From positions 23,590-87,589 of the forward strand of contig JBGCFL010000026.1 in assembly GCA_045106975.1 (NCBI GenBank): DNA of 64,000 nt. Reading direction: 5' to 3'. Within the stretch, counting starts at the first letter, position 1. Each line of letters starts with the position of its first letter. Made by a program: the position numbers and the translations under genes. The notes beneath the pieces were generated by a model. The model saw only the letters and a list, made by a program, of their open reading frames with translations. It was not told the origin of the DNA and did no database searches. The DNA comes from Ekhidna sp. (GTDB lineage Bacteria > Bacteroidota > Bacteroidia > Cytophagales > Cyclobacteriaceae). Shown here piece by piece: positions 1 through 64,000 of the stretch.

Positions 1-1
1 T

Positions 2-118
2 TACGTGACTTCAGGTCCGATGATGGAAGATAATAGAGGCATGTTAAATTCTTGGAATGATTTTGATCTTGACCCTATAAAGGTGAAAAGAAGTTGTTTT
101 TTGAAGCAATTTGATTGA
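2..118 (+). CDS. 3' end of a gene entering from the left edge (product unknown)
   Basis: Frame 2 is open from the window edge to TGA at 116-118 (...MEDNRGMLNSWNDFDLDPIKVKRSCFLKQFD*). It lies on the same strand, 59 nt upstream of the FabZ-like gene. No motif recognised. Confidence 0.3.
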   Translation, partial: YVTSGPMMEDNRGMLNSWNDFDLDPIKVKRSCFLKQFD

Positions 119-177
119 ACTAGTTCTTCAGCTTTATTAGTTTCACCAACTGTAATCAACAAATCAGTCGGTATTTA

Positions 178-636
178 ATGAGTAATTATACTTCTGTTCT
201 TGCGTCACTGCCCTATGCGAAACCATTCCACTTTGTAGATGAACTAACATCAATTGATGAAAGCGGTGCTCAAGGCAGCTACACTATTCGTGAAGATGAA
301 TATTTTTTTAAGGGACATTTTCCAGATCACCCTGTTGTTCCCGGAGTTATTCTCACAGAAATAATGGCTCAAATAGGATTGGTCTGTCTGGCGATTCATT
401 TACTTCAAGAGAAAGGGGAGACTAGCGAAGTATTACCTGCATTTACTAGTTCAAATGTTGATTTTCTAAAGAAGGTATCTCCAAAAGATAAATTAATTAT
501 CGAATCAAAAAAAGTGTATTTTCGTTTTGGTAAACTTAAATGTCAGATTTCGTGTAAGTTTCCTGATGGAACAATTGTAGCAAAGGGAGAGTTTTCAGGA
601 ATGATCGTAAAAAAGCAGGATATTGAAAAAGCATAG
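178..636 (+). CDS. 3-hydroxyacyl-ACP dehydratase, FabZ-like hotdog fold (cluster-associated paralog)
   Basis: 152 aa with the FabZ active-site block GHFPDHPVVPGVILTEIMAQ (catalytic His and Glu present). Overlaps the downstream KAS gene by 14 nt. Confidence 0.85.
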   Translation: MSNYTSVLASLPYAKPFHFVDELTSIDESGAQGSYTIREDEYFFKGHFPDHPVVPGVILTEIMAQIGLVCLAIHLLQEKGETSEVLPAFTSSNVDFLKKVSPKDKLIIESKKVYFRFGKLKCQISCKFPDGTIVAKGEFSGMIVKKQDIEKA

Positions 637-1903
637 AGTAGTCGTTACAGGAATGGGAGTCGTGTCTTCCAACGCAATAGGCGTAGACAATTTCGAGGAG
701 GCTTTGCGAAGTGGAAAATCCGGCATTAGACATTGGGATGAATTAGAAAAACTAAATCTGAGATGTCAGATTGGCGGAGTTCCAGATTTAGATTCCATTG
801 ATTTAAATGACTATTTACCAAAACTTCATGCTCAAAAACTAACCAATAAAGGAATTATCTATGCTCTTTTAGCTGGAACTGAAGCTTGGAAGGATGCAGG
901 ACTTACACCTAACACTGATGAAACTGACTTTAACTCAGGAATCATGTTTGGAGCTGGAGCTCTTAGTTTTGATAGCTATATAGGGAGAGAGTTTCCTGCT
1001 TACCCAATAGATAAAGGGGAAAGCAGAAGATTAGGTACTAGAACTATTTCTGAAGGGATGAATAGTGGTGCTGCTGCTTATATCAATTCTATTCTTGGAG
1101 TAGGAAATCGAGTGCAGTCTCATTCTTCTGCTTGTATTACCGGATCTGAATCAGTTTTGTCTGGGTATGAATACTTAGCCGCAGGTAGGGCAGATAGAGT
1201 TTTGTGTGGTAGTACAGAGGGAGATGGAAGGTATATATGGTCTGGTTTTGATGCAATGAGGGTTCTTTGTACGAACTCCAATGACGATCCCGGTAGAGGA
1301 TCAAGGCCAATGAGTAGTGATTCTTCAGGTTTTGTGCCTTCAGGGGGAGCAGGAGCAATGGTTCTAGAGACATTGGAGAGCGCAGAGAAGCGAGGAGCAA
1401 AAATCTATGCCGAAGTTTTAGGAGGACATATGAATTCTGGAGGTCAGCGTAATGGAGGGACAATGACTGCTGCTAATTCAGATGCAGTGGTAAACTGCAT
1501 TCAGACAGCAATGAAAACATCAGACATTGAGCCAGATGAAATAGATTTAATTAATGGTCATCTAACTTCTACCAAAGGTGATCCAACGGAAATTAGAAAT
1601 TGGGTTAAAGCTACAGGGAGGTCTGGGAAAGATTTCCCACTTATTAATACTCCCAAATCTATGATAGGTCATGCAGTAGCGGGTGCAGGTTCAATTGAGC
1701 TTGTTGCGAGTATACTGCAGCTGAGCAAAAACTTTGTTCACGCCAATTTGAACGTGGAAAATATTCATTCAGAAATTTTATCAGAAATCTTTGGGGGTTG
1801 CATTCCTACCAGTTGCCTTGGTCGGGAATTAAACACTATAGTAAAAGCCAATTTTGGTTTTGGTGATTTAAATTGCGCGATCGTTTTACGGAAATTTCTT
1901 TAA
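623..1903 (+). CDS. beta-ketoacyl-ACP synthase (KAS I/II type)
   Basis: 426 aa with N-terminus MKKHRVVVTGMGVVS. The Cys-His-His triad is present in the contexts SSACITGS, NGHLTST and KSMIGHAVAGAG. Confidence 0.9.
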   Translation: MKKHRVVVTGMGVVSSNAIGVDNFEEALRSGKSGIRHWDELEKLNLRCQIGGVPDLDSIDLNDYLPKLHAQKLTNKGIIYALLAGTEAWKDAGLTPNTDETDFNSGIMFGAGALSFDSYIGREFPAYPIDKGESRRLGTRTISEGMNSGAAAYINSILGVGNRVQSHSSACITGSESVLSGYEYLAAGRADRVLCGSTEGDGRYIWSGFDAMRVLCTNSNDDPGRGSRPMSSDSSGFVPSGGAGAMVLETLESAEKRGAKIYAEVLGGHMNSGGQRNGGTMTAANSDAVVNCIQTAMKTSDIEPDEIDLINGHLTSTKGDPTEIRNWVKATGRSGKDFPLINTPKSMIGHAVAGAGSIELVASILQLSKNFVHANLNVENIHSEILSEIFGGCIPTSCLGRELNTIVKANFGFGDLNCAIVLRKFL

Positions 1904-1905
1904 GA

Positions 1906-2160
1906 ATGAATAACACAAGTGTAAAAACAGACCTATTAGATATTATCAAACCATATCTTCCTGAAGATATCTCCATCGATGGAGTGACGGAAGACAAGCA
2001 TTTGATTGATGATCTACAAATCAATTCAGCTCATATAGTTGATATCGTATTGGATATAGAAGATAAATTTGACATCATGATAGATGATGATGCAATTGGC
2101 GAAATGAATACCGTCCAGGATTCGATTAATGTGGTCATGAAAATGACTACTGCTGCTTAA
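1906..2160 (+). CDS. acyl carrier protein
   Basis: 84 aa from ATG 1906; the track ORF start at 1873 lies inside the KAS 3' end. ACP-like helix II has a candidate phosphopantetheine Ser in DLQINSAHIVDIVLDIEDKFDI. Confidence 0.75.
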   Translation: MNNTSVKTDLLDIIKPYLPEDISIDGVTEDKHLIDDLQINSAHIVDIVLDIEDKFDIMIDDDAIGEMNTVQDSINVVMKMTTAA

Positions 2161-3065
2161 GATTCTTCTAGAAGCTTTTTATCAAATCTTTTTTGTCTGT
2201 AGTTCAATGGAATAATCGCAAGAGTCCAAACTGAACTACAGATGAGATAAAGATCAAAGCGTCCAAAAAAGGCAAAAATTATTATTGCATTTCTATGAGT
2301 GTTGCTACCACATAGCCATGCCCACCAAAAAAGCATTTTCTTATTAAGGTAAGAATATAAGCTATCAAAATTATTGTTTCCTTCTTTAGCTAAAGAGCGC
2401 ATTTTTAGTCTCTGTTCAGGTGTTCTTGTAGTGTAGATCAGTGTTTTCTTTATATAGTCTTTGTAGATACCGTCAAGAATTTTATTGTGAAATGAATCTC
2501 CGGTTGATTTTAATTCATCTGAGGAGATAGGCATATTACCAGCCTCTGATTTACCTATCAACAATAGGTACTCAGCTTTATAAAATTCGTAGAGGGCAGT
2601 TTTATAGCTATGCGTGTATCCAGAGATACCAGCCAGAACGATGATTAACCAACCATAAGTAGGGAAAAAATATACAGCACCTCCCACGTAGCAGGCAAGA
2701 AACACTACATTGTCTATTACGCCATCTATAGACCTACCAAGCTCTGTAGATTGACCAGTCATACGAGCCAGTTGACCGTCGGCACTATCTAGCACTCCAG
2801 CTAATGTTATAAGAACGCCTCCAATTAAGACTATTTCAGTTGAGTTTTGAAAGAAAAGCAATCCACCTCCAATAACACCAAGTAGTAAACTAAGTAGAGA
2901 TACATGTGTAGGAGTTAAAGAAAGCCACTTTCCCATTTTAGCAAAATACAACCCGTAAAACCGACTGAAATAAATATCATATCGCTCTTCGATATCAATC
3001 TGTTTTATAGTAGAAAGTACTTCTTCTAAATGTTTGTCAAACTTTCTTTTTAACATGCTACTCAA
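2157..3065 (-). CDS. CDP-alcohol phosphatidyltransferase family membrane protein
   Basis: Complete family motif D-x2-DG-x2-AR-x8-G-x3-D-x3-D in LDSADGQLARMTGQSTELGRSIDGVIDNV. Multiple hydrophobic segments. At 302 aa it is longer than a minimal PgsA-type enzyme. Confidence 0.85.
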   Translation of the reverse strand: MSSMLKRKFDKHLEEVLSTIKQIDIEERYDIYFSRFYGLYFAKMGKWLSLTPTHVSLLSLLLGVIGGGLLFFQNSTEIVLIGGVLITLAGVLDSADGQLARMTGQSTELGRSIDGVIDNVVFLACYVGGAVYFFPTYGWLIIVLAGISGYTHSYKTALYEFYKAEYLLLIGKSEAGNMPISSDELKSTGDSFHNKILDGIYKDYIKKTLIYTTRTPEQRLKMRSLAKEGNNNFDSLYSYLNKKMLFWWAWLCGSNTHRNAIIIFAFFGRFDLYLICSSVWTLAIIPLNYRQKRFDKKLLEES

Positions 3066-3143
3066 AGATTCGTCATATTATTTGAGCAAAATCTAAGGAT
3101 GGAAGTATTATAGATTTCGCAATGATTTGACTTCAAAGTTAAG

Positions 3144-4238
3144 TTATCGTGGACGTAAAAATGATTTAGACGCTACTTTTCCAAATCCATTAACTAATGA
3201 CATGATTATGGAAGCCTTTCTTACACTCCATTTTGAAATTGATTCATCCTCAGAATATTTCTGTACGTCTTTTAGTACCAAATTTTGAAACTGGGTAATG
3301 ATACCGGTATCTTTTGAACATAAGACTACCTCTTGTTCAAAATAGTAGCTGATCAAATCATAATTACTACTTCCGAATAATAACTCCTCACCATCTATGA
3401 GAACGGCTTTCATATGAGACATTCCAGGATATTCTTTTAGCTGAAAATAGCCTTTATCTTTCTCAGCTAAAATTAGATTCTTAAAAATTGACTTATTATT
3501 CACTTTTGGTGTGATAATAGTAATCTGAACACCTTTTGAGGCAGTCAATTTCAAAACATTTAAGAGAGGCTCAGAGATATAAGGGGATATAACTTCTACT
3601 GATTGCTTTGCTGATGAAATTCTTTTGAACAGGGAATCATAAATACCTTTACTTTTTATGCCGTTGAGAAGATATAATACTCCTTTATCTGTTTCTATTT
3701 CTTTTGACTGATTGTTGTCTTTTTGAGTTTCACGAAAATCATTTCCAAGTCTATTTCCAAGATCAAGACTATCTAGTGAAATCATCATATCGTGCCAAGA
3801 GAAATTATGATCACTAAAGTTAATCCCTCCTAAATAACAATATTGCTCATCGATAATGACCATTTTTTTGTGATTCCGAAGAGGATATTTTTGGCCTACC
3901 CAGCCAACTGGATTTGTGAATTTAACTTCAATCCCAGCTTCAATAGCTTCTTTTATAAGCGTTTTGGTATTTAGTACTTCCTTCCTGAATTCTTTATCAG
4001 ACCAATATTTCGTAGAAAAAATAAATTGGTCATTGATGACTACTTTGGAATAACTATCGATTAATATTTTTTTTTCTTTGGCAGGGCTGCTTTTCATGAC
4101 GGATATCAGCCATTTTCCTGCATCATCGCCCTCAAATGTCATTGCCTGAACGAAGAATGATTTTGTAGCCTTTTTTGCGACTAATTCTACGCTTTCTTTA
4201 AAAGCATTAGATCCTAATAAGATTTTAGACTTAGACAT
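3144..4238 (-). CDS. phospholipase D superfamily protein (two HKD motifs; cardiolipin/phosphatidylserine-synthase-like, apparently soluble)
   Basis: HKD1 is HKKMVIIDEQYCYLGGINFSDHN and HKD2 is HMKAVLIDGEELLFGSSNYD. No N-terminal transmembrane segment is evident. Confidence 0.85.
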   Translation of the reverse strand: MSKSKILLGSNAFKESVELVAKKATKSFFVQAMTFEGDDAGKWLISVMKSSPAKEKKILIDSYSKVVINDQFIFSTKYWSDKEFRKEVLNTKTLIKEAIEAGIEVKFTNPVGWVGQKYPLRNHKKMVIIDEQYCYLGGINFSDHNFSWHDMMISLDSLDLGNRLGNDFRETQKDNNQSKEIETDKGVLYLLNGIKSKGIYDSLFKRISSAKQSVEVISPYISEPLLNVLKLTASKGVQITIITPKVNNKSIFKNLILAEKDKGYFQLKEYPGMSHMKAVLIDGEELLFGSSNYDLISYYFEQEVVLCSKDTGIITQFQNLVLKDVQKYSEDESISKWSVRKASIIMSLVNGFGKVASKSFLRPR

Positions 4239-4265
4239 GCTCGAAAAGTTAATTAGATCAGAATT

Positions 4266-5093
4266 TTACTGGTTGATACCATATTTAATAGACTCAATTT
4301 CAAATGAAAAAGCTCCAACGGTCATATCTAATTCAAACTTCAGTGGAAGTTTGTTGGCATCATCGGATACAATTACCCTTCCTTTCTTACCTTTTTCGAA
4401 ATAATCCCCTTCAGGAAAGATCAATTCAAATTCTTGAGCACCAACATTGGAACCTAAGTATTTGTAAGTTGTCTTTTTACCAGGATTCATTTGAAATTCA
4501 TACAAGTCGTTCGTGAAAAATGTTCTTGCAGATACGGTACTAGATAGTTCTTCATCCTTCCTACTCCTTAACCAAAGATAAGTGCTAAGAACATCTCTTA
4601 CAGGGCTCTCCCCCAATTCAAATGTATGATACCTCCATTTATCAATATCTTCAATATATGCGTCAATTTTTACTGAGTCAGCGTATTTAAAGTGATCGTA
4701 CCTAATGTCAATTTTTTTCCCGTCAGATAAATTTCTGTGAGATTTATATGGTTGCAAGTTATCTGCTTGAACAAGTGATTCCATATGGATTCTCAGCTTA
4801 GAAAATATTTTAAACCAGCTCACAGTTTTGATATTGCATTGAATATTGTAATGCTCTTCACCATCATGTGTTTCTAAGTCTGGTTCAATCCATATTTCAG
4901 CCGAGCCAATTTTGAACCACCCATAGTGCATGGTATAGTATAGTTTTTCTCCTCTTTTAAAAGGATATGTTTTACTTTGGGCTTGAGAATTTTCTGTGTC
5001 AAAAAGAAGAATTCCAATTAACATAAATATGGCCAGATAACGGCTTATTACCTTGTATGAAAGTTGCTCTAGTATGTCCATATGATTTTTCAC
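4266..5093 (-). CDS. DUF3108-like secreted or membrane-anchored protein
   Basis: Has an N-terminal hydrophobic anchor or signal (AIFMLIGILLF...AQS) and a beta-rich body (YYTMHYGWFKIGSAEIWIEP...) resembling DUF3108. The start is uncertain: M1 at 5093 overlaps the GT4 start, and alternative Met codons lie at 5081 and 5024. Confidence 0.55.
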   Translation of the reverse strand: MKNHMDILEQLSYKVISRYLAIFMLIGILLFDTENSQAQSKTYPFKRGEKLYYTMHYGWFKIGSAEIWIEPDLETHDGEEHYNIQCNIKTVSWFKIFSKLRIHMESLVQADNLQPYKSHRNLSDGKKIDIRYDHFKYADSVKIDAYIEDIDKWRYHTFELGESPVRDVLSTYLWLRSRKDEELSSTVSARTFFTNDLYEFQMNPGKKTTYKYLGSNVGAQEFELIFPEGDYFEKGKKGRVIVSDDANKLPLKFELDMTVGAFSFEIESIKYGINQ

Positions 5094-6157
5094 GTCCTGG
5101 TGGTGTTAAGTCTCATATTGTAAGTCTTTCCCACCATCTTACAATGATAGGTCATCACGTTAAGATAATAGCTCCCAATATTAATGCCAATTTAGTTGAA
5201 GAAGAAAATGTATGCTTTTTTGCGCAGAGTAAATCAATCAATTTGGGCGGCACTAAAATTGATATCAACATTGCATTGGGCTCTGAAAAGAAAGCTTTAA
5301 GAAATTTTTTGAAAAGAGAGAGTTTCGATGTGATACATTACCATACTATTTGGAATCCTTTTCTTCCTTTTCAGGTAAGAAGATACTCAAGCGCAAAGCA
5401 AATTGCGACCTTCCATGACACACCGAAGAGTCAATTCGTTGGGGACTGGATTATGCCGACAGTAGCAAAAGGGGTTTTTCGATTTTTAGATCAAATCATC
5501 TCGGTATCTAAAAGTCAATCCAAATTTATTTCTAGATTTTCCAAACGAAAAATCCATATTATCCCAAATGGGATTGATTTGAAGTCTATTGAGTCGGTAG
5601 CTCCCAAATCATCTTCTCGAAAAGATGATAGTTTTCAATTGTTTTTTATGGGAAGACTTGAGCCACGAAAGGGAGTAATGCATGCTCTAAAAGCATTTCA
5701 CAAATTAAAGGACAGATATCCTAAATTGAAATTACTAATTGCAGGAGATGGAGATGGTAGAGTTGAAGTTGAGGAATACATTAATAATCATTCGTTAACT
5801 GATGTAGAGTTATTGGGCTTTGTTTCGGAAAGAGATAAGTATAAGATACTGAAAGAATCCGAAATTTATCTTGCTCCGGCCTTATATGGGGAGAGTTTTG
5901 GTATTGTACTACTAGAATCTATGGCTGTTGGGACACCAATTGCAGGCTATGCAAACTCAGGCTATATGAATGTTATTACTAATAAAATGAAGGATGGCTT
6001 TGCAGACCCAAGTGATTTGGAAGAACTTGTCAAAAAAATTGAAAACCTAATTCCTTCAAGAAAACGTGAAGAGCTATCTATTCATGGATTAGAAGAGGTC
6101 AAAAAATACGACTGGAGTAAAATTTCTAAAGATATATATGAAGTATATCAACTCTAA
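5057..6157 (+). CDS. GT4 (GT-B) glycosyltransferase, PimA-like
   Basis: N-terminus MKVALVCPYDFSRPGGVKSHIVSLSHHLTMIGHHVKIIAP resembles, from memory, mycobacterial phosphatidylinositol mannosyltransferase PimA. Also has EPRKG and the E-x7-E motif (ESFGIVLLE). Confidence 0.8.
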   Translation: MKVALVCPYDFSRPGGVKSHIVSLSHHLTMIGHHVKIIAPNINANLVEEENVCFFAQSKSINLGGTKIDINIALGSEKKALRNFLKRESFDVIHYHTIWNPFLPFQVRRYSSAKQIATFHDTPKSQFVGDWIMPTVAKGVFRFLDQIISVSKSQSKFISRFSKRKIHIIPNGIDLKSIESVAPKSSSRKDDSFQLFFMGRLEPRKGVMHALKAFHKLKDRYPKLKLLIAGDGDGRVEVEEYINNHSLTDVELLGFVSERDKYKILKESEIYLAPALYGESFGIVLLESMAVGTPIAGYANSGYMNVITNKMKDGFADPSDLEELVKKIENLIPSRKREELSIHGLEEVKKYDWSKISKDIYEVYQL

Positions 6158-7251
6158 GCGGTTGCGAATTTGAAATTAGGATTTCCAAACTTTTTTAATG
6201 TTCTGTAATGAGATGATATAGCATCTCCGAATGTGTCATGACAATTGTAAGGAACCCCATGTTCCTTTGCAATCCTTTCTACTATCGGACTAATTTTAGG
6301 ATAGTGTATACTGCAAACATTCGGGAATAGATGATGCTCAATCTGATAATTGAGTCCTCCAATAAACCATGATAATAACTTATTGCCTCTTGCGAAATTA
6401 TTCGTAGTATACATTTCATGAATCACCCAATGATCTTCAATCATATTATTTTCATTAGGTAATGGATGAGTTGTTTCTTCAACAACATGAGCAAGTTGAA
6501 ATATGATCCCTAGAATCAAACCAGCAGTTAAATGGGTTGACAAAAAGCCAATCAAAAACTGCCACCAAGTGATTTCAAGTAATATTAAAGGAATTACAAT
6601 GGCATACCCATAATAGGCCAACTTTGTTATAATTAGAGTTAACCATTCCCTGAGTTCATGTTTCTTGTTTTCAAATGGGCCAAGTGTAGGCTTAAAAAAG
6701 TACCAATAATCTTTAACAAATACCCAAAATATGGTTGCGAAACTATATGCTGGGAAAGCGAGTAAATGTTGAAAACGATGAATTGGTTTGTGCTCAGTAT
6801 GTGGTGAAAGCCTGATGAACTCGGCGACTTCTAAATCCTCATCATGACCATGGATATTTGTGTATGTATGATGTATTACATTATGAGTAATTTTCCAAAT
6901 ATATCCATTGGCTCCAACTAAATCGAAAAATAAACCAACAGCATAATTGATTTTGCTATTAGAAGAATATGACCCGTGAAGAGCGTCATGAGTTACTGAA
7001 AATCCAATTCCTGCCATCCCAATGCCCATCCCGATGGCTAGCATCCACATTGTGGATAATGAAAATCCACCTGAAATAATCAAAGCATAACAGCCGAAAT
7101 AGATAGCTAAAATAATGATGGTTTTAACAACCATTTGTGCATTAGCATGCTTCGAAATATTTTCTTTTTTGAAAAAGGCTTTTACCTCTGCTTTTACAGC
7201 TTCGTTAAATTCACGATCTATTTTATTGTTGAAAGTTACTTTTTCCGGCAT
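6154..7251 (-). CDS. membrane fatty-acid desaturase, front-end type (third box QxxHH), no cytochrome b5 domain
   Basis: His boxes HDALHG, HNVIHH and QIEHHLFP; four or more hydrophobic spans; no HPGG heme-binding motif. Confidence 0.85.
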   Translation of the reverse strand: MPEKVTFNNKIDREFNEAVKAEVKAFFKKENISKHANAQMVVKTIIILAIYFGCYALIISGGFSLSTMWMLAIGMGIGMAGIGFSVTHDALHGSYSSNSKINYAVGLFFDLVGANGYIWKITHNVIHHTYTNIHGHDEDLEVAEFIRLSPHTEHKPIHRFQHLLAFPAYSFATIFWVFVKDYWYFFKPTLGPFENKKHELREWLTLIITKLAYYGYAIVIPLILLEITWWQFLIGFLSTHLTAGLILGIIFQLAHVVEETTHPLPNENNMIEDHWVIHEMYTTNNFARGNKLLSWFIGGLNYQIEHHLFPNVCSIHYPKISPIVERIAKEHGVPYNCHDTFGDAISSHYRTLKKFGNPNFKFATA

Positions 7252-7269
7252 ACCAGCTAATTAAGATTG

Positions 7270-7277
7270 GCAAAGAT
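7270..7277 (-). promoter_or_regulatory. candidate Bacteroidota sigma-A -7 box (TAtcTTTG) for the desaturase gene
   Basis: The reverse complement of caaagata matches the TAnnTTTG consensus. It lies 19 nt upstream of the desaturase ATG. Confidence 0.4.
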
Positions 7278-7352
7278 AATTCTTTATCCTTTCATACTGA
7301 GAGACTTAAGAGTAACAATATTCACTTTGTTTATGTTACTTCTCAATGAGTC

Positions 7353-8444
7353 TTACTTATTATTGAAATAATCTTTGACTTTATTAATAACCTTAACCAT
7401 ATCTTCCTCATAAAGTTCTCCAATTACTGCAACACGGAAAGTTTTACTCTCCGGAATAACCCCTGGGTATATGGTAATTCCATGCTCAAATAGATAATCA
7501 TGGAAATGATTAAAGTCAAGTTCAGGTTTGTCAAGATTAAGCGCCAGAAGAATTTTTGATTCTTGCTCCAGTGGTAAAAAAGGAGTAAAACCTATTTCTA
7601 AGAAGCCATCATACAGTTTTTGCCAGTTATTTTGATAACGTTTCCATCTGTTTTCTAGTCCTTCTTCCTGATGTTCCTTAATAGCTTCTAAAAAAGCATA
7701 GCTAGTCTGTACGGGAGGGGTAAATCGTAATTGATTTTTTTGTTGGAGGTTGTTCCACTGCTTATATACATCAAAGTAGAAGCCTCTTCCATTTGTCTTT
7801 AACTCTTCAGTTCTATCCTTGTGAAAGATCACAAACGACAGTCCAGCCATCCCATGTATGCACTTATTTGAGCTAGAAAAGAGATAATCTATTTGAAGCT
7901 CTGCTAGATCAATAGGATAAGCTCCATACGAACTCATAGCATCTACAATAAATTTCACCCCAGTTTCTTTGCATACTCTTGCCACTTCTTCGATAGGATC
8001 CATCATGCCTGTGGAAGTTTCATGATGTACCATGACTAAGTGAGTGTATTTTCCATTTGAAAGCTCCTCCTTGATTTTGGCAGGTTCTGGGTAATCCCCG
8101 AATTCATAAAGTGATGAATTTTTCAATCCATAACCATCACAAATGGATTTCATTCTAATGCCATAAGCACCATTGGTAATAATCAAAGCATGATCCTCTG
8201 TTCCAAGAGCAGAAACCAAGCATGCTTCCATAGCTCCTGTGCCGCTTGCTCCGAATAGGGAAATTCTATGAGTCTCTAATCCATTACCGACTTTTAGAAC
8301 ACCATCACAGATGTCATGCATCACCTTTCCAAACTCACTTTCACGAGGACAAATATCTGAAACAATTTGAGCGTCTTTTACTCTTTGAGATGTGGTAGCA
8401 GGACCTGGATTTAATAAGATTTTTCTTTCTGGATGGTTATTCAT
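7353..8444 (-). CDS. phnW: 2-aminoethylphosphonate--pyruvate transaminase
   Basis: 363 aa class-V aminotransferase with N-terminus LLNPGPATTS and the PLP-lysine context SSSNKCIHG. Sits directly downstream of the decarboxylase and PEP mutase genes. Confidence 0.85.
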   Translation of the reverse strand: MNNHPERKILLNPGPATTSQRVKDAQIVSDICPRESEFGKVMHDICDGVLKVGNGLETHRISLFGASGTGAMEACLVSALGTEDHALIITNGAYGIRMKSICDGYGLKNSSLYEFGDYPEPAKIKEELSNGKYTHLVMVHHETSTGMMDPIEEVARVCKETGVKFIVDAMSSYGAYPIDLAELQIDYLFSSSNKCIHGMAGLSFVIFHKDRTEELKTNGRGFYFDVYKQWNNLQQKNQLRFTPPVQTSYAFLEAIKEHQEEGLENRWKRYQNNWQKLYDGFLEIGFTPFLPLEQESKILLALNLDKPELDFNHFHDYLFEHGITIYPGVIPESKTFRVAVIGELYEEDMVKVINKVKDYFNNK

Positions 8445-8467
8445 AAATCTGAAAATAGAATGTTAAA

Positions 8468-9586
8468 TCAATTTGAAAGATTCTTCATGAATGCTTCTTT
8501 GTTTTGAACTGGAGTGGTAGTAGGTCGTCCCAAATCAGCCCGTGAGCTTTCTGTTGTTCTTATTTCCAACAAAACTGGGCCTTCTGTTTTTTGAAATTGA
8601 TCCCAAACGGCAGGAAGTTGATCCATTTCAGTCACCAACCAGGTTTTTTTGTAGCCCGATGCATCTGCTATTTTTTGAAAGTCAATGGCGAACCCAACAG
8701 TAGCTTGACCTCCAACAGATTCATGGCAGCCATTGTTGATCAATATGTGCTTGTAATTTTTTGATGGTTGATTACCAATAATCGCTCCTGCTCCCATGTG
8801 CATAATGGTAGCACCATCGCCATCCAGGCAATATACAGGACGTTTTTTCTTACTAAGCGAAATGCCCAACGCTATCTGAGAGGCATGCCCCATTCCTCCA
8901 ACAGTAAGGAAGTCTTTGCCATGTCCCATCTGATTTTTAGCTCTAATCTCAAAAACTTCTCTTGAAGATTTTCCTGTAGTAGAAACCACAACAGCACTTT
9001 CTTCCATCCCTTTCAGCATCCACTCAATGACTTCTTCACGGTTAATTGAATAGGGATTCTCAACCTTCGTTTTAAGCTTATACTTTTCAAAGACTCCTTT
9101 TCTTACCAATAGGGCAAATGGAGTATTGTTTGAATTCATGGCCTCAAATGATTTTACCAATTGCTGTTTAGCCTCATCTTCATTATCTGAAAGAATGGCA
9201 TAATCAATCCCCATAGTTTGCAAAAGCTCTTCAGAAATTCTTCCTTGCTTCACATGCTGTGGCTCATCTTTCACCCCTGGTTCACCTCTCCATCCTATCA
9301 TAAGTAGCATTGGAATGGAGTATACATCAGAGTCAGCTAACGATGCTAAAGGATTTACGCAATTTCCAAAGCCAGAATTTTGCATATAAACTAAAGGAAT
9401 CTTGCCTGTAGCTAGATGATGTCCAACTCCAAGAGCGATTGCGCCACCTTCGTTTGCAGCAATAATATCTGTTCCTTCATCAGTAATAACTGAACAAAAA
9501 TCTTTTAGTAGAGAGTCTGGAACTCCAGCAGAAAACTCGACTCCCTGATTACGAATGGATTTTAGAAACTTCTGAGGATCTAGCAT
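8468..9586 (-). CDS. ppd: phosphonopyruvate decarboxylase (ThDP-dependent)
   Basis: 372 aa with the ThDP motif GDGATIMHMGAGAIIGN...INNGCHESVGGQ. Its size and its position between the PEP mutase and PhnW genes fit this call. Confidence 0.85.
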   Translation of the reverse strand: MLDPQKFLKSIRNQGVEFSAGVPDSLLKDFCSVITDEGTDIIAANEGGAIALGVGHHLATGKIPLVYMQNSGFGNCVNPLASLADSDVYSIPMLLMIGWRGEPGVKDEPQHVKQGRISEELLQTMGIDYAILSDNEDEAKQQLVKSFEAMNSNNTPFALLVRKGVFEKYKLKTKVENPYSINREEVIEWMLKGMEESAVVVSTTGKSSREVFEIRAKNQMGHGKDFLTVGGMGHASQIALGISLSKKKRPVYCLDGDGATIMHMGAGAIIGNQPSKNYKHILINNGCHESVGGQATVGFAIDFQKIADASGYKKTWLVTEMDQLPAVWDQFQKTEGPVLLEIRTTESSRADLGRPTTTPVQNKEAFMKNLSN

Positions 9587-9630
9587 TTAGAATTAATTTT
9601 TGATAGTAAGAACATTTTGAGTATTCAGCA

Positions 9631-10923
9631 CTAGTTTGGAAGAATAGTTAATATTTCTTTGATTGACATACAGAATTCGTCAGCTTCTTTTGACCTTTTG
9701 TGCGTTAAAATTGATTCTGCTGTTTTCTGCATAGCAGGGAATGCAGCTCTCAATAAGTGATTGGCATAAATGACAATACTGAAGCCAGCCTCATGTAGTT
9801 CTTCTTCTGTGAATTGGTTGTAAGAGGATGGTACAGACACAACAGGTACCTTGTATTCAAATTCCTGATATTTTTTCATGAATTCCATGATCTCACTTCC
9901 ATCTTTATGTCGACTGTGAATCATGATTGCGTCAGCACCAGCTTCTATATATGCTTTAGCTCTAGTAAGAGCATCTTCCATTCCATGTTCTGCTATTAAG
10001 CTCTCTAAACGAGCTATAACCATGAAATCTTCGGTGACTTGAGCCTTTTTACCTGTGTTGATTTTCTCACAAAAACCTTCAATAGTATCAAGTTCTTGCT
10101 TTACCTCAGTTCCGAAAAGTGAATTTCTCTTTAAGCCTACTTTATCTTCTATGATCACAGCGGAAACACCTAATCGCTCAAGGTTTCTAACAAGCATAGC
10201 AAAGTGTTCAGAAACACCGCCTGTATCGCCATCTAGAATGATTGGCTTTGTCGTCACATCCAATATGTCATTGATGGTATTGAATCGAGATGTTCTATCT
10301 ACATACTCTGTGTCTGGTTTTCCTTTTGCTGTAGAATCTGTCAATGAGCTTACCCACATTGCATCAAATTCTCTTACTTCACTTTCAGCGGCAATTGTTG
10401 TTTGCTCCACAATCAATGCTGAAATACCATTGTGAGTTTCCATTACTCTAACAATGTCTTTAGACTCTAAAAGTCTTCTCAGCATTCTTCTTCTTATGTC
10501 AGGCGTAGTACCTACTTCCTTCATCGCAGCTCTAAGGCCAGTTGATGAAATGCCTGAAGTGTATTCTGGTTCTACCAATTCTCCACCCCATTCAGCTAAT
10601 AGCTTTACAACTTTTTCACGGATATGCTTTTGTGGACCTGTTTTCCAATCACTTCCATGTACAACATAATCAGGCTTAAGTTTTCTTAAGTTTTCCTCAT
10701 AGTCGAGTACTTGCTGAGGAATAACTTCTTTTACGCCTTTTAAATTTTCAAGAATTTTTTTTCGCTCTTCGTAAGATAAAAAAGGAGTTCGGCTATACTT
10801 ACTTACTGCTTTATCAGACAAAAGTCCGACGGTTACTTCACCCAATTCTCTTGCAGTCTCTATTATATTGATGTGTCCGTGATGAATGAGATCTGTTCCC
10901 ATTCCTACATATACTGTCTTCAT
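9631..10923 (-). CDS. pepM: bifunctional cytidylyltransferase-domain / phosphoenolpyruvate mutase fusion
   Basis: The N-terminal ~130 aa carry HxGH (DLIHHGH) and GISSTGLR, which are TagD/ECT-type cytidylyltransferase motifs. The C-terminal ~290 aa belong to the isocitrate-lyase superfamily and carry the PEP-mutase signature EDKxxxxxNS ([12 protein letters not shown]). Confidence 0.85.
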
Positions 10924-11087
10924 TTTTTTCTTATTTATTCTGGTTACTCACACATTATATTTTCAAGTTATTGAAGGGGATGTTCTTGAATAAATGAATG
11001 AACTCTTTTCTTAACGAAAATTTAAATATTCTATCTTCGCACAAAGCTAAGGCGAAAGCGACAAAACGCCTCTTTAATTTAACTAAG

Positions 11088-11807
11088 ATGACGCAAACGA
11101 TTGAAACTGCTGTAATACTAGCAGCAGGCAGAGGCACAAGATTACAGCCATTCACTTTTGATATTCCCAAAGGATTTATGCCTGTAGGGGATGAGCGATT
11201 AATAGAGCGCTCTGTTAGACTGCTTAAAGAGAATGGCATTAAGAATATCATCATAGGAACGGGACACTTGCATGAGCATTATGTCAGGTTCGCTGAGGAG
11301 AATGGTCTTCAGACATTTCTTAGTCCTGACTTTGCGACTACAGGTAGTTTTCATACTCTTATTTTTGGTTCTGAACTTATAGAAGGTGATTTTTTGCTAT
11401 TAGAATCTGATTTGCTTTATCATTCAGATGCAATAAAAAGCCTTCTAAATTCATCGAATGACGATGTTATCCTGACGAGTGGATTTACTCAGTCAAATGA
11501 TGAAGTGTATGTTGAGATAGAAGGAGGAAAGCTGAAAAGTCTGTCTAAGAAAAAAGAAGAGCTAGCATCAATTGATGCGGAGTTAGTTGGGATTTGGAAA
11601 ATTTCGATGAGCCTACTTAATAAACTTAAAGAACATCACGCATCAGCGGCTGACGGGAAGAAAAAGGATTATGAAATTGCAATAGCAGCACTATCGGAAG
11701 TTTATCCTGTTGACGTTCTAAAGTTAGATGACTTGGCTTGGTGTGAGATAGATAATCAAGAACATCTAGAAAGAGCAAAAAAGAAAATACTCCCTAGGCT
11801 CGATTAA
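11088..11807 (+). CDS. LicC/PntC-like nucleotidyltransferase (candidate phosphonate or phospho-alcohol cytidylyltransferase)
   Basis: 239 aa from ATG 11088 with the N-terminal NTP-transferase loop AVILAAGRGTRLQPFT. Divergent from the pepM operon. Confidence 0.75.
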   Translation: MTQTIETAVILAAGRGTRLQPFTFDIPKGFMPVGDERLIERSVRLLKENGIKNIIIGTGHLHEHYVRFAEENGLQTFLSPDFATTGSFHTLIFGSELIEGDFLLLESDLLYHSDAIKSLLNSSNDDVILTSGFTQSNDEVYVEIEGGKLKSLSKKKEELASIDAELVGIWKISMSLLNKLKEHHASAADGKKKDYEIAIAALSEVYPVDVLKLDDLAWCEIDNQEHLERAKKKILPRLD

Positions 11808-12400
11808 GTCTTAGGCGCCTGCCAAAGCCCAGTTTGGGGATCTCTAGAACCGCCCGTGCCTAGGTAACCATACATTAATTCCAAGTAGCCCTTTGTGTTA
11901 TTTGGTACTGTTATTTCCAAGCCTAAAAATTCATCCTTTTTCAGCGGGTATACTAATTCTTTAGGAATGAGCTGTCTTTCATTTGGATAATTGGCGTCAA
12001 CAAATGTTCTAATATTTTCCTCTTTATCTTCATAAAAGAAGATATCGAAATCATACCCTTTGTATGAAAAATAAACTTTAGGACCTTCATGATTTGCTGA
12101 AGTATCATAGAATTTTAAGCCTTTAGGCATTTTATTTTTCAACTCTTTTATTTTCTCATAAGAGCTTTCCATCATGGCAACATCAATATCTACATCGTGA
12201 GGAATAATACCGCCTGACCTGTAATACCCCAATAATGTCCCAAAGTCTAACCAATAAGGCTCTCCAGTTTCCTTCAATAGGTCAATAGAAAGTCTATACA
12301 TCTCTTCTAAGACATGAATCTTTCTTTTTCTATATTGACCGGGCAATGCGAATAAAATTACATTTGCAATCCGTTGAATGTATTGGCTTAGGCGAATCAT
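11804..12400 (-). CDS. LicD-family phosphotransferase
   Basis: 198 aa with the LicD/fukutin-type block LDFGTLLGYYRSGGIIPHDVDIDVAM. Confidence 0.75.
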   Translation of the reverse strand: MIRLSQYIQRIANVILFALPGQYRKRKIHVLEEMYRLSIDLLKETGEPYWLDFGTLLGYYRSGGIIPHDVDIDVAMMESSYEKIKELKNKMPKGLKFYDTSANHEGPKVYFSYKGYDFDIFFYEDKEENIRTFVDANYPNERQLIPKELVYPLKKDEFLGLEITVPNNTKGYLELMYGYLGTGGSRDPQTGLWQAPKT

Positions 12401-12437
12401 AGAACAAAAAAAACGAAATCATTCAACTAATTGATCA

Positions 12438-13355
12438 TTGGAACAAAAAGAGATTCATAAACCTATCGATTTAGTCTACACTTGGGTAGATGGGGATGAT
12501 CCTGAATACAGAAAATTAGTAAATCAGTATTCGGAGAAACCAATTGATCTAAATCCAGAAAGAACTCGGGATATTTTTCAGCTAATGAAATTTAGTCTCA
12601 GGTCTGTTGAGAAATATGCTCCTTGGATTAATCATATTTATATCCTGACTTGTCGTCCTCAGTATCCTGCATGGTTAGATATTGATCATCCAAAGATATC
12701 GATCATTCATCATGATGAAGTTTTTGATTCCTCAGACATCCCAACTTTCAATTATAACGTGATTGAAAGCTATCTGCATAAAATTCCTAACCTGTCTGAA
12801 GATTTTATATATCTCAATGATGATTTTCTGTTTGGAAATAATGTATACCCATCTGATTTCTACTCAAAAGACAATAAGGTGCTGATCCATGGATCATTGC
12901 TTGGGGAGAATCTAGGATGGAGAATTTATAACAAAAAGAATGACATCCTTGGTCTTGGTCTTATAGAACATTCACCTCTTCTGATTAGGAAAAGGTGGTG
13001 GCAACAAATGCAAGACAGGAGAAAAGATTTAATTGATGATATCAAGTCTCATAAGTTTAGAGAAGGGACAGATGTGATGACCTACAAGCTTTATCGATGG
13101 TATTGTTTGAAATTTGAAAAGGAAAATGCAAAAGCGATAAAACTACCAGACTTATTAAAAATTCATTCCTTTCATAAAATCACTAATGATTTCAAAAAGC
13201 AAGAAAAAGCATTTAAAAAATTGGAGGAAAAGCAACCCAAATTCTATTGCCTAAATGATGATCAGGGAGATCGACCAAATCCAAAGGTGGTTGAGCTTGT
13301 TCAGGATTTTCTTCAAACACAGTACCCTAGCAAATCTTCATTTGAAAAGTATTAA
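12438..13355 (+). CDS. Stealth-family hexose-1-phosphate transferase-like protein
   Basis: Stealth CR1 (IDLVYTWVDGDDPEY), a CR2-like block (FSLRSVEKYAPWINHIYILT...PAWL) and YLNDDF. It has a TTG start, with no ATG upstream of CR1. Confidence 0.75.
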   Translation: MEQKEIHKPIDLVYTWVDGDDPEYRKLVNQYSEKPIDLNPERTRDIFQLMKFSLRSVEKYAPWINHIYILTCRPQYPAWLDIDHPKISIIHHDEVFDSSDIPTFNYNVIESYLHKIPNLSEDFIYLNDDFLFGNNVYPSDFYSKDNKVLIHGSLLGENLGWRIYNKKNDILGLGLIEHSPLLIRKRWWQQMQDRRKDLIDDIKSHKFREGTDVMTYKLYRWYCLKFEKENAKAIKLPDLLKIHSFHKITNDFKKQEKAFKKLEEKQPKFYCLNDDQGDRPNPKVVELVQDFLQTQYPSKSSFEKY

Positions 13356-13532
13356 TGCTATTTTTTAAATATTACTCGTTACTCTTAGGGGTTTTGTCGA
13401 AAACTTATTCCTAATAGATGTCATTACCCAGAAGGGTAAAGCTCCAAATTCAGATTGAAATTTTCAGGAAAAACAATTATTGTAAATTGGTGTGTTTGTG
13501 TAATAATACCGTTTTATATAAAAAAATTAAAT

Positions 13533-14117
13533 ATGTTATTCAACCTAATCATTGTTTGTCTTCATAAATTTTTCGGAAAGACTACTGACTTCTTTCTCAA
13601 CTATAAATATTTATTTCTCAGGAAGTATTATCAAAAAAGATGTCTTGATATAGGATCTGGAACTGGTCGTTTCGCAAAATATTTGCTGGACATGGGGCAT
13701 AAAGTCAACATGCTTGATGTAATAGATAAATCAGAATTTTCTGAGCTGGGTTTGACGCTTTTTGACGGGAAAAATATTCCATTTGATGATCAATCATTTG
13801 AAACATCTACAGTTATGTTTGTGCTGCATCACACTGATGATCAGGATGAGTTAATTGAAGAGTGTAAAAGAGTAACCTCTAAGTACATTATAATAGGTGA
13901 GGATGTAATTCAACATAATTTTGATAAGGTGCTAGGAAATATTCACTTAGGCACTTCTCCTTGGTCAAAAAGTAAAAATGGATTTAGGACTAGGGAGGGC
14001 TGGTTAGGCTTTTTTGAGCGTCATAAACTTCAGCTAGTTAAATCTGTATCTATCCCAAGATCTATTTACCCTATTTATCCAGTTTTTAGAGAAATTTTCG
14101 TCTTGAAAGTAGCCTAA
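13533..14117 (+). CDS. class I SAM-dependent methyltransferase
   Basis: 194 aa from ATG 13533 with SAM motif I CLDIGSGTGRFAKYL and the acidic post-I residue in NMLDV. The track ORF start at 13455 is a TTG. Confidence 0.75.
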   Translation: MLFNLIIVCLHKFFGKTTDFFLNYKYLFLRKYYQKRCLDIGSGTGRFAKYLLDMGHKVNMLDVIDKSEFSELGLTLFDGKNIPFDDQSFETSTVMFVLHHTDDQDELIEECKRVTSKYIIIGEDVIQHNFDKVLGNIHLGTSPWSKSKNGFRTREGWLGFFERHKLQLVKSVSIPRSIYPIYPVFREIFVLKVA

Positions 14118-14190
14118 ATGACTGTTTGGAGAGTGCAAGGTATTGTTTAGGCTGAAAGCTTGTTTTGATACAACTTTGCAAAAAAAAGCA

Positions 14191-14604
14191 ATGCCTCGAA
14201 TTTTATCTATTGATTATGGAGCCAAACGTACAGGATTAGCTGTTACAGACCCCATTGGCATTATCGCTACTGCTCTTGATGTTGTTGCTTCTCACCAATT
14301 GGAACAATACTTGAAAAATTATTTTGAAAAAGAAGAGGTAAGTGAAGTGGTGATTGGTATGCCAAAAAACACTGATGGAACACCAACTAATGCTACTCCA
14401 CTTGTTCAAGCATTTATCAATAGATTCAAAAAGGTTTTCCCTTCGAAGAGATTAGTTTTGCATGACGAGCGCTTCACGTCCAAAATGGCAATGGATGCAA
14501 TGATAGTGGGGGGGATGAAAAAGAAAGATAGAAGAGTAAAAGGAAACGTGGATAAAGTGAGCGCTACCATAATTTTACAATCTTATTTAGAGACTAAGTC
14601 ATGA
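14191..14604 (+). CDS. ruvX: Holliday-junction resolvase-like nuclease YqgF/RuvX
   Basis: 137 aa from ATG 14191 with N-terminus MPRILSIDYGAKRTGLAV. Overlaps def by 4 nt (ATGA). Confidence 0.85.
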   Translation: MPRILSIDYGAKRTGLAVTDPIGIIATALDVVASHQLEQYLKNYFEKEEVSEVVIGMPKNTDGTPTNATPLVQAFINRFKKVFPSKRLVLHDERFTSKMAMDAMIVGGMKKKDRRVKGNVDKVSATIILQSYLETKS

Positions 14605-15149
14605 TTTTTCCAATTGTACTGTATGGTGATCCTATCCTTAAGAAAAAGGCAAAGGAGGTAGAGCAAGGAGATGATTCTGTAAAAGAGTTTGTTGAACATA
14701 TGTTCGAAACCATGTATGCTGCACAGGGAGTAGGACTAGCAGCACCGCAGGCAGGGTTCTCATTGAGAGTGTTTGTGATAGATACTCGTCCTATGAGTGA
14801 GGATGAAGAAGAGGGTTTGAAGCAAGCGTTTATTAATCCCGAGATCATTGATGAAGATGGTGAGGCATGGGCTTTTGAAGAGGGATGTTTAAGCATTCCT
14901 GGTATCAGAGAAGATGTGAGTAGAAAGTCTAATGTAACGATTAGGTACTATGATGAAAATTGGGAAGAGCATGAGGAAGAGTATGATGATCTTATAGCTC
15001 GTGTTATTCAGCATGAATATGATCACATAGAAGGAAAATTATTCACTGATTATCTGACTCCATTTAAGAAGCGTTTACTGAAGGGTAAACTAGCCAATAT
15101 AAGCAAAGGCAAGGTAGATGCAGATTATCGAGTAAAACCTCCAAGATAA
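14601..15149 (+). CDS. def: peptide deformylase
   Basis: All three deformylase motifs are present: GVGLAAPQ, EGCLSIPG and HEYDH. Confidence 0.95.
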   Translation: MIFPIVLYGDPILKKKAKEVEQGDDSVKEFVEHMFETMYAAQGVGLAAPQAGFSLRVFVIDTRPMSEDEEEGLKQAFINPEIIDEDGEAWAFEEGCLSIPGIREDVSRKSNVTIRYYDENWEEHEEEYDDLIARVIQHEYDHIEGKLFTDYLTPFKKRLLKGKLANISKGKVDADYRVKPPR

Positions 15150-15273
15150 GCGACCCCCTTTTAACTTTCATTTACCTGTTAATATTCTATTAAATCTTGA
15201 AATAAGGTTTTTGATCGAATGATCGAAATCATTAATTCAATGGTGTTTTTTATCCTATATAAGCTGTCTCTAT

Positions 15274-16179
15274 TCATGATTTTATAGATTTAATGATGTA
15301 ATTAATGATAGCCTCATTTACAATGATCTTGTAATGACCTAAGCCTTTCACATGAACAAATTTTGCGTGAGGCCAATTTTTTTCTAAGTCTAATCCTTTC
15401 TCGAAGGGTATTACTTGGTCATCTTCACAATACAATAAATGGGTGTCTATTTCTTCTAAATCTGTTTTGTTTCTTAAATCAAAGTAGTCAATAGGTTGAT
15501 AGTAGTGATCTTCTACCATTTGACACATTGCTTCATAAACATTTGCATTGCACCCTACATCATCCACTATATCTTTAAAAAAGTAGCGAACATAAGGCGG
15601 ACCAGCAATGACGTAGAATTGCTTTGGGTGTAAAATTGAGGCAACTTCATTGAGTACTAATCCTGCGGCAATCGATCCCATTGAATATCCAATGACTATA
15701 TCGTACGGACCATTTTTGACTAGATGATTTTTTAGTATTTCTTTATACTCTGGTAAGGCAGTATGCTTCCCTTCTGAGTGACCATGAGCTCTTAAATCAA
15801 CTCCTTCTACAACATAGCCAGCAACAAGAAGTGCTTCTATAATTCTCCTAAAATCCGCTGTTTTCGATCTCCAACCATGGCAAAGGAGAACCTTTGGGCC
15901 AGATACTCCCCATTTATATGAAATGATTTTGTCACCCTTGTAATTGCTCTCAGAAATAACTGCTTTAGATATTAGCTCGTTTTGAGGTTCCGAAAACTTG
16001 ACTCTGCCAGGCATGGTGAAATAGTGCCATATGATCTCAGCCGATTTTTTCGGAGCAGCATGTTGTAAGACACTCAAACCCTTCTTAATCAATTCTATTT
16101 TCCAGTTAGTTTTCTCCGGTCTGTCACTTGGACGCTGTGTGTCAACGCCTTTCACATCAATTTTTGTTTTATTTTTCAT
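15274..16179 (-). CDS. alpha/beta-fold hydrolase
   Basis: 301 aa with the nucleophile elbow GYSMGS and an HGW oxyanion region (LLCHGWRS). Lies immediately downstream of the TetR gene. Confidence 0.75.
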   Translation of the reverse strand: MKNKTKIDVKGVDTQRPSDRPEKTNWKIELIKKGLSVLQHAAPKKSAEIIWHYFTMPGRVKFSEPQNELISKAVISESNYKGDKIISYKWGVSGPKVLLCHGWRSKTADFRRIIEALLVAGYVVEGVDLRAHGHSEGKHTALPEYKEILKNHLVKNGPYDIVIGYSMGSIAAGLVLNEVASILHPKQFYVIAGPPYVRYFFKDIVDDVGCNANVYEAMCQMVEDHYYQPIDYFDLRNKTDLEEIDTHLLYCEDDQVIPFEKGLDLEKNWPHAKFVHVKGLGHYKIIVNEAIINYIIKSIKS

Positions 16180-16180
16180 A

Positions 16181-16198
16181 ATATACCAATCGGTATTT
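16181..16198. promoter_or_regulatory. operator-like pseudo-palindrome ATATACC-N4-GGTATTT (copy 1, TetR-hydrolase spacer)
   Basis: atataccaatcggtattt lies 2 nt from the hydrolase start codon. A second copy at 16821-16838 matches 16 of 18 positions, differing only in the central 4 nt. Confidence 0.5.
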
Positions 16199-16216
16199 TT
16201 TTGATTAAAAAAATAG

Positions 16217-16810
16217 TTAGGAACTTATTTCTTCAATGGCATCATTCAAAAATTTTTTAACATAAGTATAAGATCTACCATCTCCTTCAATGCGAGATAA
16301 AGAAATGGCTCCCTGTATCATTGCAAAAAAAGAAACTGCAAATTTTTCCGCATCGGTTCCTTTTTTTATTTGTCCTTCTATCAATCCCCTAGTAATAATT
16401 TTAGTGAGTGATTCTTTAATCTGAGCAATGGTTCTAATGACCTTCGATCTTAAGAAAGGGAGGTTATCGTCTGCTTCAATAGAAGAATTTAAAACAGGGC
16501 ATCCGCCAATTATGGGAGGGTTATTAACATATTCAGCATAATAATCAACAATAGATTTCAACTTTAATGGTGCTGTAGATTTAATACGAACATGTTCGCT
16601 TATTTGACTTAGCACTATTGATACACCATGATCAAATGCGGCTGTTGCTACTTCATCCTTATTTTTAAAATTCCCATATATAGCACCTTTAGTAATCCCT
16701 GTGGCAGAGGTAATGTCAGATATAGATGCAGCATTATACCCCTTAGTGTTAAAGATAGGAAGTGCTTTATCAATGATTAATTGTCTTGTCAGTTCTGGAT
16801 TACGTCCCAT
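16217..16810 (-). CDS. TetR/AcrR family transcriptional regulator
   Basis: 197 aa with an N-terminal HTH (FNTKGYNAASISDITSATGITKGAIYGNFKNKDEV). Confidence 0.9.
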   Translation of the reverse strand: MGRNPELTRQLIIDKALPIFNTKGYNAASISDITSATGITKGAIYGNFKNKDEVATAAFDHGVSIVLSQISEHVRIKSTAPLKLKSIVDYYAEYVNNPPIIGGCPVLNSSIEADDNLPFLRSKVIRTIAQIKESLTKIITRGLIEGQIKKGTDAEKFAVSFFAMIQGAISLSRIEGDGRSYTYVKKFLNDAIEEISS

Positions 16811-16817
16811 TAGATCA

Positions 16818-16825
16818 CAAATATA
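16818..16825 (-). promoter_or_regulatory. candidate -7 box (TAtaTTTG) for the TetR gene
   Basis: The reverse complement of caaatata matches TAnnTTTG. It lies 8 nt upstream of the TetR ATG, implying a very short or absent leader, and overlaps operator copy 2. Confidence 0.3.
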
Positions 16826-16838
16826 CCGATTGGTATTT
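16821..16838. promoter_or_regulatory. operator-like pseudo-palindrome ATATACC-N4-GGTATTT (copy 2, upstream of TetR)
   Basis: atataccgattggtattt has ATACC/GGTAT arms identical to copy 1. It overlaps the candidate -7 box. Confidence 0.5.
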
Positions 16839-16872
16839 AAAGTATCAAATGTTATTTATAAAGCTTCTAAAA

Positions 16873-16890
16873 TAGTATGCATGCATACTA
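16873..16890. repeat. 18-bp perfect palindrome TAGTATGCATGCATACTA
   Basis: The sequence is its own reverse complement. It lies ~63 nt upstream of the TetR start, inside a ~330-bp stretch with no convincing ORF. Confidence 0.9.
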
Positions 16891-17139
16891 AATTGAGTAA
16901 TTATTTTATCTTCGAGCTGAAATCAAAAAATGGCATTCTATTTGGCTATTTTTGATCTATTAGGATTGGTTGATTTTGTGAAAAAGAATAGTGCGTTTTG
17001 TATTTAGTGAATTGATGAAAGTGAAAGAAAAAACCTCTGATCGAAGAAATGTCTTTACAGACGTAGAGATGGGGGGATCGACTGGACTGGTTTACCAATT
17101 ACTAACTCAAGATTTTTTTAAGAGTTGGTTTGAAGGACA

Positions 17140-17167
17140 TAAAAAAAGCCCCTTCAAAGAAGAGGCT
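17140..17167 (-). terminator. rho-independent terminator downstream of tRNA-Phe
   Basis: On the minus strand a 9-bp stem (agcctcttc / gaaggggct, one mismatch) with a 3-nt loop is followed by a run of 7 T. Confidence 0.65.
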
Positions 17168-17176
17168 TTAAAAATG

Positions 17177-17249
17177 TGGTGCTGAGTGGATTCGAACCAC
17201 CGACTCACGGATTTTCAGTCCGATGCTCTACCAACTGAGCTACAGCACC
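17177..17249 (-). tRNA. tRNA-Phe (anticodon GAA)
   Basis: The reverse complement GGTGCTGTAGCTCAGTTGGTAGAGCATCGGACTGAAAATCCGTGAGTCGGTGGTTCGAATCCACTCAGCACCA folds as a 73-nt cloverleaf with anticodon loop CTGAAAA. CCA is not encoded. Confidence 0.95.
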
Positions 17250-17263
17250 AATTTTTGAGTTGG

Positions 17264-17271
17264 CAAAAGTA
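17264..17271 (-). promoter_or_regulatory. candidate -7 box (TActTTTG) for tRNA-Phe
   Basis: The reverse complement of caaaagta matches TAnnTTTG and lies 14 nt upstream of the mature tRNA 5' end. Confidence 0.45.
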
Positions 17272-17330
17272 GATAATTCTGTGAAACAGAAAAATATAAT
17301 TGGAAATAGATAAAATATTTTTTTAAAACT

Positions 17331-18641
17331 ATGCAATACATACCTCAAATAGCCTTTCTTGTCATAGCTGGAATCTTCGGCTACTTCATTTTTGGTCGTA
17401 TTCGGCAGATATCTAAAAATATCAAGCTAGGGAAACCTGTTGATTTATCCGGAAACAAAGGTGAACGATGGAAAAATATGCTTTTGATTGCTTTTGGGCA
17501 GAAGAAAATGTTCAAAAGACCTCTACCAGCATTTTTGCACCTTTTAATATATGTCGGGTTTATACTCATCAATCTTGAGGTGCTTGAAATCATCATTGAT
17601 GGGATTTTTGGGACTCACCGAATTTTTGCTCCCGTATTGGGAGGCCTGTACACTGGAATGATCAATTTCTTTGAGTTCCTAGCCCTAGGTGTTCTTGTAT
17701 CATGTGTTATTTTTCTCTTGAGAAGAAATGTGACCAAGGTCGAGCGTTTCCATAAGGTGGAGATGAAAGGTTGGCCTACCATGGATGCAAACTTGATTTT
17801 AGTAATAGAGATAGTTTTAATGGTCGCCATTCTTGGAATGAATGGGGCTGATCAAATTTTACAAAAAAATGGCGCTGAGCACTACACTCAAACAGGTTCT
17901 TTTCTCATTAGCTCCTCTTTGTTCTCGTTCATGCAAAATTGGGACACTACAATGCTAGTATTAATTGAGCGTGGGGCATGGTGGATTCATATAGTGGGAA
18001 TTTTTGCCTTTTCACTTTTTGTTACTTATTCAAAGCACTTGCACATTTTTATGGCGTTCCCTAATACATATTATGGTCGTTTGAGTCCTAAAGGCCAAAT
18101 GGAGAATATGCAAGAGATCACCAATGAAGTTAAAATCATGTTGGGTATGCCAGTTGAAGGTGAAGCTGCTCCACCTGCTGATGGAATGAAGTTTGGAGCA
18201 AAAGATGTGAATGATTTGAACTGGAAAAATTTGATGGATGCCTATGCATGCACAGAGTGTGGACGATGCACGTCGGAATGCCCAGCAAATCTCACAGGTA
18301 AAAAGTTGAGTCCTAGGAAGATAATGATGGACACTAGGGACAGAATGGAAGAAGTAGGGACAGTTGGTCTGGAAGATGGAAAATCACTTTTGGGAGATTA
18401 TATCACAAAAGAGGAAATAAATGCGTGCACAAATTGTAATGCATGCACAGAGGCTTGTCCTATCAACATCAATCCATTGGATATTATTCTCCAGACAAGA
18501 AGATATGTGGCAATGGAAGAGTCTGGTTCTCCAGATTCATGGAATGCGATGTTCCAAAACGTAGAAACCAATTTTGCCCCTTGGAAATTTGGTGTACAGG
18601 ATAGATTTAATTGGTCAAATGAGCTAAAGGAAGAAAAATGA
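17331..18641 (+). CDS. membrane-anchored 2x[4Fe-4S] ferredoxin-domain oxidoreductase subunit (HdrD/DsrMK-like N-terminal half)
   Basis: The N-terminal ~240 aa contain about six hydrophobic helices. Two CxxCxxCxxxCP motifs follow (CTECGRCTSECP and CTNCNACTEACP). Confidence 0.75.
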   Translation: MQYIPQIAFLVIAGIFGYFIFGRIRQISKNIKLGKPVDLSGNKGERWKNMLLIAFGQKKMFKRPLPAFLHLLIYVGFILINLEVLEIIIDGIFGTHRIFAPVLGGLYTGMINFFEFLALGVLVSCVIFLLRRNVTKVERFHKVEMKGWPTMDANLILVIEIVLMVAILGMNGADQILQKNGAEHYTQTGSFLISSSLFSFMQNWDTTMLVLIERGAWWIHIVGIFAFSLFVTYSKHLHIFMAFPNTYYGRLSPKGQMENMQEITNEVKIMLGMPVEGEAAPPADGMKFGAKDVNDLNWKNLMDAYACTECGRCTSECPANLTGKKLSPRKIMMDTRDRMEEVGTVGLEDGKSLLGDYITKEEINACTNCNACTEACPININPLDIILQTRRYVAMEESGSPDSWNAMFQNVETNFAPWKFGVQDRFNWSNELKEEK

Positions 18642-19429
18642 GTGAAATAAATATACCAACCGTAGCAGATCTAGTAGCAAAAGGAGAAAAGCCAGAAGTG
18701 CTTTTTTGGGTAGGATGCGCAGGTTCTTATGACGACAGATACAAAAGCGTTACAAAAGCTTTTGTGAAAATATTGAATAAAGTGGGAGTGAACTTTGCCG
18801 TCCTTGGGCCAGAAGAAACTTGTACGGGAGATCCTGCACGGAGAGCTGGGAACGAATTTCTTTTCCAGATGCAGGCAATGGCCAATATCCAAGTGCTAAA
18901 TGGATATGAAATACAGAAAATAGTGACTGCTTGTCCTCATTGCTTCAATACTTTGAAAAATGAGTACCCTGAGCTTGGAGGTAATTACGAGGTAATCCAT
19001 CATTCTACCTTTCTTCAGCAATTAATCAACGATGGTAAAGTGGAGCTCAAAGGTGGGGGCGAGTTTAAGGGTAGAAAAATCACTTATCATGATTCTTGTT
19101 TTCTGGGTAGAGCAAACAATGTGTATTCAGCGCCTAGAGCAGTTTTAGAGGCATTGGATGCCGAGCTTGTGGAGATGAAGAGATGCAAGACAAAAGGTCT
19201 TTGCTGTGGAGCGGGCGGAGCTCAAATGTTCAAAGATGCTGAACCAGGTAATAAGGAGATTAACATTGAGCGTACAGAAGAGGCGTTGGCTACCAAAGCA
19301 GATACTATTGCAGTTGCTTGTCCTTTTTGTATGACAATGATGGCTGATGGAGTAAAGAATAAGGAAAAAGAAGATTCGGTTAAAGTGAGAGATTTGGCTG
19401 AACTCATTGCAGAGTCGGAGGGTTTGTAA
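18638..19429 (+). CDS. cysteine-rich CCG-domain (Fe-S)-binding protein (HdrD/GlpC/GlcF-like C-terminal half)
   Basis: Two CCG-type Cys clusters (CPHCFNT...; GLCCGAGG...CPFC). Overlaps the upstream gene by 4 nt (ATGA). Confidence 0.75.
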   Translation: MSEINIPTVADLVAKGEKPEVLFWVGCAGSYDDRYKSVTKAFVKILNKVGVNFAVLGPEETCTGDPARRAGNEFLFQMQAMANIQVLNGYEIQKIVTACPHCFNTLKNEYPELGGNYEVIHHSTFLQQLINDGKVELKGGGEFKGRKITYHDSCFLGRANNVYSAPRAVLEALDAELVEMKRCKTKGLCCGAGGAQMFKDAEPGNKEINIERTEEALATKADTIAVACPFCMTMMADGVKNKEKEDSVKVRDLAELIAESEGL

Positions 19430-19432
19430 GTT

Positions 19433-19915
19433 ATGCTAATCCAATTTGATCAAATGCCCGATACATCTAGAGTTTGGATATATCAAGCTGAAAGGAAACT
19501 CTCAAGTCAGGAAATCGATTTTGTTAAAAACAGTACTTCAGACTTTTTGAGCAACTGGTCTGCTCATGGGTATGGCTTAAAAGCTGCTTTCAAAATCGAG
19601 TATGACCAATTTTTAGTAATTACCGTAGATGAGTCATTTAGCCAGGCTAGCGGCTGTAGTATAGACGCATCCGTAAATTTGATTAAAGCCTTGGAGCAGC
19701 AAACAGGTATTTCTTTTATTACGAATGGATTGGTTGGTTTTCTCATTGAGAATGAGGTAAAACTTCTTCCATTCAATGAAATCAAAAAGGAAATATCAGC
19801 AAATCATATATCAGAAAGTACACCTATGTTCAATAATACCATTCAGCATTTGTCAGACTTTAAGTCTAAATGGCTGGTAGAGAGTGGTCAAGGTTGGGTG
19901 AGTCGTTATTTTTAA
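19433..19915 (+). CDS. hypothetical protein (160 aa), probably co-transcribed with the Fe-S pair
   Basis: The ORF starts 3 nt after the CCG-protein stop. No motif recognised. Confidence 0.5.
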   Translation: MLIQFDQMPDTSRVWIYQAERKLSSQEIDFVKNSTSDFLSNWSAHGYGLKAAFKIEYDQFLVITVDESFSQASGCSIDASVNLIKALEQQTGISFITNGLVGFLIENEVKLLPFNEIKKEISANHISESTPMFNNTIQHLSDFKSKWLVESGQGWVSRYF

Positions 19916-19941
19916 TAGGGACTTTACCTGTGTTCTTGTTT

Positions 19942-19949
19942 TATCTTTG
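19942..19949 (+). promoter_or_regulatory. candidate -7 box (TAtcTTTG) for the OmpA-family lipoprotein gene
   Basis: tatctttg matches TAnnTTTG and lies 46 nt upstream of ATG 19996. Confidence 0.35.
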
Positions 19950-19995
19950 AAGTAAATTCGAAAGATCAATTCAAACGTAATTTCGTTATCAAGAT

Positions 19996-21969
19996 ATGCG
20001 AAGACTCTTTTATCTACCTCTTGTCTTTATTCTAATTGGATGTTCCATTGAAGGGAGCTTAGAAAAAGGCGAGTTTGACGCTATTATTAATAAACTGGGA
20101 GGAAATCCTGAAAAGAACTCTGCGGACGAAAATATCCTAGTTGGTGACGCTTATAGGAAATCCAATAGAGTACATGAGTCAATACCTTTTTATCAAGAGG
20201 CATTGGATCAAGGATCGTCTAATGAAGCAATTAATTTATATGTTGCCAGAGGCTTAAAAGCTGAGCAAAAGTATGAAGAGGCTCACAAAGTATTAGATAC
20301 CTATTTAGCAAAAGCTAGAGACTCTGAAGTAAAGAAAAAGGCAGAGAGGGAGCTCAGTAATTTAAGAAAGCTAGAAGAGTTAGAAGCTGCTAGTAGCTTC
20401 TATAAAGTCAAAAATCTAGAAGGCATTAATACAGAGAGAGCCGAATACTCACCTGTTTACAGTAGAAACTACCTGTACTTCACATCTAATAGAGACGGCA
20501 GTAAAATTTACCGAGCTACTGGCACCCCATTCACTGATATTTATCGTGTTTCTTCAAAAGGAGCAAACGTTAATTTAAAAACACTCTCGGCATTAGATCC
20601 AATCATTAATCATTTGGATACGAATGAAGGATCAGTTGCGATTTCACCAGACGGTAATTCCATGATCTTTGCAAAAGGGAATGACGGTAAGGCAACAGGC
20701 TTTACTGAGGTAAATCTCTTCTTTTCTAGATTTAGAAGTGGGAAATGGTCTGAACCTGCTCCACTATCTATAAATAGTGCAGAATCTTGGGATTCATGCC
20801 CTACGCTTAGTCCAGATGGAACTACACTTTATTTTTCCTCAACACGACCAGGAGGACATGGCGGAGCAGATATTTATACTGCTAAGGTAAATAGAAGAGG
20901 CCGATGGGTAGATGTTAGAAATATGGGTCCAGAAATAAATACTTCTGGAGATGACATGTTTCCATATGTAAGTGAAGACGGTAGTTTGTATTTTTCTTCT
21001 ACAGGACACCCTGGTTTCGGAAAGCTGGATATGTTTAGGGCTGTACGAGAAGGAGGACACATTACTGTAGAAAATTTAGGTAAGCCGATGAATTCATCTG
21101 CAGATGATTTTGGCTTGTTTCAGTTCAATCTTACGAAAGGCTTTTTCTCTTCCAATAGAAAAGGGGGGAAGGGAGATGATGATATTTATACATTCATTAA
21201 CAATGATCCAGACCTTAAGGTGGTCAATTACTTTTTGACTGGAACTACTGTGACAACCGATGATGGTAATTCCGAAATCATACTTCCAAATACGAAGGTT
21301 TCTCTCACGGCAGACAATGGAGATGTGATTGATGAGGCATTCACCAATGCTGATGGCAGTTTCAAATTTCGAGTATATCCGGAAGAACACTATGATTTAA
21401 TTGGAGAGAAGACAGACTATTTCACCACAAGAAAAGATTTCACTACGATTGGTAAAACGGTCGATAAGACCAAGATGACAGAGTTTGTGACCAATGTGAA
21501 TTTTGAAACCAAAATCATGATGGATCGCATAGTCTTGGAAAAATCCATAGTCTTGGATAATATTTATTACGATTTAGATAAGTCAGATATTAGGTCAGAT
21601 GCGGCAATTGTGTTAGACAGTCTTGTTCAGATTATGAATGATAATCCACAGATTTATATCGAATTAGGATCTCATACAGATGATCGAGCAGGTGATGACT
21701 ACAATTTAAACCTATCAAGAAATAGAGCTCAATCTGCAGTTAGATACATCATTGATAATGGAGTTGCATCTGCTCGTGTCGTTGCAAAGGGCTATGGAGA
21801 ATCTCAGCTTTTGATAAAAAATGCCCAAACAGAAGAGGAGCATCAGCGAAATAGACGGACAGAATTTAAAGTGCTGAAGTACAATCCGCAGAATGAGGAA
21901 AACGATCTTGCTCCTGGAGAAGAGAGTGATGAATATGATCGATTCTTCGATGATTCTGGTAATGGATAA
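19996..21969 (+). CDS. TPR / TolB-like beta-propeller / OmpA C-terminal domain lipoprotein
   Basis: Lipobox LIGC. Repeated PD40-like segments (SP..S.DG..L.F.S.R.GG.G..DIY). OmpA-like C-terminus (GHTD...NL.LS..RA..V..Y..., NRRTEF). Confidence 0.8.
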   Translation: MRRLFYLPLVFILIGCSIEGSLEKGEFDAIINKLGGNPEKNSADENILVGDAYRKSNRVHESIPFYQEALDQGSSNEAINLYVARGLKAEQKYEEAHKVLDTYLAKARDSEVKKKAERELSNLRKLEELEAASSFYKVKNLEGINTERAEYSPVYSRNYLYFTSNRDGSKIYRATGTPFTDIYRVSSKGANVNLKTLSALDPIINHLDTNEGSVAISPDGNSMIFAKGNDGKATGFTEVNLFFSRFRSGKWSEPAPLSINSAESWDSCPTLSPDGTTLYFSSTRPGGHGGADIYTAKVNRRGRWVDVRNMGPEINTSGDDMFPYVSEDGSLYFSSTGHPGFGKLDMFRAVREGGHITVENLGKPMNSSADDFGLFQFNLTKGFFSSNRKGGKGDDDIYTFINNDPDLKVVNYFLTGTTVTTDDGNSEIILPNTKVSLTADNGDVIDEAFTNADGSFKFRVYPEEHYDLIGEKTDYFTTRKDFTTIGKTVDKTKMTEFVTNVNFETKIMMDRIVLEKSIVLDNIYYDLDKSDIRSDAAIVLDSLVQIMNDNPQIYIELGSHTDDRAGDDYNLNLSRNRAQSAVRYIIDNGVASARVVAKGYGESQLLIKNAQTEEEHQRNRRTEFKVLKYNPQNEENDLAPGEESDEYDRFFDDSGNG

Positions 21970-22090
21970 GCCTCAAAGGCTTTTCTTTGCGGCAGCTATA
22001 GCTTTTTAATTTAAAATGTCTTTTTTTATCTATTGAAAAATGATAGATTAAAAGAGACTCTTTTCTTTTGGATTGATAATATTAAACCTA

Positions 22091-23251
22091 ATGACTGATC
22101 GCTACGCTCAAAGAGGTGTTTCCGCAGATAAAGAAGATGTTCACTCTGCCATTAAAAACATTGACAAAGGATTGTATCCAAAGGCATTCTGTAAAATAGT
22201 TGAAGACATTTCCAAAGATCCTGAGTACTGTACTATTATGCATGCTGATGGGGCAGGTACCAAATCATCTTTAGCCTATCTATACTGGAAAGAAACAGGT
22301 GACATAAGCGTCTGGAAGGGAATAGCACAGGATGCTATTATCATGAATACTGATGACTTATTATGTGTGGGATGCACAGATAATATTCTATTGTCATCTA
22401 CTATTGGTAGAAATAAAAATCTGATTCCTGGAGAAGTAATTGCAGAGATCATCAATGGAACAGAGGAAGTATTGCAAATGCTTCGAGATAATGGTGTCGA
22501 TATTGCGTCTACAGGAGGAGAGACGGCTGATGTAGGAGATTTGGTGAAAACGATTATTGTGGACAGCACTGTCACCGCAAGGATGAAAAGAAATGAAGTG
22601 ATCAGTAATGATAATATTCGTCCTGGTGATTTGATTGTGGGGTTATCTTCATATGGTCAATCTTCTTATGAAAGAACATATAATGGCGGTATGGGTAGCA
22701 ATGGATTGACTTCTGCACGTCATGATGTTTTCGCTAATGAGTATTCAGAAAAGTATCCTGAGACATATGACGCAGTAGTTTCTAAAGATCTGATATACAG
22801 TGGCTCCAAAAAATTAACTGATGCAGTTGAAGGCTCATCTCTGAATGCGGGTCAGTTAGTTCTTTCCCCAACTCGTACATATGCACCAATAGTTCATGCA
22901 ATTCTTAAGGAAATTAGGTCTGAAATTCATGGCATGGTACACTGCAGCGGAGGCGCTCAAACCAAAGTGCTACATTTTGTAGACAAGCTGAGGATTGTGA
23001 AAGACAACATGCTTCCAACTCCACCACTATTCAATATGATTCAAGAGGAGAGTGGAACAGACTGGAAGGAAATGTATAAGGTTTTCAATATGGGTCATCG
23101 TATGGAAATTTACGTAGATGAGGAAGCTGCAGATGAAATCATTGAAATATCTAAATCTTTTAATGTAGATGCTCAAGTGATAGGCAGAGTTGAGGTATCT
23201 GAAAAGAAAGAGCTTTTCATTCAGTCAGAGCACGGCATTTTTGAGTACTAA
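22091..23251 (+). CDS. purM: phosphoribosylformylglycinamidine cyclo-ligase (AIR synthase), long Bacteroidota form
   Basis: 386 aa from ATG 22091 with PurM-like blocks MHADGAGTKS, DDLLCVG and VHCSGGAQTK. Confidence 0.8.
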   Translation: MTDRYAQRGVSADKEDVHSAIKNIDKGLYPKAFCKIVEDISKDPEYCTIMHADGAGTKSSLAYLYWKETGDISVWKGIAQDAIIMNTDDLLCVGCTDNILLSSTIGRNKNLIPGEVIAEIINGTEEVLQMLRDNGVDIASTGGETADVGDLVKTIIVDSTVTARMKRNEVISNDNIRPGDLIVGLSSYGQSSYERTYNGGMGSNGLTSARHDVFANEYSEKYPETYDAVVSKDLIYSGSKKLTDAVEGSSLNAGQLVLSPTRTYAPIVHAILKEIRSEIHGMVHCSGGAQTKVLHFVDKLRIVKDNMLPTPPLFNMIQEESGTDWKEMYKVFNMGHRMEIYVDEEAADEIIEISKSFNVDAQVIGRVEVSEKKELFIQSEHGIFEY

Positions 23252-23277
23252 TTCTTCTTTGAAACTGTTTCTTGCAT

Positions 23278-23301
23278 AAAAAAAGTCAGCTAAAAGCTGA
23301 C
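23278..23301 (-). terminator. rho-independent terminator (minus-strand sense) between purM and a small His-rich ORF
   Basis: On the minus strand the hairpin gtcagc-tttta-gctgac is followed by 7 T. On the plus strand the same hairpin has no T tail. Confidence 0.6.
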
Positions 23302-23310
23302 CTCAGTATT

Positions 23311-23460
23311 TCATTGTTCTACATCATGATGTGTATGATGATGATGGAATCTGTTTTGTCTCCTCAGTAAAAATTTCCACATGCTATTCCAAATATCATC
23401 AAATGCATAGTGAAGTACATTCTTGAGATTAAGCCAATTATTTTGTTTCTTCTTGTTCAT
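23311..23460 (-). CDS. small ORF (49 aa) with a His-rich C-terminus; not in the supplied ORF track
   Basis: My own translation is MNKKKQNNWLNLKNVLHYAFDDIWNSMWKFLLRRQNRFHHHHTHHDVEQ*. It has an ATG start, and the stop lies 9 nt before a minus-sense terminator hairpin. Confidence 0.35.
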   Translation of the reverse strand: MNKKKQNNWLNLKNVLHYAFDDIWNSMWKFLLRRQNRFHHHHTHHDVEQ

Positions 23461-23708
23461 CGTGGAGGCTGTTTAGCTGGTTGTATTTCAAATGTACATG
23501 ATTTTGTTAAAAAACAATATCAGAAAAAAATATCCTATAAAAATTGTACGATTAAGAAATGTTAATCTTTAAATAGTTCAATTTTCCCTTTTTCAAAACT
23601 AAAAAAGGAGCCTAAATCATTTTAAACAGCAAGAAATAGCTTTAACTGTATAGATTAAATGCAATCTTAATCCTAGAGAAGAGATGAAGGTGTGTTAATC
23701 TCTAGCAG

Positions 23709-23975
23709 CTATTTCTTATACCAAACACGAATTAGTTGATACCAATGAGATGAACTTTCTCGTCCAGTTCCCAACATGGTGTCGTCACTTCCTTCCTCGT
23801 CAGAATCGTGAATGTTAGGAAGGAGAACCGTTTCAATATTTATTATTTCATAGCTATTTTGGCTAATCCACTCATTCATTGAGGAAACAATATCTCCAAA
23901 TGTTTCAATTTGCGCAGATTTAAATAAGCCTCCTTTTTTTGTGAGTTTTGGTGTGAAATCAATGTGCTCGATCAT
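23709..23975 (-). CDS. hypothetical small protein (88 aa)
   Basis: An isolated ORF with an ATG start in an otherwise non-coding 800-bp stretch. It has an acidic central patch (DSDEEGSDD). No motif recognised. Confidence 0.5.
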   Translation of the reverse strand: MIEHIDFTPKLTKKGGLFKSAQIETFGDIVSSMNEWISQNSYEIINIETVLLPNIHDSDEEGSDDTMLGTGRESSSHWYQLIRVWYKK

Positions 23976-24048
23976 GGTATTAGTATTAGGGTATCAAAAT
24001 AAAAAGAGAAATTTATAGATATATTTAAATAAATTCCAGTTTTTTCGA

Positions 24049-26772
24049 TCAATTAAAGAAATCCGTAAAGCTTCTTCTTTTCTCCAATTTTAAGTCTTGC
24101 AAGATCGATGCTTTTACTCTTATAGAAAAGAAATAGGATTGTCTCAAACCAAACGGAACCCAATTGAAGTTCATCGTCCAGCAATGTAAATCCCTACTTA
24201 CTCCAATTCTGGTTTGGGTAAAATCTCTGTTTTCAATATCATACCCTGAATTGAATGTTATTTGAGTTTTAGATGTAAGCCCCAATGACCCATTGAACGA
24301 TAAGGTCTGATTGATGTCTGAATCTTCAAATCCTCGCTTTGTTCTATTGATAGAATAATTTACTCTAAGAGTCCAAGGCACATTAAAATCAACATATTGC
24401 TCTGGGTTGTTTTGGATATTGGTTAATTCTTGTTGCTCATCTTCAGTGAATCCTTCAAAATTGGTTTGTTCACCTCCTGGTCCAAATCCCCCCAAAGCTG
24501 TTGAGGTACCTTCTTCGGTATTTGATTGGTTGTTCTTTTTCCGCGGAGATAAATTTAATCCAATGGTAGTATTAGCTCTAGAAAGTTGACCAAGTCCTTG
24601 CCCATTGTTCCACGCATATTTGTTTAATCTTTCTTGATCGACAGACCTAATGCCACTACTATTTATAGTTTCAGAGTTCAGTTTATATATGTAAGGATCT
24701 AGTGCTCCGGTAAAGTTGACTGATATTTTTCCATCAAAGAAACTGGTCCTAGCATTAATATTAATTGGGCTTAGCTTAAAAGCCTCTGCCGCTAAATTGT
24801 ACCCTGAGCTTATACCTAGATTATCAAATATTTTCACTTTTCTAAAGCCATTGACAGTGTCTTTTTTACTGGCTACTTTCATCTCTATGTTATTGGTGAG
24901 GCTAAAACCTATAGTTTTACTTTCATTGCCTTGGGGCGAACCATAAGCAAATCCTTGATACTTACTGACAGTTTGAAAGTTATTGCCTGTAGAATCTATT
25001 TGCACCTTTTTAAAAACTCCATATTTAGTGCTACTAAAATCAGGATTATATGAAAATGACAGGCTTGGTGTCATTACATGTCTAACAGCTTGAAGTTTAC
25101 CTTTTGAAAAAAATTTGGTCCCATAAATTCGAGTATTTAAGGAAGCTCCTGATGACCAACTGCCTGCTCTGCTAAAACCGTCTAACGTATCTATTCTAAC
25201 TGACTTTTCCGATTCTATGTAGGTGTAATCTAGTTCTTTGTCGTACCACAAGTCTGTATAACTGAAAGAAGGGTTTAAAGTAAAGAACTTCAAAACACTC
25301 ATGGAGGTTGAGATAGGAATGGTGTGTTTACCGCCTATCTGAGAACGATCCAGAATAGCATCTAAATTTTCAGAATTGTAATCAAGTATTTCACTATCCT
25401 GATCTCTTGAATTAGCAACATCAAAGTCAAATTGATTGTAAGAAATCGCTTGATTTGAAATTTCATTTTTTGCCACGAAATTATGACTGAAATTTAATTT
25501 AGCTAGCGGAGATTTAGACGACTTTACAAGATCTTGAAAAGGATAAATTCTGCTCATATTTAGAGTGAAATCAGGAAGTGTTAGACTCATGATTCCAGTT
25601 CTAACATTTTGACTATGCCTCAAATTACTGGACATGTTAAAAGGTGTCCCTTGAAATCGTTTAGAGTAGCTTACGTTAGATGTAAACTGACTATTGATAC
25701 TTCTTTCGATATCCTGATTGACTAAATTGTTGTTCTCAGAATAGCTTTGAGTACCAGCAGATACAGAGGCAGATATGGAGGAATTACCTCTTGTCTCAGG
25801 AGTGTGATTCCATCTAACCCAGAAGTCATTTTGGACCTGCGCATCTTCTGCATCCCCAATCAATAATTTATTGTAGGATAAATTTAGAGCACCTCTGAAA
25901 GCATACCTTTTAACATAATTGGTTGTAGTATTCAGAGCACTTGCACCTTTAGAATATATGTCACCTGTTATTCTCAAATCTACATAATCGCTTATGGCAA
26001 AATAATAACCGCCATCTCTTAGAAAAAATCCTCTTAGTTGCTCTTCTCCATAGGAAGGTACAATGATTCCAGACGTTTTTTCTTTCGGTTGAGGGAACAT
26101 TCCAAAAGGTAGAAAGAGAGGTGTGGGGAGGTCTCTGAATTTCATGTGAAATGGTCCAGAAACTATTTTTTTGTTTGGGATTACCTTCAACTTGCTAGAC
26201 TCAATCGAGAAATGAGGATCTTCAAGATTACATGTTGTGTAACTAGCTCTGGTTACAAACATTTCATCATCTTCGTTTTTTCTTACGTCTTCGCCATGCA
26301 TGTAGCCACCTTGCTGCTCGGTAATCACTCCTTTTATTAGCGCTCTTTTTGATTTGAAATTATAGAGTATATCGTCTGTGACATACACTTCAGGACCATC
26401 AGTAAACATTGGCTTACCAATTTTCTTTCCCGTGCTGTCAGTGATAAAATAAGATTTGATTGTTCTAGAACCCCAGTCTACATCTGTTCTTTCAGCATCT
26501 AACTGAATTTGACCATAGTCTATATGAGTATCACCATAGAGATAGAATTTCCTATCATTCACTTTGAAATAAAGGGAATCCTTAGCGTCATAATTGATAG
26601 TTGTGGTAATATCCCCTTTTGGTTTTGGAGGGAGATTGTTAATACTGTCATTCGGGATGGAATCAGCAAGCGCCATTTTTGATTCCATTTTTTTACCAAA
26701 AGACGCATTAAAATCTTGCGAAAAAAGGCTTCCAAATGTGAAAAAACATACAATTGCGATTAGACCCCTCAA
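24049..26772 (-). CDS. lptD: LptD/OstA-like outer-membrane LPS-assembly protein (Bacteroidota long form)
   Basis: 907 aa with a signal peptide, an N-terminal OstA-like region (YGDTHIDYGQIQLDAE...ASYTTCNLEDPHF) and a large beta-barrel-like remainder. Divergent from the amidase gene. Confidence 0.65.
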   Translation of the reverse strand: MRGLIAIVCFFTFGSLFSQDFNASFGKKMESKMALADSIPNDSINNLPPKPKGDITTTINYDAKDSLYFKVNDRKFYLYGDTHIDYGQIQLDAERTDVDWGSRTIKSYFITDSTGKKIGKPMFTDGPEVYVTDDILYNFKSKRALIKGVITEQQGGYMHGEDVRKNEDDEMFVTRASYTTCNLEDPHFSIESSKLKVIPNKKIVSGPFHMKFRDLPTPLFLPFGMFPQPKEKTSGIIVPSYGEEQLRGFFLRDGGYYFAISDYVDLRITGDIYSKGASALNTTTNYVKRYAFRGALNLSYNKLLIGDAEDAQVQNDFWVRWNHTPETRGNSSISASVSAGTQSYSENNNLVNQDIERSINSQFTSNVSYSKRFQGTPFNMSSNLRHSQNVRTGIMSLTLPDFTLNMSRIYPFQDLVKSSKSPLAKLNFSHNFVAKNEISNQAISYNQFDFDVANSRDQDSEILDYNSENLDAILDRSQIGGKHTIPISTSMSVLKFFTLNPSFSYTDLWYDKELDYTYIESEKSVRIDTLDGFSRAGSWSSGASLNTRIYGTKFFSKGKLQAVRHVMTPSLSFSYNPDFSSTKYGVFKKVQIDSTGNNFQTVSKYQGFAYGSPQGNESKTIGFSLTNNIEMKVASKKDTVNGFRKVKIFDNLGISSGYNLAAEAFKLSPININARTSFFDGKISVNFTGALDPYIYKLNSETINSSGIRSVDQERLNKYAWNNGQGLGQLSRANTTIGLNLSPRKKNNQSNTEEGTSTALGGFGPGGEQTNFEGFTEDEQQELTNIQNNPEQYVDFNVPWTLRVNYSINRTKRGFEDSDINQTLSFNGSLGLTSKTQITFNSGYDIENRDFTQTRIGVSRDLHCWTMNFNWVPFGLRQSYFFSIRVKASILQDLKLEKRRSFTDFFN

Positions 26773-26941
26773 CTCTTACTTCTTTTTTGAAAATGAACTC
26801 TTACCAAACTATCTTTGAGATGAAATATTTTTTGCATTAATGGCAGATTTTTTGCTAATGGCGATGTTGTATGTCTACCAGACGTGCTTTGATTTATAAC
26901 TTTAGTGTAAAAGTATTTCATTTTCGAATTAAATAGATGCT

Positions 26942-27742
26942 GTGAGAAATTCTGTTCTTCTAATTGGCCTGTTTTTATTTCTAGTCTTACCTTCATTTCA
27001 TTCTGTGAAAGAGGAAAATTTTGCTGTCACAAAAATTGTGATAGATGCTGGTCATGGCGGTAAAGATCCCGGAACATTGGGTTCCTACTCTCAAGAAAAG
27101 GAAATAGCTCTCAAGGTTTCGCTGCTTGTTGGCGAATACTTGGAAAAATATATTCCAGGTGTAGAAGTAATTTATACTCGAAAAAATGATTCGTTTATTC
27201 ATGCTAGAAACCGTCCTAGTATCGCTAATGGACAAAATGCAGACTTGTTTGTTTCGATCCACGCAAATTCCTTACCAAGATCTACCAGTGAGGAAAGAAA
27301 GGCTAGAATAAGAGGAACAGAAGTTTATGTAATGGGTGCTCAAAATACAGGCAGAGCATTAGAGGTGGCAAAAAGAGAGAACTCAGTGATCTTTTTGGAA
27401 GAAGATTATGAGGATAACTATGACTTCAATCCAGAATCTGATGAGTCATACATTCTCTTTAATCTCACTCAAGCTGCCTATCAAGATAATAGCCTTATTC
27501 TTGCAAGTTTGATTGATGAGCAATTGACAAAGCGTGCTGGAAGAAAAAGCTATGGAGTAAAACAATCAAGCTTATACGTGCTTTGGAGTACTGCTATGCC
27601 TAGCGTCTTAGTGGAGATTGGCTACCTTTCAAACCTAAGGGAAGAAAAAGAGTTAAATGATCCAAAAGTGCAAGAATACATCGCTTCTGGAATTTATCGA
27701 GCAATAAAGGAGTACAAAGAAGTATTCGATTCTCAAAATTAA
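26942..27742 (+). CDS. N-acetylmuramoyl-L-alanine amidase (Amidase_3)
   Basis: GTG start and a signal peptide, with the blocks VIDAGHGGKDPG, SIHANS and GYLSN. Confidence 0.85.
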   Translation: MRNSVLLIGLFLFLVLPSFHSVKEENFAVTKIVIDAGHGGKDPGTLGSYSQEKEIALKVSLLVGEYLEKYIPGVEVIYTRKNDSFIHARNRPSIANGQNADLFVSIHANSLPRSTSEERKARIRGTEVYVMGAQNTGRALEVAKRENSVIFLEEDYEDNYDFNPESDESYILFNLTQAAYQDNSLILASLIDEQLTKRAGRKSYGVKQSSLYVLWSTAMPSVLVEIGYLSNLREEKELNDPKVQEYIASGIYRAIKEYKEVFDSQN

Positions 27743-27754
27743 AAATGATCAATT

Positions 27755-28675
27755 GTGTCAAAAGAATTTAAAATAGGTCTCATTACTGTAGTCGCAGGAG
27801 CACTTCTTTATTATGGATTTAACTTCCTAAGAGGTTCAGACTTATTTTCACCATCAAATAGATACTATGTCATGTATACTAACGTGACGGGTTTAAGTGT
27901 TTCTAACCCCATATATTTTAATGGACTGCCAGTAGGACGAGTAAGCGGATTTAAACTCCAACAAAAAAAAGGCAGAATAGTAGTCTCATTGGATGTTGAT
28001 GAAGGTGTTTTCATTGGACAAGATGCGACAGCAACTTTGGCTAATGATGGTTTATTTGGTGGAAAAGCGGTATTACTAGATGTAGGAATCTCTAGTGTCG
28101 CTATGGAGGCAGGAGACACTTTGGAATCAGTGATGGATGAGGGAATGTTGGATCAAATTGAACCAATTACAGATAACTTAAACACTACCATTACTAAGAT
28201 CAATACCTTATTGGACCATCTCAATAACACGGACATAACAGGCGCTGTTGACACCATTAAGTATTCAATAGGATTGTTAACGGAAAAAATGAATAAAATT
28301 GATGTTCAAGAGCCCATCAATAATATGAATGATATGATTCTTAGCTTCAAGGATCGATCTGATCAATTAGAGGGTGTTTTGAATAGTTCTAAATCCTTGA
28401 TGGATTCACTCAATTCACTGCCTCTAAATAGTGTCATTGATAACTTAAATGGATCAATGGCTAAAATGAATGAGATGATGGCAGCTATTCAATCAGAGGA
28501 AGGAACCATAGGAAAACTTATAAATAATGACTCTGTCTATAATTCTATGAATCAGGTAATGCTTGACTTAGACGCATTACTTATTCATTTCAATAACTAC
28601 CCTAAAGATTTTATGAGTCCGCTGGGGAGAAAAAATAAAAAGTTAAAAGGAGTTTCAACAGAGGAGGATAATTAA
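27755..28675 (+). CDS. MlaD/MCE-domain protein
   Basis: An N-terminal transmembrane helix is followed by an MCE fold (VSNPIYFNGLPVGRVSGFKL) and a long helical C-terminus. Confidence 0.75.
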   Translation: MSKEFKIGLITVVAGALLYYGFNFLRGSDLFSPSNRYYVMYTNVTGLSVSNPIYFNGLPVGRVSGFKLQQKKGRIVVSLDVDEGVFIGQDATATLANDGLFGGKAVLLDVGISSVAMEAGDTLESVMDEGMLDQIEPITDNLNTTITKINTLLDHLNNTDITGAVDTIKYSIGLLTEKMNKIDVQEPINNMNDMILSFKDRSDQLEGVLNSSKSLMDSLNSLPLNSVIDNLNGSMAKMNEMMAAIQSEEGTIGKLINNDSVYNSMNQVMLDLDALLIHFNNYPKDFMSPLGRKNKKLKGVSTEEDN

Positions 28676-28682
28676 TCCAAAA

Positions 28683-30311
28683 ATGGACATTCAATTCAAT
28701 AAAAATGAAGATGCTAATAAGCAGTTAGTATATAAGCTCAATAAGCGACTTGAGAAAGTAAAACTAGGCGGAGGAGAAAAAAAAATAGCTTCTCAACATA
28801 AAAAAGGAAAGTTAACAGCTCGTGAGCGTGTTGACTATTTGATTGACGATCCGAGTGATTTCTTGGAGATCGGAGCATTTACCGCTGACGGGATGTACAA
28901 AGAGCAGGGCGGTTGTCCATCAGCAGGTGTAGTAACTGGAATAGGTAAGGTTTCTGGAAGGCAATGCATAATTGTTGCTAATGATGCCACGGTAAAAGCG
29001 GGTGCATGGTTTCCGATGACTGCTAAGAAAAATCTGAGAGCTCAAGAGATCGCGATTGAGAATAAAATTCCAATCATCTACTTGGTGGACAGTGCGGGAG
29101 TATTTCTTCCAATGCAAGACGAAATATTTCCAGACAAAGAACACTTTGGGAGACAATTTCGCAACAATGCGGTCATGTCCTCCATGGGGATAATTCAAGT
29201 AGCAGCTATCATGGGTAGCTGCGTAGCTGGGGGAGCTTATCTTCCTATTATGGCAGATGAAGCACTGATTGTGGAAGGTACAGGCTCAGTATTCTTAGCG
29301 GGTAGCTATTTAGTGAAGTCAGCTGTTGGAGAAACCATTGATAATGAGACCTTAGGAGGAGCTGCTACTCACTGTGAAATATCAGGTGTTACAGATAATA
29401 AATGCAAAGACGATAGAGACGCATTAGACTCCATCAAACGAATTTTTGATAAAGTAGGAGATCCTGAAAATGCAGGATTCAATAGGACGGAAACAAAACT
29501 GCCTCAAAAGGAATTAAAAGATATCTACGGAGAGTTTCCAGCAAGCAGAAACATTCAATATGACATGGTTGATGTCATCAAATGCCTAGTTGATGACTCT
29601 GAATTTGACCAATACAAAGAGCTTTACGGTCAATCTATTGTTTGTGGTTACGGACGAGTTGATGGCTGGAGTGTTGGAATCGTGGCAAATCAGAGAAAAG
29701 TTGTCAAAACTAAAAAAGGTGAGCTGCAAATGGGTGGAGTTATCTATTCCGACTCAGCTGATAAGTCTGCTCGCTTTATAATGAACTGTAATCAGCGTAA
29801 AATTCCGTTGGTGTTTCTGCATGATGTGAATGGGTTTATGGTAGGTTCTAGATCAGAGCATGGTGGTATTATTAAGGACGGAGCTAAAATGGTTAATGCC
29901 GTGGCAAACTCGGTAGTGCCAAAGTTTAGCATTGTGATGGGTAGCTCATATGGTGCTGGTAATTACGCAATGTGCGGGAAAGCCTATGATCCAAGATTGA
30001 TATTTGCTTGGCCTACTGCAGAGATAGCCGTAATGAGTGGTGGTTCAGCTGCTAAAACGCTACTTCAGATCGAAATAGCTTCTGCTAAAGCAAAGGGAAA
30101 AGAACTGACGGAGGAAGAGAAACAGGCTCAATTGAAAAAAATTGAAGATTCTTACAAAGAAAAGCTTAGTCCATATTATGCAGCTTCTCGTCTTTGGGTA
30201 GATGGCATCATAGATCCAATTGATACAAGAAGAGCTATTTCTACTGGAATTGAAATGGCTAACCACTCGCCAATTGAAAAGAACATGAATGTTGGAGTTA
30301 TCCAAACATAG
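28683..30311 (+). CDS. acyl-CoA carboxylase carboxyltransferase (beta) subunit (methylcrotonyl-/propionyl-CoA carboxylase type)
   Basis: 542 aa with the typical blocks GKLTARERVDYL, ANDATVKAGAW, GSCVAGGAY and AWPTAEIAVMG. Confidence 0.9.
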   Translation: MDIQFNKNEDANKQLVYKLNKRLEKVKLGGGEKKIASQHKKGKLTARERVDYLIDDPSDFLEIGAFTADGMYKEQGGCPSAGVVTGIGKVSGRQCIIVANDATVKAGAWFPMTAKKNLRAQEIAIENKIPIIYLVDSAGVFLPMQDEIFPDKEHFGRQFRNNAVMSSMGIIQVAAIMGSCVAGGAYLPIMADEALIVEGTGSVFLAGSYLVKSAVGETIDNETLGGAATHCEISGVTDNKCKDDRDALDSIKRIFDKVGDPENAGFNRTETKLPQKELKDIYGEFPASRNIQYDMVDVIKCLVDDSEFDQYKELYGQSIVCGYGRVDGWSVGIVANQRKVVKTKKGELQMGGVIYSDSADKSARFIMNCNQRKIPLVFLHDVNGFMVGSRSEHGGIIKDGAKMVNAVANSVVPKFSIVMGSSYGAGNYAMCGKAYDPRLIFAWPTAEIAVMSGGSAAKTLLQIEIASAKAKGKELTEEEKQAQLKKIEDSYKEKLSPYYAASRLWVDGIIDPIDTRRAISTGIEMANHSPIEKNMNVGVIQT

Positions 30312-30316
30312 TAGCC

Positions 30317-31168
30317 TTGCTAAAAGAAAAAGAAATAAAATCACTTATTGTTCTACTAGATGATGAAGATCATGAGGTAGTTTCTCATGTAGAAGAAAAA
30401 ATCATGTCGGAAGGGACGAGTATTATTCCTTTGCTTGAGAGTGAGTGGGAAAGTACGTTCAATCCTATTATTCAACGAAAGATTGAAGATTTGGTGCACG
30501 AACTTCAATTTGAATTACTAAGAGAAAGATTTTTAGAGTGGAAAGAGGATGGTGCTGAAGACCTAATGGAAGGACTTTGGATAGTAGCCACTTATCAATA
30601 TCCTGACTTGGAATTAGAGGAGCTACATTTAGAGATAGAGCAACTTCACCATGAGCTCTGGAGGCAGATGAATGAGGATATGATGCCTTATGATCGTATC
30701 AAGATATTTAATGATGTATTCTTTAATAAATTCAAATTCAGAGCTAATACGAAGAACTTCCATTCGCCTGCTAATTCTATGATTAACAGTGTCTTGGAGT
30801 CTAAAAAGGGAAATCCCATTTCACTCTGTGCAGTGTATTTAATGCTTGCACAAAAAATGGATTTACCCATTTTTGGAGTTAACCTTCCTAATCTTTTCAT
30901 TCTCACTTACCAACTGGGGAAAGAGTCTTTCTATATCAATGTGTTTAATCGTGGACTCATCTTTACTAGATCAGATATAGATAACTATCTAGAAAATCTA
31001 CAATTACAAAAACAAGATATTTTCTACGAACCATGTTCGAACTTGGCTATTATTCTCCGTGCTTTGAGAAACCTAATTGTCTCTTTCGAAAAGTTAGGTG
31101 ACTATCATAAAGCAGACGAAATGAAGTTGATCCTCCAAAAAATGGACGATCAATACTTCAGTCTTTAA
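30317..31168 (+). CDS. transglutaminase-like / SirB1-type (UPF0162) protein
   Basis: 283 aa with a TTG start. The central block KKGNPISLCAVYLMLAQKMDLPIFGVNLPNLF resembles the SirB1/transglutaminase-like family. Confidence 0.5.
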   Translation: MLKEKEIKSLIVLLDDEDHEVVSHVEEKIMSEGTSIIPLLESEWESTFNPIIQRKIEDLVHELQFELLRERFLEWKEDGAEDLMEGLWIVATYQYPDLELEELHLEIEQLHHELWRQMNEDMMPYDRIKIFNDVFFNKFKFRANTKNFHSPANSMINSVLESKKGNPISLCAVYLMLAQKMDLPIFGVNLPNLFILTYQLGKESFYINVFNRGLIFTRSDIDNYLENLQLQKQDIFYEPCSNLAIILRALRNLIVSFEKLGDYHKADEMKLILQKMDDQYFSL

Positions 31169-31299
31169 GTAAAACCATTCTCAACCTTTACTCGAAGTAA
31201 ATATCCTTTTCAGGAGATTATCTGGGGTTTTATATCTATTTCTAGTGAAAAATTCCATTCCATAAATTGATCAAAAGCAACACTTTTATAAAGATTGCG

Positions 31300-31340
31300 T
31301 TTAGGACTTTAATATTTTAGTTACTTTTAGGACTTTAATA
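31300..31340. promoter_or_regulatory. two perfect 15-bp direct repeats TTTAGGACTTTAATA (31300-31314 and 31326-31340) flanking a -7-like box upstream of PadR
   Basis: The repeats are spaced 26 bp apart. TACTTTTA at 31322-31329 is one mismatch from TAnnTTTG. The second repeat ends 8 nt before the PadR ATG. Confidence 0.55.
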
Positions 31341-31348
31341 AAAATTTA

Positions 31349-31687
31349 ATGGGAAAATATTCAATAGGAGAGTTTGAAGAAGTAGTAATGCTTACTGTGG
31401 CTATACTCTACGAAGATGCATATGGAATCTCTATTAAGGAGGATATAGAAAACAGGATGCAGAGGAAGGTAAGTGTTGGTGCTATGCGAACAGCACTTAG
31501 CCGCTTGGAAAAAAAAGGCTTTCTAAGATCTGAGTTTGGAGAAGCAACAGCAGTAAGAGGGGGAAAACGGAAAAGATATTTCAGAGTAACTACAGAAGGC
31601 AAGAAGGCACTAGAACAGGTGATGGAATCACGTAAAAAACTATGGGAAGCGATTCCATCTATGGCTTTTGATTTTACGCTAGGGTGA
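31349..31687 (+). CDS. PadR family transcriptional regulator
   Basis: 112 aa winged-helix protein (YGISIKEDIE...VSVGAMRTALSRLEKKGFL...RKRYFRVTTEGK). Confidence 0.85.
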   Translation: MGKYSIGEFEEVVMLTVAILYEDAYGISIKEDIENRMQRKVSVGAMRTALSRLEKKGFLRSEFGEATAVRGGKRKRYFRVTTEGKKALEQVMESRKKLWEAIPSMAFDFTLG

Positions 31688-34284
31688 GTGATTATCCACA
31701 CATAGCACCACCTAAAATTCCTTTAAAATTTTTAAAGTGGTTTTGTCGAAAGGATCTCATTGAGGATGTTGAAGGAGATCTTGAAGAACTCTTTTCAGAG
31801 AGGATTTCGACAAATAGTAAGACAGCCAAACTCAGATACTGTCTGGATGTGCTTTTACTACTTCGACCAGAAATAATAGGAAACTTCAAAATTAATAACG
31901 GACTAATCAATTTCAGTATGCTAAAAAATTATCTAAAAATTGCGCTAAGAAACGCGCTACGGTATAAAGGTTATACAGCTTTGAATCTTATGGGTCTTGT
32001 GGTAGGTATAGCATCAAGTTTGCTTATCCTACTATGGGTACAGGATGAGGTTCAAATGGATAAGTATCACGCCAATGGAGATGAAATTTATCAGCTTTTT
32101 AGAAATATGAAGCAAACAAGTGGAACCACAAATACTACTTTTTCTATTCCAAAACCAGCTGCAGATCTTATTCAATCAGAATACCCAGAAGTGAAACAAG
32201 TGGCCTCAGTTAGTTGGCCTATTTCATTTAAGTTTTCCTACAAGGAGAAAAAGTCAGATGAGGAGGGTAGGTATGTGACTAGAGAATTTTTAGACATGTT
32301 TTCATTTCCTCTTTTGGAAGGAGACAAAGAAACGGCGTTAAATGACCCAGGATCTATTCTTATTTCTGAAAATGTAGCTGAGAAATTTTTCGGAAAGAAT
32401 TGGTCTTTAGAAGTCATTGGTAAAACCATTCGACTAGACAATAATAGAGATGCTATTATCACTGGTGTTTTTGAAAACACTAGACCGGATTCATCAATGG
32501 AATTCGAATATTTGCTCCCAGCTCATGAATATGTCGGTAGAAATGATTGGATGAATGATTGGGGAAACGGCAGTTTTGGTGTATTCTTTACGGTAGATTC
32601 AGAAAAAGAGGCTAAAGTAGTATCTGAACGAGTACGCAATGAAATAAAGAATCATACATCAGGACAAGAAAATTCTGGAGAGGAATTAGTCATACATAAG
32701 TTTGAAGATTATTATCTGTATTCTAATTGGGATAATGGAGTAATCAATGGCGGAAGAATTGATTATGTTAAAATTTTAAGCATAATCGCAATCTTTATTC
32801 TTGTTGTCGCTTCTGTCAATTTCATGAATTTAGCAACCGCTAGATCAGGAAGAAGGTCTAAAGAAATTGGTTTGAGAAAGGTTATGGGAGCACATAAATC
32901 TTCCATCAGTATTCAGTTTTTTATCGAATCTCTATTGCTATCCCTTCTTTCCGCTATTCTTTCCGTTTTTATTGTTTGGCTATTGTTGCCAAGTTTTAAT
33001 GTATTGGTTGATAAGCATCTTTTCATAGATCTGTCACAAGCCATTACTTGGTATTTCTTGGGAGGTGTCACGCTCTTGGTAGGTGTTTTTTCTGGTATTT
33101 ACCCCGCTCTTCTTTTACCCACCTTCAATATTATTCAGTCTTTAAAAGGAGCTGTCAAACAATCGACAGGAGCCGCTGTTTTCAGGAAAGGATTAGTGGT
33201 TTTTCAGTTTGCTATAAGTACGCTTCTTATCGTAGGAACAAGTGTTATCTATCTTCAATTAGACTATGTTTTGAATAAGGACCTAGGGCTCGATAAAGAA
33301 AATTTAGTAGTTCTCAACATGGGCGGCAGCTTTGGTGATCGATTAGAAACATACAGAAATGAAATTAAAAAAATTCCTCAGGTAAAAGCGATGACTGTTT
33401 CTTCGGGTAACCCTTTAGAATATGGTAGATCCACAAGTTCGATGCGCTGGGCTGGAATGGCTGATGAAAGCTATGAGGTCAATATTTTAATCTCAGATGA
33501 GCATTTTATAGAAACGATGGGAATGGAAATCAAAGAAGGTAGAGATTTTGAAGCTCAACTTTCTGATTCTACTAATTTTATCATCAATGAGGTGATGGCA
33601 GAACTCATGGGATTTGATGATCCTATTAATCAGAAACTTACCTTTTGGGGAATAAAAGGGAAGGTGGTAGGAGTAGTAAAGAACTTTCATATGCGCAACA
33701 TGCATGAGCCCATTGCACCGCTAGTTATTAGTTGTATTGATCCCGCACGAGAAAGTTTAGCATTAGTTAGAATTCAGGGCAATCCCAATTCCGCACTTGA
33801 GTCTATAGAGAAAGTGAATTCGCAACTAAATCAGAACGCTGATTTTAATTACCAATTCGTAGATCAAGTTTATGAGGAAAGCTATAAAAGTGAAATGACG
33901 GTGAGTACGCTGGCTAACATTTTTGCAGGGATTTCCATATTCATTTCTTGCCTTGGATTGTTTGGGCTTTCTGCCTTTTCTGCAGATCAAAGGTCGAAGG
34001 AAATTGGTGTTCGAAAGGTGCATGGTGCAAGCGTCTCACAGTTGGTTCTTTTGCTATCAAAAGATTATTCTAAACTTATGATCCTAGCATTTTTAATAGC
34101 TGTGCCATTTGCATATATGTATGCAAATGAGTGGTTATCTAACTTTGAGTTTAGAACACAATTGAATCCAATCTTCATTGCTTTAGCTGGAGTTATTACA
34201 TTCATCATTGGCGCACTTACGGTCAGTTTTAAATCGTTTCAAGCGGCAAAAGTCAATCCATCAAAAACGCTTAAGGATGAATAG
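31684..34284 (+). CDS. FtsX/MacB-like ABC transporter permease with an N-terminal permease-prefix region
   Basis: 866 aa with two FtsX-type 4-TM modules (RSKEIGLRKVMGA and RSKEIGVRKVHGA) separated by periplasmic domains. The GTG start overlaps the PadR stop. No ATPase gene is adjacent. Confidence 0.85.
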   Translation: MSDYPHIAPPKIPLKFLKWFCRKDLIEDVEGDLEELFSERISTNSKTAKLRYCLDVLLLLRPEIIGNFKINNGLINFSMLKNYLKIALRNALRYKGYTALNLMGLVVGIASSLLILLWVQDEVQMDKYHANGDEIYQLFRNMKQTSGTTNTTFSIPKPAADLIQSEYPEVKQVASVSWPISFKFSYKEKKSDEEGRYVTREFLDMFSFPLLEGDKETALNDPGSILISENVAEKFFGKNWSLEVIGKTIRLDNNRDAIITGVFENTRPDSSMEFEYLLPAHEYVGRNDWMNDWGNGSFGVFFTVDSEKEAKVVSERVRNEIKNHTSGQENSGEELVIHKFEDYYLYSNWDNGVINGGRIDYVKILSIIAIFILVVASVNFMNLATARSGRRSKEIGLRKVMGAHKSSISIQFFIESLLLSLLSAILSVFIVWLLLPSFNVLVDKHLFIDLSQAITWYFLGGVTLLVGVFSGIYPALLLPTFNIIQSLKGAVKQSTGAAVFRKGLVVFQFAISTLLIVGTSVIYLQLDYVLNKDLGLDKENLVVLNMGGSFGDRLETYRNEIKKIPQVKAMTVSSGNPLEYGRSTSSMRWAGMADESYEVNILISDEHFIETMGMEIKEGRDFEAQLSDSTNFIINEVMAELMGFDDPINQKLTFWGIKGKVVGVVKNFHMRNMHEPIAPLVISCIDPARESLALVRIQGNPNSALESIEKVNSQLNQNADFNYQFVDQVYEESYKSEMTVSTLANIFAGISIFISCLGLFGLSAFSADQRSKEIGVRKVHGASVSQLVLLLSKDYSKLMILAFLIAVPFAYMYANEWLSNFEFRTQLNPIFIALAGVITFIIGALTVSFKSFQAAKVNPSKTLKDE

Positions 34285-34359
34285 AATTCTTCCTTTCAAG
34301 GGGTTTGTGTAGGTGAATGTAGTGACAGGTGATGTTTTTTGCCTTGCGATTATCAAAAA

Positions 34360-34389
34360 GGTTAGTATTTCAAAATACTAACCTTTTTT
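34360..34389 (+). terminator. rho-independent terminator after the FtsX-like gene
   Basis: A perfect 10-bp stem (ggttagtatt / aatactaacc) with loop tcaa and a 6-T tail. It ends 1 nt before the next ATG. Confidence 0.75.
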
Positions 34390-34390
34390 A

Positions 34391-35098
34391 ATGAGTGAGT
34401 ATCTTGCTTTTATGAAATCAGTAGAGCAAGTCATGATTGAGTTAGAGTCTATGGCAGACCCTGAATACATCTCCAAAATGGAGTATTTTGGAATTAAAAA
34501 AGGCACGTCTGCCTACGGAATCAAGCATGCGGTATTAAAGCCATTGGCTAAAGAGATAGGCAAGAGTCAAGAGTTGGCCAATGAGCTTTGGAATCAGCCT
34601 GTGCATGAGGCCAAACTGATGGCAATACATCTTTCTGAACCTAAAAAATTTGCAGAAGAGACAGCAGAAAAATGGACATCTGAGTGCTACTCCTGGGATA
34701 TGGTAGATGGTATTGGAATGAAAATTCTACCAAAAACAGAATTTGTTTACTTCAAGATTGATGAATGGAGTTTTCGTGAGCCTGAATACGAAAAACGAAT
34801 GGCATTTGCAGCCATGGTGGGAGTTTCAATGCATCAGAAAAAAACGCCAGACACACGAATTGCGGAATTTTTTCCAACGATAGAAAGAGAAGCTTGGGAT
34901 GATAGGAATTTTGTAAAGAAAGCCGTGAATTGGTCTTTGAGACAAATAGGTAAACGCAGTTTAGAGCTGAACAAGCAAGCAATAGAAGTAGCGAAAAGAA
35001 TCAAATCGCAGGATACAAAAGCTGCCAGATGGATAGCCAATGATGCGCTAAGAGAATTGAGAAGCGATAAAATTCAAGAAAGATTAATTAAAAAATAG
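34391..35098 (+). CDS. DNA alkylation repair protein (AlkD/AlkC-like HEAT-repeat)
   Basis: 235 aa all-helical protein whose pattern resembles the DNA_alkylation family (ELWNQPVHEAKLMAIHL, VNWSLRQIGK). Confidence 0.65.
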   Translation: MSEYLAFMKSVEQVMIELESMADPEYISKMEYFGIKKGTSAYGIKHAVLKPLAKEIGKSQELANELWNQPVHEAKLMAIHLSEPKKFAEETAEKWTSECYSWDMVDGIGMKILPKTEFVYFKIDEWSFREPEYEKRMAFAAMVGVSMHQKKTPDTRIAEFFPTIEREAWDDRNFVKKAVNWSLRQIGKRSLELNKQAIEVAKRIKSQDTKAARWIANDALRELRSDKIQERLIKK

Positions 35099-35110
35099 TA
35101 ACTCTCAATT

Positions 35111-35716
35111 TTAAGTACCGAAAGCCAATAAGTAGTCCTTTACCCACTCGTAATGGACAGTGTGTGTGTCCTCATGACCTTCTTTCAGGATGTGACCTTT
35201 CAAGATTTGATCAGACATAAACTCTACTTTAATCTCGTTTTTCAGACTCAAAAATCGTCTCCCAAAAATTTTATAAATCACCTCTTTAGCCCCCCAAATA
35301 GTACACAGTTTTTCAAGATCATCTTTATATTTCATCTCTGATTTATGAAGAAACTTCATTTGAACCAATTGATGTTTTTCCCTAGGACGTTCCATGTCAA
35401 TGCCACATGGTTTCTTTAAGTGAATCATTGCAGCAGCGATAGGGAAAGAATGGGAGATGGAAATGTTCGCGTAACTATTCTCTAGGAAAGGTTTCCCATT
35501 GTCGTATTTACTTATCCCCTGATAATCGAGCCCAAATGAATCGCATAAACTTTTTACGAGCACTCTGCCTATGATCCACTCTGCTTGCCTCACTGGAGCA
35601 AGTTCAGCTGGAAAAGGCTCAGGAGATAGATAAGGAAGTTCTAAAAAGGTTTCTTGAATGTTCCAGACAGCATACGCTGAATGTTCATCAATCTTCTTAC
35701 TCAATAGTAGGGGCAT
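35111..35716 (-). CDS. 4'-phosphopantetheinyl transferase (Sfp-type)
   Basis: 201 aa from the internal ATG at 35716; the long track ORF would overlap the WD40 gene. Motifs ISISHS, GIDME and WGAKEVIYK (W-x-x-KE-x-x-x-K) are present. Confidence 0.75.
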   Translation of the reverse strand: MPLLLSKKIDEHSAYAVWNIQETFLELPYLSPEPFPAELAPVRQAEWIIGRVLVKSLCDSFGLDYQGISKYDNGKPFLENSYANISISHSFPIAAAMIHLKKPCGIDMERPREKHQLVQMKFLHKSEMKYKDDLEKLCTIWGAKEVIYKIFGRRFLSLKNEIKVEFMSDQILKGHILKEGHEDTHTVHYEWVKDYLLAFGT

Positions 35717-35745
35717 GAAGCAATTGTAATAATTTTGTAGTCCAA

Positions 35746-36651
35746 ATGAGCAATATAGAAGTAAAAAAACTCCATTCCTTCTCAGGTCACAACGACAGTA
35801 TATACAGTCTTGAAAAAATGGATGACTCTCGATTTTTTTCATCAGGAGGAGACGGTTTAGTGGTCTTGTGGAATTTAGAGTCACCAGACGAGGGAGAAGT
35901 TATTGTAAAGACACCAGAGTCCATCTATGCTATGGCCTTCGATCAAGGTTCGAATCATCTGCTAATTGGTCAAAATAATTCAGGCATTCATAAAGTCAGT
36001 GTTGCTGAAAAGAAAGAAGTAAAATCGATTGAGATCGGTAAGTACCAAATTTTTGCTTTGAAATTGCATGAAGATAGAATTTGGGCAGGCTTATCCTCTG
36101 GAGAAGTTGTGATCTTATCTTCTGATTTGGAAGTATTGCATAGAGAAAAGTATGCTTCTGATAGAGCAAGGAGTATTGATTTTGCCGATGGAGAAGCTGC
36201 CGTGGCATTTAGTGACAATACCATTAAAATCATTGACACTAAGACTTTCGAAGTTTTGAGAGAGTTGAAAGGGCATAAAAATTCCGTTTTTACAGCCAAG
36301 TATCATCCATCAGGTAAATATCTATTGTCAGGAAGTAGAGATGCTCAACTCAAAGTTTGGGATACGAGTGTGAGTTATGTTTTGAGAGAATCTATTGAAG
36401 CTCATCTATACAGTATCAATGATGTCACCTTTCGCGCTGACGGTAAATATTTTGTGAGCGGAAGCATGGATAAGTCCATAAAGCTTTGGGATGCATTAAA
36501 TTTTAAACTGAAAAAAGTATTAGATAAGCATAGACACGCAGGACATGGAAATAGCGTTAATAAGCTAATTTGGATGAATTATCGTGACTTGTTAGTAACT
36601 TGTAGCGATGATCGTACTATATCTATCTGGGAAATAATTATCGAAGAATGA
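35746..36651 (+). CDS. WD40-repeat protein (single beta-propeller)
   Basis: 301 aa with repeated GH...WD-like units (GHNDSIYS...VLWN, GHKNSVFT...KVWD, AHLYSIND...KLWD, GHGNSVNK...SIWE). Confidence 0.8.
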   Translation: MSNIEVKKLHSFSGHNDSIYSLEKMDDSRFFSSGGDGLVVLWNLESPDEGEVIVKTPESIYAMAFDQGSNHLLIGQNNSGIHKVSVAEKKEVKSIEIGKYQIFALKLHEDRIWAGLSSGEVVILSSDLEVLHREKYASDRARSIDFADGEAAVAFSDNTIKIIDTKTFEVLRELKGHKNSVFTAKYHPSGKYLLSGSRDAQLKVWDTSVSYVLRESIEAHLYSINDVTFRADGKYFVSGSMDKSIKLWDALNFKLKKVLDKHRHAGHGNSVNKLIWMNYRDLLVTCSDDRTISIWEIIIEE

Positions 36652-37682
36652 AGATCACGCCATTAGAGATTCGCCAAAAGGATTTTGAGAAGAAGTTAAG
36701 GGGATATGATAAGGATGAGGTAAACGCTTTTTTGCTCTCGTTATCCAACGAGTGGGAGCGTGTGTTAGATGAAAACAAAGAGCTCAATATTAAGCTACAG
36801 CATGCGAATAAAGAAGTAGAGAAGCTACGTCAGGTGGAGAGTTCTCTATATAAGACACTCAAAACAGCAGAAGATACTGGCGCTAATATGATAGATCAGG
36901 CCAACAAGGCGGCTGAGCTTCATATGAAAGAAACGCAGATGAATGCGGAAGGCCTTCTTAGCGAGTCTAAGTCTAAGGCACGCGCAATGATAGAGAAGGC
37001 TGAAATGGAGGCGAGACAGATCATTGAAGAATTACAAGATGCGGTAAAAGTAATTGAGCAAAATCATAGAGACATTGAGAGCCATCGTCAAATTGCTATT
37101 TCAGAACTGAAAAACCTTTCTGTTACACTTATAGAAAAGGTAGAGCGTAGTTCGGGGGAAACCAAAGAATTCAAATTTGACAATTACGTAAAGCGAGTAA
37201 AGGAACTCGCTCGTGATAGTGATGAAAAAATAAAAGCTGAAAAAACGGAGGTAGAAGCTGTTTTTAAAAAAATAGATACACCTTCTATTGAAGAAAGAAT
37301 AGCTGAAGATAATGCTGAAGAACAGCCTAAGCAAAAACCAATAGAGCCTATTCGTAATGAAGAAGAGGTAAACATTGAAAAGGTGGTTGAGCCCAAGCCT
37401 GAAAAAATAGTAGAGCCTAAAATTGAGGTAAAACAAGAGCCCGTTTTAGTAGAAAAGAGCCCTGATACAGAACCTGAAATAACTAAGGAAGAGCCAAAGA
37501 TTAAAGAAGTTGCCTTTGGAAATTCCGAGCCAAGAAAGGTTAAGCAAGTCATTAGGAAAAGGCGAAGGAAAGAAGCTTCACAAGGAGGTTCTACAGATCC
37601 ATCTCCAAAAGAAGAGGAGAAAAAAGGACCCAAAATATCTAGAACAGTATCCTTCTTTGATCAATTAGACACGGATTCATAA
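36648..37682 (+). CDS. DivIVA-domain protein with a K/E/P-rich C-terminal tail
   Basis: The N-terminus MKITPLEIRQKDFEKKLRGYDKDEVNAFL is the canonical DivIVA lipid-binding domain, followed by a coiled coil and then a low-complexity tail (EPKPEKIVEPKIEVKQEP...). Overlaps the WD40 gene by 4 nt (ATGA). Confidence 0.85.
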   Translation: MKITPLEIRQKDFEKKLRGYDKDEVNAFLLSLSNEWERVLDENKELNIKLQHANKEVEKLRQVESSLYKTLKTAEDTGANMIDQANKAAELHMKETQMNAEGLLSESKSKARAMIEKAEMEARQIIEELQDAVKVIEQNHRDIESHRQIAISELKNLSVTLIEKVERSSGETKEFKFDNYVKRVKELARDSDEKIKAEKTEVEAVFKKIDTPSIEERIAEDNAEEQPKQKPIEPIRNEEEVNIEKVVEPKPEKIVEPKIEVKQEPVLVEKSPDTEPEITKEEPKIKEVAFGNSEPRKVKQVIRKRRRKEASQGGSTDPSPKEEEKKGPKISRTVSFFDQLDTDS

Positions 37683-37688
37683 ATTATC

Positions 37689-38039
37689 ATGGGACAGGTT
37701 TCGTTAGAAGGCATGGAGTTCTTTGCCAAACATGGGTACTATGAAGAAGAACGTACCATTGGTAATAAATACAGTGTAGACATTACTCTTGATGTAGATT
37801 TTACTGATGCAACGACTGATGATAAACTGGAGGGCACTGTCAACTATGAAAAAGTTTATGAGATAGTGTCTGATGTAATGGGTAATGAAGCTAAACTACT
37901 AGAGCATCTTGCTGGAAAAATTATAAAGACAATTAGGAGTTCATTTCCTTCCGTCAGAAAAGTAGCCGTAAAAGTCAGTAAACATAATCCACCTATTAAG
38001 GGGCTCTGTAAAAAAGCAACTGTTAGCTTGGAGGGCTAA
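37689..38039 (+). CDS. folB: dihydroneopterin aldolase
   Basis: 116 aa with N-terminus LEGMEFFAKHGYYEEERTIGNKYSVDI and C-terminus KVSKHNPPI, both typical of FolB. Confidence 0.85.
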   Translation: MGQVSLEGMEFFAKHGYYEEERTIGNKYSVDITLDVDFTDATTDDKLEGTVNYEKVYEIVSDVMGNEAKLLEHLAGKIIKTIRSSFPSVRKVAVKVSKHNPPIKGLCKKATVSLEG

Positions 38040-38317
38040 ACAAATACAAATCCTCTTCCGTCACTCTCATCATAAAACTCTATTTTTTTGCCCACTAAAA
38101 ACATCATTTCATGTTTTTGAACAAGAATCTGGACATCATCAATAAAGTATTCGTCATCCTTCTCTTTCTTCTTATCAAAACCAAGTTTGAATCCAACACC
38201 ACAACCCATTCCTTTTGTAGCAATTCTTAATCCATATCCTTCCGGTATGCCCTTGTTTTTAAGGATATTTTTTACCTCTTCCAACGCTCGTTCAGATATT
38301 TCTACTGGCAAACTCAT
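38036..38317 (-). CDS. HesB/IscA-like small protein lacking the C-terminal CGC motif
   Basis: 93 aa. The N-terminal two thirds resemble IscA (ISERALEEVKNIL...GLRIATKGMGCGVGFKLGF). Only one Cys is present, and the C-terminus is GRGFVFV. Confidence 0.55.
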   Translation of the reverse strand: MSLPVEISERALEEVKNILKNKGIPEGYGLRIATKGMGCGVGFKLGFDKKKEKDDEYFIDDVQILVQKHEMMFLVGKKIEFYDESDGRGFVFV

Positions 38318-38540
38318 ACTACTTTTCGTTTTCTGCGTTTCTTCATTTTAACGACCTCTCTTCAAATACTGTTTGTGAAGTATTAGGTGCTCCAAATCCA
38401 GTGCCTACAAAATTTTAGGTAAAGTTATGAAGGTATGATTTAGGTCGAGCTAATATTAGAATCTCCAAATCGTAAAGTGACCCCACTTTGTGGGCAAAAG
38501 TATTATTTTTGACATTCATCCAAATAAAACAATCCAACAA

Positions 38541-39062
38541 ATGGAAATGGTTTACGACCTTTTAAAAATTACTCTGCCAGCAGGACTGGTTTTATACTTA
38601 GCATACTTGCTTGTGCGATCATTCTTGCAAAAGCAATTGGATGAGGTAGCGTTTGGAGTAAGACAAAAAAATCAAGAAGTCATCATTCCAATTAGGCTGC
38701 AAGCATATGAAAGAGTCATATTATTATTAGAAAGAATAACTCCAAGTAATTTGGTGGCTAGACTTAATAATCCTGACTATTCAGCTAGTGAATTTCAGCA
38801 TATTCTTATTCACGAGATTAGGAATGAATTTAACCATAACATGTCGCAACAGTTGTACATGTCTGAAAGTGCATGGACCTATGTGACTACTGCTGTAGAG
38901 CAAACGGTCTCTCTTATTAATGCCTCAGTAAATAGTATGAATGAAGAGTCTAAAGGAATAGATTTAGCGAAAGCCATTCTTCAAAATGGATCGGGACAAG
39001 AAATAGAGACATCAAAACAAGCAATCAAGTTCATCAAAGAAGAGATTCAAGAAGTATTCTAA
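38541..39062 (+). CDS. hypothetical membrane-anchored protein
   Basis: 173 aa from ATG 38541; the track ORF begins at a GTG at 38490. One N-terminal transmembrane helix (ITLPAGLVLYLAYLLV). No motif recognised. Confidence 0.5.
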   Translation: MEMVYDLLKITLPAGLVLYLAYLLVRSFLQKQLDEVAFGVRQKNQEVIIPIRLQAYERVILLLERITPSNLVARLNNPDYSASEFQHILIHEIRNEFNHNMSQQLYMSESAWTYVTTAVEQTVSLINASVNSMNEESKGIDLAKAILQNGSGQEIETSKQAIKFIKEEIQEVF

Positions 39063-39458
39063 ATGAGCAAAACGAAGAAAATATGGACAAAAGCGAAGGA
39101 AGTTGCGAAGGACAATAACCGAATAAGAGCCGTAATTTCTAGCGCTAAAGAGAAGATTCAAAGACTTACTAATAATTCAGAAGAATTTCAAGAGTTTAGG
39201 TCTAAGCTTGATCTTCTTTTAAGAATGGCAAAGGCACATATTGCTGGTGAGTTTAAAGCGTTCTCATGGAAGACAATTCTGCTTATCATTTTTGGTCTCT
39301 TGTATTTTATTGCTCCCTTAGATGTTATACCCGACTTTCTTCCCGCATTAGGATATTCAGATGATGTTTCTATTGTTTATTTCATCTTTCAAAAACTGAG
39401 TGAGGATATTGAGCGATTTAGTGAATGGGAAATTGCACAGACAAAGTCAATTAATTAG
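39063..39458 (+). CDS. YkvA/DUF1232 family membrane protein
   Basis: Signature PLDVIPDFLPALGYSDD. Starts directly after the preceding stop codon. Confidence 0.7.
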   Translation: MSKTKKIWTKAKEVAKDNNRIRAVISSAKEKIQRLTNNSEEFQEFRSKLDLLLRMAKAHIAGEFKAFSWKTILLIIFGLLYFIAPLDVIPDFLPALGYSDDVSIVYFIFQKLSEDIERFSEWEIAQTKSIN

Positions 39459-39479
39459 TGGCACATCAACGTAATAATC

Positions 39480-40151
39480 ATGTCTAAGAAAACGGCAGTT
39501 ATCATTGGAGCAACTGGTCTAGTTGGTAAAGCTTTAGTAAGGCTTTTGCTTGATAAGGATTATTATGAAAAAATAACAGTAGTGACCAGACGAGAGTTGA
39601 GTATTAAAGATAATCGACTGAACGTATTGATTGTAAAAGACTTTGAAAAATTAGAAGAATATGGCTCTGAGCTAAATGGGAATGATTTCTATAGTTCATT
39701 GGGTACTACTAGAAAGATTGCGGGCTCTAAAGAGGCTTTCCTCAAAGTAGATGTAGACTACCCTTTAAGGTTTGCAAAAATTGCGAAAAGTCAAACTGAT
39801 TTTGATCAGTTTTTAGCTGTGACATCTTTAGGTGCCAATTCAAACTCTCCGCTTTTCTATAATATCGCTAAAGGCAGATTGGAAGACGAACTTGAGAAGT
39901 TAGAGTTGAAATCATTGAAAATTTTCCAGCCTTCACTTTTAATTGGATATCGAGACGAATTTAGGTTGGGTGAAGAAATAGGAAAGTTTTTTAGTTCACT
40001 TTTTTCATTTTTCGCAATTGGATCAAAGAATCGATTATGGTCTATCAGAGGTGAGGAGGTAGCAATGGCGATGTATAAAGAAGCGCAAGTTGATAGGTCT
40101 GGCGTAATTAAATATAACCCTGACAGAATGATTAAAATCGCATACTCGTGA
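39480..40151 (+). CDS. NAD(P)-binding Rossmann-fold protein (atypical SDR, HTATIP2-like)
   Basis: N-terminus VIIGATGLVGKAL (GxxGxxG); 223 aa. Confidence 0.6.
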   Translation: MSKKTAVIIGATGLVGKALVRLLLDKDYYEKITVVTRRELSIKDNRLNVLIVKDFEKLEEYGSELNGNDFYSSLGTTRKIAGSKEAFLKVDVDYPLRFAKIAKSQTDFDQFLAVTSLGANSNSPLFYNIAKGRLEDELEKLELKSLKIFQPSLLIGYRDEFRLGEEIGKFFSSLFSFFAIGSKNRLWSIRGEEVAMAMYKEAQVDRSGVIKYNPDRMIKIAYS

Positions 40152-40600
40152 TCGCTGTAACACAACGGGTGAGTAATGCTTCAGTTACTATCGATGGTAG
40201 TTTGAAATCAGAAATTGGTCTAGGCTTGTTGGTTCTCTTGGGTATTGAGGAAGCTGATAATCAAGAAGACATAGAGTGGCTATCAAAAAAAATCACAAAT
40301 ATGAGAATTTTCACAGATTCTGAAGGAGTGATGAATGATAGTATCCTAGATAAGGATGGGGAGCTATTGGTAGTAAGTCAGTTTACACTTCATGCGAGCA
40401 CTAAAAAAGGGAATAGGCCATCTTACATTAAAGCAGCTAGACCAGATGTCGCTATACCGCTTTATGAATCATTTGTTAACGCTACTCAAACGCTAATTAA
40501 TAAGCCTGTTCAAACAGGTGAATTTGGTGCAGATATGAAGGTGTCTTTAGTAAATGATGGACCAGTGACCATACTAATAGACACCAAGGACAGGAAGTGA
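40148..40600 (+). CDS. dtd: D-aminoacyl-tRNA deacylase
   Basis: GTG start. MIAVTQRVSNASV..., SQFTLHA and NDGPVT are typical of Dtd. Confidence 0.9.
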   Translation: MIAVTQRVSNASVTIDGSLKSEIGLGLLVLLGIEEADNQEDIEWLSKKITNMRIFTDSEGVMNDSILDKDGELLVVSQFTLHASTKKGNRPSYIKAARPDVAIPLYESFVNATQTLINKPVQTGEFGADMKVSLVNDGPVTILIDTKDRK

Positions 40601-40701
40601 GCTCCTGTAAATAGAGAGTTATTAATCAATTTATCTCATTGGGTATTTAACTTATCTATTAATTAACCAATCCTTCTATTCAACCAATCTACTAATTAAC
40701 C

Positions 40702-40709
40702 TACCTTTG
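40702..40709 (+). promoter_or_regulatory. candidate -7 box (TAccTTTG) for lepA
   Basis: tacctttg matches TAnnTTTG and lies 66 nt upstream of the lepA ATG, at the end of an AT-rich repeat-containing spacer. Confidence 0.35.
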
Positions 40710-40774
40710 CGCTTTATTTAAGACGGACTCAGCAAAGACTACTTATAAATAGTTGCTAAGTCAAAAGGGAATCA

Positions 40775-42562
40775 ATGAAAAACATTCGAAATTTCTGCAT
40801 AATAGCACATATAGATCACGGTAAAAGCACACTGGCAGATCGCCTTTTGGAATTTACTAGCACGGTCTCAGATAGAGATATGCAGGCTCAATTGCTTGAC
40901 AATATGGACCTTGAGCGCGAGCGAGGGATCACCATTAAAAGTCACGCCATTCAAATGGATTATGAGCTAAATGGAGAGAGCTATGTGCTTAACTTAATTG
41001 ACACACCTGGTCATGTCGATTTTTCTTATGAAGTATCCAGATCCATTGCTGCCTGCGAGGGAGCATTATTAATTGTTGACGCTTCTCAGGGAATTGAAGC
41101 TCAAACTATCTCAAATCTGTACTTAGCACTGGAACACGATCTTGAGATCATACCTGTGTTGAATAAAATTGACCTTCCAGGAGCAATGCCAGAAGAGGTC
41201 TCAGATCAAATTATTGATTTAATTGGTTGTGAAAAAGAAGACATAGTACATGCAAGCGCCAAAGAAGGGATAGGAATCACAGACATATTAGAGGCAATCG
41301 TTGCTAAAGTGCCAGCACCTAAGGGAAACCCTGAGGAGGAACTACAAGCTATGATTTTCGACTCTGTATTCAACTCTTACAGAGGGATTGAAGTATTCTT
41401 TAGAGTTTTTAATGGTACTCTGAATAAAGGAGACAAAGTAAAATTTGTCAATACGGGAAAAACGTATGACGCTGATGAAATAGGCGTTTTAAGGTTAGAT
41501 CATGAGGCTAAAAAGTCAATTGGGGCGGGAAATGTAGGCTACCTCATTTCAGGAATTAAAGTAGCTAAAGAGGTAAAAGTAGGTGATACGATTACGCATT
41601 TTGATCGTCCTACACAAAAAGAAATTAAAGGTTTTGAAGATGTAAAGCCGATGGTTTTTGCAGGTATTTACCCTGTAGAAACAAGCGAGTTCGAAGAGCT
41701 CCGTGCAGCAATGGAGAAGCTGCAATTGAATGATGCTTCGCTAGTGTGGGAGCCAGAAACTTCAGCTGCTTTGGGCTTTGGATTTAGGTGTGGATTCTTA
41801 GGGATGCTTCACATGGAAATTATCCAAGAAAGGCTGGAAAGAGAGTTCGATATGACGGTGATTACGACCGTTCCTTCAGTTCAATTTCATGTCATCCAGC
41901 ATGATGAATCTATCCTTAAAGTGAGTGCTCCGTCAGAGCTACCAGACCCCACTTTATTCAGTCATATTGAAGAGCCATTTATTAGAGCTCAAATCATTTC
42001 AAAAGCCGAATATATCGGGCCAATTATAGCCCTTTGTATTGACAAAAGGGGAGAGATAAAAAACCAAGTTTATCTGACTTCAGATAGAGTAGAATTGACA
42101 TTCGAACTGCCTCTTGCTGAGATTGTTTTTGACTTCTTCGACAAGCTTAAAACTATATCACGAGGGTATGCTTCATTGGATTACGAATTGATTGGTTATC
42201 GTCAATCAAATATGGTGAAATTGGATATCATGTTGAATGGAGATAAAGTGGATGCATTATCAGCTATTGTACATAGAGACAAGGCGTATGATTGGGGTAA
42301 GAGACTATGTGAAAAGCTGAGAGAATTAATCCCAAGACAGATGTTTGAAATCGCTGTTCAGGCAGCAATAGGAACAAAAATTGTGGCGAGAGAGAGTGTG
42401 AAGGCCATGCGTAAAAATGTGTTGGCGAAGTGCTATGGAGGTGATATTTCTAGGAAAAGAAAATTACTTGAGAAGCAGAAAAAAGGAAAGAAAAGAATGC
42501 GTCAGGTTGGTAATGTAGAAATACCACAAGAAGCATTCATGGCTGTATTAAAATTAGACTAA
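40775..42562 (+). CDS. lepA: translation elongation factor 4
   Basis: 595 aa with N-terminus [30 protein letters not shown] and NKIDL, plus the LepA-specific C-terminal domain. Confidence 0.97.
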
Positions 42563-42576
42563 AAATCAAGTTAAGT

Positions 42577-43449
42577 ATGCCTACAATCATTGACGGAAAG
42601 AAGGTCTCAAAAGACATCAAAAGTGAAATTGCAGAGAAGGTATCTTTCTATAAATCAGAAGGGAAAAGAGCTCCTCATTTAGCAATTATAATCGTGGGTG
42701 ATGACGGTGCAAGTCATACTTACGTAAATGGGAAGATTAACGCTTGTAAAGCGGTAGGCTTTGACTTCACATTGATGCACTTTGCTAGTACCATGTCTGA
42801 AGCGAAATTGATCAAACATATCGATCAACTGAATGATGATGAAGATATTGATGGTTTTATAGTTCAAATTCCATTGCCAGATCACATCTCTGATGAGCAC
42901 ATTATGGAGCACATAAAGCCTCTAAAAGATGTGGATGGATTTACCAATCAGAATTTTGGAAGCATCATTTCAAAAAATCAATTGTTACTCCCAGCAACAC
43001 CTTTCGGAGTGATGGAACTTATCAAGCGATATAACATTGATACTGTTGGAAAAAACTGTGTTGTTGTTGGAGCCAGTAGAATAGCTGGCGCACCACTTAG
43101 TCTGATGCTTTCGAATGATGGAAAAGCAACCGTAACCATTTGTCATAAACATACGACAGATTTGAAATCGCATACTCAAAATGCAGACGTGTTGGTGGTT
43201 GCTGTAGGTAAACCAGGTCTTATTACAAAAGATATGATCAAAGAAGGAGCTGTAGTGATCGATATAGGAACTACCCGCGTAGAGGATTCTTCGAAGAAGT
43301 CTGGATTCAGGTTATCTGGGGATGTGGATTACGAGAATGTAGCTCCATTGACTAGTTACATTACGCCAGTGCCAGGAGGTGTAGGGCCAATGACGATCGC
43401 TTCTTTGCTTTTGAATACACTTAAGGCATATGAGCTCAAGAATAGCTGA
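42577..43449 (+). CDS. folD: bifunctional methylenetetrahydrofolate dehydrogenase / methenyltetrahydrofolate cyclohydrolase
   Basis: 290 aa with YVNGKINACKAVGF, GFIVQIPLP and PVPGGVGPMTIA. Confidence 0.95.
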   Translation: MPTIIDGKKVSKDIKSEIAEKVSFYKSEGKRAPHLAIIIVGDDGASHTYVNGKINACKAVGFDFTLMHFASTMSEAKLIKHIDQLNDDEDIDGFIVQIPLPDHISDEHIMEHIKPLKDVDGFTNQNFGSIISKNQLLLPATPFGVMELIKRYNIDTVGKNCVVVGASRIAGAPLSLMLSNDGKATVTICHKHTTDLKSHTQNADVLVVAVGKPGLITKDMIKEGAVVIDIGTTRVEDSSKKSGFRLSGDVDYENVAPLTSYITPVPGGVGPMTIASLLLNTLKAYELKNS

Positions 43450-44050
43450 TCCACAATTTGTTCCTGTGATGGAGTCTTTCCATACTATTCAAGGAGAGGG
43501 GTTCTACACAGGGACATCTGCATACTTTATTCGACTAGGAGGATGTGATGTTGGCTGTACTTGGTGCGATGTAAAGGAATCTTGGGACGCCTCATTGCAC
43601 GAATGGAGGGATATAAAAGAATTGGCTCAGGAGGCAAAAAAATCAGGAGCAGAGTTAGTAGTGATTACAGGTGGTGAACCGCTAATGTATGATCTTACAC
43701 TTCTTACAAAAGAGATAAAATCTCTCGGGCTTAGAACAAATATTGAAACTTCAGGTGCTTATCCATTATCTGGAGATTGGGATTGGATTTGTTTTTCTCC
43801 AAAAAAATTTAAAGCACCACTCGAAGAGTTTTATGCAGTGGCACACGAATTGAAAGTGGTTGTTTTCAATAAGCACGACACGAAGTGGGCGTCCAGCCAT
43901 GCAGAAAAAATGAATGCAGCTTCTAAGTGGTATTTGCAACCCGAGTGGTCAAAAGCAAAAGAAATGACATCTTTGATCGTTGATTTCGTGAAGCAAAATC
44001 CAAAATGGAACATTTCCCTACAAACACACAAGTACATGGACATTCCTTAA
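43430..44050 (+). CDS. queE: 7-carboxy-7-deazaguanine synthase (radical SAM)
   Basis: FHTIQGEGFYTG and the Cys cluster GGCDVGCTWCD. The true start may be the Met at 43469, because the ATG at 43430 overlaps folD by 20 nt. Confidence 0.85.
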   Translation: MSSRIADPQFVPVMESFHTIQGEGFYTGTSAYFIRLGGCDVGCTWCDVKESWDASLHEWRDIKELAQEAKKSGAELVVITGGEPLMYDLTLLTKEIKSLGLRTNIETSGAYPLSGDWDWICFSPKKFKAPLEEFYAVAHELKVVVFNKHDTKWASSHAEKMNAASKWYLQPEWSKAKEMTSLIVDFVKQNPKWNISLQTHKYMDIP

Positions 44051-45954
44051 GGAGTGTTTTCTTCTTTCTAGTACTGTATATAGGTTGTGGTTTTAACCTA
44101 TTCTCTCAAACACCACTTTCCACTTCAGACAAAAAAGCAAAGAAGCTTTATGAGAAGGCAGAGAAAAGTGTTAAAGATCGTGACTTTGAAGAAGCGATCA
44201 GCCTATTCAATCAAGCAGTAGTTAGAGATCCTAAGTTTTATCATGCCTATTTGAGAATGGGCTCATTACATAATACGATGGGGAATCTGGATGCTGTTTA
44301 TGTTAACTTCTCCAAGTATCTAGAATTGACTCCCAATCCATCACAAGCGGTTTTGAATCGAATGGCTTTTATGTCTTTTGATAGAGGTGATTACATCCAG
44401 TCTGATACTTATTTAAATTCGTATTTGGAATTGAAGCCTGAGATGAGAACTGAAAGGGAAATTGTATTGCTTCAGTCAAGTCTTCTCTATGCTCAAGATC
44501 AATTACAGTCAGAGTCTGACTTAAATATTGAAAAGCTACCAGAGTCAATCAATCGCTTTGACCTTCAGTACCTCCCAGCGATTACTATTGACAATTCTAC
44601 AATGATCTTTACGAAAAGAGACTTTGTGAACGATGATGAAGATATTGTGGTGAGTTATTTCCAAAATGGGAATTGGACAAGAGCAGAATCCATATCGAGT
44701 AGAATTAATTCACCACTAAACGAAGGAGCCTGCACTATATCAGCGGATGGGAATACGATGATCTTTACTTCATGTGATAGAAGAGATTCATTTGGGAGTT
44801 GTGACTTATATATTTCTCGAAAGTCACTGAGAGGATGGTCGAACCCTAAAAATGTTGGTAAACCAATTAATACGCACTATTGGGAATCTCAGCCTTCTCT
44901 TTCTGCTGATGGCAATACCTTATATTTTTCATCCAATAGGACTGGAGGTAAAGGAGGGAGAGACCTTTGGTTTTCTTCATTTATTGATGAAAAATGGACG
45001 AAACCTATAAATCTTGGAGCTAATGTAAATTCTTTTAAGGATGAAACTACTCCGTTCATTCACCCAAACAACTCTAGTCTCTACTATTCTTCAAATGGAT
45101 TCACGGGTATGGGAGGATTTGATTTATATCAATCTAGTCTTCAAGATTCTGTATGGTCTAGCCCCATTAATATGGGGTTTCCAATTAATACATATAGAGA
45201 TGAGGTAGCTCTCTTAATAGCAGGAGATGGAAAGACTGCTTATTATGCTCAGGAGAGCCAAAAGAATAATGAAATAATAGATAGTGACATTGTTAGTTTC
45301 ATCTTGCCTTATGACTTAAGAGTGGATCAAGCTTCCTACATAATAGGAAAAGTAGTGAATGCAGAAACAGGTTTTCCACTGAAAGCAGATGTTGAGGTTG
45401 TTGATGTCGTATCTAATGAATCATTGTTCAGAGACCATTCAGATTCATTGAGCGGCGAATACTTGATGGTATTACCAGCAAATAGAAATCTGGCTGGCTA
45501 TGTCAAGAAAAGAGGGTACATCTATTCAGACTTTAACTTCAGTTCTAGTCAGAGCACAATATTAGAATCAGATACCATTTTGATTGAGCTTGAAAAAGTA
45601 GCTGTTGGAAAAAACTTGGTCCTAAAAAATATATATTTTGAAGTTGATTCTTTTGAATTGGATGCGCGATCTGACTCTGAGATTGAGAGCGTCTTCGAAT
45701 TACTTAGTGAAAATCCGTCTATCTATGTAGAGATCAGTGGTCATACTGATAGTACTGGATCTGAAAAGTACAATAAGGTACTTTCTGAAAAGCGTGCCCA
45801 AACAATATATAATGAATTGATTAAAAGAGGAGTGGAATCTTCTAGATTGAAGTACAAAGGCTATGCAGATAAAAAGCCTTTGAAAGAAAGAGCAAATGAT
45901 TTCCCTAATCAGTCCAACCGAAGGATAGAATTCAGTGTCCTACGATACGAGTAG
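44005..45954 (+). CDS. TPR / TolB-like beta-propeller / OmpA C-terminal domain lipoprotein (paralog of 19996-21969)
   Basis: Lipobox YIGC and the same domain order as the first copy. OmpA-like C-terminus (GHTDSTGSEKYN..LSEKRA, NRRIEF). The ATG overlaps queE by 46 nt, so the start is uncertain. Confidence 0.75.
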   Translation: MEHFPTNTQVHGHSLRSVFFFLVLYIGCGFNLFSQTPLSTSDKKAKKLYEKAEKSVKDRDFEEAISLFNQAVVRDPKFYHAYLRMGSLHNTMGNLDAVYVNFSKYLELTPNPSQAVLNRMAFMSFDRGDYIQSDTYLNSYLELKPEMRTEREIVLLQSSLLYAQDQLQSESDLNIEKLPESINRFDLQYLPAITIDNSTMIFTKRDFVNDDEDIVVSYFQNGNWTRAESISSRINSPLNEGACTISADGNTMIFTSCDRRDSFGSCDLYISRKSLRGWSNPKNVGKPINTHYWESQPSLSADGNTLYFSSNRTGGKGGRDLWFSSFIDEKWTKPINLGANVNSFKDETTPFIHPNNSSLYYSSNGFTGMGGFDLYQSSLQDSVWSSPINMGFPINTYRDEVALLIAGDGKTAYYAQESQKNNEIIDSDIVSFILPYDLRVDQASYIIGKVVNAETGFPLKADVEVVDVVSNESLFRDHSDSLSGEYLMVLPANRNLAGYVKKRGYIYSDFNFSSSQSTILESDTILIELEKVAVGKNLVLKNIYFEVDSFELDARSDSEIESVFELLSENPSIYVEISGHTDSTGSEKYNKVLSEKRAQTIYNELIKRGVESSRLKYKGYADKKPLKERANDFPNQSNRRIEFSVLRYE

Positions 45955-46204
45955 CGAAAGGTTACTTTTATTTGATATTTTTAACATTTCTATTTTTCAG
46001 AACTTAATTAAAGTAAAGCTTTAAGTCATAGTTGATTATTTGGTAATGAGATTCTTTACAGAAGAAAACCCCTTTAAAGAATCATTTGCATCAAATTCAG
46101 CTGTTTTGCTAATTATTAATCTGTCCAATTGTTTTGTTAATTAATCTTAAAAAGTAATAACTTTCGGGATTCAAAAATTAATGTTTAACAATTAACTAGT
46201 AAGT

Positions 46205-49200
46205 ATGAAGAGGATTTTACTACTAAGTTTTGCGTTCTTAACTGTTGTTGCATTCGGTGCAATGGCGCAAAGAACCGTGTCTGGAAAGGTTACCGATGAT
46301 ACAGGTGAATCACTTCCAGGTGTGAACGTTGTGATTAAAGGCACAACGACAGGTACTACTACTGATCTTGACGGTAATTACCGTTTATCAGTGGATGATG
46401 GTGCTACTTTAACTTTCTCATTTGTAGGTTTCGAAAGCCAAGAAGTTGAAGTTGGCGCAAGAACTACAATTGATATTTCAATGGGTGGAGCTACAGAACT
46501 ACAAGAAGTTGTGGTTACGGCACAGGGTATACAAAGAGAGAAAAGAGCTCTTGGTTACGCTGTTTCTTCTGTAGATAGCGATGCATTGGAAAGAAGACCA
46601 AACAATGATGTAGCACAACTTTTAAATGGTAAAGTTGCTGGTGTAAACATTACACAAACTTCTGGTACTGCTGGTGCTGGTATGAACATCATTATTAGAG
46701 GGTATACTTCTATTGGTCAAAGTAATCAGCCATTATTCATTGTGGATGGTGTTCCATTCAATACGAATACAAATGCTGATTCAGGATTTACTGGAGGTTC
46801 TTTGAATAGTTCTTCTAGATTCTTGGATATTGATCCTAACAACATTGCAGGTATTGAAGTTCTTAAAGGACTTAGTGCAACTGTACTATACGGTGAGCAA
46901 GGTAGAAATGGTGTGATTCTTATCACAACTAAAGCTGGAGCCGCTGGAAGATCAAAAGAAGCTATGTCAGTTACATTGACTCAAGGTGTTTTTGCATCTA
47001 AAATTGCTTCTCTTCCTGATTATCAAGATCAGTATGGAAATGGTTTCCACCAATTCCCTGCGTTCTTCTTCAGTAACTGGGGAGACGATGTATCTAACGT
47101 AGAAACTGTACCTCATCCTTACTCTCAGTTTAGAGATCCAGCTCTTCTTGCTGCATTCCCTGAATTTGCCGGAGTAGATTATGAGTACAAAGCGTATGAT
47201 AATGCTCCTGCATTCTTCGAGACAGGGATTACATCTCAAACTTCTCTAGGACTTTCAGCTTCTAATGGAAAAACTAGTGTGAATTCAACCATCAGTTATG
47301 TAACTGAGGATGGTTTTATGCCAAATAACAATCTAGAGAAAATAAACTTTGGTATTGGATTAGATTCTAAGTTGGGTGAAAGATTAACGTTGAATACCAC
47401 TATGAATCTAGCATTGACTGAAACTTCTGCGCCACCATTGGGAGCATCTACTGGTAGTAGTGCATCAGGTAATGGTTCAGCATTCTATGCAAACATTCTT
47501 TACACTCCAACAACTGTTGACTTGAATGGTCTTCCATTCGAAAATCCTTTAACTGGAGCTAGTGTTTACTATAGAGGGGGTAATGATATTCCTAATCCAA
47601 ATTGGTTAGCTGAGTACACAAGATTCTCTTCTGATGTAAGTAGAGTAAGTAGTAAAACTTCTCTTACTTATGACATCTTAGATAACTTAAGTGTTACTTA
47701 TCGTGGAGGTTATGATACTTATTATGAGTTCCAAGAGTATGTTATTAACAAGGGAATAGGTCCTGGTCCAGCAAACACAGCTTTGAATGCAGGTCTTTAC
47801 AGAACTACTCATATAAGAAATTCAATATGGGATCACACAGGATTGATCAACTACAATGCAAACCTTAATCAAGATTTAAATTTAGGTGTATTAGTAGGTG
47901 TTAATGCTAGATTGGACAATTTCGAAAGAGATGGTTTGGAGAGTACTGGTCAAAATGCTTTTGGATTCATTGAGCATGGAAACTTTACAACTACTTCTTC
48001 TATTAACAGTTTCCAAGGAACTGATATTCAGACAAGAAGACAACAGAATTTATATGCAGTTTACACTAGTGTGAACTTAGATTTTAGAGATTTCTTGTAC
48101 TTAAACTTACAAGCTAGAAATGATTGGTCTTCTACTATTGAGAAGGATAATCAGTCTATCCTTTATCCTAGTGCATCATTGTCATTCATTCCTACTACTG
48201 CTTTTGAAGGGTTGGAATCTGATATGTTAAACTATATAAAGTTAAGAGTTGGTTTCGGTACATCTGCTGGATTTCCTAATCCTTACCAGACAAGAAATAC
48301 TTTAGCAGCAGTTTCTCAAGCTTTGATTGACAATGCAGGAAATACAATTTCTACTAACGCAACAAGTAATAGATTGGGTAATCCAAATTTGAAGGCGGAA
48401 ACGCACCAAGAATTGGAATTAGGATTAGAAGTTAAAGCTTTCAATAATAGAGTAGGTCTAGATCTTTCTATTTACAACAAGACTACTAAGGACTTGATTC
48501 AAAGAGCAAACCTTGATCCTAGTACTGGTTATACAGTAACTGATATCAACGCAGGTGAAATTGAGAACAAAGGAATCGAGCTTGGATTGAATGTAACTCC
48601 AATCAGATCTGGAGATTTGACTTGGGATTTGAATTTTAATTACTTCGCGTATGAATCTACAGTTGTAGAATTAGCACCCGAGTTTGGTCTAGATTTCATT
48701 CAGACTACTGGATTTACAGATTTCGCTGGTAATGCTATGATTCCAGGTGAGCCTTTCGGTGCACTTTGGGGAACTTTGACACAAAGAGATCCTGATGGAA
48801 ACAAAATTGTAGATAGTAATGGTGATTACCTTCCTTCAGATGAGCCAGGAATAATTGGTGATCCAAATCCTGACTTCAATTTGAACGGTATCAGTACACT
48901 TACTTGGAAAGGTTTAACTTTCGGAATGCAGTGGGAATACCGTCACGGTGGTGATATCTTCTCTATTTCAGGAGCAGCACTACCAGGTAGAGGACTTACT
49001 CAAGATGTAGATTTTGATCGTGAGCCACCAATAATACTTCCAGGTGTTAAGCAAACAGGGACTGACGGTGACGGAAATCCAGTGTATGCACCAAATGACA
49101 TCATGATCACAACTACTGATGCATTCTTTAACAACCTTGGATTCGGTCAAACTGAAGACAGAGTTTGGGATGGAACCACTATCAGACTAAGAGAAATTTC

Positions 49201-49426
49201 TTTAGGTTATGATTTACCTGCAGTAGTAATGGATAAATTACCATTTGCTGGTATTTCTGTTTCCGCTGTTGCTTCAAACATGTTCTTCAAGGCAGTTAAC
49301 TTCCCTGAGCATGTGAATTTTGACACTGATGTACTTGGAACAGGTGTTGGTAATGGTCTAGGTTTAGACTTCTTATCCGGTCCATCTGCTAAGAGATTTG
49401 GAGGTACTATAAAAATTACCTTTTAA
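46205..49426 (+). CDS. SusC/RagA-family TonB-linked outer-membrane transporter
   Basis: 1073 aa with a signal peptide, a carboxypeptidase-regulatory-like domain (VSGKVTDDTGESLPGVNVVIKGTTTGTTTDLDGNY), a plug (VVTAQGIQREKRALGYAV) and a C-terminal ...KITF. Confidence 0.92.
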   Translation: MKRILLLSFAFLTVVAFGAMAQRTVSGKVTDDTGESLPGVNVVIKGTTTGTTTDLDGNYRLSVDDGATLTFSFVGFESQEVEVGARTTIDISMGGATELQEVVVTAQGIQREKRALGYAVSSVDSDALERRPNNDVAQLLNGKVAGVNITQTSGTAGAGMNIIIRGYTSIGQSNQPLFIVDGVPFNTNTNADSGFTGGSLNSSSRFLDIDPNNIAGIEVLKGLSATVLYGEQGRNGVILITTKAGAAGRSKEAMSVTLTQGVFASKIASLPDYQDQYGNGFHQFPAFFFSNWGDDVSNVETVPHPYSQFRDPALLAAFPEFAGVDYEYKAYDNAPAFFETGITSQTSLGLSASNGKTSVNSTISYVTEDGFMPNNNLEKINFGIGLDSKLGERLTLNTTMNLALTETSAPPLGASTGSSASGNGSAFYANILYTPTTVDLNGLPFENPLTGASVYYRGGNDIPNPNWLAEYTRFSSDVSRVSSKTSLTYDILDNLSVTYRGGYDTYYEFQEYVINKGIGPGPANTALNAGLYRTTHIRNSIWDHTGLINYNANLNQDLNLGVLVGVNARLDNFERDGLESTGQNAFGFIEHGNFTTTSSINSFQGTDIQTRRQQNLYAVYTSVNLDFRDFLYLNLQARNDWSSTIEKDNQSILYPSASLSFIPTTAFEGLESDMLNYIKLRVGFGTSAGFPNPYQTRNTLAAVSQALIDNAGNTISTNATSNRLGNPNLKAETHQELELGLEVKAFNNRVGLDLSIYNKTTKDLIQRANLDPSTGYTVTDINAGEIENKGIELGLNVTPIRSGDLTWDLNFNYFAYESTVVELAPEFGLDFIQTTGFTDFAGNAMIPGEPFGALWGTLTQRDPDGNKIVDSNGDYLPSDEPGIIGDPNPDFNLNGISTLTWKGLTFGMQWEYRHGGDIFSISGAALPGRGLTQDVDFDREPPIILPGVKQTGTDGDGNPVYAPNDIMITTTDAFFNNLGFGQTEDRVWDGTTIRLREISLGYDLPAVVMDKLPFAGISVSAVASNMFFKAVNFPEHVNFDTDVLGTGVGNGLGLDFLSGPSAKRFGGTIKITF

Positions 49427-49451
49427 TAGAACATCATAAAATAGATAACCT

Positions 49452-51047
49452 ATGAAAAAATTATCATATTTATTAATAATCGCAATAAGTGCCGTTTCAT
49501 TTACGGCATGCGAACTCGATTTGCAAGAAAGTCCAAATGTCTTGGCTCCTGAAGGTGCTGAAATTGATTTCTTGTTGAATGGTATGGAATTGAATTTCGC
49601 AAGTTTCTTTCATCGTAGCAGTGATGTTACGGCTGAGGTGATGAGAATGGAGAACCTTACAGGTTCAACTTGGGAAAATGCATTTACAGGAACAAGTTTT
49701 GACAACATTTGGATAGATGCATATGCTGATATTCTTGTGGAATCGGAGGTTCTTAAAACTCTAGCTGGTGAAAGTAAACTTTTTCATCATAGAGGAATCG
49801 CTAGATTTATGGAAGCATACACGCTAGTAACTTTGGTTGACTTGTTTGGTGATGTTCCTTATGAAGAAGCATTAGATCCAAATAATTTCGCACCTAATGC
49901 ATCAAGTGGATCAGATATATATAACGGGGCTTTGGTTCTTTTAGATAGTGCTTTGAGGGATTTCGCTAAGACTCCTTTGACTCCAGCTTCTTCTGATTTG
50001 ATTTATGGTGGTGACTCTGATTTATGGGTAACTGCAGTAAAAACAATGCAGTTGAGAATCAATTTGCAAAGAAGGTTGGTAGATAACTCTGCTCAAGCTG
50101 CTATTGATGCTTTGATCACTGAAGGGAATTTGATTGATACAGATGCAGAAGCATTGACATTCCAATACGGAACAAACTTTCAAGCTCCTGCTTCTCAGCA
50201 CCCTCACTACAATGCAAACTATGCAGGTGGTGCAGTTGAGTACATGTCAAATTCATATATGAATTTGATGAATACAGATAAGACTGCTCCAGATCCAAGA
50301 ATGACATATTATTTCTACCGTCAAGATGTCGATGAGACAACTGATGTTACGGAAAGAAATTGTATTAATGAGAATAAGCCTGCTTGGTATGGTCCAAATG
50401 ATCATTTCTGTCAAGTTGGAAATGGATATTGGGGTCGTGATCACTTAGATAACTCAGGTATTCCACCAGATGGACAGGCTCGTACAACGTATGGTGCTTA
50501 CCCAGCTGGAGGAAAGTATGACAATGGAGAGGATGTACTAGTTGCTAATGGTGATGGTTTAGGTGGAGCTGGTATACAAGCTATGCACATGCCTGCTGCT
50601 ACAAACTTTATGCTTGCAGAAGCTGTATTAGAGTTAGGAACTGCTGGAGATGCTGCTGCTTTGTATGAAGCTGGTATTAGAGCTTCAATGACTACTGTTA
50701 CTGGTTTTGTTGCTGGTAATGCTACTCCGGTAGATATTGATTCTTATGTAACTGATGCTATGTCGCAGTACAATGCTGCTGCTAACGACGCTGAAAGACT
50801 TGAACTAATCGTCAAAGAATGGTACATCGCATCTTGGGGTAATGGTATTGATATGTATAATGCTTACAGAAGAACTACTTATCCGTCAGGTTTACAGCCG
50901 GGAGTTAGAAGTTCTGATGATGGAGCATTCTACAGGTCATTCATTTATCCTGCTAGTTACGTAAGTAGAAATGCTAATGCGGATCAGAAATCTGACAATA
51001 AAGTGCAGGTTTTCTGGGACACTAACGCACCAGACATTTTAGATTAA
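49452..51047 (+). CDS. SusD/RagB-family lipoprotein
   Basis: Lipobox FTAC, 531 aa, directly downstream of SusC. The helical TPR-like pattern with a late EW(Y)..(W)GNG...NAYRRT block is typical of SusD. Confidence 0.85.
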   Translation: MKKLSYLLIIAISAVSFTACELDLQESPNVLAPEGAEIDFLLNGMELNFASFFHRSSDVTAEVMRMENLTGSTWENAFTGTSFDNIWIDAYADILVESEVLKTLAGESKLFHHRGIARFMEAYTLVTLVDLFGDVPYEEALDPNNFAPNASSGSDIYNGALVLLDSALRDFAKTPLTPASSDLIYGGDSDLWVTAVKTMQLRINLQRRLVDNSAQAAIDALITEGNLIDTDAEALTFQYGTNFQAPASQHPHYNANYAGGAVEYMSNSYMNLMNTDKTAPDPRMTYYFYRQDVDETTDVTERNCINENKPAWYGPNDHFCQVGNGYWGRDHLDNSGIPPDGQARTTYGAYPAGGKYDNGEDVLVANGDGLGGAGIQAMHMPAATNFMLAEAVLELGTAGDAAALYEAGIRASMTTVTGFVAGNATPVDIDSYVTDAMSQYNAAANDAERLELIVKEWYIASWGNGIDMYNAYRRTTYPSGLQPGVRSSDDGAFYRSFIYPASYVSRNANADQKSDNKVQVFWDTNAPDILD

Positions 51048-51062
51048 TTAAATAAAAATAAT

Positions 51063-52019
51063 ATGAGATATATAAATAAGATTATTGTCCTATCTCTGGT
51101 TATGGTTATGTTTTCATGTACTGATGAGGATACTTTTCCATATCAGTATGATGAAATAGTTGCTAATCAAGGAGCTTTCGTTCGATTACAACAAACCGTA
51201 TCAGCAGAAGTGGACATAAGTGATATAGCTGGATCTTCTATCGCTGTTGATATACAGGAGTGGGATGTTGAAGATGGAGGCTTATTACAAGATGTAGTAT
51301 TTACAATGGAATTCATTGATAATACGCCTGGTAATGGAACTAACAATGTAGCAGCTGTTGAAGTTGAAACTGTTCCTGCTGCTAGCTTTACTGCGGATCC
51401 TGAAACAGGTCTACCAAACTATTCTTTCAGTAGAACAGCTCCACAAGCTATGGCTTTGTTGGGATTAACTACTGCGGATCTAGATGGTGGTGATGTTTTT
51501 AGATTAGAGTGGACTTTGAACTTAACTAATGGTAAGTCTTTCAATAGAAACAACCAGAGTAGTTCTTTACCTGCTTGGGATTTCTATAGTTCTCCATTCT
51601 TGGTTGATGCAACAGTAATTTGTTCTGTTGATCCTACATTTGCAACTGGTACTTATACGTTAACTCAGGTTACCGCTGGTGCTTTTGGTGGTGTGTTTGA
51701 GGCTGATTTGACAGTTGAGCTTGCATTGGATCCTGACGTTTCTACTAGAAGGAGTTTTGATGCTGTTTACTTACCGCAATTCAATATTGGTAATGGACCT
51801 GCTACATTTGCTTTCGACCTTGTTTGTGGTCGTTTAGTTGGTGTTGATAATCAAGGTTCTGGCCTTCAATGTTCTGCGGGTATTCTTTTTGGACCAGCAG
51901 AAACACCAGGTTCATATGATGTATCGGATGACAGTGTCATGACGTTAACGTTCAATGAAGATAAGACAGGAGACTGTGGTGCTGGTGCTGATGTAACTTG
52001 GACATTGACTAGACAGTAG
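51063..52019 (+). CDS. hypothetical surface lipoprotein (third gene of the SusCD locus)
   Basis: Lipobox MFSC, 318 aa, acidic and Thr/Gly-rich. No motif recognised. By position it is analogous to SusE/F. Confidence 0.55.
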   Translation: MRYINKIIVLSLVMVMFSCTDEDTFPYQYDEIVANQGAFVRLQQTVSAEVDISDIAGSSIAVDIQEWDVEDGGLLQDVVFTMEFIDNTPGNGTNNVAAVEVETVPAASFTADPETGLPNYSFSRTAPQAMALLGLTTADLDGGDVFRLEWTLNLTNGKSFNRNNQSSSLPAWDFYSSPFLVDATVICSVDPTFATGTYTLTQVTAGAFGGVFEADLTVELALDPDVSTRRSFDAVYLPQFNIGNGPATFAFDLVCGRLVGVDNQGSGLQCSAGILFGPAETPGSYDVSDDSVMTLTFNEDKTGDCGAGADVTWTLTRQ

Positions 52020-52043
52020 TAATAAATTAATTCTTTACAAAAA

Positions 52044-52075
52044 AGCTACCCTTTTATTAGGGTAGCTTTTTTTTA
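52044..52075 (+). terminator. rho-independent terminator closing the SusCD locus
   Basis: An 8-bp stem (agctaccc / gggtagct) with an 8-nt loop and an 8-T tail. Confidence 0.75.
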
Positions 52076-52241
52076 TGTTGTTATAGAACCATTCAGTTAT
52101 GCATTTAGCTAATTGATACAAAAACATATGATTAATTTCTTGACATATTATAGATTCGCGTTCGGTTTTATTTCTGAAGGGAAGCTTTTGGATGTCATTT
52201 AAAAATCATCAAATAATAGGACTTAAACAGTAAAATGTTCA

Positions 52242-53729
52242 ATGTTATCTAATCAATCATTTCTACTTAGAATTCTTTCTTTATTGTTTGCTTTTTCTTA
52301 TCTCTCATCGTGTAACGAGAATGAGGTATCAGACAATAGTATTTTAACCGAAGAAGTTATTTATGTAAGTGGATCAACCGTCCGTATTGTGGGACGTGTT
52401 TTGGAATTATCAGGTGCGACTGTAAATGATTACGGTTTCTTGATTGACACTAATGAAGATTTTACAAATCCGATAGAAATCTCCGTGGAAAATCAAGTTT
52501 CACTTGGTAGATTTATTGGAGAGACGAATCTTTTGGAAAAGGAAAAGTTATATTTCTGTAGAACCTATCTAGATATAGGTGACCAGCGAATCTTTGGAAA
52601 TGTACTAAATTTTAATAGTTTGCCACCATTCTTATTTGATTTTAACCCCAAGCTAGCTAAGCCAGGGGATGTTGTTACAGTAGAAGGTGCGAATCTTACC
52701 GGCGATACGAAGATATTTTTTGGTGATATAGAAGCTGATGTTTTAGATGTAGTTTTAGAGTCAAGGGTGCAGGTAATTGTTCCCGAATCATCCGTTGAAT
52801 TTGATGTCGATATAACGCTTGTTACTGAAGATATAGAACTTATCTCTAGTGAAAAATTTTCTTATGTAACAGGAAAATGGGAGGTCTTTCAGGAATTTTT
52901 TCAAACACAAACTTATTCTGAGACTTTGTCTTTTTTGAAGGATGAATATTTTTATTATGGATTAGGAGTCAAGAGTGATGACGGTTTTGGTATTAATAGT
53001 AGATTATGGAGGATGAATCTTAGTTCTGGTACATGGGAGGATACTAATTTTGGTGCTTTATCAAGATTCCCGTTTGTCGCTGATGCCTATTTTGGAGGTG
53101 GAGGTGTGAATTTCTTTGGAGGACGGTCTTTTAGCAATGAATTTAGATTTTTTGATGGTAATAATTTTGTAAACTTAGAAGAAGCGCCATTTAAGCTCTA
53201 TCGCGCAACAGCATTTGCTTTAGAGGATAGAGTTATTGTTGTTGGAGGACAGGATGAGGATTCAAAGCAAAACAGACAAGTATATTCATATTCTATATCT
53301 AATAACTCATGGACTGAGAATGGTTTTCTGCCATTCGTTGTTGATGGTCCATCTCCTCATTTCGTTTACGATAGGACTTTGTACTTATTTAATCCCAAGG
53401 ATAATTATTTATGGGAATACAATAGTCAAACTGATAAATGGAGTCAAAGTATAGAGATTCCAACTACTTCTGCTACTGGAGGTTTTGCCACTGTACTTAA
53501 TGACAAGGTTTACATCGGAATGTTCGATTTAACCAATGACGTATGGGAACTTGATATGTCCACTTTACAATTAGAAGAAAAAATAGGGTATCCTAATTCG
53601 AAGGGTGATTCATTTACTGAATCTTTTGCCTATAATAATAGAATATATTACACTGTAAATCCTTTTACAACTATTCCCCAAGGACCTAAGCCTATGCAAA
53701 TATGGTCTTTTGATCCTAACGAAAAATAA
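52242..53729 (+). CDS. IPT/TIG-domain plus Kelch-like beta-propeller lipoprotein
   Basis: Lipobox LSSC, an IPT/TIG-like segment (FNPKLAKPGDVVTVEGANLTGDTKIFFGDIEADV) and Kelch-like repeats (RVIVVGGQDE...VYSYSISNNSW). Confidence 0.6.
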   Translation: MLSNQSFLLRILSLLFAFSYLSSCNENEVSDNSILTEEVIYVSGSTVRIVGRVLELSGATVNDYGFLIDTNEDFTNPIEISVENQVSLGRFIGETNLLEKEKLYFCRTYLDIGDQRIFGNVLNFNSLPPFLFDFNPKLAKPGDVVTVEGANLTGDTKIFFGDIEADVLDVVLESRVQVIVPESSVEFDVDITLVTEDIELISSEKFSYVTGKWEVFQEFFQTQTYSETLSFLKDEYFYYGLGVKSDDGFGINSRLWRMNLSSGTWEDTNFGALSRFPFVADAYFGGGGVNFFGGRSFSNEFRFFDGNNFVNLEEAPFKLYRATAFALEDRVIVVGGQDEDSKQNRQVYSYSISNNSWTENGFLPFVVDGPSPHFVYDRTLYLFNPKDNYLWEYNSQTDKWSQSIEIPTTSATGGFATVLNDKVYIGMFDLTNDVWELDMSTLQLEEKIGYPNSKGDSFTESFAYNNRIYYTVNPFTTIPQGPKPMQIWSFDPNEK

Positions 53730-53750
53730 TTCAGAAACTCATTTACGTAT

Positions 53751-56096
53751 ATGAAGAAATCCTTACTTTTTTTGGTCTGGTTATCAGTCTCATTAATGGC
53801 TAATAGTCAAAACACATCTGTAAAAATCACTGTAAAAGACAGTAATACAGGTAGATTAATTTCAGGAGCGAACGTATACATAGATAAGTTGGAAAAAGTG
53901 TTTGGAACGGATTCAAATGGAGAACTTGATTTGAGTGTCCCACCTGAAGGTTACAGCATTGCTATAAGTTATGTGGGTTATGAATCTCAGTTGGTGAACC
54001 TTAAAAATGATAAAACAAGAGTAAGGGTAATGTTGGTTTCAATGGGAACAGATTTGGAAGAGGTTGTGATTTCTAGTGTTCGTGCAGATAATAATGTAAA
54101 AAGTACAGATATCGGGAAGGATGTTCTTCAGTTAGAATCTATTAGGGATTTACCCCCATTAGCAGGTGAGATAGACATCATTAAGTCAATGGTCCTGCTA
54201 CCTGGTGTAAGTACCGTTGGGGAGGCTTCATCAGGTTTGAATGTTAGAGGGGGAGGGTTTGACCAAAATCTTGTTCTTCTTGGAGGTGGAGTTTTGTATA
54301 ACCCTAGCCACTTGTTTGGATTTTATTCATCTATTCTGCCTGAGGTTGTTGATAATATCACACTCTACAAAGGAGTTATTCCAGCACAGTTCGGAGGAAG
54401 AGCATCATCTGTGGTAGATATTAAATATAGAACAGGTGATTATAGTAAATGGGGGGGTGATGTTGGAATAGGTATGGTTTCCTCCAAAGCCACTTTGTCA
54501 GGGCCAATTGTAAAGGACAAACTAGCTCTTACTATTGGCGGCAGGGCATCTTACGTGGATTGGTTAATTTCATCTGCGAATGATGTTAGTGTGAGTAATA
54601 GTTCTGCCGACTTTTATGATATGTCGGCGAAATTAGATTATAATATGAATCTGAATAATACTCTGAGTTATTCATTTTATAAGAGTGGTGATCAATTTAA
54701 TCTAGCTTCAGATACAGTTAATCGTTGGAGTAATTTGAGTAATGTAGTTAACTGGAAACACGACTTTAGTGATAAGTTTTCAATGGAATTGTTGGGAACC
54801 CAAAACTTATACAATTTTGATATTTTGAATGAAACTGGGATTAATGATTTCAAGCTGGAATCTGAAGTAAGTGACAATTCAGCAAAAGTAAATTTCAATT
54901 ATGTTTTGGATGAAAGCAATAAATTTAAATTAGGTTCTGAATTAAGATACTATAATATTAATCCAGGAACTTTCAAATTAGATGAAAATAGTGACGAACA
55001 GTCTGTTCAAATTGAAAATGAAAAAGGACGTGAGCTATCCATGTATTTTTATAATACTAACAAGGTAAGCGAAAAGGTTGAGGTTAGTTATGGTGCTAGA
55101 ATAACACGATATAGTTATTTGGGAGAAAAGAGTGTCGTTGGTTATGAGAATTTCCTGCCAAGGAGTTTAACCTCAGCTGTTGACACTACTTTTTATGGTG
55201 AAAATGAGGTTATAAATTCGTATGATAGATTCGAGCCTAGATTCGGGATTAGATATTCTATTAACTCAACAACATCATTAAAGGCTGGATTCAATAGAAT
55301 GAATCAATTTATGCAGCTGGTTTCAAACACTGCGACTTTATCTCCGGTCAATGTTTGGAAATTAAGCAACGAGTATACTCCGCCACAACAAGCAACTCAA
55401 TATTCTTTGGGACTCTTTAAAAACTTCAAAAACAATGCATACGAAACCTCGATTGAGGTATACTACAAAGATATTCAAGATGTCATTGAGTATAAAGATG
55501 GAGCTCAGCTACTACTAAACCCTACCATAGAAACAGAATTATTATCTGGAGAAGGGAAAGCATATGGGGTTGAATTATTTTTTAAGAAAACGAAAGGTAG
55601 ATGGACTGGATGGGCTAGTTATACGTTTTCAAGAAGTTTAAGACTTGTAGAAGGAGCATTCTTTGAAACAAGTGTCAATAATGGAGAATGGTATCCTTCA
55701 AATTACGATAAACCTCATGATGTGACAATTGTAACCTCAAGAGAAACAGGTGATAATTCTAAATTTTCAGCTGTCTTTACATATAGTACTGGAAGACCGG
55801 TAACATATCCAACAGCAAAGTTCAAATACTTTGGAGAGGAGATTGCTTATTTTGATTCTAGAAATGAGAGTCGAATACCAGATTACCATAGGCTAGATGT
55901 ATCATACTCTTTTAAGGTAAAGTCACAATCTAAAATTTTGCAAGGAGATTGGACACTAGGTATTTATAATATTTATGGAAGAAACAATGCTTATTCCGTT
56001 TTCTTTGATGATGTAGAAGGTTCTGCTCCAGGAGCTTATAAATTAGCAGTACTAGACAGACCAATTCCCTCATTAAGTTATAATATTAAATTTTGA
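53751..56096 (+). CDS. TonB-dependent receptor with an N-terminal carboxypeptidase-regulatory-like domain
   Basis: 781 aa with a signal peptide, a CarboxypepD_reg-like segment (VKITVKDSNTGRLISGANVYI...GYESQ), a plug (GLNVRGGGFDQN) and a terminal aromatic residue (...YNIKF). Confidence 0.85.
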   Translation: MKKSLLFLVWLSVSLMANSQNTSVKITVKDSNTGRLISGANVYIDKLEKVFGTDSNGELDLSVPPEGYSIAISYVGYESQLVNLKNDKTRVRVMLVSMGTDLEEVVISSVRADNNVKSTDIGKDVLQLESIRDLPPLAGEIDIIKSMVLLPGVSTVGEASSGLNVRGGGFDQNLVLLGGGVLYNPSHLFGFYSSILPEVVDNITLYKGVIPAQFGGRASSVVDIKYRTGDYSKWGGDVGIGMVSSKATLSGPIVKDKLALTIGGRASYVDWLISSANDVSVSNSSADFYDMSAKLDYNMNLNNTLSYSFYKSGDQFNLASDTVNRWSNLSNVVNWKHDFSDKFSMELLGTQNLYNFDILNETGINDFKLESEVSDNSAKVNFNYVLDESNKFKLGSELRYYNINPGTFKLDENSDEQSVQIENEKGRELSMYFYNTNKVSEKVEVSYGARITRYSYLGEKSVVGYENFLPRSLTSAVDTTFYGENEVINSYDRFEPRFGIRYSINSTTSLKAGFNRMNQFMQLVSNTATLSPVNVWKLSNEYTPPQQATQYSLGLFKNFKNNAYETSIEVYYKDIQDVIEYKDGAQLLLNPTIETELLSGEGKAYGVELFFKKTKGRWTGWASYTFSRSLRLVEGAFFETSVNNGEWYPSNYDKPHDVTIVTSRETGDNSKFSAVFTYSTGRPVTYPTAKFKYFGEEIAYFDSRNESRIPDYHRLDVSYSFKVKSQSKILQGDWTLGIYNIYGRNNAYSVFFDDVEGSAPGAYKLAVLDRPIPSLSYNIKF

Positions 56097-56098
56097 TA

Positions 56099-57130
56099 AT
56101 GAAGAAGAGCTATTTGATTTTATTGGTAATTGCGTTTTCATGCGTTGAACCAATTGAGGTAGAAATTCCTGACGAGACTCCAAACCTTCTTGTGGTTGAG
56201 GGAGGAATTACTACAACTGAAGGCCCTCATCGGATTGAATTATCAAATACTGCCAAATATGGAAGTATTTTTGAAGGGTTTATTACTAGAGAAACAGGTG
56301 CAAGGGTTTCAATAAGAGATAATTTTGGCAAAGTTGAAATATTGACGGAAATTTTCGATGGCGTCTATGAAACTAGTAATGAATTCAAAGCAGTTGTTGG
56401 AAATTCTTACTCTTTACAGATATTAACTAGATCAGGAACTGAATATTTCTCAACTCCAGAGGAAGTTGTTAAGGTGGCAGAAATAGATTCTCTATCTGTT
56501 TCGTTTGAAGAAAAAATCTCATCAAATCCTTTGCAGCCGACAACTGGAATTCAGGTTTACGCTAATTTTTCTGATGACGTAGACGAAAGTAATTACTATT
56601 TATGGAGGTACACTGGGGTGTTTCAGGTCAACGCTAATCCCGAATTAAATCTTGACCCTGAAACAGGAGCTCTAGCCCCATTGGATTGTTGTGAGACTTG
56701 TTGGGCAAGAGAATTTGGCATAGCACCTAATATCTTTAGTGATAGAGCTAATAATGGAGATAAGATTACACGACCAGTGGCCTTTATTGAGGATGATGGA
56801 GTTAGGTTCGGAGATAAATATTTGGTAGTTCTCAGTCAATTATCTGTGACATCAAAAGCGTATGATTTTTTGCAGTTGGTTGAGCAACAGTTAAATATTA
56901 AAGGAGACATTTTTGACCCACCACCTGCGACTGTTCGAGGAAATATCATTAATTTGGATAATCCAAATGAAAGTGTAATTGGATATTTCAGAGCTTCAGA
57001 TGTAAGAATAGATTCAATTTTTATTGAAAGAAAATCGTATTCTGAGTTTGTGACGCCAGCAGTAATAAGAGGTGACTGTAGAAATTATACTCCTAATGCT
57101 ACTACTGATAAACCAAGTTTTTGGTTTTAA
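56099..57130 (+). CDS. DUF4249-like lipoprotein (usual partner of this TBDR class)
   Basis: 343 aa from ATG 56099 with lipobox AFSC. The N-terminal pattern C.EPIEVEIPDETPNLLVVEGGIT and the position after a TBDR match my recollection of DUF4249. Confidence 0.55.
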   Translation: MKKSYLILLVIAFSCVEPIEVEIPDETPNLLVVEGGITTTEGPHRIELSNTAKYGSIFEGFITRETGARVSIRDNFGKVEILTEIFDGVYETSNEFKAVVGNSYSLQILTRSGTEYFSTPEEVVKVAEIDSLSVSFEEKISSNPLQPTTGIQVYANFSDDVDESNYYLWRYTGVFQVNANPELNLDPETGALAPLDCCETCWAREFGIAPNIFSDRANNGDKITRPVAFIEDDGVRFGDKYLVVLSQLSVTSKAYDFLQLVEQQLNIKGDIFDPPPATVRGNIINLDNPNESVIGYFRASDVRIDSIFIERKSYSEFVTPAVIRGDCRNYTPNATTDKPSFWF

Positions 57131-57141
57131 ATACATTAATT

Positions 57142-57840
57142 ATGATAAGAAAAATTTTAAGTATTTGCTTTTTTTTCTATATGGTTTTTCTCTCTTCTGA
57201 ATCATACAGTCAAGTAAACCAGAACCAATCTTCAAATAGTCAGGTAATTGGAACAAATTTGAACCCAAGTTCATCTTTAATAGCACAAAAACCATTCGAA
57301 AAGGGAATAGAGGGAAGCCCATTTCTTTTGGAGGATTGGGCAGATGGTAGAGTATACCTAAACGATGGAAAGAAAATGTTTGAAACACAAAAACTGAATT
57401 ATAATGTTAGAGATGATCGTTTAAAAGTTCTGGTTGGTGAAGGTTTCGTAGATATTTTCGGATCAAATGTCAATTCATTTGTAATCAGAGAGGGTCAAAA
57501 CGAGAGAAAATTTGTTTCATCATCTGAATATAATCTAGATAATAATTCTAAGGAAAAAGGTTTTTTCGAAGTGTTGTATGAAGGAGAGGCGTGTCAACTT
57601 GTCGAACATCACTATATATATTTGAAGAGAGCAACTTATAATCAAGCCTTAATGGTAGGTGAGGAGAATGATAAAATAATGGTTAAGTCAAACTTCTTCT
57701 ATGTAAACAATGAGGGTAATGTTTCTGAGTTAAGAAAATTTAAGGACTTAAAAAAAATTGTTGGATCAGATATCGCTACAAAAAAAATCTCTATGAATAA
57801 AGAAGAATTAATGAGTTTCTTTATTTCAAAAGAACTTTAG
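57142..57840 (+). CDS. hypothetical secreted protein
   Basis: 232 aa from ATG 57142 with a signal peptide (ICFFFYMVFLSSESYSQ). No motif recognised. Confidence 0.5.
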   Translation: MIRKILSICFFFYMVFLSSESYSQVNQNQSSNSQVIGTNLNPSSSLIAQKPFEKGIEGSPFLLEDWADGRVYLNDGKKMFETQKLNYNVRDDRLKVLVGEGFVDIFGSNVNSFVIREGQNERKFVSSSEYNLDNNSKEKGFFEVLYEGEACQLVEHHYIYLKRATYNQALMVGEENDKIMVKSNFFYVNNEGNVSELRKFKDLKKIVGSDIATKKISMNKEELMSFFISKEL

Positions 57841-57853
57841 TTAAATATTTGAA

Positions 57854-58276
57854 ATGATTCTAGTCTCTAGAAAGGAGCATTTCAATGCTGCTCATAAGCT
57901 TTACAATCCTAATTGGTCGGAAGAAAAGAATCATCAAATTTACGGGCCTTGCGCCAATGAAAATTGGCATGGTCACAATTTCGAGTTGATAGTGACTCTG
58001 AAAGGAAACATCGATCCTGACACAGGCTTCTTGGTTGATCTGAAGAAATTAAGTCTGCTTATCAAGGCTGAAATACTTGATCAGGTGGATCACAAAAACT
58101 TGAACCTTGATGTTTCCTTTATGATAGGGAAAATGGCAAGTTGTGAAAATCTTATCTTTGAGTTTTGGAAATTATTATTTCCTAAAATAGAAGAAGAATT
58201 CCCTAATGCTACTTTATATCAACTTAGACTTTATGAAACTCCGAGAAACTTTGTTGACTATTTTGGAGAAGCATGA
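57854..58276 (+). CDS. queD: 6-carboxytetrahydropterin / 6-pyruvoyltetrahydropterin synthase family (COG0720) protein
   Basis: 140 aa with FNAAHKL and the zinc/active-site block GPCANENWHGHNF. This reads as C-x5-HGH with an embedded E-x2-HGH. Confidence 0.8.
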   Translation: MILVSRKEHFNAAHKLYNPNWSEEKNHQIYGPCANENWHGHNFELIVTLKGNIDPDTGFLVDLKKLSLLIKAEILDQVDHKNLNLDVSFMIGKMASCENLIFEFWKLLFPKIEEEFPNATLYQLRLYETPRNFVDYFGEA

Positions 58277-59106
58277 GGTATGCAATCTACTCAGAAGACA
58301 AAATTGACTATCAAATTGGTCTAATTTTAAAAAAGGAAATTGAAAGATTTGATGTAAGGTCATCTGTTTCCTTAGAGCGTTACTCCACTGAGCTTACTAG
58401 TGATCATGTAGATGCAGTTATTTTCATTGGTGTATCTCTACCAAGAAAAAAAGTGTTCTCAATTCCCCACTACTTTTTATACATGTCTTATAGAGATAAT
58501 GTAAGGGGAATTAAATTTAGTAGGAGCCTTAAAGTAATCACTGATTTAAATAGCAATACTACTGAAGAAGTAGAGGGGAGTCCTCTCTTTGATTTATTTA
58601 GAAATAAATCTTTAAGTAACGAATTTCAAAATAAGAAACCGTACATTCTCATTTTGAAGCGAGGGCTTAAGTCTGTGGACAAAAAATTATATATACTTCG
58701 GAAAACTTTTAAGAGTAATTATAGTAATCATGATATTATGCTGAGCAGTGTTGATGATGTTTTGGAAAATCCTCATGCAGTAAAAGAGGCAAGTGCAGCT
58801 GTCACCTCTTGTGCCTTAGGTGAGATGTTAGCTTTACATTATAATGTTCCCTTTGTTCGCTTAACCAGAAAGCCCTTCTTTAGTTCAATAGAAAAATCTA
58901 TTTTGAATTTGGTGGCAGGAAGAACTATTGTTAAACAATTTCCCTTGAAAAGCAAGGAAAAAATAATCGATGAGATAAATAAGTGCTTAAACGATCATCA
59001 ATACAATGCTTCTTTAATGTTTGAGTTTCAAACATTAAAGGAAAGGGTATCAAGACCAATGATTAGAAATTTCGCTAAAAAAATTGTCGAATCTTTAGAA
59101 TACTAA
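58273..59106 (+). CDS. divergent, shortened LpxB-like (GT19) protein
   Basis: The C-terminal half aligns by eye with E. coli LpxB ([30 protein letters not shown]...[14 protein letters not shown] versus [32 protein letters not shown]...LPNLLAGRELVKEL). The N-terminal GE-SGD motif is replaced by SEDKID. It has 277 aa; E. coli LpxB, as I recall its sequence, is about 100 aa longer. Confidence 0.5.
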
Positions 59107-60332
59107 GCCGCTTTTAACTTGTTGAATTTAGATTTTTCAAATTTTTCAGTCGCATACTCTCTTGATATGACCATTTCCTTTACTTCCTTATTGGAAGGTA
59201 ACTCGAACATGGCATCTGTTACTATTGCTTCACATATAGATCGCAGGCCTCTAGCTCCCAAACTAAACTCCATAGCTTTTTCTACTATATAGGACAAAGC
59301 CCCATCTTCAAACTCTAACCTCACGTCTTCCATGTCAAATAACTTAGTGTACTGCTTAATTAATGCATTCTTAGGTTGAGTAAGAATTTGCTTTAGAGCA
59401 CTTTCATCCAGTGGATCAAGATGTGTTAAAACAGGCAATCGGCCAATCAATTCAGGAATAAGCCCAAAGCTTTTAATGTCCTGTGCAGTGATATACTGTA
59501 GGAGGTTATCCTTATCAATAACTCCTGACATAAAATCATTCTCATTAGAGAATCCTATTGGTTTTGTATTTAAACGATTGGCAATATGTCTTTCTATACC
59601 GTCAAAAGCACCGCCACAAATAAATAGGATATTCTCGGTGTTAACATTGATCATTTTTTGATCAGGATGTTTTCTTCCTCCTTGAGGTGGAACATTAACT
59701 GTTGTTCCCTCCAACAGTTTTAGCAAAGCTTGCTGCACACCTTCACCACTTACATCTCTTGTGATGGATGGATTGTCAGATTTACGAGCAATTTTGTCTA
59801 TTTCATCAATATAAACGATACCTCTTTCAGCTTGATCAACTTCATAATTGGCGCTTTGTAATAGTCGAGTAAGAATGCTTTCGACATCTTCACCAACATA
59901 TCCTGCTTCAGTTAAAACTGTAGCATCAGCAATGCAAAATGGGACTTGTAATATTTTAGCTAATGTTTTAGCCAAATACGTTTTACCTGTCCCAGTCTGC
60001 CCTACCATAATGATATTTGATTTTTCAATCATAATATCATCCTTGTCATCAGTCTGCATCAATCTTTTATAATGGTTGTATACAGCAACCGACATGAATT
60101 TTTTGGCGTCATCTTGGCCAATTACAAACTCATCTAAATGAGCTTTCATGTCTACTGGCTTTATTAATTTAAAGTTAGGCGACTCGTTATCAGGTGTAGC
60201 TTTGAGTTCTTCATTCAAAATTTGCTGAGCTTGAGCTATGCATTTATCACAGATGTGAGCATGAATCCCCGAAATCATCAGGTCTACATCTTTCTTATTC
60301 CTCCCACAAAAACTACAAGTAACTTGCGCCAT
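59103..60332 (-). CDS. clpX: ATP-dependent Clp protease ATP-binding subunit ClpX
   Basis: Zinc finger [11 protein letters not shown]...HICDKC and Walker A GQTGTGKT; 409 aa. Confidence 0.97.
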
Positions 60333-60334
60333 AA

Positions 60335-61003
60335 TTATTTTTTTATCAATACTTCGTCAATAAGACCATACTCTTTCGCTTCGGCCGCTCTCATCCAGTA
60401 ATCTCGGTCAGAATCCTTTTCGATTTCTTTGTAATCTTTACCAGAATGCTTTGAAAGTATACCATAAAGATCTTTTCTGAGTTCCTGCATTTGTTTCAAA
60501 GTGATCTCCATATCCCTTGATTGACCCTGCATTCCACCACTCGGTTGGTGAATCATTATTCTTGCATGAGGCAAAGCCGATCGTTTACCTTCAGCTCCTC
60601 CAGATAAAAGTACTGCCCCCATAGATGCAGCCATGCCTGTACAAATAGTTGCAACATCAGGATTTACATATTGCATGGTATCATACATGCCTAGCCCAGC
60701 GTATACAGATCCTCCAGGGCTGTTTATATAAAGCAAAATGTCTTTTTTGGAATCTACTGATTCTAGGAACAAAAGTTGAGCGGTAATTATATTCCCAATA
60801 TTTTCTTCCACTTGCGTTCCAAGAAAGATAATCCTATCCATGATTAATCGTGAAAAGACATCAATTTCGCGAAAGTTAGTTGGACGTTCTTCAATCACAG
60901 CTCGCGTCATATTTTCAACATGCTGGACATAACTATCAAAGGCAGTTCCGCTTATATTTTGATCCTTAACGGCAAATTTTCTTAGTTCTTCAGTATTTAT
61001 CAT
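60335..61003 (-). CDS. clpP: ATP-dependent Clp protease proteolytic subunit
   Basis: INSPGGSV, the active-site context GMAASMGA and IMIHQP; 222 aa with a long N-terminus. Confidence 0.95.
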
Positions 61004-61032
61004 TAGTATAAGTTAAAGAATGGATGTAAAAA

Positions 61033-61060
61033 TAAAAAAAAGTCCTGCTTCACAGGACTC
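61033..61060 (-). terminator. rho-independent terminator after tig
   Basis: On the minus strand the stem agtcctg / caggact with a 5-nt loop is followed by a run of 8 T. Confidence 0.6.
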
Positions 61061-61108
61061 TTTATAACTTATTTAGATTTTGTTTGGTTCAACAAAGCTT
61101 GTTGGTAA

Positions 61109-62428
61109 TTAGAGTTTTCTAAAGTCATCCAACGAAACAACTTTGTCTTTTACTGTTACTTCACCTTTTATGTAATCAAGAACTCTTTGATTTTGAACTT
61201 GATTAAAAACTTTCATATAGTTTTCACCATTTTCAGCCTGAAGGTAGTTTTGAGCGAATGTATCCATTTGATCATTCATTTGGTCTCCCAACCCAGAACC
61301 CATGAATTGTTTTTTGATAAGCTCTTTCGCTTCATTTACAACATCCTCATTTTCAACCTTAATGTCTTGATCTTTTACAATTTTATTTCTCACAAGAGAC
61401 CATTTCAACTCTTTAGAATACATGCCGTATTCCATATCAATCATGTCTTGGTTAATCTTGTCATTAGTCTTGAGTAACCAGCTTTTCAGAAAATTATCCG
61501 GGAGGTTGATTTTCGCAGAATCAGAAAGTTTTTCTCTTAATTGATGCTCAAAAAAGTTCACAGATTCACTTTCATAATTTTTTGATACTGCTTCTTTTAC
61601 CTTCAGTCTAAATTCCGTTTCATCTTTTACAGAGTCTTTCCCGAAAGTTTTATCAAATAGTTCCTGATCTACTGGAGCTAAAATATGGTGGTTTACTGCC
61701 TTAAGAGTGAAATTAAGTTTACCCTTTATTTTTTTCAATTCATCATCATCAATTCTTAGCTGACTCTTAAGAACATTGTCATGTTTGAATGATTTTTTAG
61801 GATCAAGTTCTACTTCTGTTTCGAGTTTAATACCGATAAGTTTCTTCAGCGTAGATTTTTCTACGTCCTTAAGGTCGATACTGATTTCTTGATCAATTGA
61901 CCCATCCTTTGATTTAACTGCTCCATATAGAATGTCATTTTCTGCACTTACATCTGGATTCTCAGTTTCTCCAAATTGTCGTTGGAGGTTTTCAATTGTT
62001 TCGTCAAGGACTTGATCATCTACTTTGATTTCGTATTTCTCAAGTTTCACCTTTTTATCCGCTTTGATTTCAAATGGTTCAGCAAAACCTATTTCATATC
62101 CAAAATCGAATTGCTCATCATTATCCCAATCAAAAACCTTGTCTGTAGATTCAGGCATAGGCTCTCCCAAGAATTGAGTATCACTTTCTCTAAGGAAAGA
62201 GTTAAGCTTCTCAGAAACTAGTTTGTTGATTTCATCTACGATCAAAGACTGACCGTACATTTTTTTAATCATACCAGTAGGCACTTTACCCTTACGAAAG
62301 CCCTTGATATCGGCAGTCTTACTGTACTGTTTGATTTTTTGATCCACTCCAGGTTGAAAATCAGCTCGCTTTACGCTAATTTTAATTACACCTTCGGTTT
62401 TTCCAGATTTGTCAAATTTTATGTCCAA
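61109..62428 (-). CDS. tig: trigger factor
   Basis: 439 aa from a TTG start at 62428 (LDIKFDKSGKTEGVIKISVKRADF...). The longer track ORF runs through tRNA-Leu. The ribosome-binding motif GFRKGKVP is present. Confidence 0.85.
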   Translation of the reverse strand: MDIKFDKSGKTEGVIKISVKRADFQPGVDQKIKQYSKTADIKGFRKGKVPTGMIKKMYGQSLIVDEINKLVSEKLNSFLRESDTQFLGEPMPESTDKVFDWDNDEQFDFGYEIGFAEPFEIKADKKVKLEKYEIKVDDQVLDETIENLQRQFGETENPDVSAENDILYGAVKSKDGSIDQEISIDLKDVEKSTLKKLIGIKLETEVELDPKKSFKHDNVLKSQLRIDDDELKKIKGKLNFTLKAVNHHILAPVDQELFDKTFGKDSVKDETEFRLKVKEAVSKNYESESVNFFEHQLREKLSDSAKINLPDNFLKSWLLKTNDKINQDMIDMEYGMYSKELKWSLVRNKIVKDQDIKVENEDVVNEAKELIKKQFMGSGLGDQMNDQMDTFAQNYLQAENGENYMKVFNQVQNQRVLDYIKGEVTVKDKVVSLDDFRKL

Positions 62429-62502
62429 AGTACTAATGTTTGGTGTGTATAAAATAAAAACCCTCTTACACGAAATAACTCGGAAAGAGGGTTGTTTTAA
62501 AG

Positions 62503-62584
62503 TGCGGATGGAGGGACTCGAACCCCCATGCCTCGCGGCGCTAGATCCTAAGTCTAGTGCGTCTACCAATTTCGCCACATCCGC
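62503..62584 (-). tRNA. tRNA-Leu (anticodon TAG)
   Basis: The reverse complement GCGGATGTGGCGAAATTGGTAGACGCACTAGACTTAGGATCTAGCGCCGCGAGGCATGGGGGTTCGAGTCCCTCCATCCGCA is an 82-nt class II tRNA with a long variable arm and anticodon loop CTTAGGA. Confidence 0.93.
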
Positions 62585-62628
62585 AGTATTCTCTTCAAAA
62601 GCTTTCTTAATTAGAGAAAATCGGAGCG

Positions 62629-62636
62629 CAAATGTA
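62629..62636 (-). promoter_or_regulatory. candidate -7 box (TAcaTTTG) for the tRNA-Leu / tig transcription unit
   Basis: The reverse complement of caaatgta matches TAnnTTTG and lies 45 nt upstream of the tRNA 5' end. Confidence 0.35.
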
Positions 62637-62680
62637 GAAAATATTTTTAATTTAAAAGAGAGAATTTAGAATAATAATAG

Positions 62681-64000
62681 ATGATTGTTGAGGAAGATTT
62701 AGAAGAAGAAAGAAAGGAGATAATAAGGAGGTATAGAAGACTCTTAAGAAAAGCTAGACCGGTGCTAAAGGATGGTGATGCTAAGTTGATAAAAAAAGCT
62801 TTTTATACATCTATGGAAGCGCATAGTGGGATGAGAAGAAAATCTGGTGAGCCTTATATATTTCATCCGTTAGAAGTAGCTGAAATTTGTGTTACCGAGA
62901 TTGGTCTTGGAACAACATCCATTGTTGCGGCACTATTACACGATGTTGTGGAAGATACCGAATATACTTTGGAGGATATTAATAGGATGTTTGGCAAAAA
63001 GGTTGAGACTATTATTGATGGTTTAACAAAAATTTCCGGGGTTTTTGATCATGGTAGTTCACAGCAGGCTGAAAATTTCAGGAAAATGCTATTGACACTA
63101 TCCGATGACGTAAGGGTCATTTTAATAAAATTAGCAGATAGATTGCATAATATGAGGACGTTGGAGAGCATGCCTCGAAATAAACAATTGAAAATTGCGA
63201 ATGAGACAATATACCTCTATGCTCCTTTAGCTCATCGTCTAGGTTTGTATTCATTTAAATCGGAAATGGAAGACCTATATCTCAAGTACAGTGAAGCCGA
63301 AACTTACAGAAGTATTAGTCAGAAGATAAATGCTACTAAAGATGCTAGAGGAAAATTCATAAGAAATTTCATAAAACCAATAAAGGAAAAACTTAATAAC
63401 CTTGGTGTGGACTATGAAATAAAGGGAAGACCAAAATCAATTTATTCTATTTGGAATAAAATGCAAAAGCAGGGGGTTCCTTTCGAGCAAGTCTATGATC
63501 TTTTTGCGATAAGAGTAATTTTGAATGTTCCAATGGAGTCTGAAAAGGCACTTTGTTGGCAAGCTTACTCTCTAGTTACAGATCATTATCAGCCAAATCC
63601 TGACAGGCTGAGAGACTGGGTTAGTTTGCCTAGAGCAAACGGGTATGAATCTCTTCATACAACAGTAATGAGCGATAAAGGGCAATGGGTTGAGGTTCAA
63701 ATAAGAACCAGACGGATGGATGAAATTGCCGAGAAGGGATATGCTGCTCATTGGAAGTACAAAGGCGGTAATTCTTCGGATGAATCTGGTCTAGAGATGT
63801 GGATAACAAAAGTGCGTGAAACACTTGAGCAAAATGACGGATCAGCCATTGAGTTTGTAGACGATTTTAGATCTACATTATATAGTAATGAAGTTTTTGT
63901 ATTTACCCCAAAGGGAGATTTGAAAACACTTCCTCAGGGCGCTACTGCTTTGGATTTTGCTTTTGATATTCATACGGAAGTCGGGGCACATTGTCTTGGA
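62681..64000 (+). CDS. bifunctional (p)ppGpp synthetase/hydrolase RelA/SpoT homolog (5' part; continues beyond the window)
   Basis: Not in the ORF track because no stop codon is reached. My translation from ATG 62681 is MIVEEDLEEERKEIIRRYRRLLRKA...SGEPYIFHPLEVAEI...LLHDVVEDT (HD domain), then the synthetase block (YQPNPDRLRDWVSLPRANGYESLHTTV). The frame is open through 64000. Confidence 0.9.
   Translation, partial: MIVEEDLEEERKEIIRRYRRLLRKARPVLKDGDAKLIKKAFYTSMEAHSGMRRKSGEPYIFHPLEVAEICVTEIGLGTTSIVAALLHDVVEDTEYTLEDINRMFGKKVETIIDGLTKISGVFDHGSSQQAENFRKMLLTLSDDVRVILIKLADRLHNMRTLESMPRNKQLKIANETIYLYAPLAHRLGLYSFKSEMEDLYLKYSEAETYRSISQKINATKDARGKFIRNFIKPIKEKLNNLGVDYEIKGRPKSIYSIWNKMQKQGVPFEQVYDLFAIRVILNVPMESEKALCWQAYSLVTDHYQPNPDRLRDWVSLPRANGYESLHTTVMSDKGQWVEVQIRTRRMDEIAEKGYAAHWKYKGGNSSDESGLEMWITKVRETLEQNDGSAIEFVDDFRSTLYSNEVFVFTPKGDLKTLPQGATALDFAFDIHTEVGAHCLG

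Follow-up and report, generated by a model that had tools for sequence, protein, structure and literature searches.

Genes for 2-aminoethylphosphonate lie within a predicted inositol-sphingolipid gene cluster in Ekhidna

If a bacterial locus encodes both 2-aminoethylphosphonate (AEP, a C-P compound) and lipid head-group enzymes, where does the AEP go? We addressed this question for an island at the start of a 64,000-nucleotide stretch of Ekhidna sp. DNA (the window). The original prediction had recognised a composite lipid and AEP region here, and proposed that AEP is routed both into a membrane lipid, by a CDP-alcohol (CDP-OH) phosphotransferase, and onto a surface glycan, by LicD and Stealth enzymes. 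In profile searches, all 16 of its open reading frames were found where it had placed them, each matching a named family (Table 1), and the individual gene functions predicted in this way are well supported. As judged from sequence, the AEP genes sit within a conserved gene cluster for an inositol sphingolipid. AEP probably decorates a membrane glycolipid and is probably not itself the lipid head group.

Table 1. Genes of the island inside the window (positions in window coordinates; scores in bits).
Feature	Position	Strand	Evidence and remarks
GNAT-like acyltransferase, 3' end (candidate bacterial ceramide synthase)	2..118	+	remainder of gene left of window
FabZ/ApeI/ApeP-like 3-hydroxyacyl-ACP dehydratase (FabA/FabZ-like)	178..636	+	Pfam FabA 63
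FabF-like beta-ketoacyl-ACP synthase (KAS)	623..1903	+	Pfam ketoacyl-synt N- and C-terminal domains
Dedicated acyl carrier protein (ACP)	1873..2160	+	probable internal start ~1906; NCBIfam ACP models ~45, under cut-offs
CDP-alcohol phosphotransferase, AF2299/DIPPS-like	2157..3065	-	Pfam PF01066 (CDP-OH_P_transf) 43.7; probable internal start ~3056
Soluble two-HKD PLD-superfamily phosphodiester transferase	3144..4238	-	Pfam PLDc_2, PLDc; HKD motifs at residues 123, 275
Exported DUF3108 protein	4266..5093	-	Pfam DUF3108 80.7; N-terminal hydrophobic segment
PimA-like GT4 glycosyltransferase	5057..6157	+	top PDB matches PimA 2gej, 4n9w
Membrane fatty-acid desaturase, front-end-type QxxHH box	6154..7251	-	Pfam FA_desaturase 106.6
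AEP:pyruvate aminotransferase (AEPT/PhnW/AepZ)	7353..8444	-	TIGR03301 360.0 vs cut-off 360.8; NF010006 317.6 vs 296
Phosphonopyruvate decarboxylase (Ppd)	8468..9586	-	TIGR03297 468 vs cut-off 312.5; GDG..NN
Cytidylyltransferase-like (PF01467) / PEP mutase fusion (PepM)	9631..10923	-	TIGR02320 417 vs 320
PntC-type AEP cytidylyltransferase (NTP_transferase)	10998..11807	+	probable internal start ~11088
Short LicD-family phosphotransferase	11804..12400	-	Pfam LicD 73
Stealth-family hexose-1-phosphate transferase	12438..13355	+	Pfam Stealth CR2 125, CR1 44, CR4 38, all above cut-offs
Class I SAM methyltransferase, right end of island	13455..14117	+	Pfam Methyltransf_11; probable internal start ~13533

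The predicted three-gene minus-strand AEP core, consisting of a PEP mutase, a decarboxylase and an aminotransferase, was borne out by family profiles and motifs alike. The PEP mutase call had overlooked an N-terminal cytidylyltransferase domain: Pfam CTP_transf_like covers residues 11-132, with HHGH at residue 14, and PEP_mutase covers residues 148-406, with the signature motif from residue 259. This fusion type represents 23.6% of Ppm enzymes (PMC6697681). The nucleotidyltransferase next to it had been named LicC-type; its family was correct, but PntC is the better match, since the top PDB hit is the T. denticola PntC-AEPT (6pd1, 164 bits) against 57 bits for LicC (1jyk). Its orthologues are 236-246 aa long. 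The LicD protein, with weak matches to the Mf1 glycolipid cholinephosphotransferase and FKRP, was confined to pepM-containing loci (within 10-kb flanks), and the Stealth gene travels with the AEP genes in relatives. PepM, Ppd, AEPT, PntC, LicD and Stealth form an AEP cassette nested between the GT4 and methyltransferase genes.

As predicted, the left boundary of the island is outside the window, which begins with the 3' end of a GNAT-like gene. The frame-2 translation of bases 2-118, YVTSGPMMEDNRGMLNSWNDFDLDPIKVKRSCFLKQFD*, aligns to the C-terminus of a GNAT-like protein (369 aa; Pfam Acetyltransf_1, 33 bits) from the relative L005, in which the CDP-OH gene is 82% identical to that of the window and the gene order is identical. 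From this relative we infer that MIPS, IPCT and Spt genes are present in our genome, to the left of the window. In L005, a MIPS gene (Pfam, 352 bits) and an IPCT-like gene (inositol-1-phosphate cytidylyltransferase; NF041135, 137 bits; top PDB match A. fulgidus IPCT 2xme, 81 bits) are followed by an operon of Spt (NF047600, 638.9 against a cut-off of 640), an epimerase-family/SDR reductase and the GNAT-like gene, running into FabZ-KAS-ACP. Context and broad family matches point to candidate bCerS and CerR enzymes here. With these genes counted the island spans about 20 kb, and window bases 1-14117 are its right two-thirds. It is followed by ruvX and then def, and its neighbours also include a hydrolase and a TetR regulator. 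GC content is 0.32-0.41 in island and flanks alike, so the composition is not anomalous.

The lipid module inside the window opens with acyl-chain genes. The dehydratase scored about 75 bits with FabZ models, under their cut-offs, and its orthologues gave ApeP-like and ApeI-like matches. The KAS reached 250 bits with TIGR03150, well under the cut-off of 494, so it is not the housekeeping FabF. The Pfam search gave no match for the ACP; the Ser of its DLxINSA motif is invariant across 13 orthologues, and the gene called in L004 encodes 84 aa. In each of the 15 close loci the PLD and CDP-OH genes are neighbours, and the PLD protein may exchange head groups between glycerolipid and ceramide. DUF3108 proteins are an outer-membrane YmcC-fold family (PMC4364669). 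For the GT4, the proposed similarity to PimA was confirmed over the full length (131 bits, against 43 for the next GT4). The island ends on the right with the methyltransferase, a member of the lipid module: its orthologue adjoins the GT4 gene in the pepM-less locus L012 and overlaps the GT4 stop codon in L089.

How could these two sets of genes work together? We give an even chance to the reading that this Ekhidna-type Cytophagales locus builds a glycosylated inositol-phospho-sphingolipid, with the AEP genes embedded as a phosphonyl tailoring cassette. MIPS and the IPCT-like enzyme would provide CDP-inositol, and the CDP-OH transferase would transfer phospho-inositol to ceramide; alternatively, it would act on diacylglycerol, and the PLD-type enzyme would then exchange the lipid moiety. 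The PimA-like GT4 is proposed, from its sequence, to mannosylate the inositol lipid, its added hexose giving mannosyl-inositol-phospho-ceramide. PepM, Ppd and AEPT would produce AEP and PntC would activate it to CMP-AEP. As for the acceptors of LicD and Stealth, we infer that LicD, in the proposed reaction, takes AEP from CMP-AEP and attaches it to the inositol-lipid head group at a sugar hydroxyl, and that Stealth adds a sugar-1-phosphate; modification or traffic of the product would fall to the methyltransferase and to the exported DUF3108 protein. Such a product would correspond, in bacteria, to the AEP-bearing glycoinositol-phosphoceramides of protozoa; literature searches found no account of Ekhidna lipid chemistry.

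The usual substrates of LicD and Stealth enzymes are teichoic acids, LPS or capsules. The two gene sets could be independent neighbours, one for an inositol (sphingo)lipid and the other placing AEP on a polysaccharide, LPS or glycoprotein that is unrelated to this lipid and has its genes elsewhere. This is in keeping with the classical glycan-modifying role of both families, and with marine pepM clusters often being tied to glycan or glycoprotein assembly (PMC8931226; PMC6697681). Moreover, the cassette comes and goes as one block: in Marinoscillum it is present in L003 and absent from L016. Nevertheless, 11 genomes representing three genus- or family-level groups (Ekhidna, Marinoscillum, Cyclobacteriaceae) have the AEP cassette next to the lipid genes. 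This count is not phylogenetically independent since these loci are largely collinear, and part of this conservation may reflect inheritance rather than selection. The composite region is in this sense real and conserved. The linkage is kept although the methyltransferase changes position and some of the loci carry several inserted accessory genes, and the cassette remains nested within the lipid module. The DUF3108 gene, inside that module, co-varies with pepM: 9 of 11 pepM-containing genomes have it, against none of 5 pepM-less ones. In pepM-less loci, the slot beside GT4 holds other decoration genes (GT25, GT47, a sulfatase-family protein) and a lipid-type, MsbA-like ABC exporter. Finally, no Wzx, Wzy, polysaccharide polymerase, flippase or initiating transferase was found in or beside the island. 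We therefore consider two independent loci unlikely. The predicted surface-glycan branch through LicD and Stealth stays plausible, but since polysaccharide-assembly genes are missing nearby, the glycan in question is more probably this lipid's own head group.

The inositol-lipid reading also assigns the CDP-OH transferase a substrate other than the CMP-AEP of the original prediction, which would give AEP-ceramide or AEP-diacylglycerol alongside a glycan decorated by LicD and Stealth. Such chemistry is feasible, CMP-AEP being an analogue of CDP-ethanolamine, and Spt and ceramide genes are in the same locus. The pairing of pepM with a CDP-alcohol transferase has a precedent in 'Burkholderiales_CDP-OH' Group 1, whose clusters are predicted to make phosphonolipids, and sphingophosphonolipids exist in Bacteriovorax (PMC8942020). 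Full-length homologues of the transferase, with 32-37% identity, occur in Bdellovibrionales, but within a cassette of the Tannerella forsythia type (NTP-transferase, unknown gene, CDP-OH, HAD) that lacks a pepM gene within 10 kb. The transferase has the complete motif (D93-x2-DG-x2-AR-x8-G-x3-D-x3-D), and by profile and predicted fold it is AF2299/DIPPS-like, not CPT/EPT-like: AF2299 (40.5 bits) and IPCT-DIPPS (34.7) outrank CEPT1 (24) among PDB profiles, and Foldseek with the AF2 model (pLDDT 87.5) likewise placed AF2299 and DIPPS above CEPT1 and CHPT1. Each of the 15 relatives whose flanks are long enough (10 carrying pepM, 5 lacking it) has an IPCT-like gene, distinct from PntC, beside the transferase gene, often with MIPS nearby. 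The 5 pepM-less genomes carry orthologues of 43-50% identity in syntenic loci that also lack Ppd, AEPT, PntC and LicD within 10 kb. Among 63 distant homologues, 31 are within 10 kb of MIPS and none within 10 kb of pepM. Since the AEP cassette also has a transferase of its own, LicD, we regard the dual fate of AEP as improbable.

The original prediction had named, as an outcome that would speak against it, a CDP-diacylglycerol-dependent transferase independent of pepM. Independence from pepM is seen in the loci that lack it within 10 kb, but CDP-inositol, not CDP-diacylglycerol, is the most likely donor. The top NCBIfam match is archaetidylinositol-phosphate synthase (58 bits, far under the cut-off). 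Since the donor in that enzyme's reaction is a CDP-lipid, the sequence leaves the direction of transfer unsettled. The transferase is also 32% identical to that of the T. forsythia NTP-transferase/CDP-OH/HAD cassette, an 'alternative' inositol-lipid cluster (PMC9246714) from an organism that makes inositol-phosphodihydroceramides (PMC4587543). The Tannerella/Bacteroides cassette has a HAD hydrolase where the Ekhidna island has PLD. That the IPCT-like enzyme and the transferase would instead make a soluble di-myo-inositol-phosphate-type osmolyte, as in thermophiles, is suggested by the marine habitat and by AF2299 and IPCT-DIPPS being the nearest solved relatives, yet it is most improbable given that the pair is conserved with the PimA-like GT4, the PLD-type lipid enzyme, a sphingolipid desaturase and Spt/ceramide genes, that homologues from Bacteroidales belong to organisms in which inositol lipids are proven, and that the DIPPS match leaves out a conserved helical extension of about 140 residues at the C-terminus.

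Two further observations concern the methyltransferase and the desaturase. The methyltransferase is 100% identical to the 194-aa protein P0241. The desaturase has the His boxes HDALH, HNVIHH and QIEHH (a front-end-type Q box) and no cytochrome b5 domain. It is accessory, being found in three loci only (orthologues just in L005 and L013); most relatives instead have a Lipid_DES-type sphingolipid desaturase, whose gene lies between PLD and CDP-OH.

Profile searches recovered all 16 open reading frames listed in the original prediction, each in the family stated there, and confirmed the quoted motifs of PepM, Ppd (GDG..NN), the CDP-alcohol transferase, the PLD protein (two HKD motifs) and the desaturase (third box, QIEHH). 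In the transferase the motif reads D93-x2-DG-x2-AR-x8-G-x3-D-x3-D. What had been missed were the PF01467 domain of PepM, the C-terminus of a GNAT-like gene at bases 2-118, and the probably internal starts of several open reading frames. Base composition is unremarkable both inside the island and to either side of it. Two proteins of the window, whose source is an Ekhidna sp. MAG (Cytophagales), match at 100% identity proteins that NCBI lists under this name. Scans for tRNAs and Rfam families returned two tRNAs only across the window, both outside the island. A PHROGs search gave nothing informative, and a scan for sigma-70 promoters and terminators, which is not suited to Bacteroidota, gave no enrichment over shuffled sequences. 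Immediately right of def (15274-17249), the minus strand carries genes for an alpha/beta hydrolase, a TetR regulator and a tRNA-Phe (17176-17249); no link between these genes and the island was found.

Probable starts and lengths of island genes within their open reading frames
Gene	ORF	Probable start	Length	Basis
ACP	1873-2160	~1906	84 aa	homologue lengths
CDP-alcohol transferase	2157-3065	~3056	299 aa	homologue lengths
PntC	10998-11807	~11088	239 aa	homologue lengths
Methyltransferase	13455-14117	~13533	194 aa	homologue lengths

The core for 2-aminoethylphosphonate (AEP) synthesis can be assigned solidly from profile scores. PepM reaches 417.3 bits with TIGR02320 (cut-off 319.55), carries its EDKxxxxxNS motif from residue 259, and has an N-terminal PF01467 cytidylyltransferase domain, a fusion known in 23.6% of Ppm enzymes (PMC6697681). 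It is adjoined by Ppd (TIGR03297, 468 bits, cut-off 312.5) and by an AEP transaminase (AEPT) that passes NF010006 (317.6 bits, cut-off 296) and is borderline for TIGR03301 (360.0 bits, cut-off 360.8). The LicC-like gene (PF12804) matches 6pd1, the PntC-AEPT of T. denticola (Tde1415), with 163.8 bits, against 56.6 bits for pneumococcal LicC (1jyk), and is, judged by homology, a PntC. The Stealth gene travels with the AEP cassette; its regions CR1 (44.3 bits), CR2 (125.4 bits) and CR4 (38.3 bits) all score above the cut-offs, and CR3 is detected weakly, in the orthologue of the relative L087 only. Four relatives carry a PhyH/PhnY*-like dioxygenase (NF052437, 150 bits) within the AEP cassette (L001, 823-1617; L009; L011; L089, 15039-15824), and the window has none. 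The predicted function of this enzyme makes 1-hydroxy-AEP a likely product in the four carrying strains.

The left flank was read not from the window's own genome but from L005, a relative with an 82% identical CDP-alcohol transferase and the same gene order as the window. Upstream of FabZ, on the same strand, L005 encodes a GNAT-like protein of 369 aa, the C-terminal end of which corresponds to window bases 2-118. Next to it, outside the span of the window, come a reductase of the epimerase/3-beta-HSD family and a probable serine palmitoyltransferase (Spt; NF047600, 638.9 bits against a cut-off of 640). Farther left are a 244-aa NTP transferase and myo-inositol-1-phosphate synthase (MIPS; Pfam, 352 bits), and beyond MIPS the housekeeping genes Sua5, WbqC and ClpB. 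The best family of the NTP transferase is the inositol-1-phosphate cytidylyltransferase (IPCT) half of IPCT/DIPPS (137 bits), and its best solved relative is the inositol-1-phosphate cytidylyltransferase of A. fulgidus (81 bits). Because L005 continues the window's gene order leftwards, the island measures about 19.7 kb, with the ClpB-side housekeeping genes as its left-hand boundary and ruvX and def as its right-hand one. Genomes of Ekhidna sp. To15, Marinoscillum and Cyclobacteriaceae show the same left extension. MIPS was detected near the locus by tblastn in L001, L005, L008, L009, L010 and L013, and by the Pfam model Inos-1-P_synth in L003 and L006; placed from these relatives, the MIPS of the window's genome would lie left of the window.

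The operon that runs from Spt to ACP resembles the bacterial ceramide pathway Spt-bCerS-CerR of Caulobacter (PMC11087976; PMC11324152) in combining Spt with a reductase of the NAD-dependent epimerase family, an acyltransferase of the GNAT family and an ACP of its own. Unlike in Caulobacter, the Spt is of the CFB type (NF047600), and the acyl-ACP synthetase is absent; KAS and a dehydratase take its place, joined in some loci by a ketoreductase. The reductase, a candidate CerR, and the GNAT gene were recognised from operon context and from generic profile matches (Epimerase and 3Beta_HSD for the reductase, Acetyltransf_1 with 33 bits for the GNAT gene). A homologue search with the GNAT-like protein gave matches that were either unnamed or named as GNAT, and the protein is therefore only a candidate bCerS. 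FabZ, KAS and ACP, to which many relatives add a ketoreductase, share a transcript with Spt and the GNAT gene and are the probable source of a dedicated acyl-ACP. This recalls the AcpR-dependent Spt of Proteobacteria, although acyl-CoA has been described as the substrate of Bacteroidetes Spts (PMC11324152). The ceramide genes stand together here, whereas a lack of co-localisation has been reported for Bacteroidota (PMC11334938). The operon also varies among relatives, with a second GNAT (bCerS-like) copy in L010, two tandem KAS genes in L006 and L011, and a Cupin_8/JmjC-like gene between KAS and ACP in L089 (2646-3809).

The broad idea of a coupled lipid and phosphonate island is supported by the relatives: in 11 genomes, from Ekhidna, Marinoscillum and Cyclobacteriaceae, the AEP cassette adjoins the lipid genes, at transferase identities down to 44%. 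The methyltransferase comes after Stealth in L087 as in the window, overlaps the GT4 stop codon in L089, with the AEP genes next, and precedes GT4 in L012, a locus without pepM. This variable placement indicates that, in the window, the lipid module encloses the AEP cassette. Accessory genes are variable as well (an extra desaturase, DUF6492, PhyH, an epimerase, an OlsC/LpxO-like hydroxylase). N-methylation of AEP was rejected as the primary reading of the methyltransferase, an orthologue of which adjoins GT4 in a locus that lacks pepM. With 42 matches the methyltransferase family is small, and a member in Gracilimonas (Balneolales; L088, 10001-10630) has a housekeeping setting between PBP and ATP synthase genes; the family is therefore not exclusive to the lipid locus.

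At two pepM-less loci, L012 (12020-20329) and L016 (383-4964), the slot beside GT4 is occupied by GT25, GT47 (exostosin-like) and an MsbA-like ABC exporter; L012 has two more genes there, for a sulfatase-family protein of 602 aa and for an Asp_Arg_Hydrox hydroxylase that resembles OlsC/LpxO. The sulfatase family includes phosphoethanolamine transferases. Given these other glycan genes, the slot looks like a variable head-group-decoration cassette, its pepM-less content resembling an alternative set for decoration and export. The L012 contig (PBTY01000022.1) is titled 'Rickettsiales bacterium'; it holds a Cytophagales-type cluster with 48-69% protein identity to Ekhidna and is probably mis-binned or mislabelled.

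The AEP cassette and the lipid module could also be independent neighbours, with AEP going to an unrelated glycan. Polysaccharides are the classical substrates of LicD and Stealth enzymes, and most carriers are collinear, so that shared ancestry explains part of the linkage. This reading sits poorly, however, with the nesting of the cassette in the lipid module and with the lack of Wzx, Wzy and initiating-transferase genes in or beside the island. It also leaves aside the behaviour of DUF3108, which, though inside the lipid module, co-varies with pepM, being found in 9 of 11 pepM-containing genomes and in 0 of 5 pepM-less ones (Fisher one-sided p 0.005, on counts that are not phylogenetically independent). 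We consider independent loci unlikely. DUF3108 is itself an exported protein of a family with the outer-membrane YmcC fold (PMC4364669); it gave no match in a sequence search of the PDB, and its single-sequence AlphaFold model (pLDDT 38) was unusable.

The original prediction turns on the CDP-alcohol transferase, which, taken to be of the CPT/EPT type, would place AEP on diacylglycerol or ceramide. Four lines of evidence point to inositol rather than AEP. The closest characterised relatives of the transferase are AF2299 and IPCT-DIPPS, not CPT/EPT. With a single sequence these two were the only solved relatives found, and a 19-sequence profile searched against the PDB ranked, by modest margins, AF2299 (40.5 bits) and IPCT-DIPPS (34.7 bits) ahead of PIP synthases (about 24), CEPT1 (24.2), PssA (about 24), CHPT1 (18.9) and PgsA (16). 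For a confident AlphaFold model built on the 19-sequence alignment (pLDDT 87.5, pTM 0.82), the Foldseek order, again with modest margins, was AF2299 (E 7.6e-4), DIPPS (6e-3), PgsA1/PIPS, PSS, CHPT1 (0.04) and CEPT1 (0.09); TM-scores are only about 0.4 because the transferase has a conserved C-terminal extension of about 140 residues. Gene neighbours were scored by tblastn at 80 homologue loci, taking one genome per species. Among relatives with at least 43% identity and enough flank (15, of which 10 have pepM and 5 do not), the IPCT-like gene and PLD adjoin the transferase in every case, and GT4 is present in all but one. Five genomes with orthologues 43-50% identical (Reichenbachiella faecimaris L002/L015, and L012, L014, L016 and L017) have no PepM, Ppd, AEPT, PntC or LicD within 10 kb. 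Of 63 more distant homologues, with 29-40% identity and for the most part from Bacteroidales, 31 have MIPS within 10 kb and none has pepM within that distance. The T. forsythia homologue (32% identical) belongs to a cassette of NTP-transferase, CDP-alcohol transferase and HAD-hydrolase genes that is the 'alternative' inositol-lipid cluster of Heaver et al. (PMC9246714), and T. forsythia is a proven producer of inositol-phosphodihydroceramide (PMC4587543). Since the IPCT-like enzyme is always present, and the pepM-less loci have no user of a CDP-alcohol other than the transferase, CDP-inositol is most economically taken as the donor of this enzyme, with ceramide or diacylglycerol as possible acceptor.

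A dual routing, in which CMP-AEP would be the donor for the CDP-alcohol transferase as well as for LicD, is chemically possible and has a predicted precedent in the 'Burkholderiales_CDP-OH' clusters (PMC8942020). Homologues in Bdellovibrionales looked supportive at first, because Bacteriovorax makes sphingophosphonolipids, but they occur in a Tannerella-type cassette (NTP transferase, unknown gene, CDP-alcohol transferase, HAD) with no pepM within 10 kb, and were rejected as support for an AEP-ceramide transferase; the NTP transferase of this cassette had no informative PDB match. As the transferase is distributed independently of pepM, has a dedicated IPCT partner and shows DIPPS-like affinity, its assignment as the AEP-to-lipid enzyme is not supported, and dual routing appears quite improbable. 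That the product is a soluble di-inositol-phosphate is scarcely credible.

In T. forsythia and in Bdellovibrionales/Oligoflexia MAGs, a conserved protein of 225-285 aa without Pfam match separates the NTP transferase from the CDP-alcohol transferase in the 'alternative' inositol cassette (L086, 9153-10010; L018, 9308-9985; L023, 9152-9979). The copies are 30-37% identical to one another, and a C-terminal 'YGGD..DG..ID.NDWPSF' region is ATP-grasp-like in look. Because no MIPS is found near this cassette, one may speculate that the protein is an inositol kinase for scavenged inositol.

Among the other lipid genes, the GT4 matches M. smegmatis PimA (2gej and 4n9w) with 131 bits over residues 1-365, the next GT4 reaching 43 bits; being specifically PimA-like, it would imply an inositol-lipid acceptor. 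In most relatives, PLD and the transferase are separated by a desaturase of the Lipid_DES type (sphingolipid delta-4). The window's lineage is without it and has instead a 365-aa front-end-type desaturase, present in only three loci. The two-HKD PLD had no informative relatives in NCBIfam and PDB searches. It occupies the position of the HAD hydrolase of Bacteroidales, a gene present in none of the Cytophagales loci, and our guess is that it catalyses a head-group or lipid exchange from inositol glycerolipid to ceramide.

From these assignments a pathway can be proposed. MIPS would convert glucose-6-phosphate to inositol phosphate, from which the IPCT-like enzyme would form CDP-inositol. Spt, the GNAT acyltransferase and the reductase, with ACP, KAS and the dehydratase, would provide ceramide, and the CDP-alcohol transferase would move phospho-inositol onto it, or alternatively onto diacylglycerol with subsequent PLD-mediated exchange. 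The PimA-like GT4 would then add a hexose. PEP would be converted through phosphonopyruvate and phosphonoacetaldehyde to AEP, which PntC would activate to CMP-AEP. LicD would transfer AEP to a sugar hydroxyl and Stealth a sugar-1-phosphate, followed by methylation and by export or trafficking (DUF3108; an ABC exporter in relatives). We are fairly confident of the individual gene functions, as predicted from homology and context, while for the whole chain from MIPS to export the case for and the case against are evenly balanced. That AEP ends up on the inositol glycolipid is a tentative proposal. With slightly greater reserve, we suggest that Ekhidna-type marine Cytophagales might make a mannosyl-inositol-phospho-ceramide decorated with AEP (in some strains 1-hydroxy-AEP), a bacterial 'lipophosphonoglycan', from a single locus of about 20 kb that would combine a Kennedy-type CDP-inositol route with CMP-AEP/LicD tailoring.

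The AEP cassette is of the kind found in phosphonyl tailoring (Pnt) clusters, in which Ppm-Ppd-AEPT accompany PntC and LicD-like transferases, for example aepXYZ of B. fragilis polysaccharide B, and in which CMP-AEP is the donor and the LicD-like enzyme the presumed transferase (Rice et al., 2019; PMC6697681). It shares with them a PepM with EDKxxxxxNS fused to PF01467, Ppd, AEPT, a separate PF12804 PntC and an adjoining LicD-family transferase. Unlike them, it includes a Stealth hexose-1-phosphate transferase and is embedded in a sphingolipid/inositol-lipid locus, not a polysaccharide locus. The lipid module recalls the 'alternative' inositol-lipid cluster of Bacteroides vulgatus, Prevotella and Tannerella, composed of MIPS, an NTP transferase, a CDP-alcohol phosphatidyltransferase and a HAD hydrolase (Heaver et al., 2022; PMC9246714). 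Both have a homologous CDP-alcohol transferase (29-40% identity), an adjoining IPCT-type NTP transferase and MIPS nearby, and both would use CDP-inositol as a Kennedy-type head-group donor, a pathway that is itself a prediction in the Heaver cluster. The Ekhidna locus differs in having a two-HKD PLD in place of the HAD hydrolase, an attached PimA-like GT4, the ceramide genes (Spt, reductase, GNAT, ACP, KAS, dehydratase) and the AEP cassette.

Li and Horsman (2022; PMC8942020) summarise the Group 1 phosphonolipid clusters of the 'Burkholderiales_CDP-OH' kind (Yu et al., 2013), which have a seven-gene core of a Ppm-PntC fusion, Ppd, AEPT, an alpha-ketoglutarate dioxygenase, a second PntC and two phospholipid genes. 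To the extent of that summary, Group 1, whose product is predicted only, likewise has a cytidylyltransferase-Ppm fusion, Ppd, AEPT, a second PntC and a CDP-alcohol transferase in one neighbourhood; the dioxygenase (PhyH) has its counterpart in L001, L009, L011 and L089 but not in the window. The transferase described here differs in having IPCT and MIPS partners of its own and in occurring without pepM. The nearest chemical analogues, for the predicted product, are the AEP-bearing glycoinositol-phosphoceramides of protozoa. Structures by Korn and Previato, of Acanthamoeba lipophosphonoglycan and of the LPPG/GIPLs of Trypanosoma cruzi, reportedly bear AEP. The predicted parts of the bacterial product, ceramide, phospho-inositol, hexose(s) and AEP, are those of the protozoan molecules (PMC3964302), but the enzymes are unrelated, the eukaryotic IPC synthase being of the AUR1 type, and the likeness is an analogy between a product predicted from genes alone and known structures.

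Taken singly, the parts of the locus are familiar: the AEP pathway of Pnt clusters, the predicted 'alternative' route to inositol lipids through CDP-inositol, and ceramide synthesis of the bacterial type. New are their fusion into one conserved locus, the replacement of HAD by PLD, the invariable attachment of a PimA-like GT4 (all but one of 15 relatives), the co-localised ceramide operon in a Bacteroidota lineage, and the nested AEP cassette with Stealth. Literature searches found neither a bacterial lipid in which AEP, inositol and ceramide occur together nor an account, in bacteria, of this kind of locus or its predicted product, and they found no lipid chemistry for Ekhidna. Bacterial pepM clusters are mostly thought to tailor cell surfaces, the steps past CMP-AEP and the acceptors being essentially unknown (PMC6697681; PMC8942020), and the CDP-inositol route to bacterial inositol lipids is a prediction only (PMC9246714). 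The neighbourhood described here names one concrete candidate acceptor for AEP, a PimA-type glycosylated inositol lipid, with the pepM-less loci as natural controls, and the Cytophagales version, which occurs in cultured strains, physically links the CDP-inositol route to Spt and the ceramide genes. If the proposal is true, it would provide the first defined acceptor for a bacterial phosphonyl-tailoring pathway and the first functional handle on the 'alternative' inositol-lipid pathway. The product, if confirmed, would be a bacterial counterpart of the protozoan AEP-glycoinositol-phosphoceramides and a lipid-bound source of marine phosphonate.

In L087, a Cyclobacteriaceae carrier, the methyltransferase is followed (10694-17746) by a 149-aa open reading frame, a 537-aa ABC exporter, DUF1647 and two unannotated genes, and thereafter by genes for a 4'-phosphopantetheinyl transferase (ACPS), preceded by one for a Wzi-like protein. 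In this genome the locus may reach beyond the point at which, in the window, ruvX and def directly take over.

Follow-up and report, generated by a model that had tools for sequence, protein, structure and literature searches.

The locus analysed here raises the question of what a cytidylyltransferase domain does when it is fused to a PEP mutase (Ppm) in a 2-aminoethylphosphonate (AEP) gene cluster. Two points make this case unusual: a second activating enzyme is encoded alongside, and the fused domain is missing one active-site lysine. We examined the gene within a 64,000-nucleotide stretch of an Ekhidna sp. contig (the window), together with its neighbours and its relatives in other genomes. 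The open reading frame was recovered at exactly the coordinates given by a first-pass annotation of the same DNA, on the minus strand, and its features are as follows.

9631..10923, minus: cytidylyltransferase (CyT)-PEP mutase fusion gene, 430 aa (P0001; ORF list and translation, two Pfam domains, homologs aligning over residues 1-430)
10513..10923, minus: N-terminal Fom1-type cytidylyltransferase domain, residues 1-137 (PF01467, 5x3d_A match, dN/dS)
10873..10884, minus: HxGH motif, H14-H15-G16-H17 (read from sequence)
10789..10800, minus: K42-Y43-S44-R45, which is S-Y-K-R in Fom1 and all canonical relatives (alignments)
10540..10563, minus: YTSGISST, residues 121-128, counterpart of RTxGISTT (YTPGISST in Fom1; sequence and alignments)
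9634..10482, minus: C-terminal PEP mutase domain, residues 148-430 (TIGR02320, PDB 1m1b, Foldseek, motif)
10120-10149, minus: Ppm-specific EDKxxxxxNS motif of 10 residues, residues 259-268 (read from sequence)

The first-pass annotation had described a TagD/ECT-type HxGH cytidylyltransferase fold joined to a PEP mutase, with an HxGH and a GISSTGLR-type block in the N-terminal part, and this description held. Pfam placed CTP_transf_like (PF01467) at residues 11-132 (profile positions 7-132/133; E 8e-17) and PEP_mutase (PF13714) at residues 148-406 (E 2e-58), with HHGH at residues 14-17 and YTSGISST followed by GLR at residues 121-131. The fused domain is PF01467 and not PF12804/PF00483; a PF12804-type enzyme of the LicC/PntC fold is indeed present as a separate gene, also as annotated (10998-11807, plus strand). 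Structure prediction agreed with the domain-resolved HMM search: an AlphaFold2 model built from a 42-sequence alignment consisted of two confident domains (mean pLDDT 89.9, pTM 0.83), and in its N-terminal half confidence was lowest over residues 121-140, near where the two domains meet. On sequence grounds the C-terminal domain is a true PEP mutase, scoring 417.3 bits against the NCBIfam model TIGR02320 (cut-off 319.55) and matching PDB 1m1b at E 1e-45; its model superposed on the PEP mutases 1s2t, 5unc and 1pym (Foldseek target TM-scores 0.87-0.89). When the whole model was searched with Foldseek, the top 50 matches were PEP mutase/isocitrate-lyase folds only, with nothing for the N-terminal domain.

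The closest structural relative of that domain was instead identified by sequence. Against PDB sequences, the 145 N-terminal residues matched 5x3d_A best (E 7.6e-55), far ahead of TagD, ECT and CCT, and 81 of 135 aligned residues were identical (~60%, counted from the alignment). This entry is Fom1, deposited under the name 'phosphoenolpyruvate phosphomutase'. As summarised in later papers, the cytidylyltransferase domain of Fom1 converts HEP and CTP to CMP-HEP in fosfomycin biosynthesis (Cho et al., 2017, via PMC6697681 and PMC9088020), and a passage of a review terms some Fom1 active-site residues 'exclusive' (PMC9088020). Comparison of sequence and structure shows the Ekhidna protein to be a Fom1-type two-domain enzyme.

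A homology search returned at least 8000 scored candidates, all with E <= 0.001, and the best 120 of these all carried both domains. One such relative is named 'phosphoenolpyruvate phosphomutase / 2-hydroxyethylphosphonate cytidylyltransferase' in its source database. Among the matches listed, the closest relatives came from Ekhidna species (96% identity), which assigns the window to a marine bacterium of the Cytophagales, and the protein of the cultured Ekhidna lutea DSM 19307 was 92% identical. Fusion relatives were found at 56-96% identity across many bacterial and archaeal phyla; those at 56-67% lay on contigs of Verrucomicrobiota, Bacillota, Chloroflexota, Pseudomonadota, Spirochaetota, Woesearchaeota and Methanosarcinales. 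A Ppm was detected in 10 of 401 sampled Bacteroidota genomes, as the full-length fusion in 9 of the 10.

These results bear on a second suggestion of the first-pass annotation, that the fold combination might be rare or undescribed. That framing drew only on the premise that known fusions use the LicC/PntC fold, and we consider it wrong with very little reservation. Fom1 has the same fold fused to a PEP mutase, and the two-domain form prevails among both the best 120 matches and the Ppm-bearing Bacteroidota genomes. In an inventory of 1485 non-redundant Ppm enzymes in RefSeq, PF12804 (LicC/PntC fold) fusions made up 33%, PF01467 fusions, 'exemplified by the Fom1 CyTase', 23.6%, and fusions to both PF12804 and PF01467 2.9% (Rice et al., 2019, PMC6697681). 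The fusion as such is the already known, common and characterised Fom1 architecture, which is the outcome that the annotation had itself named as undoing the novelty. A TagD/ECT fold in place of a LicC fold on the PEP mutase was therefore rejected as a new combination on the strength of the 5x3d match and the published inventory.

What surrounds the gene differs from the Fom1 setting. The neighbouring features identified in the window are listed below.

8468..9586, minus: phosphonopyruvate decarboxylase (Ppd), 44 nt downstream of the fusion (TIGR03297, 468 bits; cut-off 312.5)
7353..8444, minus: 2-aminoethylphosphonate transaminase, PhnW/AepZ type (NF010006, 317.6 bits; cut-off 296)
10998..11807, plus: PntC-type cytidylyltransferase of the LicC fold, divergently oriented relative to the fusion gene (6pd1/6pd2, E 5e-47)
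11804..12400, minus: LicD-family phosphotransferase (PF04991; syntenic in the clade)
12438..13355, plus: Stealth-family hexose-1-phosphoryl transferase (PF11380, PF17101, PF17103; syntenic)
2157-3065, minus: CDP-alcohol phosphatidyltransferase (Pfam)
3144-4238, minus: PLD-like protein (Pfam)
4266-5093, minus: DUF3108 protein (Pfam)
5057-6157, plus: GT4 glycosyltransferase (Pfam)

The AEP transaminase (AEPT) gene lies 23 nt downstream of ppd on the strand of the fusion, and its product scores 360.0 bits against TIGR03301, just under the cut-off of 360.8. The PntC ortholog lies 74-164 nt from the fusion gene; judging from an internal methionine and from where homolog matches begin, its translation probably starts at M31 (11088). 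It retains both glutamate positions of the AEP-amine contact in Tde-PntC, where two Glu touch the amine (Rice et al., 2019, PMC6697681). The two blocks [CyT-Ppm, Ppd, AEPT] and [PntC, LicD, Stealth] are syntenic in Ekhidna, Cyclobacteriaceae MAGs, Reichenbachiella and Balneolaceae, and in this clade the PntC ortholog is always adjacent to the fusion where the flank allows. A lipid/glycolipid module (2157..6157) adjoins the AEP core in Ekhidna, Cyclobacteriaceae MAGs, the genome G215 and Balneolaceae, but went undetected in four Reichenbachiella loci. In the conserved core of the locus we saw no oxygenase, and only four relatives were found to have a methyltransferase adjoining the cluster. Searching the 96%-complete genome, we detected no Fe-alcohol dehydrogenase (Fe-ADH; PF00465), with a positive control that worked in 12 of 14 reference genomes, and no FomC-like protein; HEP is therefore left without an obvious source. 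A HEP substrate made through the canonical Fe-ADH was set aside since no such gene was found in the 96%-complete genome, although other reductases could still supply it.

To place this locus among its relatives, we classed the neighbourhoods of 89 fusion loci by tblastn and by an HMM made from PntC-like enzymes. The fusion was accompanied by Ppd and Fe-ADH, with no AEP transaminase, at 41 of the 89 loci; this is the HEP route of Fom1/Fom2/FomC, and such loci often sit inside polysaccharide loci. Canonical CyT motifs together with Fe-ADH were found in 38 of the 89 relatives, and a second nucleotidyltransferase was undetected in 29 of these 38. AEPT-linked fusions fell into three unconnected groups within the Fe-ADH-linked part of the tree: an Ekhidna/Balneolaceae clade, a clade from Treponema and Kiritimatiellia, and a single sequence from Methanosarcinales. 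The first of these, hereafter the Ekhidna clade (Ekhidna, Reichenbachiella and Balneolaceae; 38 rows, being 37 loci and the window's own protein), formed a branch of its own (100% SH-aLRT support) beside the Fe-ADH type of Verrucomicrobiota. The Ekhidna clade has switched to AEPT and acquired PntC.

We then compared the active site of the fused domain between the two settings. The pattern S-A-D ... HxGH ... S/T-Y-K-R ... HGDDW is common to Fom1 and all 41 Fe-ADH-linked proteins, and so is Y-T-x-G-I-S-S-T with the exception of three loci in which GISST is broken. HxGH was invariant in both sets (38/38 clade rows; 41/41 Fe-ADH-linked loci). Also invariant across the 38 clade rows, besides H14, G16 and H17, were N19, D37, R45, R54, D92, W93, Q98, R102 and Y121-T122-x-G124, and I125, S126 and S127 were identical in all rows or all but one. 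Relative to the HEP type, the clade differs at seven positions on the phosphonate side (S9G, A10T, T36S, I40V, S42K, K44S and a variable D91). The most conspicuous is residue 44: Lys44 is invariant in all 41 Fe-ADH-linked relatives and in Fom1, whereas the clade has Ser (34 rows) or Ala (4 rows), the window protein reading K-Y-S-R.

We judged the roles of residues 42 and 44 from alignments to ECT, TagD and CCT. In phmmer alignments, residue 44 pairs with the Lys of the CCT 'FKG' motif (Lys122, a residue important for phosphocholine binding) and with the second Lys of human ECT 'KHK'. Across this loop the alignment to TagD is shifted by one residue, which leaves the match of residue 44 to TagD Lys46 uncertain. 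TagD itself touches the phosphates of CDP-glycerol through Lys44 and Lys46 and requires His14, His17 and Arg113 (PMC8262930).

Purifying selection on the fused domain is strong. Clade members match the window protein at 76-93% identity in this domain and at 77-97% in the mutase domain, the two being equally conserved, and among Ekhidna copies dN was 0.06-0.09 with dS saturated (>1.9), giving omega <= ~0.04. The PF01467 match of degenerate relatives ends near profile position 100, and the Ekhidna protein spans the whole profile. A decaying remnant is ruled out for the Ekhidna clade by the mutase-like conservation and the low dN/dS, a rejection that does not extend to other lineages. Since selection is strong and the nucleotide motifs are kept, the N-terminal domain probably still works.

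Changes in other lineages reach further. In the Treponema/Kiritimatiellia fusions, HPGI or HPGL replaces HxGH, and the genes adjoin a PF12804-type nucleotidyltransferase and an AEP transaminase. The Methanosarcinales fusion has N-Y-T-R in place of S-Y-K-R. A Bacillota-centred group (L093, L095, L097 and P0124-P0126) has lost the GISST motif; P0126 lacks both Lys44 and GISST and adjoins AEPT and a nucleotidyltransferase, and L093, L095, L097 and the triple fusion P0124 have a PF12804 domain adjacent or fused. The representatives P0155 and P0174 have also lost Lys44. Each of the four non-canonical lineages carries a PF12804-type nucleotidyltransferase, adjacent or fused. Counted by locus, such an enzyme was present at 45 of 48 non-canonical loci (the other three lying on truncated contigs) and at 9 of 41 canonical ones, a tally that amounts to four lineages of four, not to a statistical result, as the relatives are not independent. 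At L096 the PntC-like ORF was detected by the PntC HMM after a Pfam scan of the ORFs had given no family. A rule suggested by the first tblastn classing, that PntC occurs only with AEP transaminase, was abandoned when the HMM revealed PF12804 enzymes in nine canonical Fe-ADH loci; in Bacillota/Firmicutes the PF12804 domain is fused to the Fe-ADH itself.

We tentatively suggest, while rating it somewhat short of an even prospect, that once a LicC-fold nucleotidyltransferase is acquired the Fom1-type fused domain is repeatedly relieved of its first function, with at least four independent lineages losing otherwise invariant active-site residues and the domain always kept on the mutase. The losses are of Lys44 in the Ekhidna clade and at locus L059, of His17 in Treponema, and of GISST in the Firmicutes group and the triple fusions. 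If this is true, the fused domain would also serve the PEP mutase in a way that needs no catalysis, and the Ekhidna/Balneolaceae form would represent either the beginning of such decay or an enzyme re-specialised for a new substrate.

For the Ekhidna protein itself, we propose the following working model. The C-terminal domain converts PEP to phosphonopyruvate, and Ppd and AEP transaminase pull this reaction forward to AEP, all of these being established functions of the respective families. The N-terminal domain belongs to the same subfamily as the CMP-HEP domain of Fom1 and would bind CTP and cytidylylate a phosphonate, most likely AEP, in a phosphonate site apparently remodelled by the change of the conserved Lys44 to Ser and the gain of a Lys at 42. 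More speculatively, the fused domain and PntC may feed different transferases (the CDP-alcohol transferase and LicD). We infer activity on AEP because the nucleotide motifs are intact, purifying selection is strong and the genome has no Fe-ADH. That the domain is still a cytidylyltransferase with AEP as its most likely substrate nevertheless strikes us as evenly poised. The first-pass annotation had taken it to supply the last activating step on AEP, and this is weakened because a PntC ortholog lies next door and the conserved lysine is lost. PntC alone could account for AEP activation, and loss of catalysis alongside a PF12804 nucleotidyltransferase has precedent in three other lineages. No enzymatic activity is reported, in the literature searched, for PF01467-Ppm fusions that belong to AEP clusters.

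Carried further, those objections lead to a domain that is silent or nearly so, kept for a structural or regulatory role in the mutase (oligomerisation or nucleotide sensing), with PntC performing all AEP cytidylylation. Absence of K44 throughout the clade, the constant adjacency of PntC, the independent precedents in Treponema/Kiritimatiellia, P0126 and L093/L095/L097/P0124, and the excess of PF12804-like enzymes at non-canonical loci all speak for it. However, unlike in those lineages, HxGH, YTxGISST, Q98, R102 and D92-W93 have been kept between Cytophagales and Balneolaceae, with omega <= ~0.04, and Lys42 together with Arg45 could replace Lys44. Nine canonical, presumably active fusions also occur together with a PF12804 nucleotidyltransferase, and having both enzymes is thus no sign of an inactive domain by itself. 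On balance we think a silent domain unlikely, though it is the main rival.

An active domain need not act on AEP, and its substrate might instead be HEP, an N-methylated or hydroxylated form of AEP, or a phospho-alcohol, such that the two nucleotidyltransferases would make two CMP/CDP donors. The only characterised member of the family uses HEP, and the seven phosphonate-side differences from the HEP type would fit a changed substrate. Four genes of the locus (CDP-OH, PLD-like, LicD and Stealth) are candidates for phospho- or phosphono-transferases, a methyltransferase is also present, and the Firmicutes arrangement, with the PF12804 enzyme on Fe-ADH and a canonical CyT on Ppm, hints at non-redundant roles. 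Against this, HEP would have to be made in a genome with no Fe-ADH, the conserved core holds no visible oxygenase, the methyltransferase is confined to so few relatives, and nothing positively points to an alternative substrate. We regard a substrate other than AEP as improbable, and retain an AEP-directed cytidylyltransferase as the working model.

Many phosphonate clusters have two unrelated cytidylyltransferases, and the role of PF01467 in those of the AEP type is a smaller question of note. The Ekhidna clade combines a cultured organism with a clean natural variant, K-Y-S-R versus S-Y-K-R, which bears on whether the fused domain has changed substrate, become redundant with PntC or is turning into a pseudo-enzyme kept for the mutase.

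Among known systems, Fom1 of Streptomyces wedmorensis is the nearest, with the same domain order and with HxGH, Y-T-x-G-I-S-S-T and EDKxxxxxNS in common. Its partners, however, are Fom2 (Ppd) and FomC (Fe-ADH), which lead to HEP in an antibiotic pathway, whereas the Ekhidna protein is accompanied by Ppd and AEP transaminase in a cell-envelope locus, and S-Y-K-R of Fom1 is K-Y-S-R here. The CyT-Ppm/Ppd/Fe-ADH cassettes, widespread in glycan loci, encode fusions 56-67% identical over the full length and likewise translationally close to Ppd, but follow the HEP route where the Ekhidna clade has AEPT and PntC. The simpler cytidylyltransferases TagD, ECT and CCT share the fold and HxGH of the N-terminal domain (3elb, E 2e-16; 1coz, E 6e-11), yet the domain reaches only 50.7 bits against the TagD family model TIGR01518, far under the cut-off of 165.4, the Arg of RTxGISTT in TagD/ECT is Tyr121, and the Lys of CCT 'FKG' is Ser.

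The characterised LicC-fold AEP cytidylyltransferases are PntC of Treponema denticola (Tde1415; 6pd1/6pd2) and Ari1348 (Rice et al., 2019, PMC6697681). For PntC, kcat/KM on AEP is about 1e4-1e5 per M per s. The two enzymes resemble the fused domain in the proposed reaction, CTP and AEP to CMP-AEP, and in a similar gene cluster; their fold (PF12804/PF00483) is unrelated to the fused PF01467, and the Ekhidna locus has its own PntC ortholog separately. AEPT clusters with PF01467-fused Ppm have been catalogued, including a large group with two cytidylyltransferases, one of them on Ppm, and phospholipid genes (Li and Horsman, 2022, PMC8942020). The 'Burkholderiales_CDP-OH' group of that study, whose product is uncharacterised, likewise has an AEP core, two cytidylyltransferases (one Ppm-fused) and phospholipid-type genes. 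It belongs to another phylum and has an alpha-ketoglutarate/Fe(II) oxygenase, of which none was seen in the Ekhidna locus, and the latter has LicD, Stealth and GT4 in addition. Set against these systems, the Ekhidna protein is a member of the Fom1-type family in the less-studied setting of an AEP cluster.

The desaturase gene that adjoins the AEP core of the window is a variable insert outside the conserved cluster, since the remaining Ekhidna loci have none at the equivalent position; among related loci, it was detected only in L022 and L044.

Window 178-1903: FabA-like dehydratase and beta-ketoacyl synthase (KAS) genes, left edge of the locus
Window 6154-7251: fatty-acid desaturase gene, adjoining the AEP core
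L014:4696-7104: 802-aa ORF of Balneolaceae-type loci, between AEP transaminase and CDP-alcohol transferase

Whereas the window slot holds the desaturase together with DUF3108, the corresponding slot of the Balneolaceae-type locus L014 holds the 802-aa ORF, for which Pfam gives no match. The FabA-like dehydratase/KAS pair is also present in a related genome (L013), where the KAS gene is duplicated and the genes adjoin the CDP-alcohol transferase.

Window 10998-11090: upstream stretch of the PntC ORF as listed (listed start 10998)

Alignments of PntC homologs and of Tde-PntC begin only at about residue 26-37 of the listed ORF, in which residue 31 (window 11088) is a Met. A start at Met31 would leave a divergent intergenic region of ~164 nt with the fusion gene, versus 74 nt from the listed start.

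In related loci:

L021:1015-2613: Ppm without a CyT domain, 532 aa, the sole such Ppm in the sampled Bacteroidota
L108:7001-8305: P0130, a Ppm whose N-domain is strongly degenerate, HxGH and GISST both being absent
L059:1098-1445 (Methanosarcinales) and L065:10001-10372 (Woesearchaeota): stand-alone CyT-like ORFs, in each case additional to, and immediately upstream of, the fused CyT-Ppm gene
L020:12838-13950: TagF-like CDP-glycerol glycerophosphotransferase homolog (PF04464), after a Bacteroidota CyT-Ppm/Ppd/Fe-ADH cassette

PEP_mutase is the only domain that Pfam gives for the L021 protein; its C-terminal part scores 84 bits with the PntC-like HMM. The protein may be a Ppm-NTase fusion with the domain order reversed. 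Ppd, transaminase and Fe-ADH are all missing from the neighbourhood of P0130, which instead adjoins an Asp/Arg-hydroxylase-family gene and polysaccharide genes, suggesting that this Ppm feeds another downstream route. The two archaeal CyT-like ORFs share 31-34% identity with the window's N-domain, and the L020 PF04464 protein is a candidate transferase of HEP from CMP-HEP.

L087:12429-14252: PF12804 nucleotidyltransferase and Fe-alcohol dehydrogenase in one protein of 607 aa, Bacillota HEP-type cluster

The same fusion occurs in the Bacillota HEP-type clusters L072, L073, L081, L083, L089 and L090, and in clusters bearing it a canonical CyT remains joined to Ppm. It parallels the PntC-AEP-transaminase fusion of Treponema: each couples a LicC-fold enzyme to the producer of its presumed substrate.
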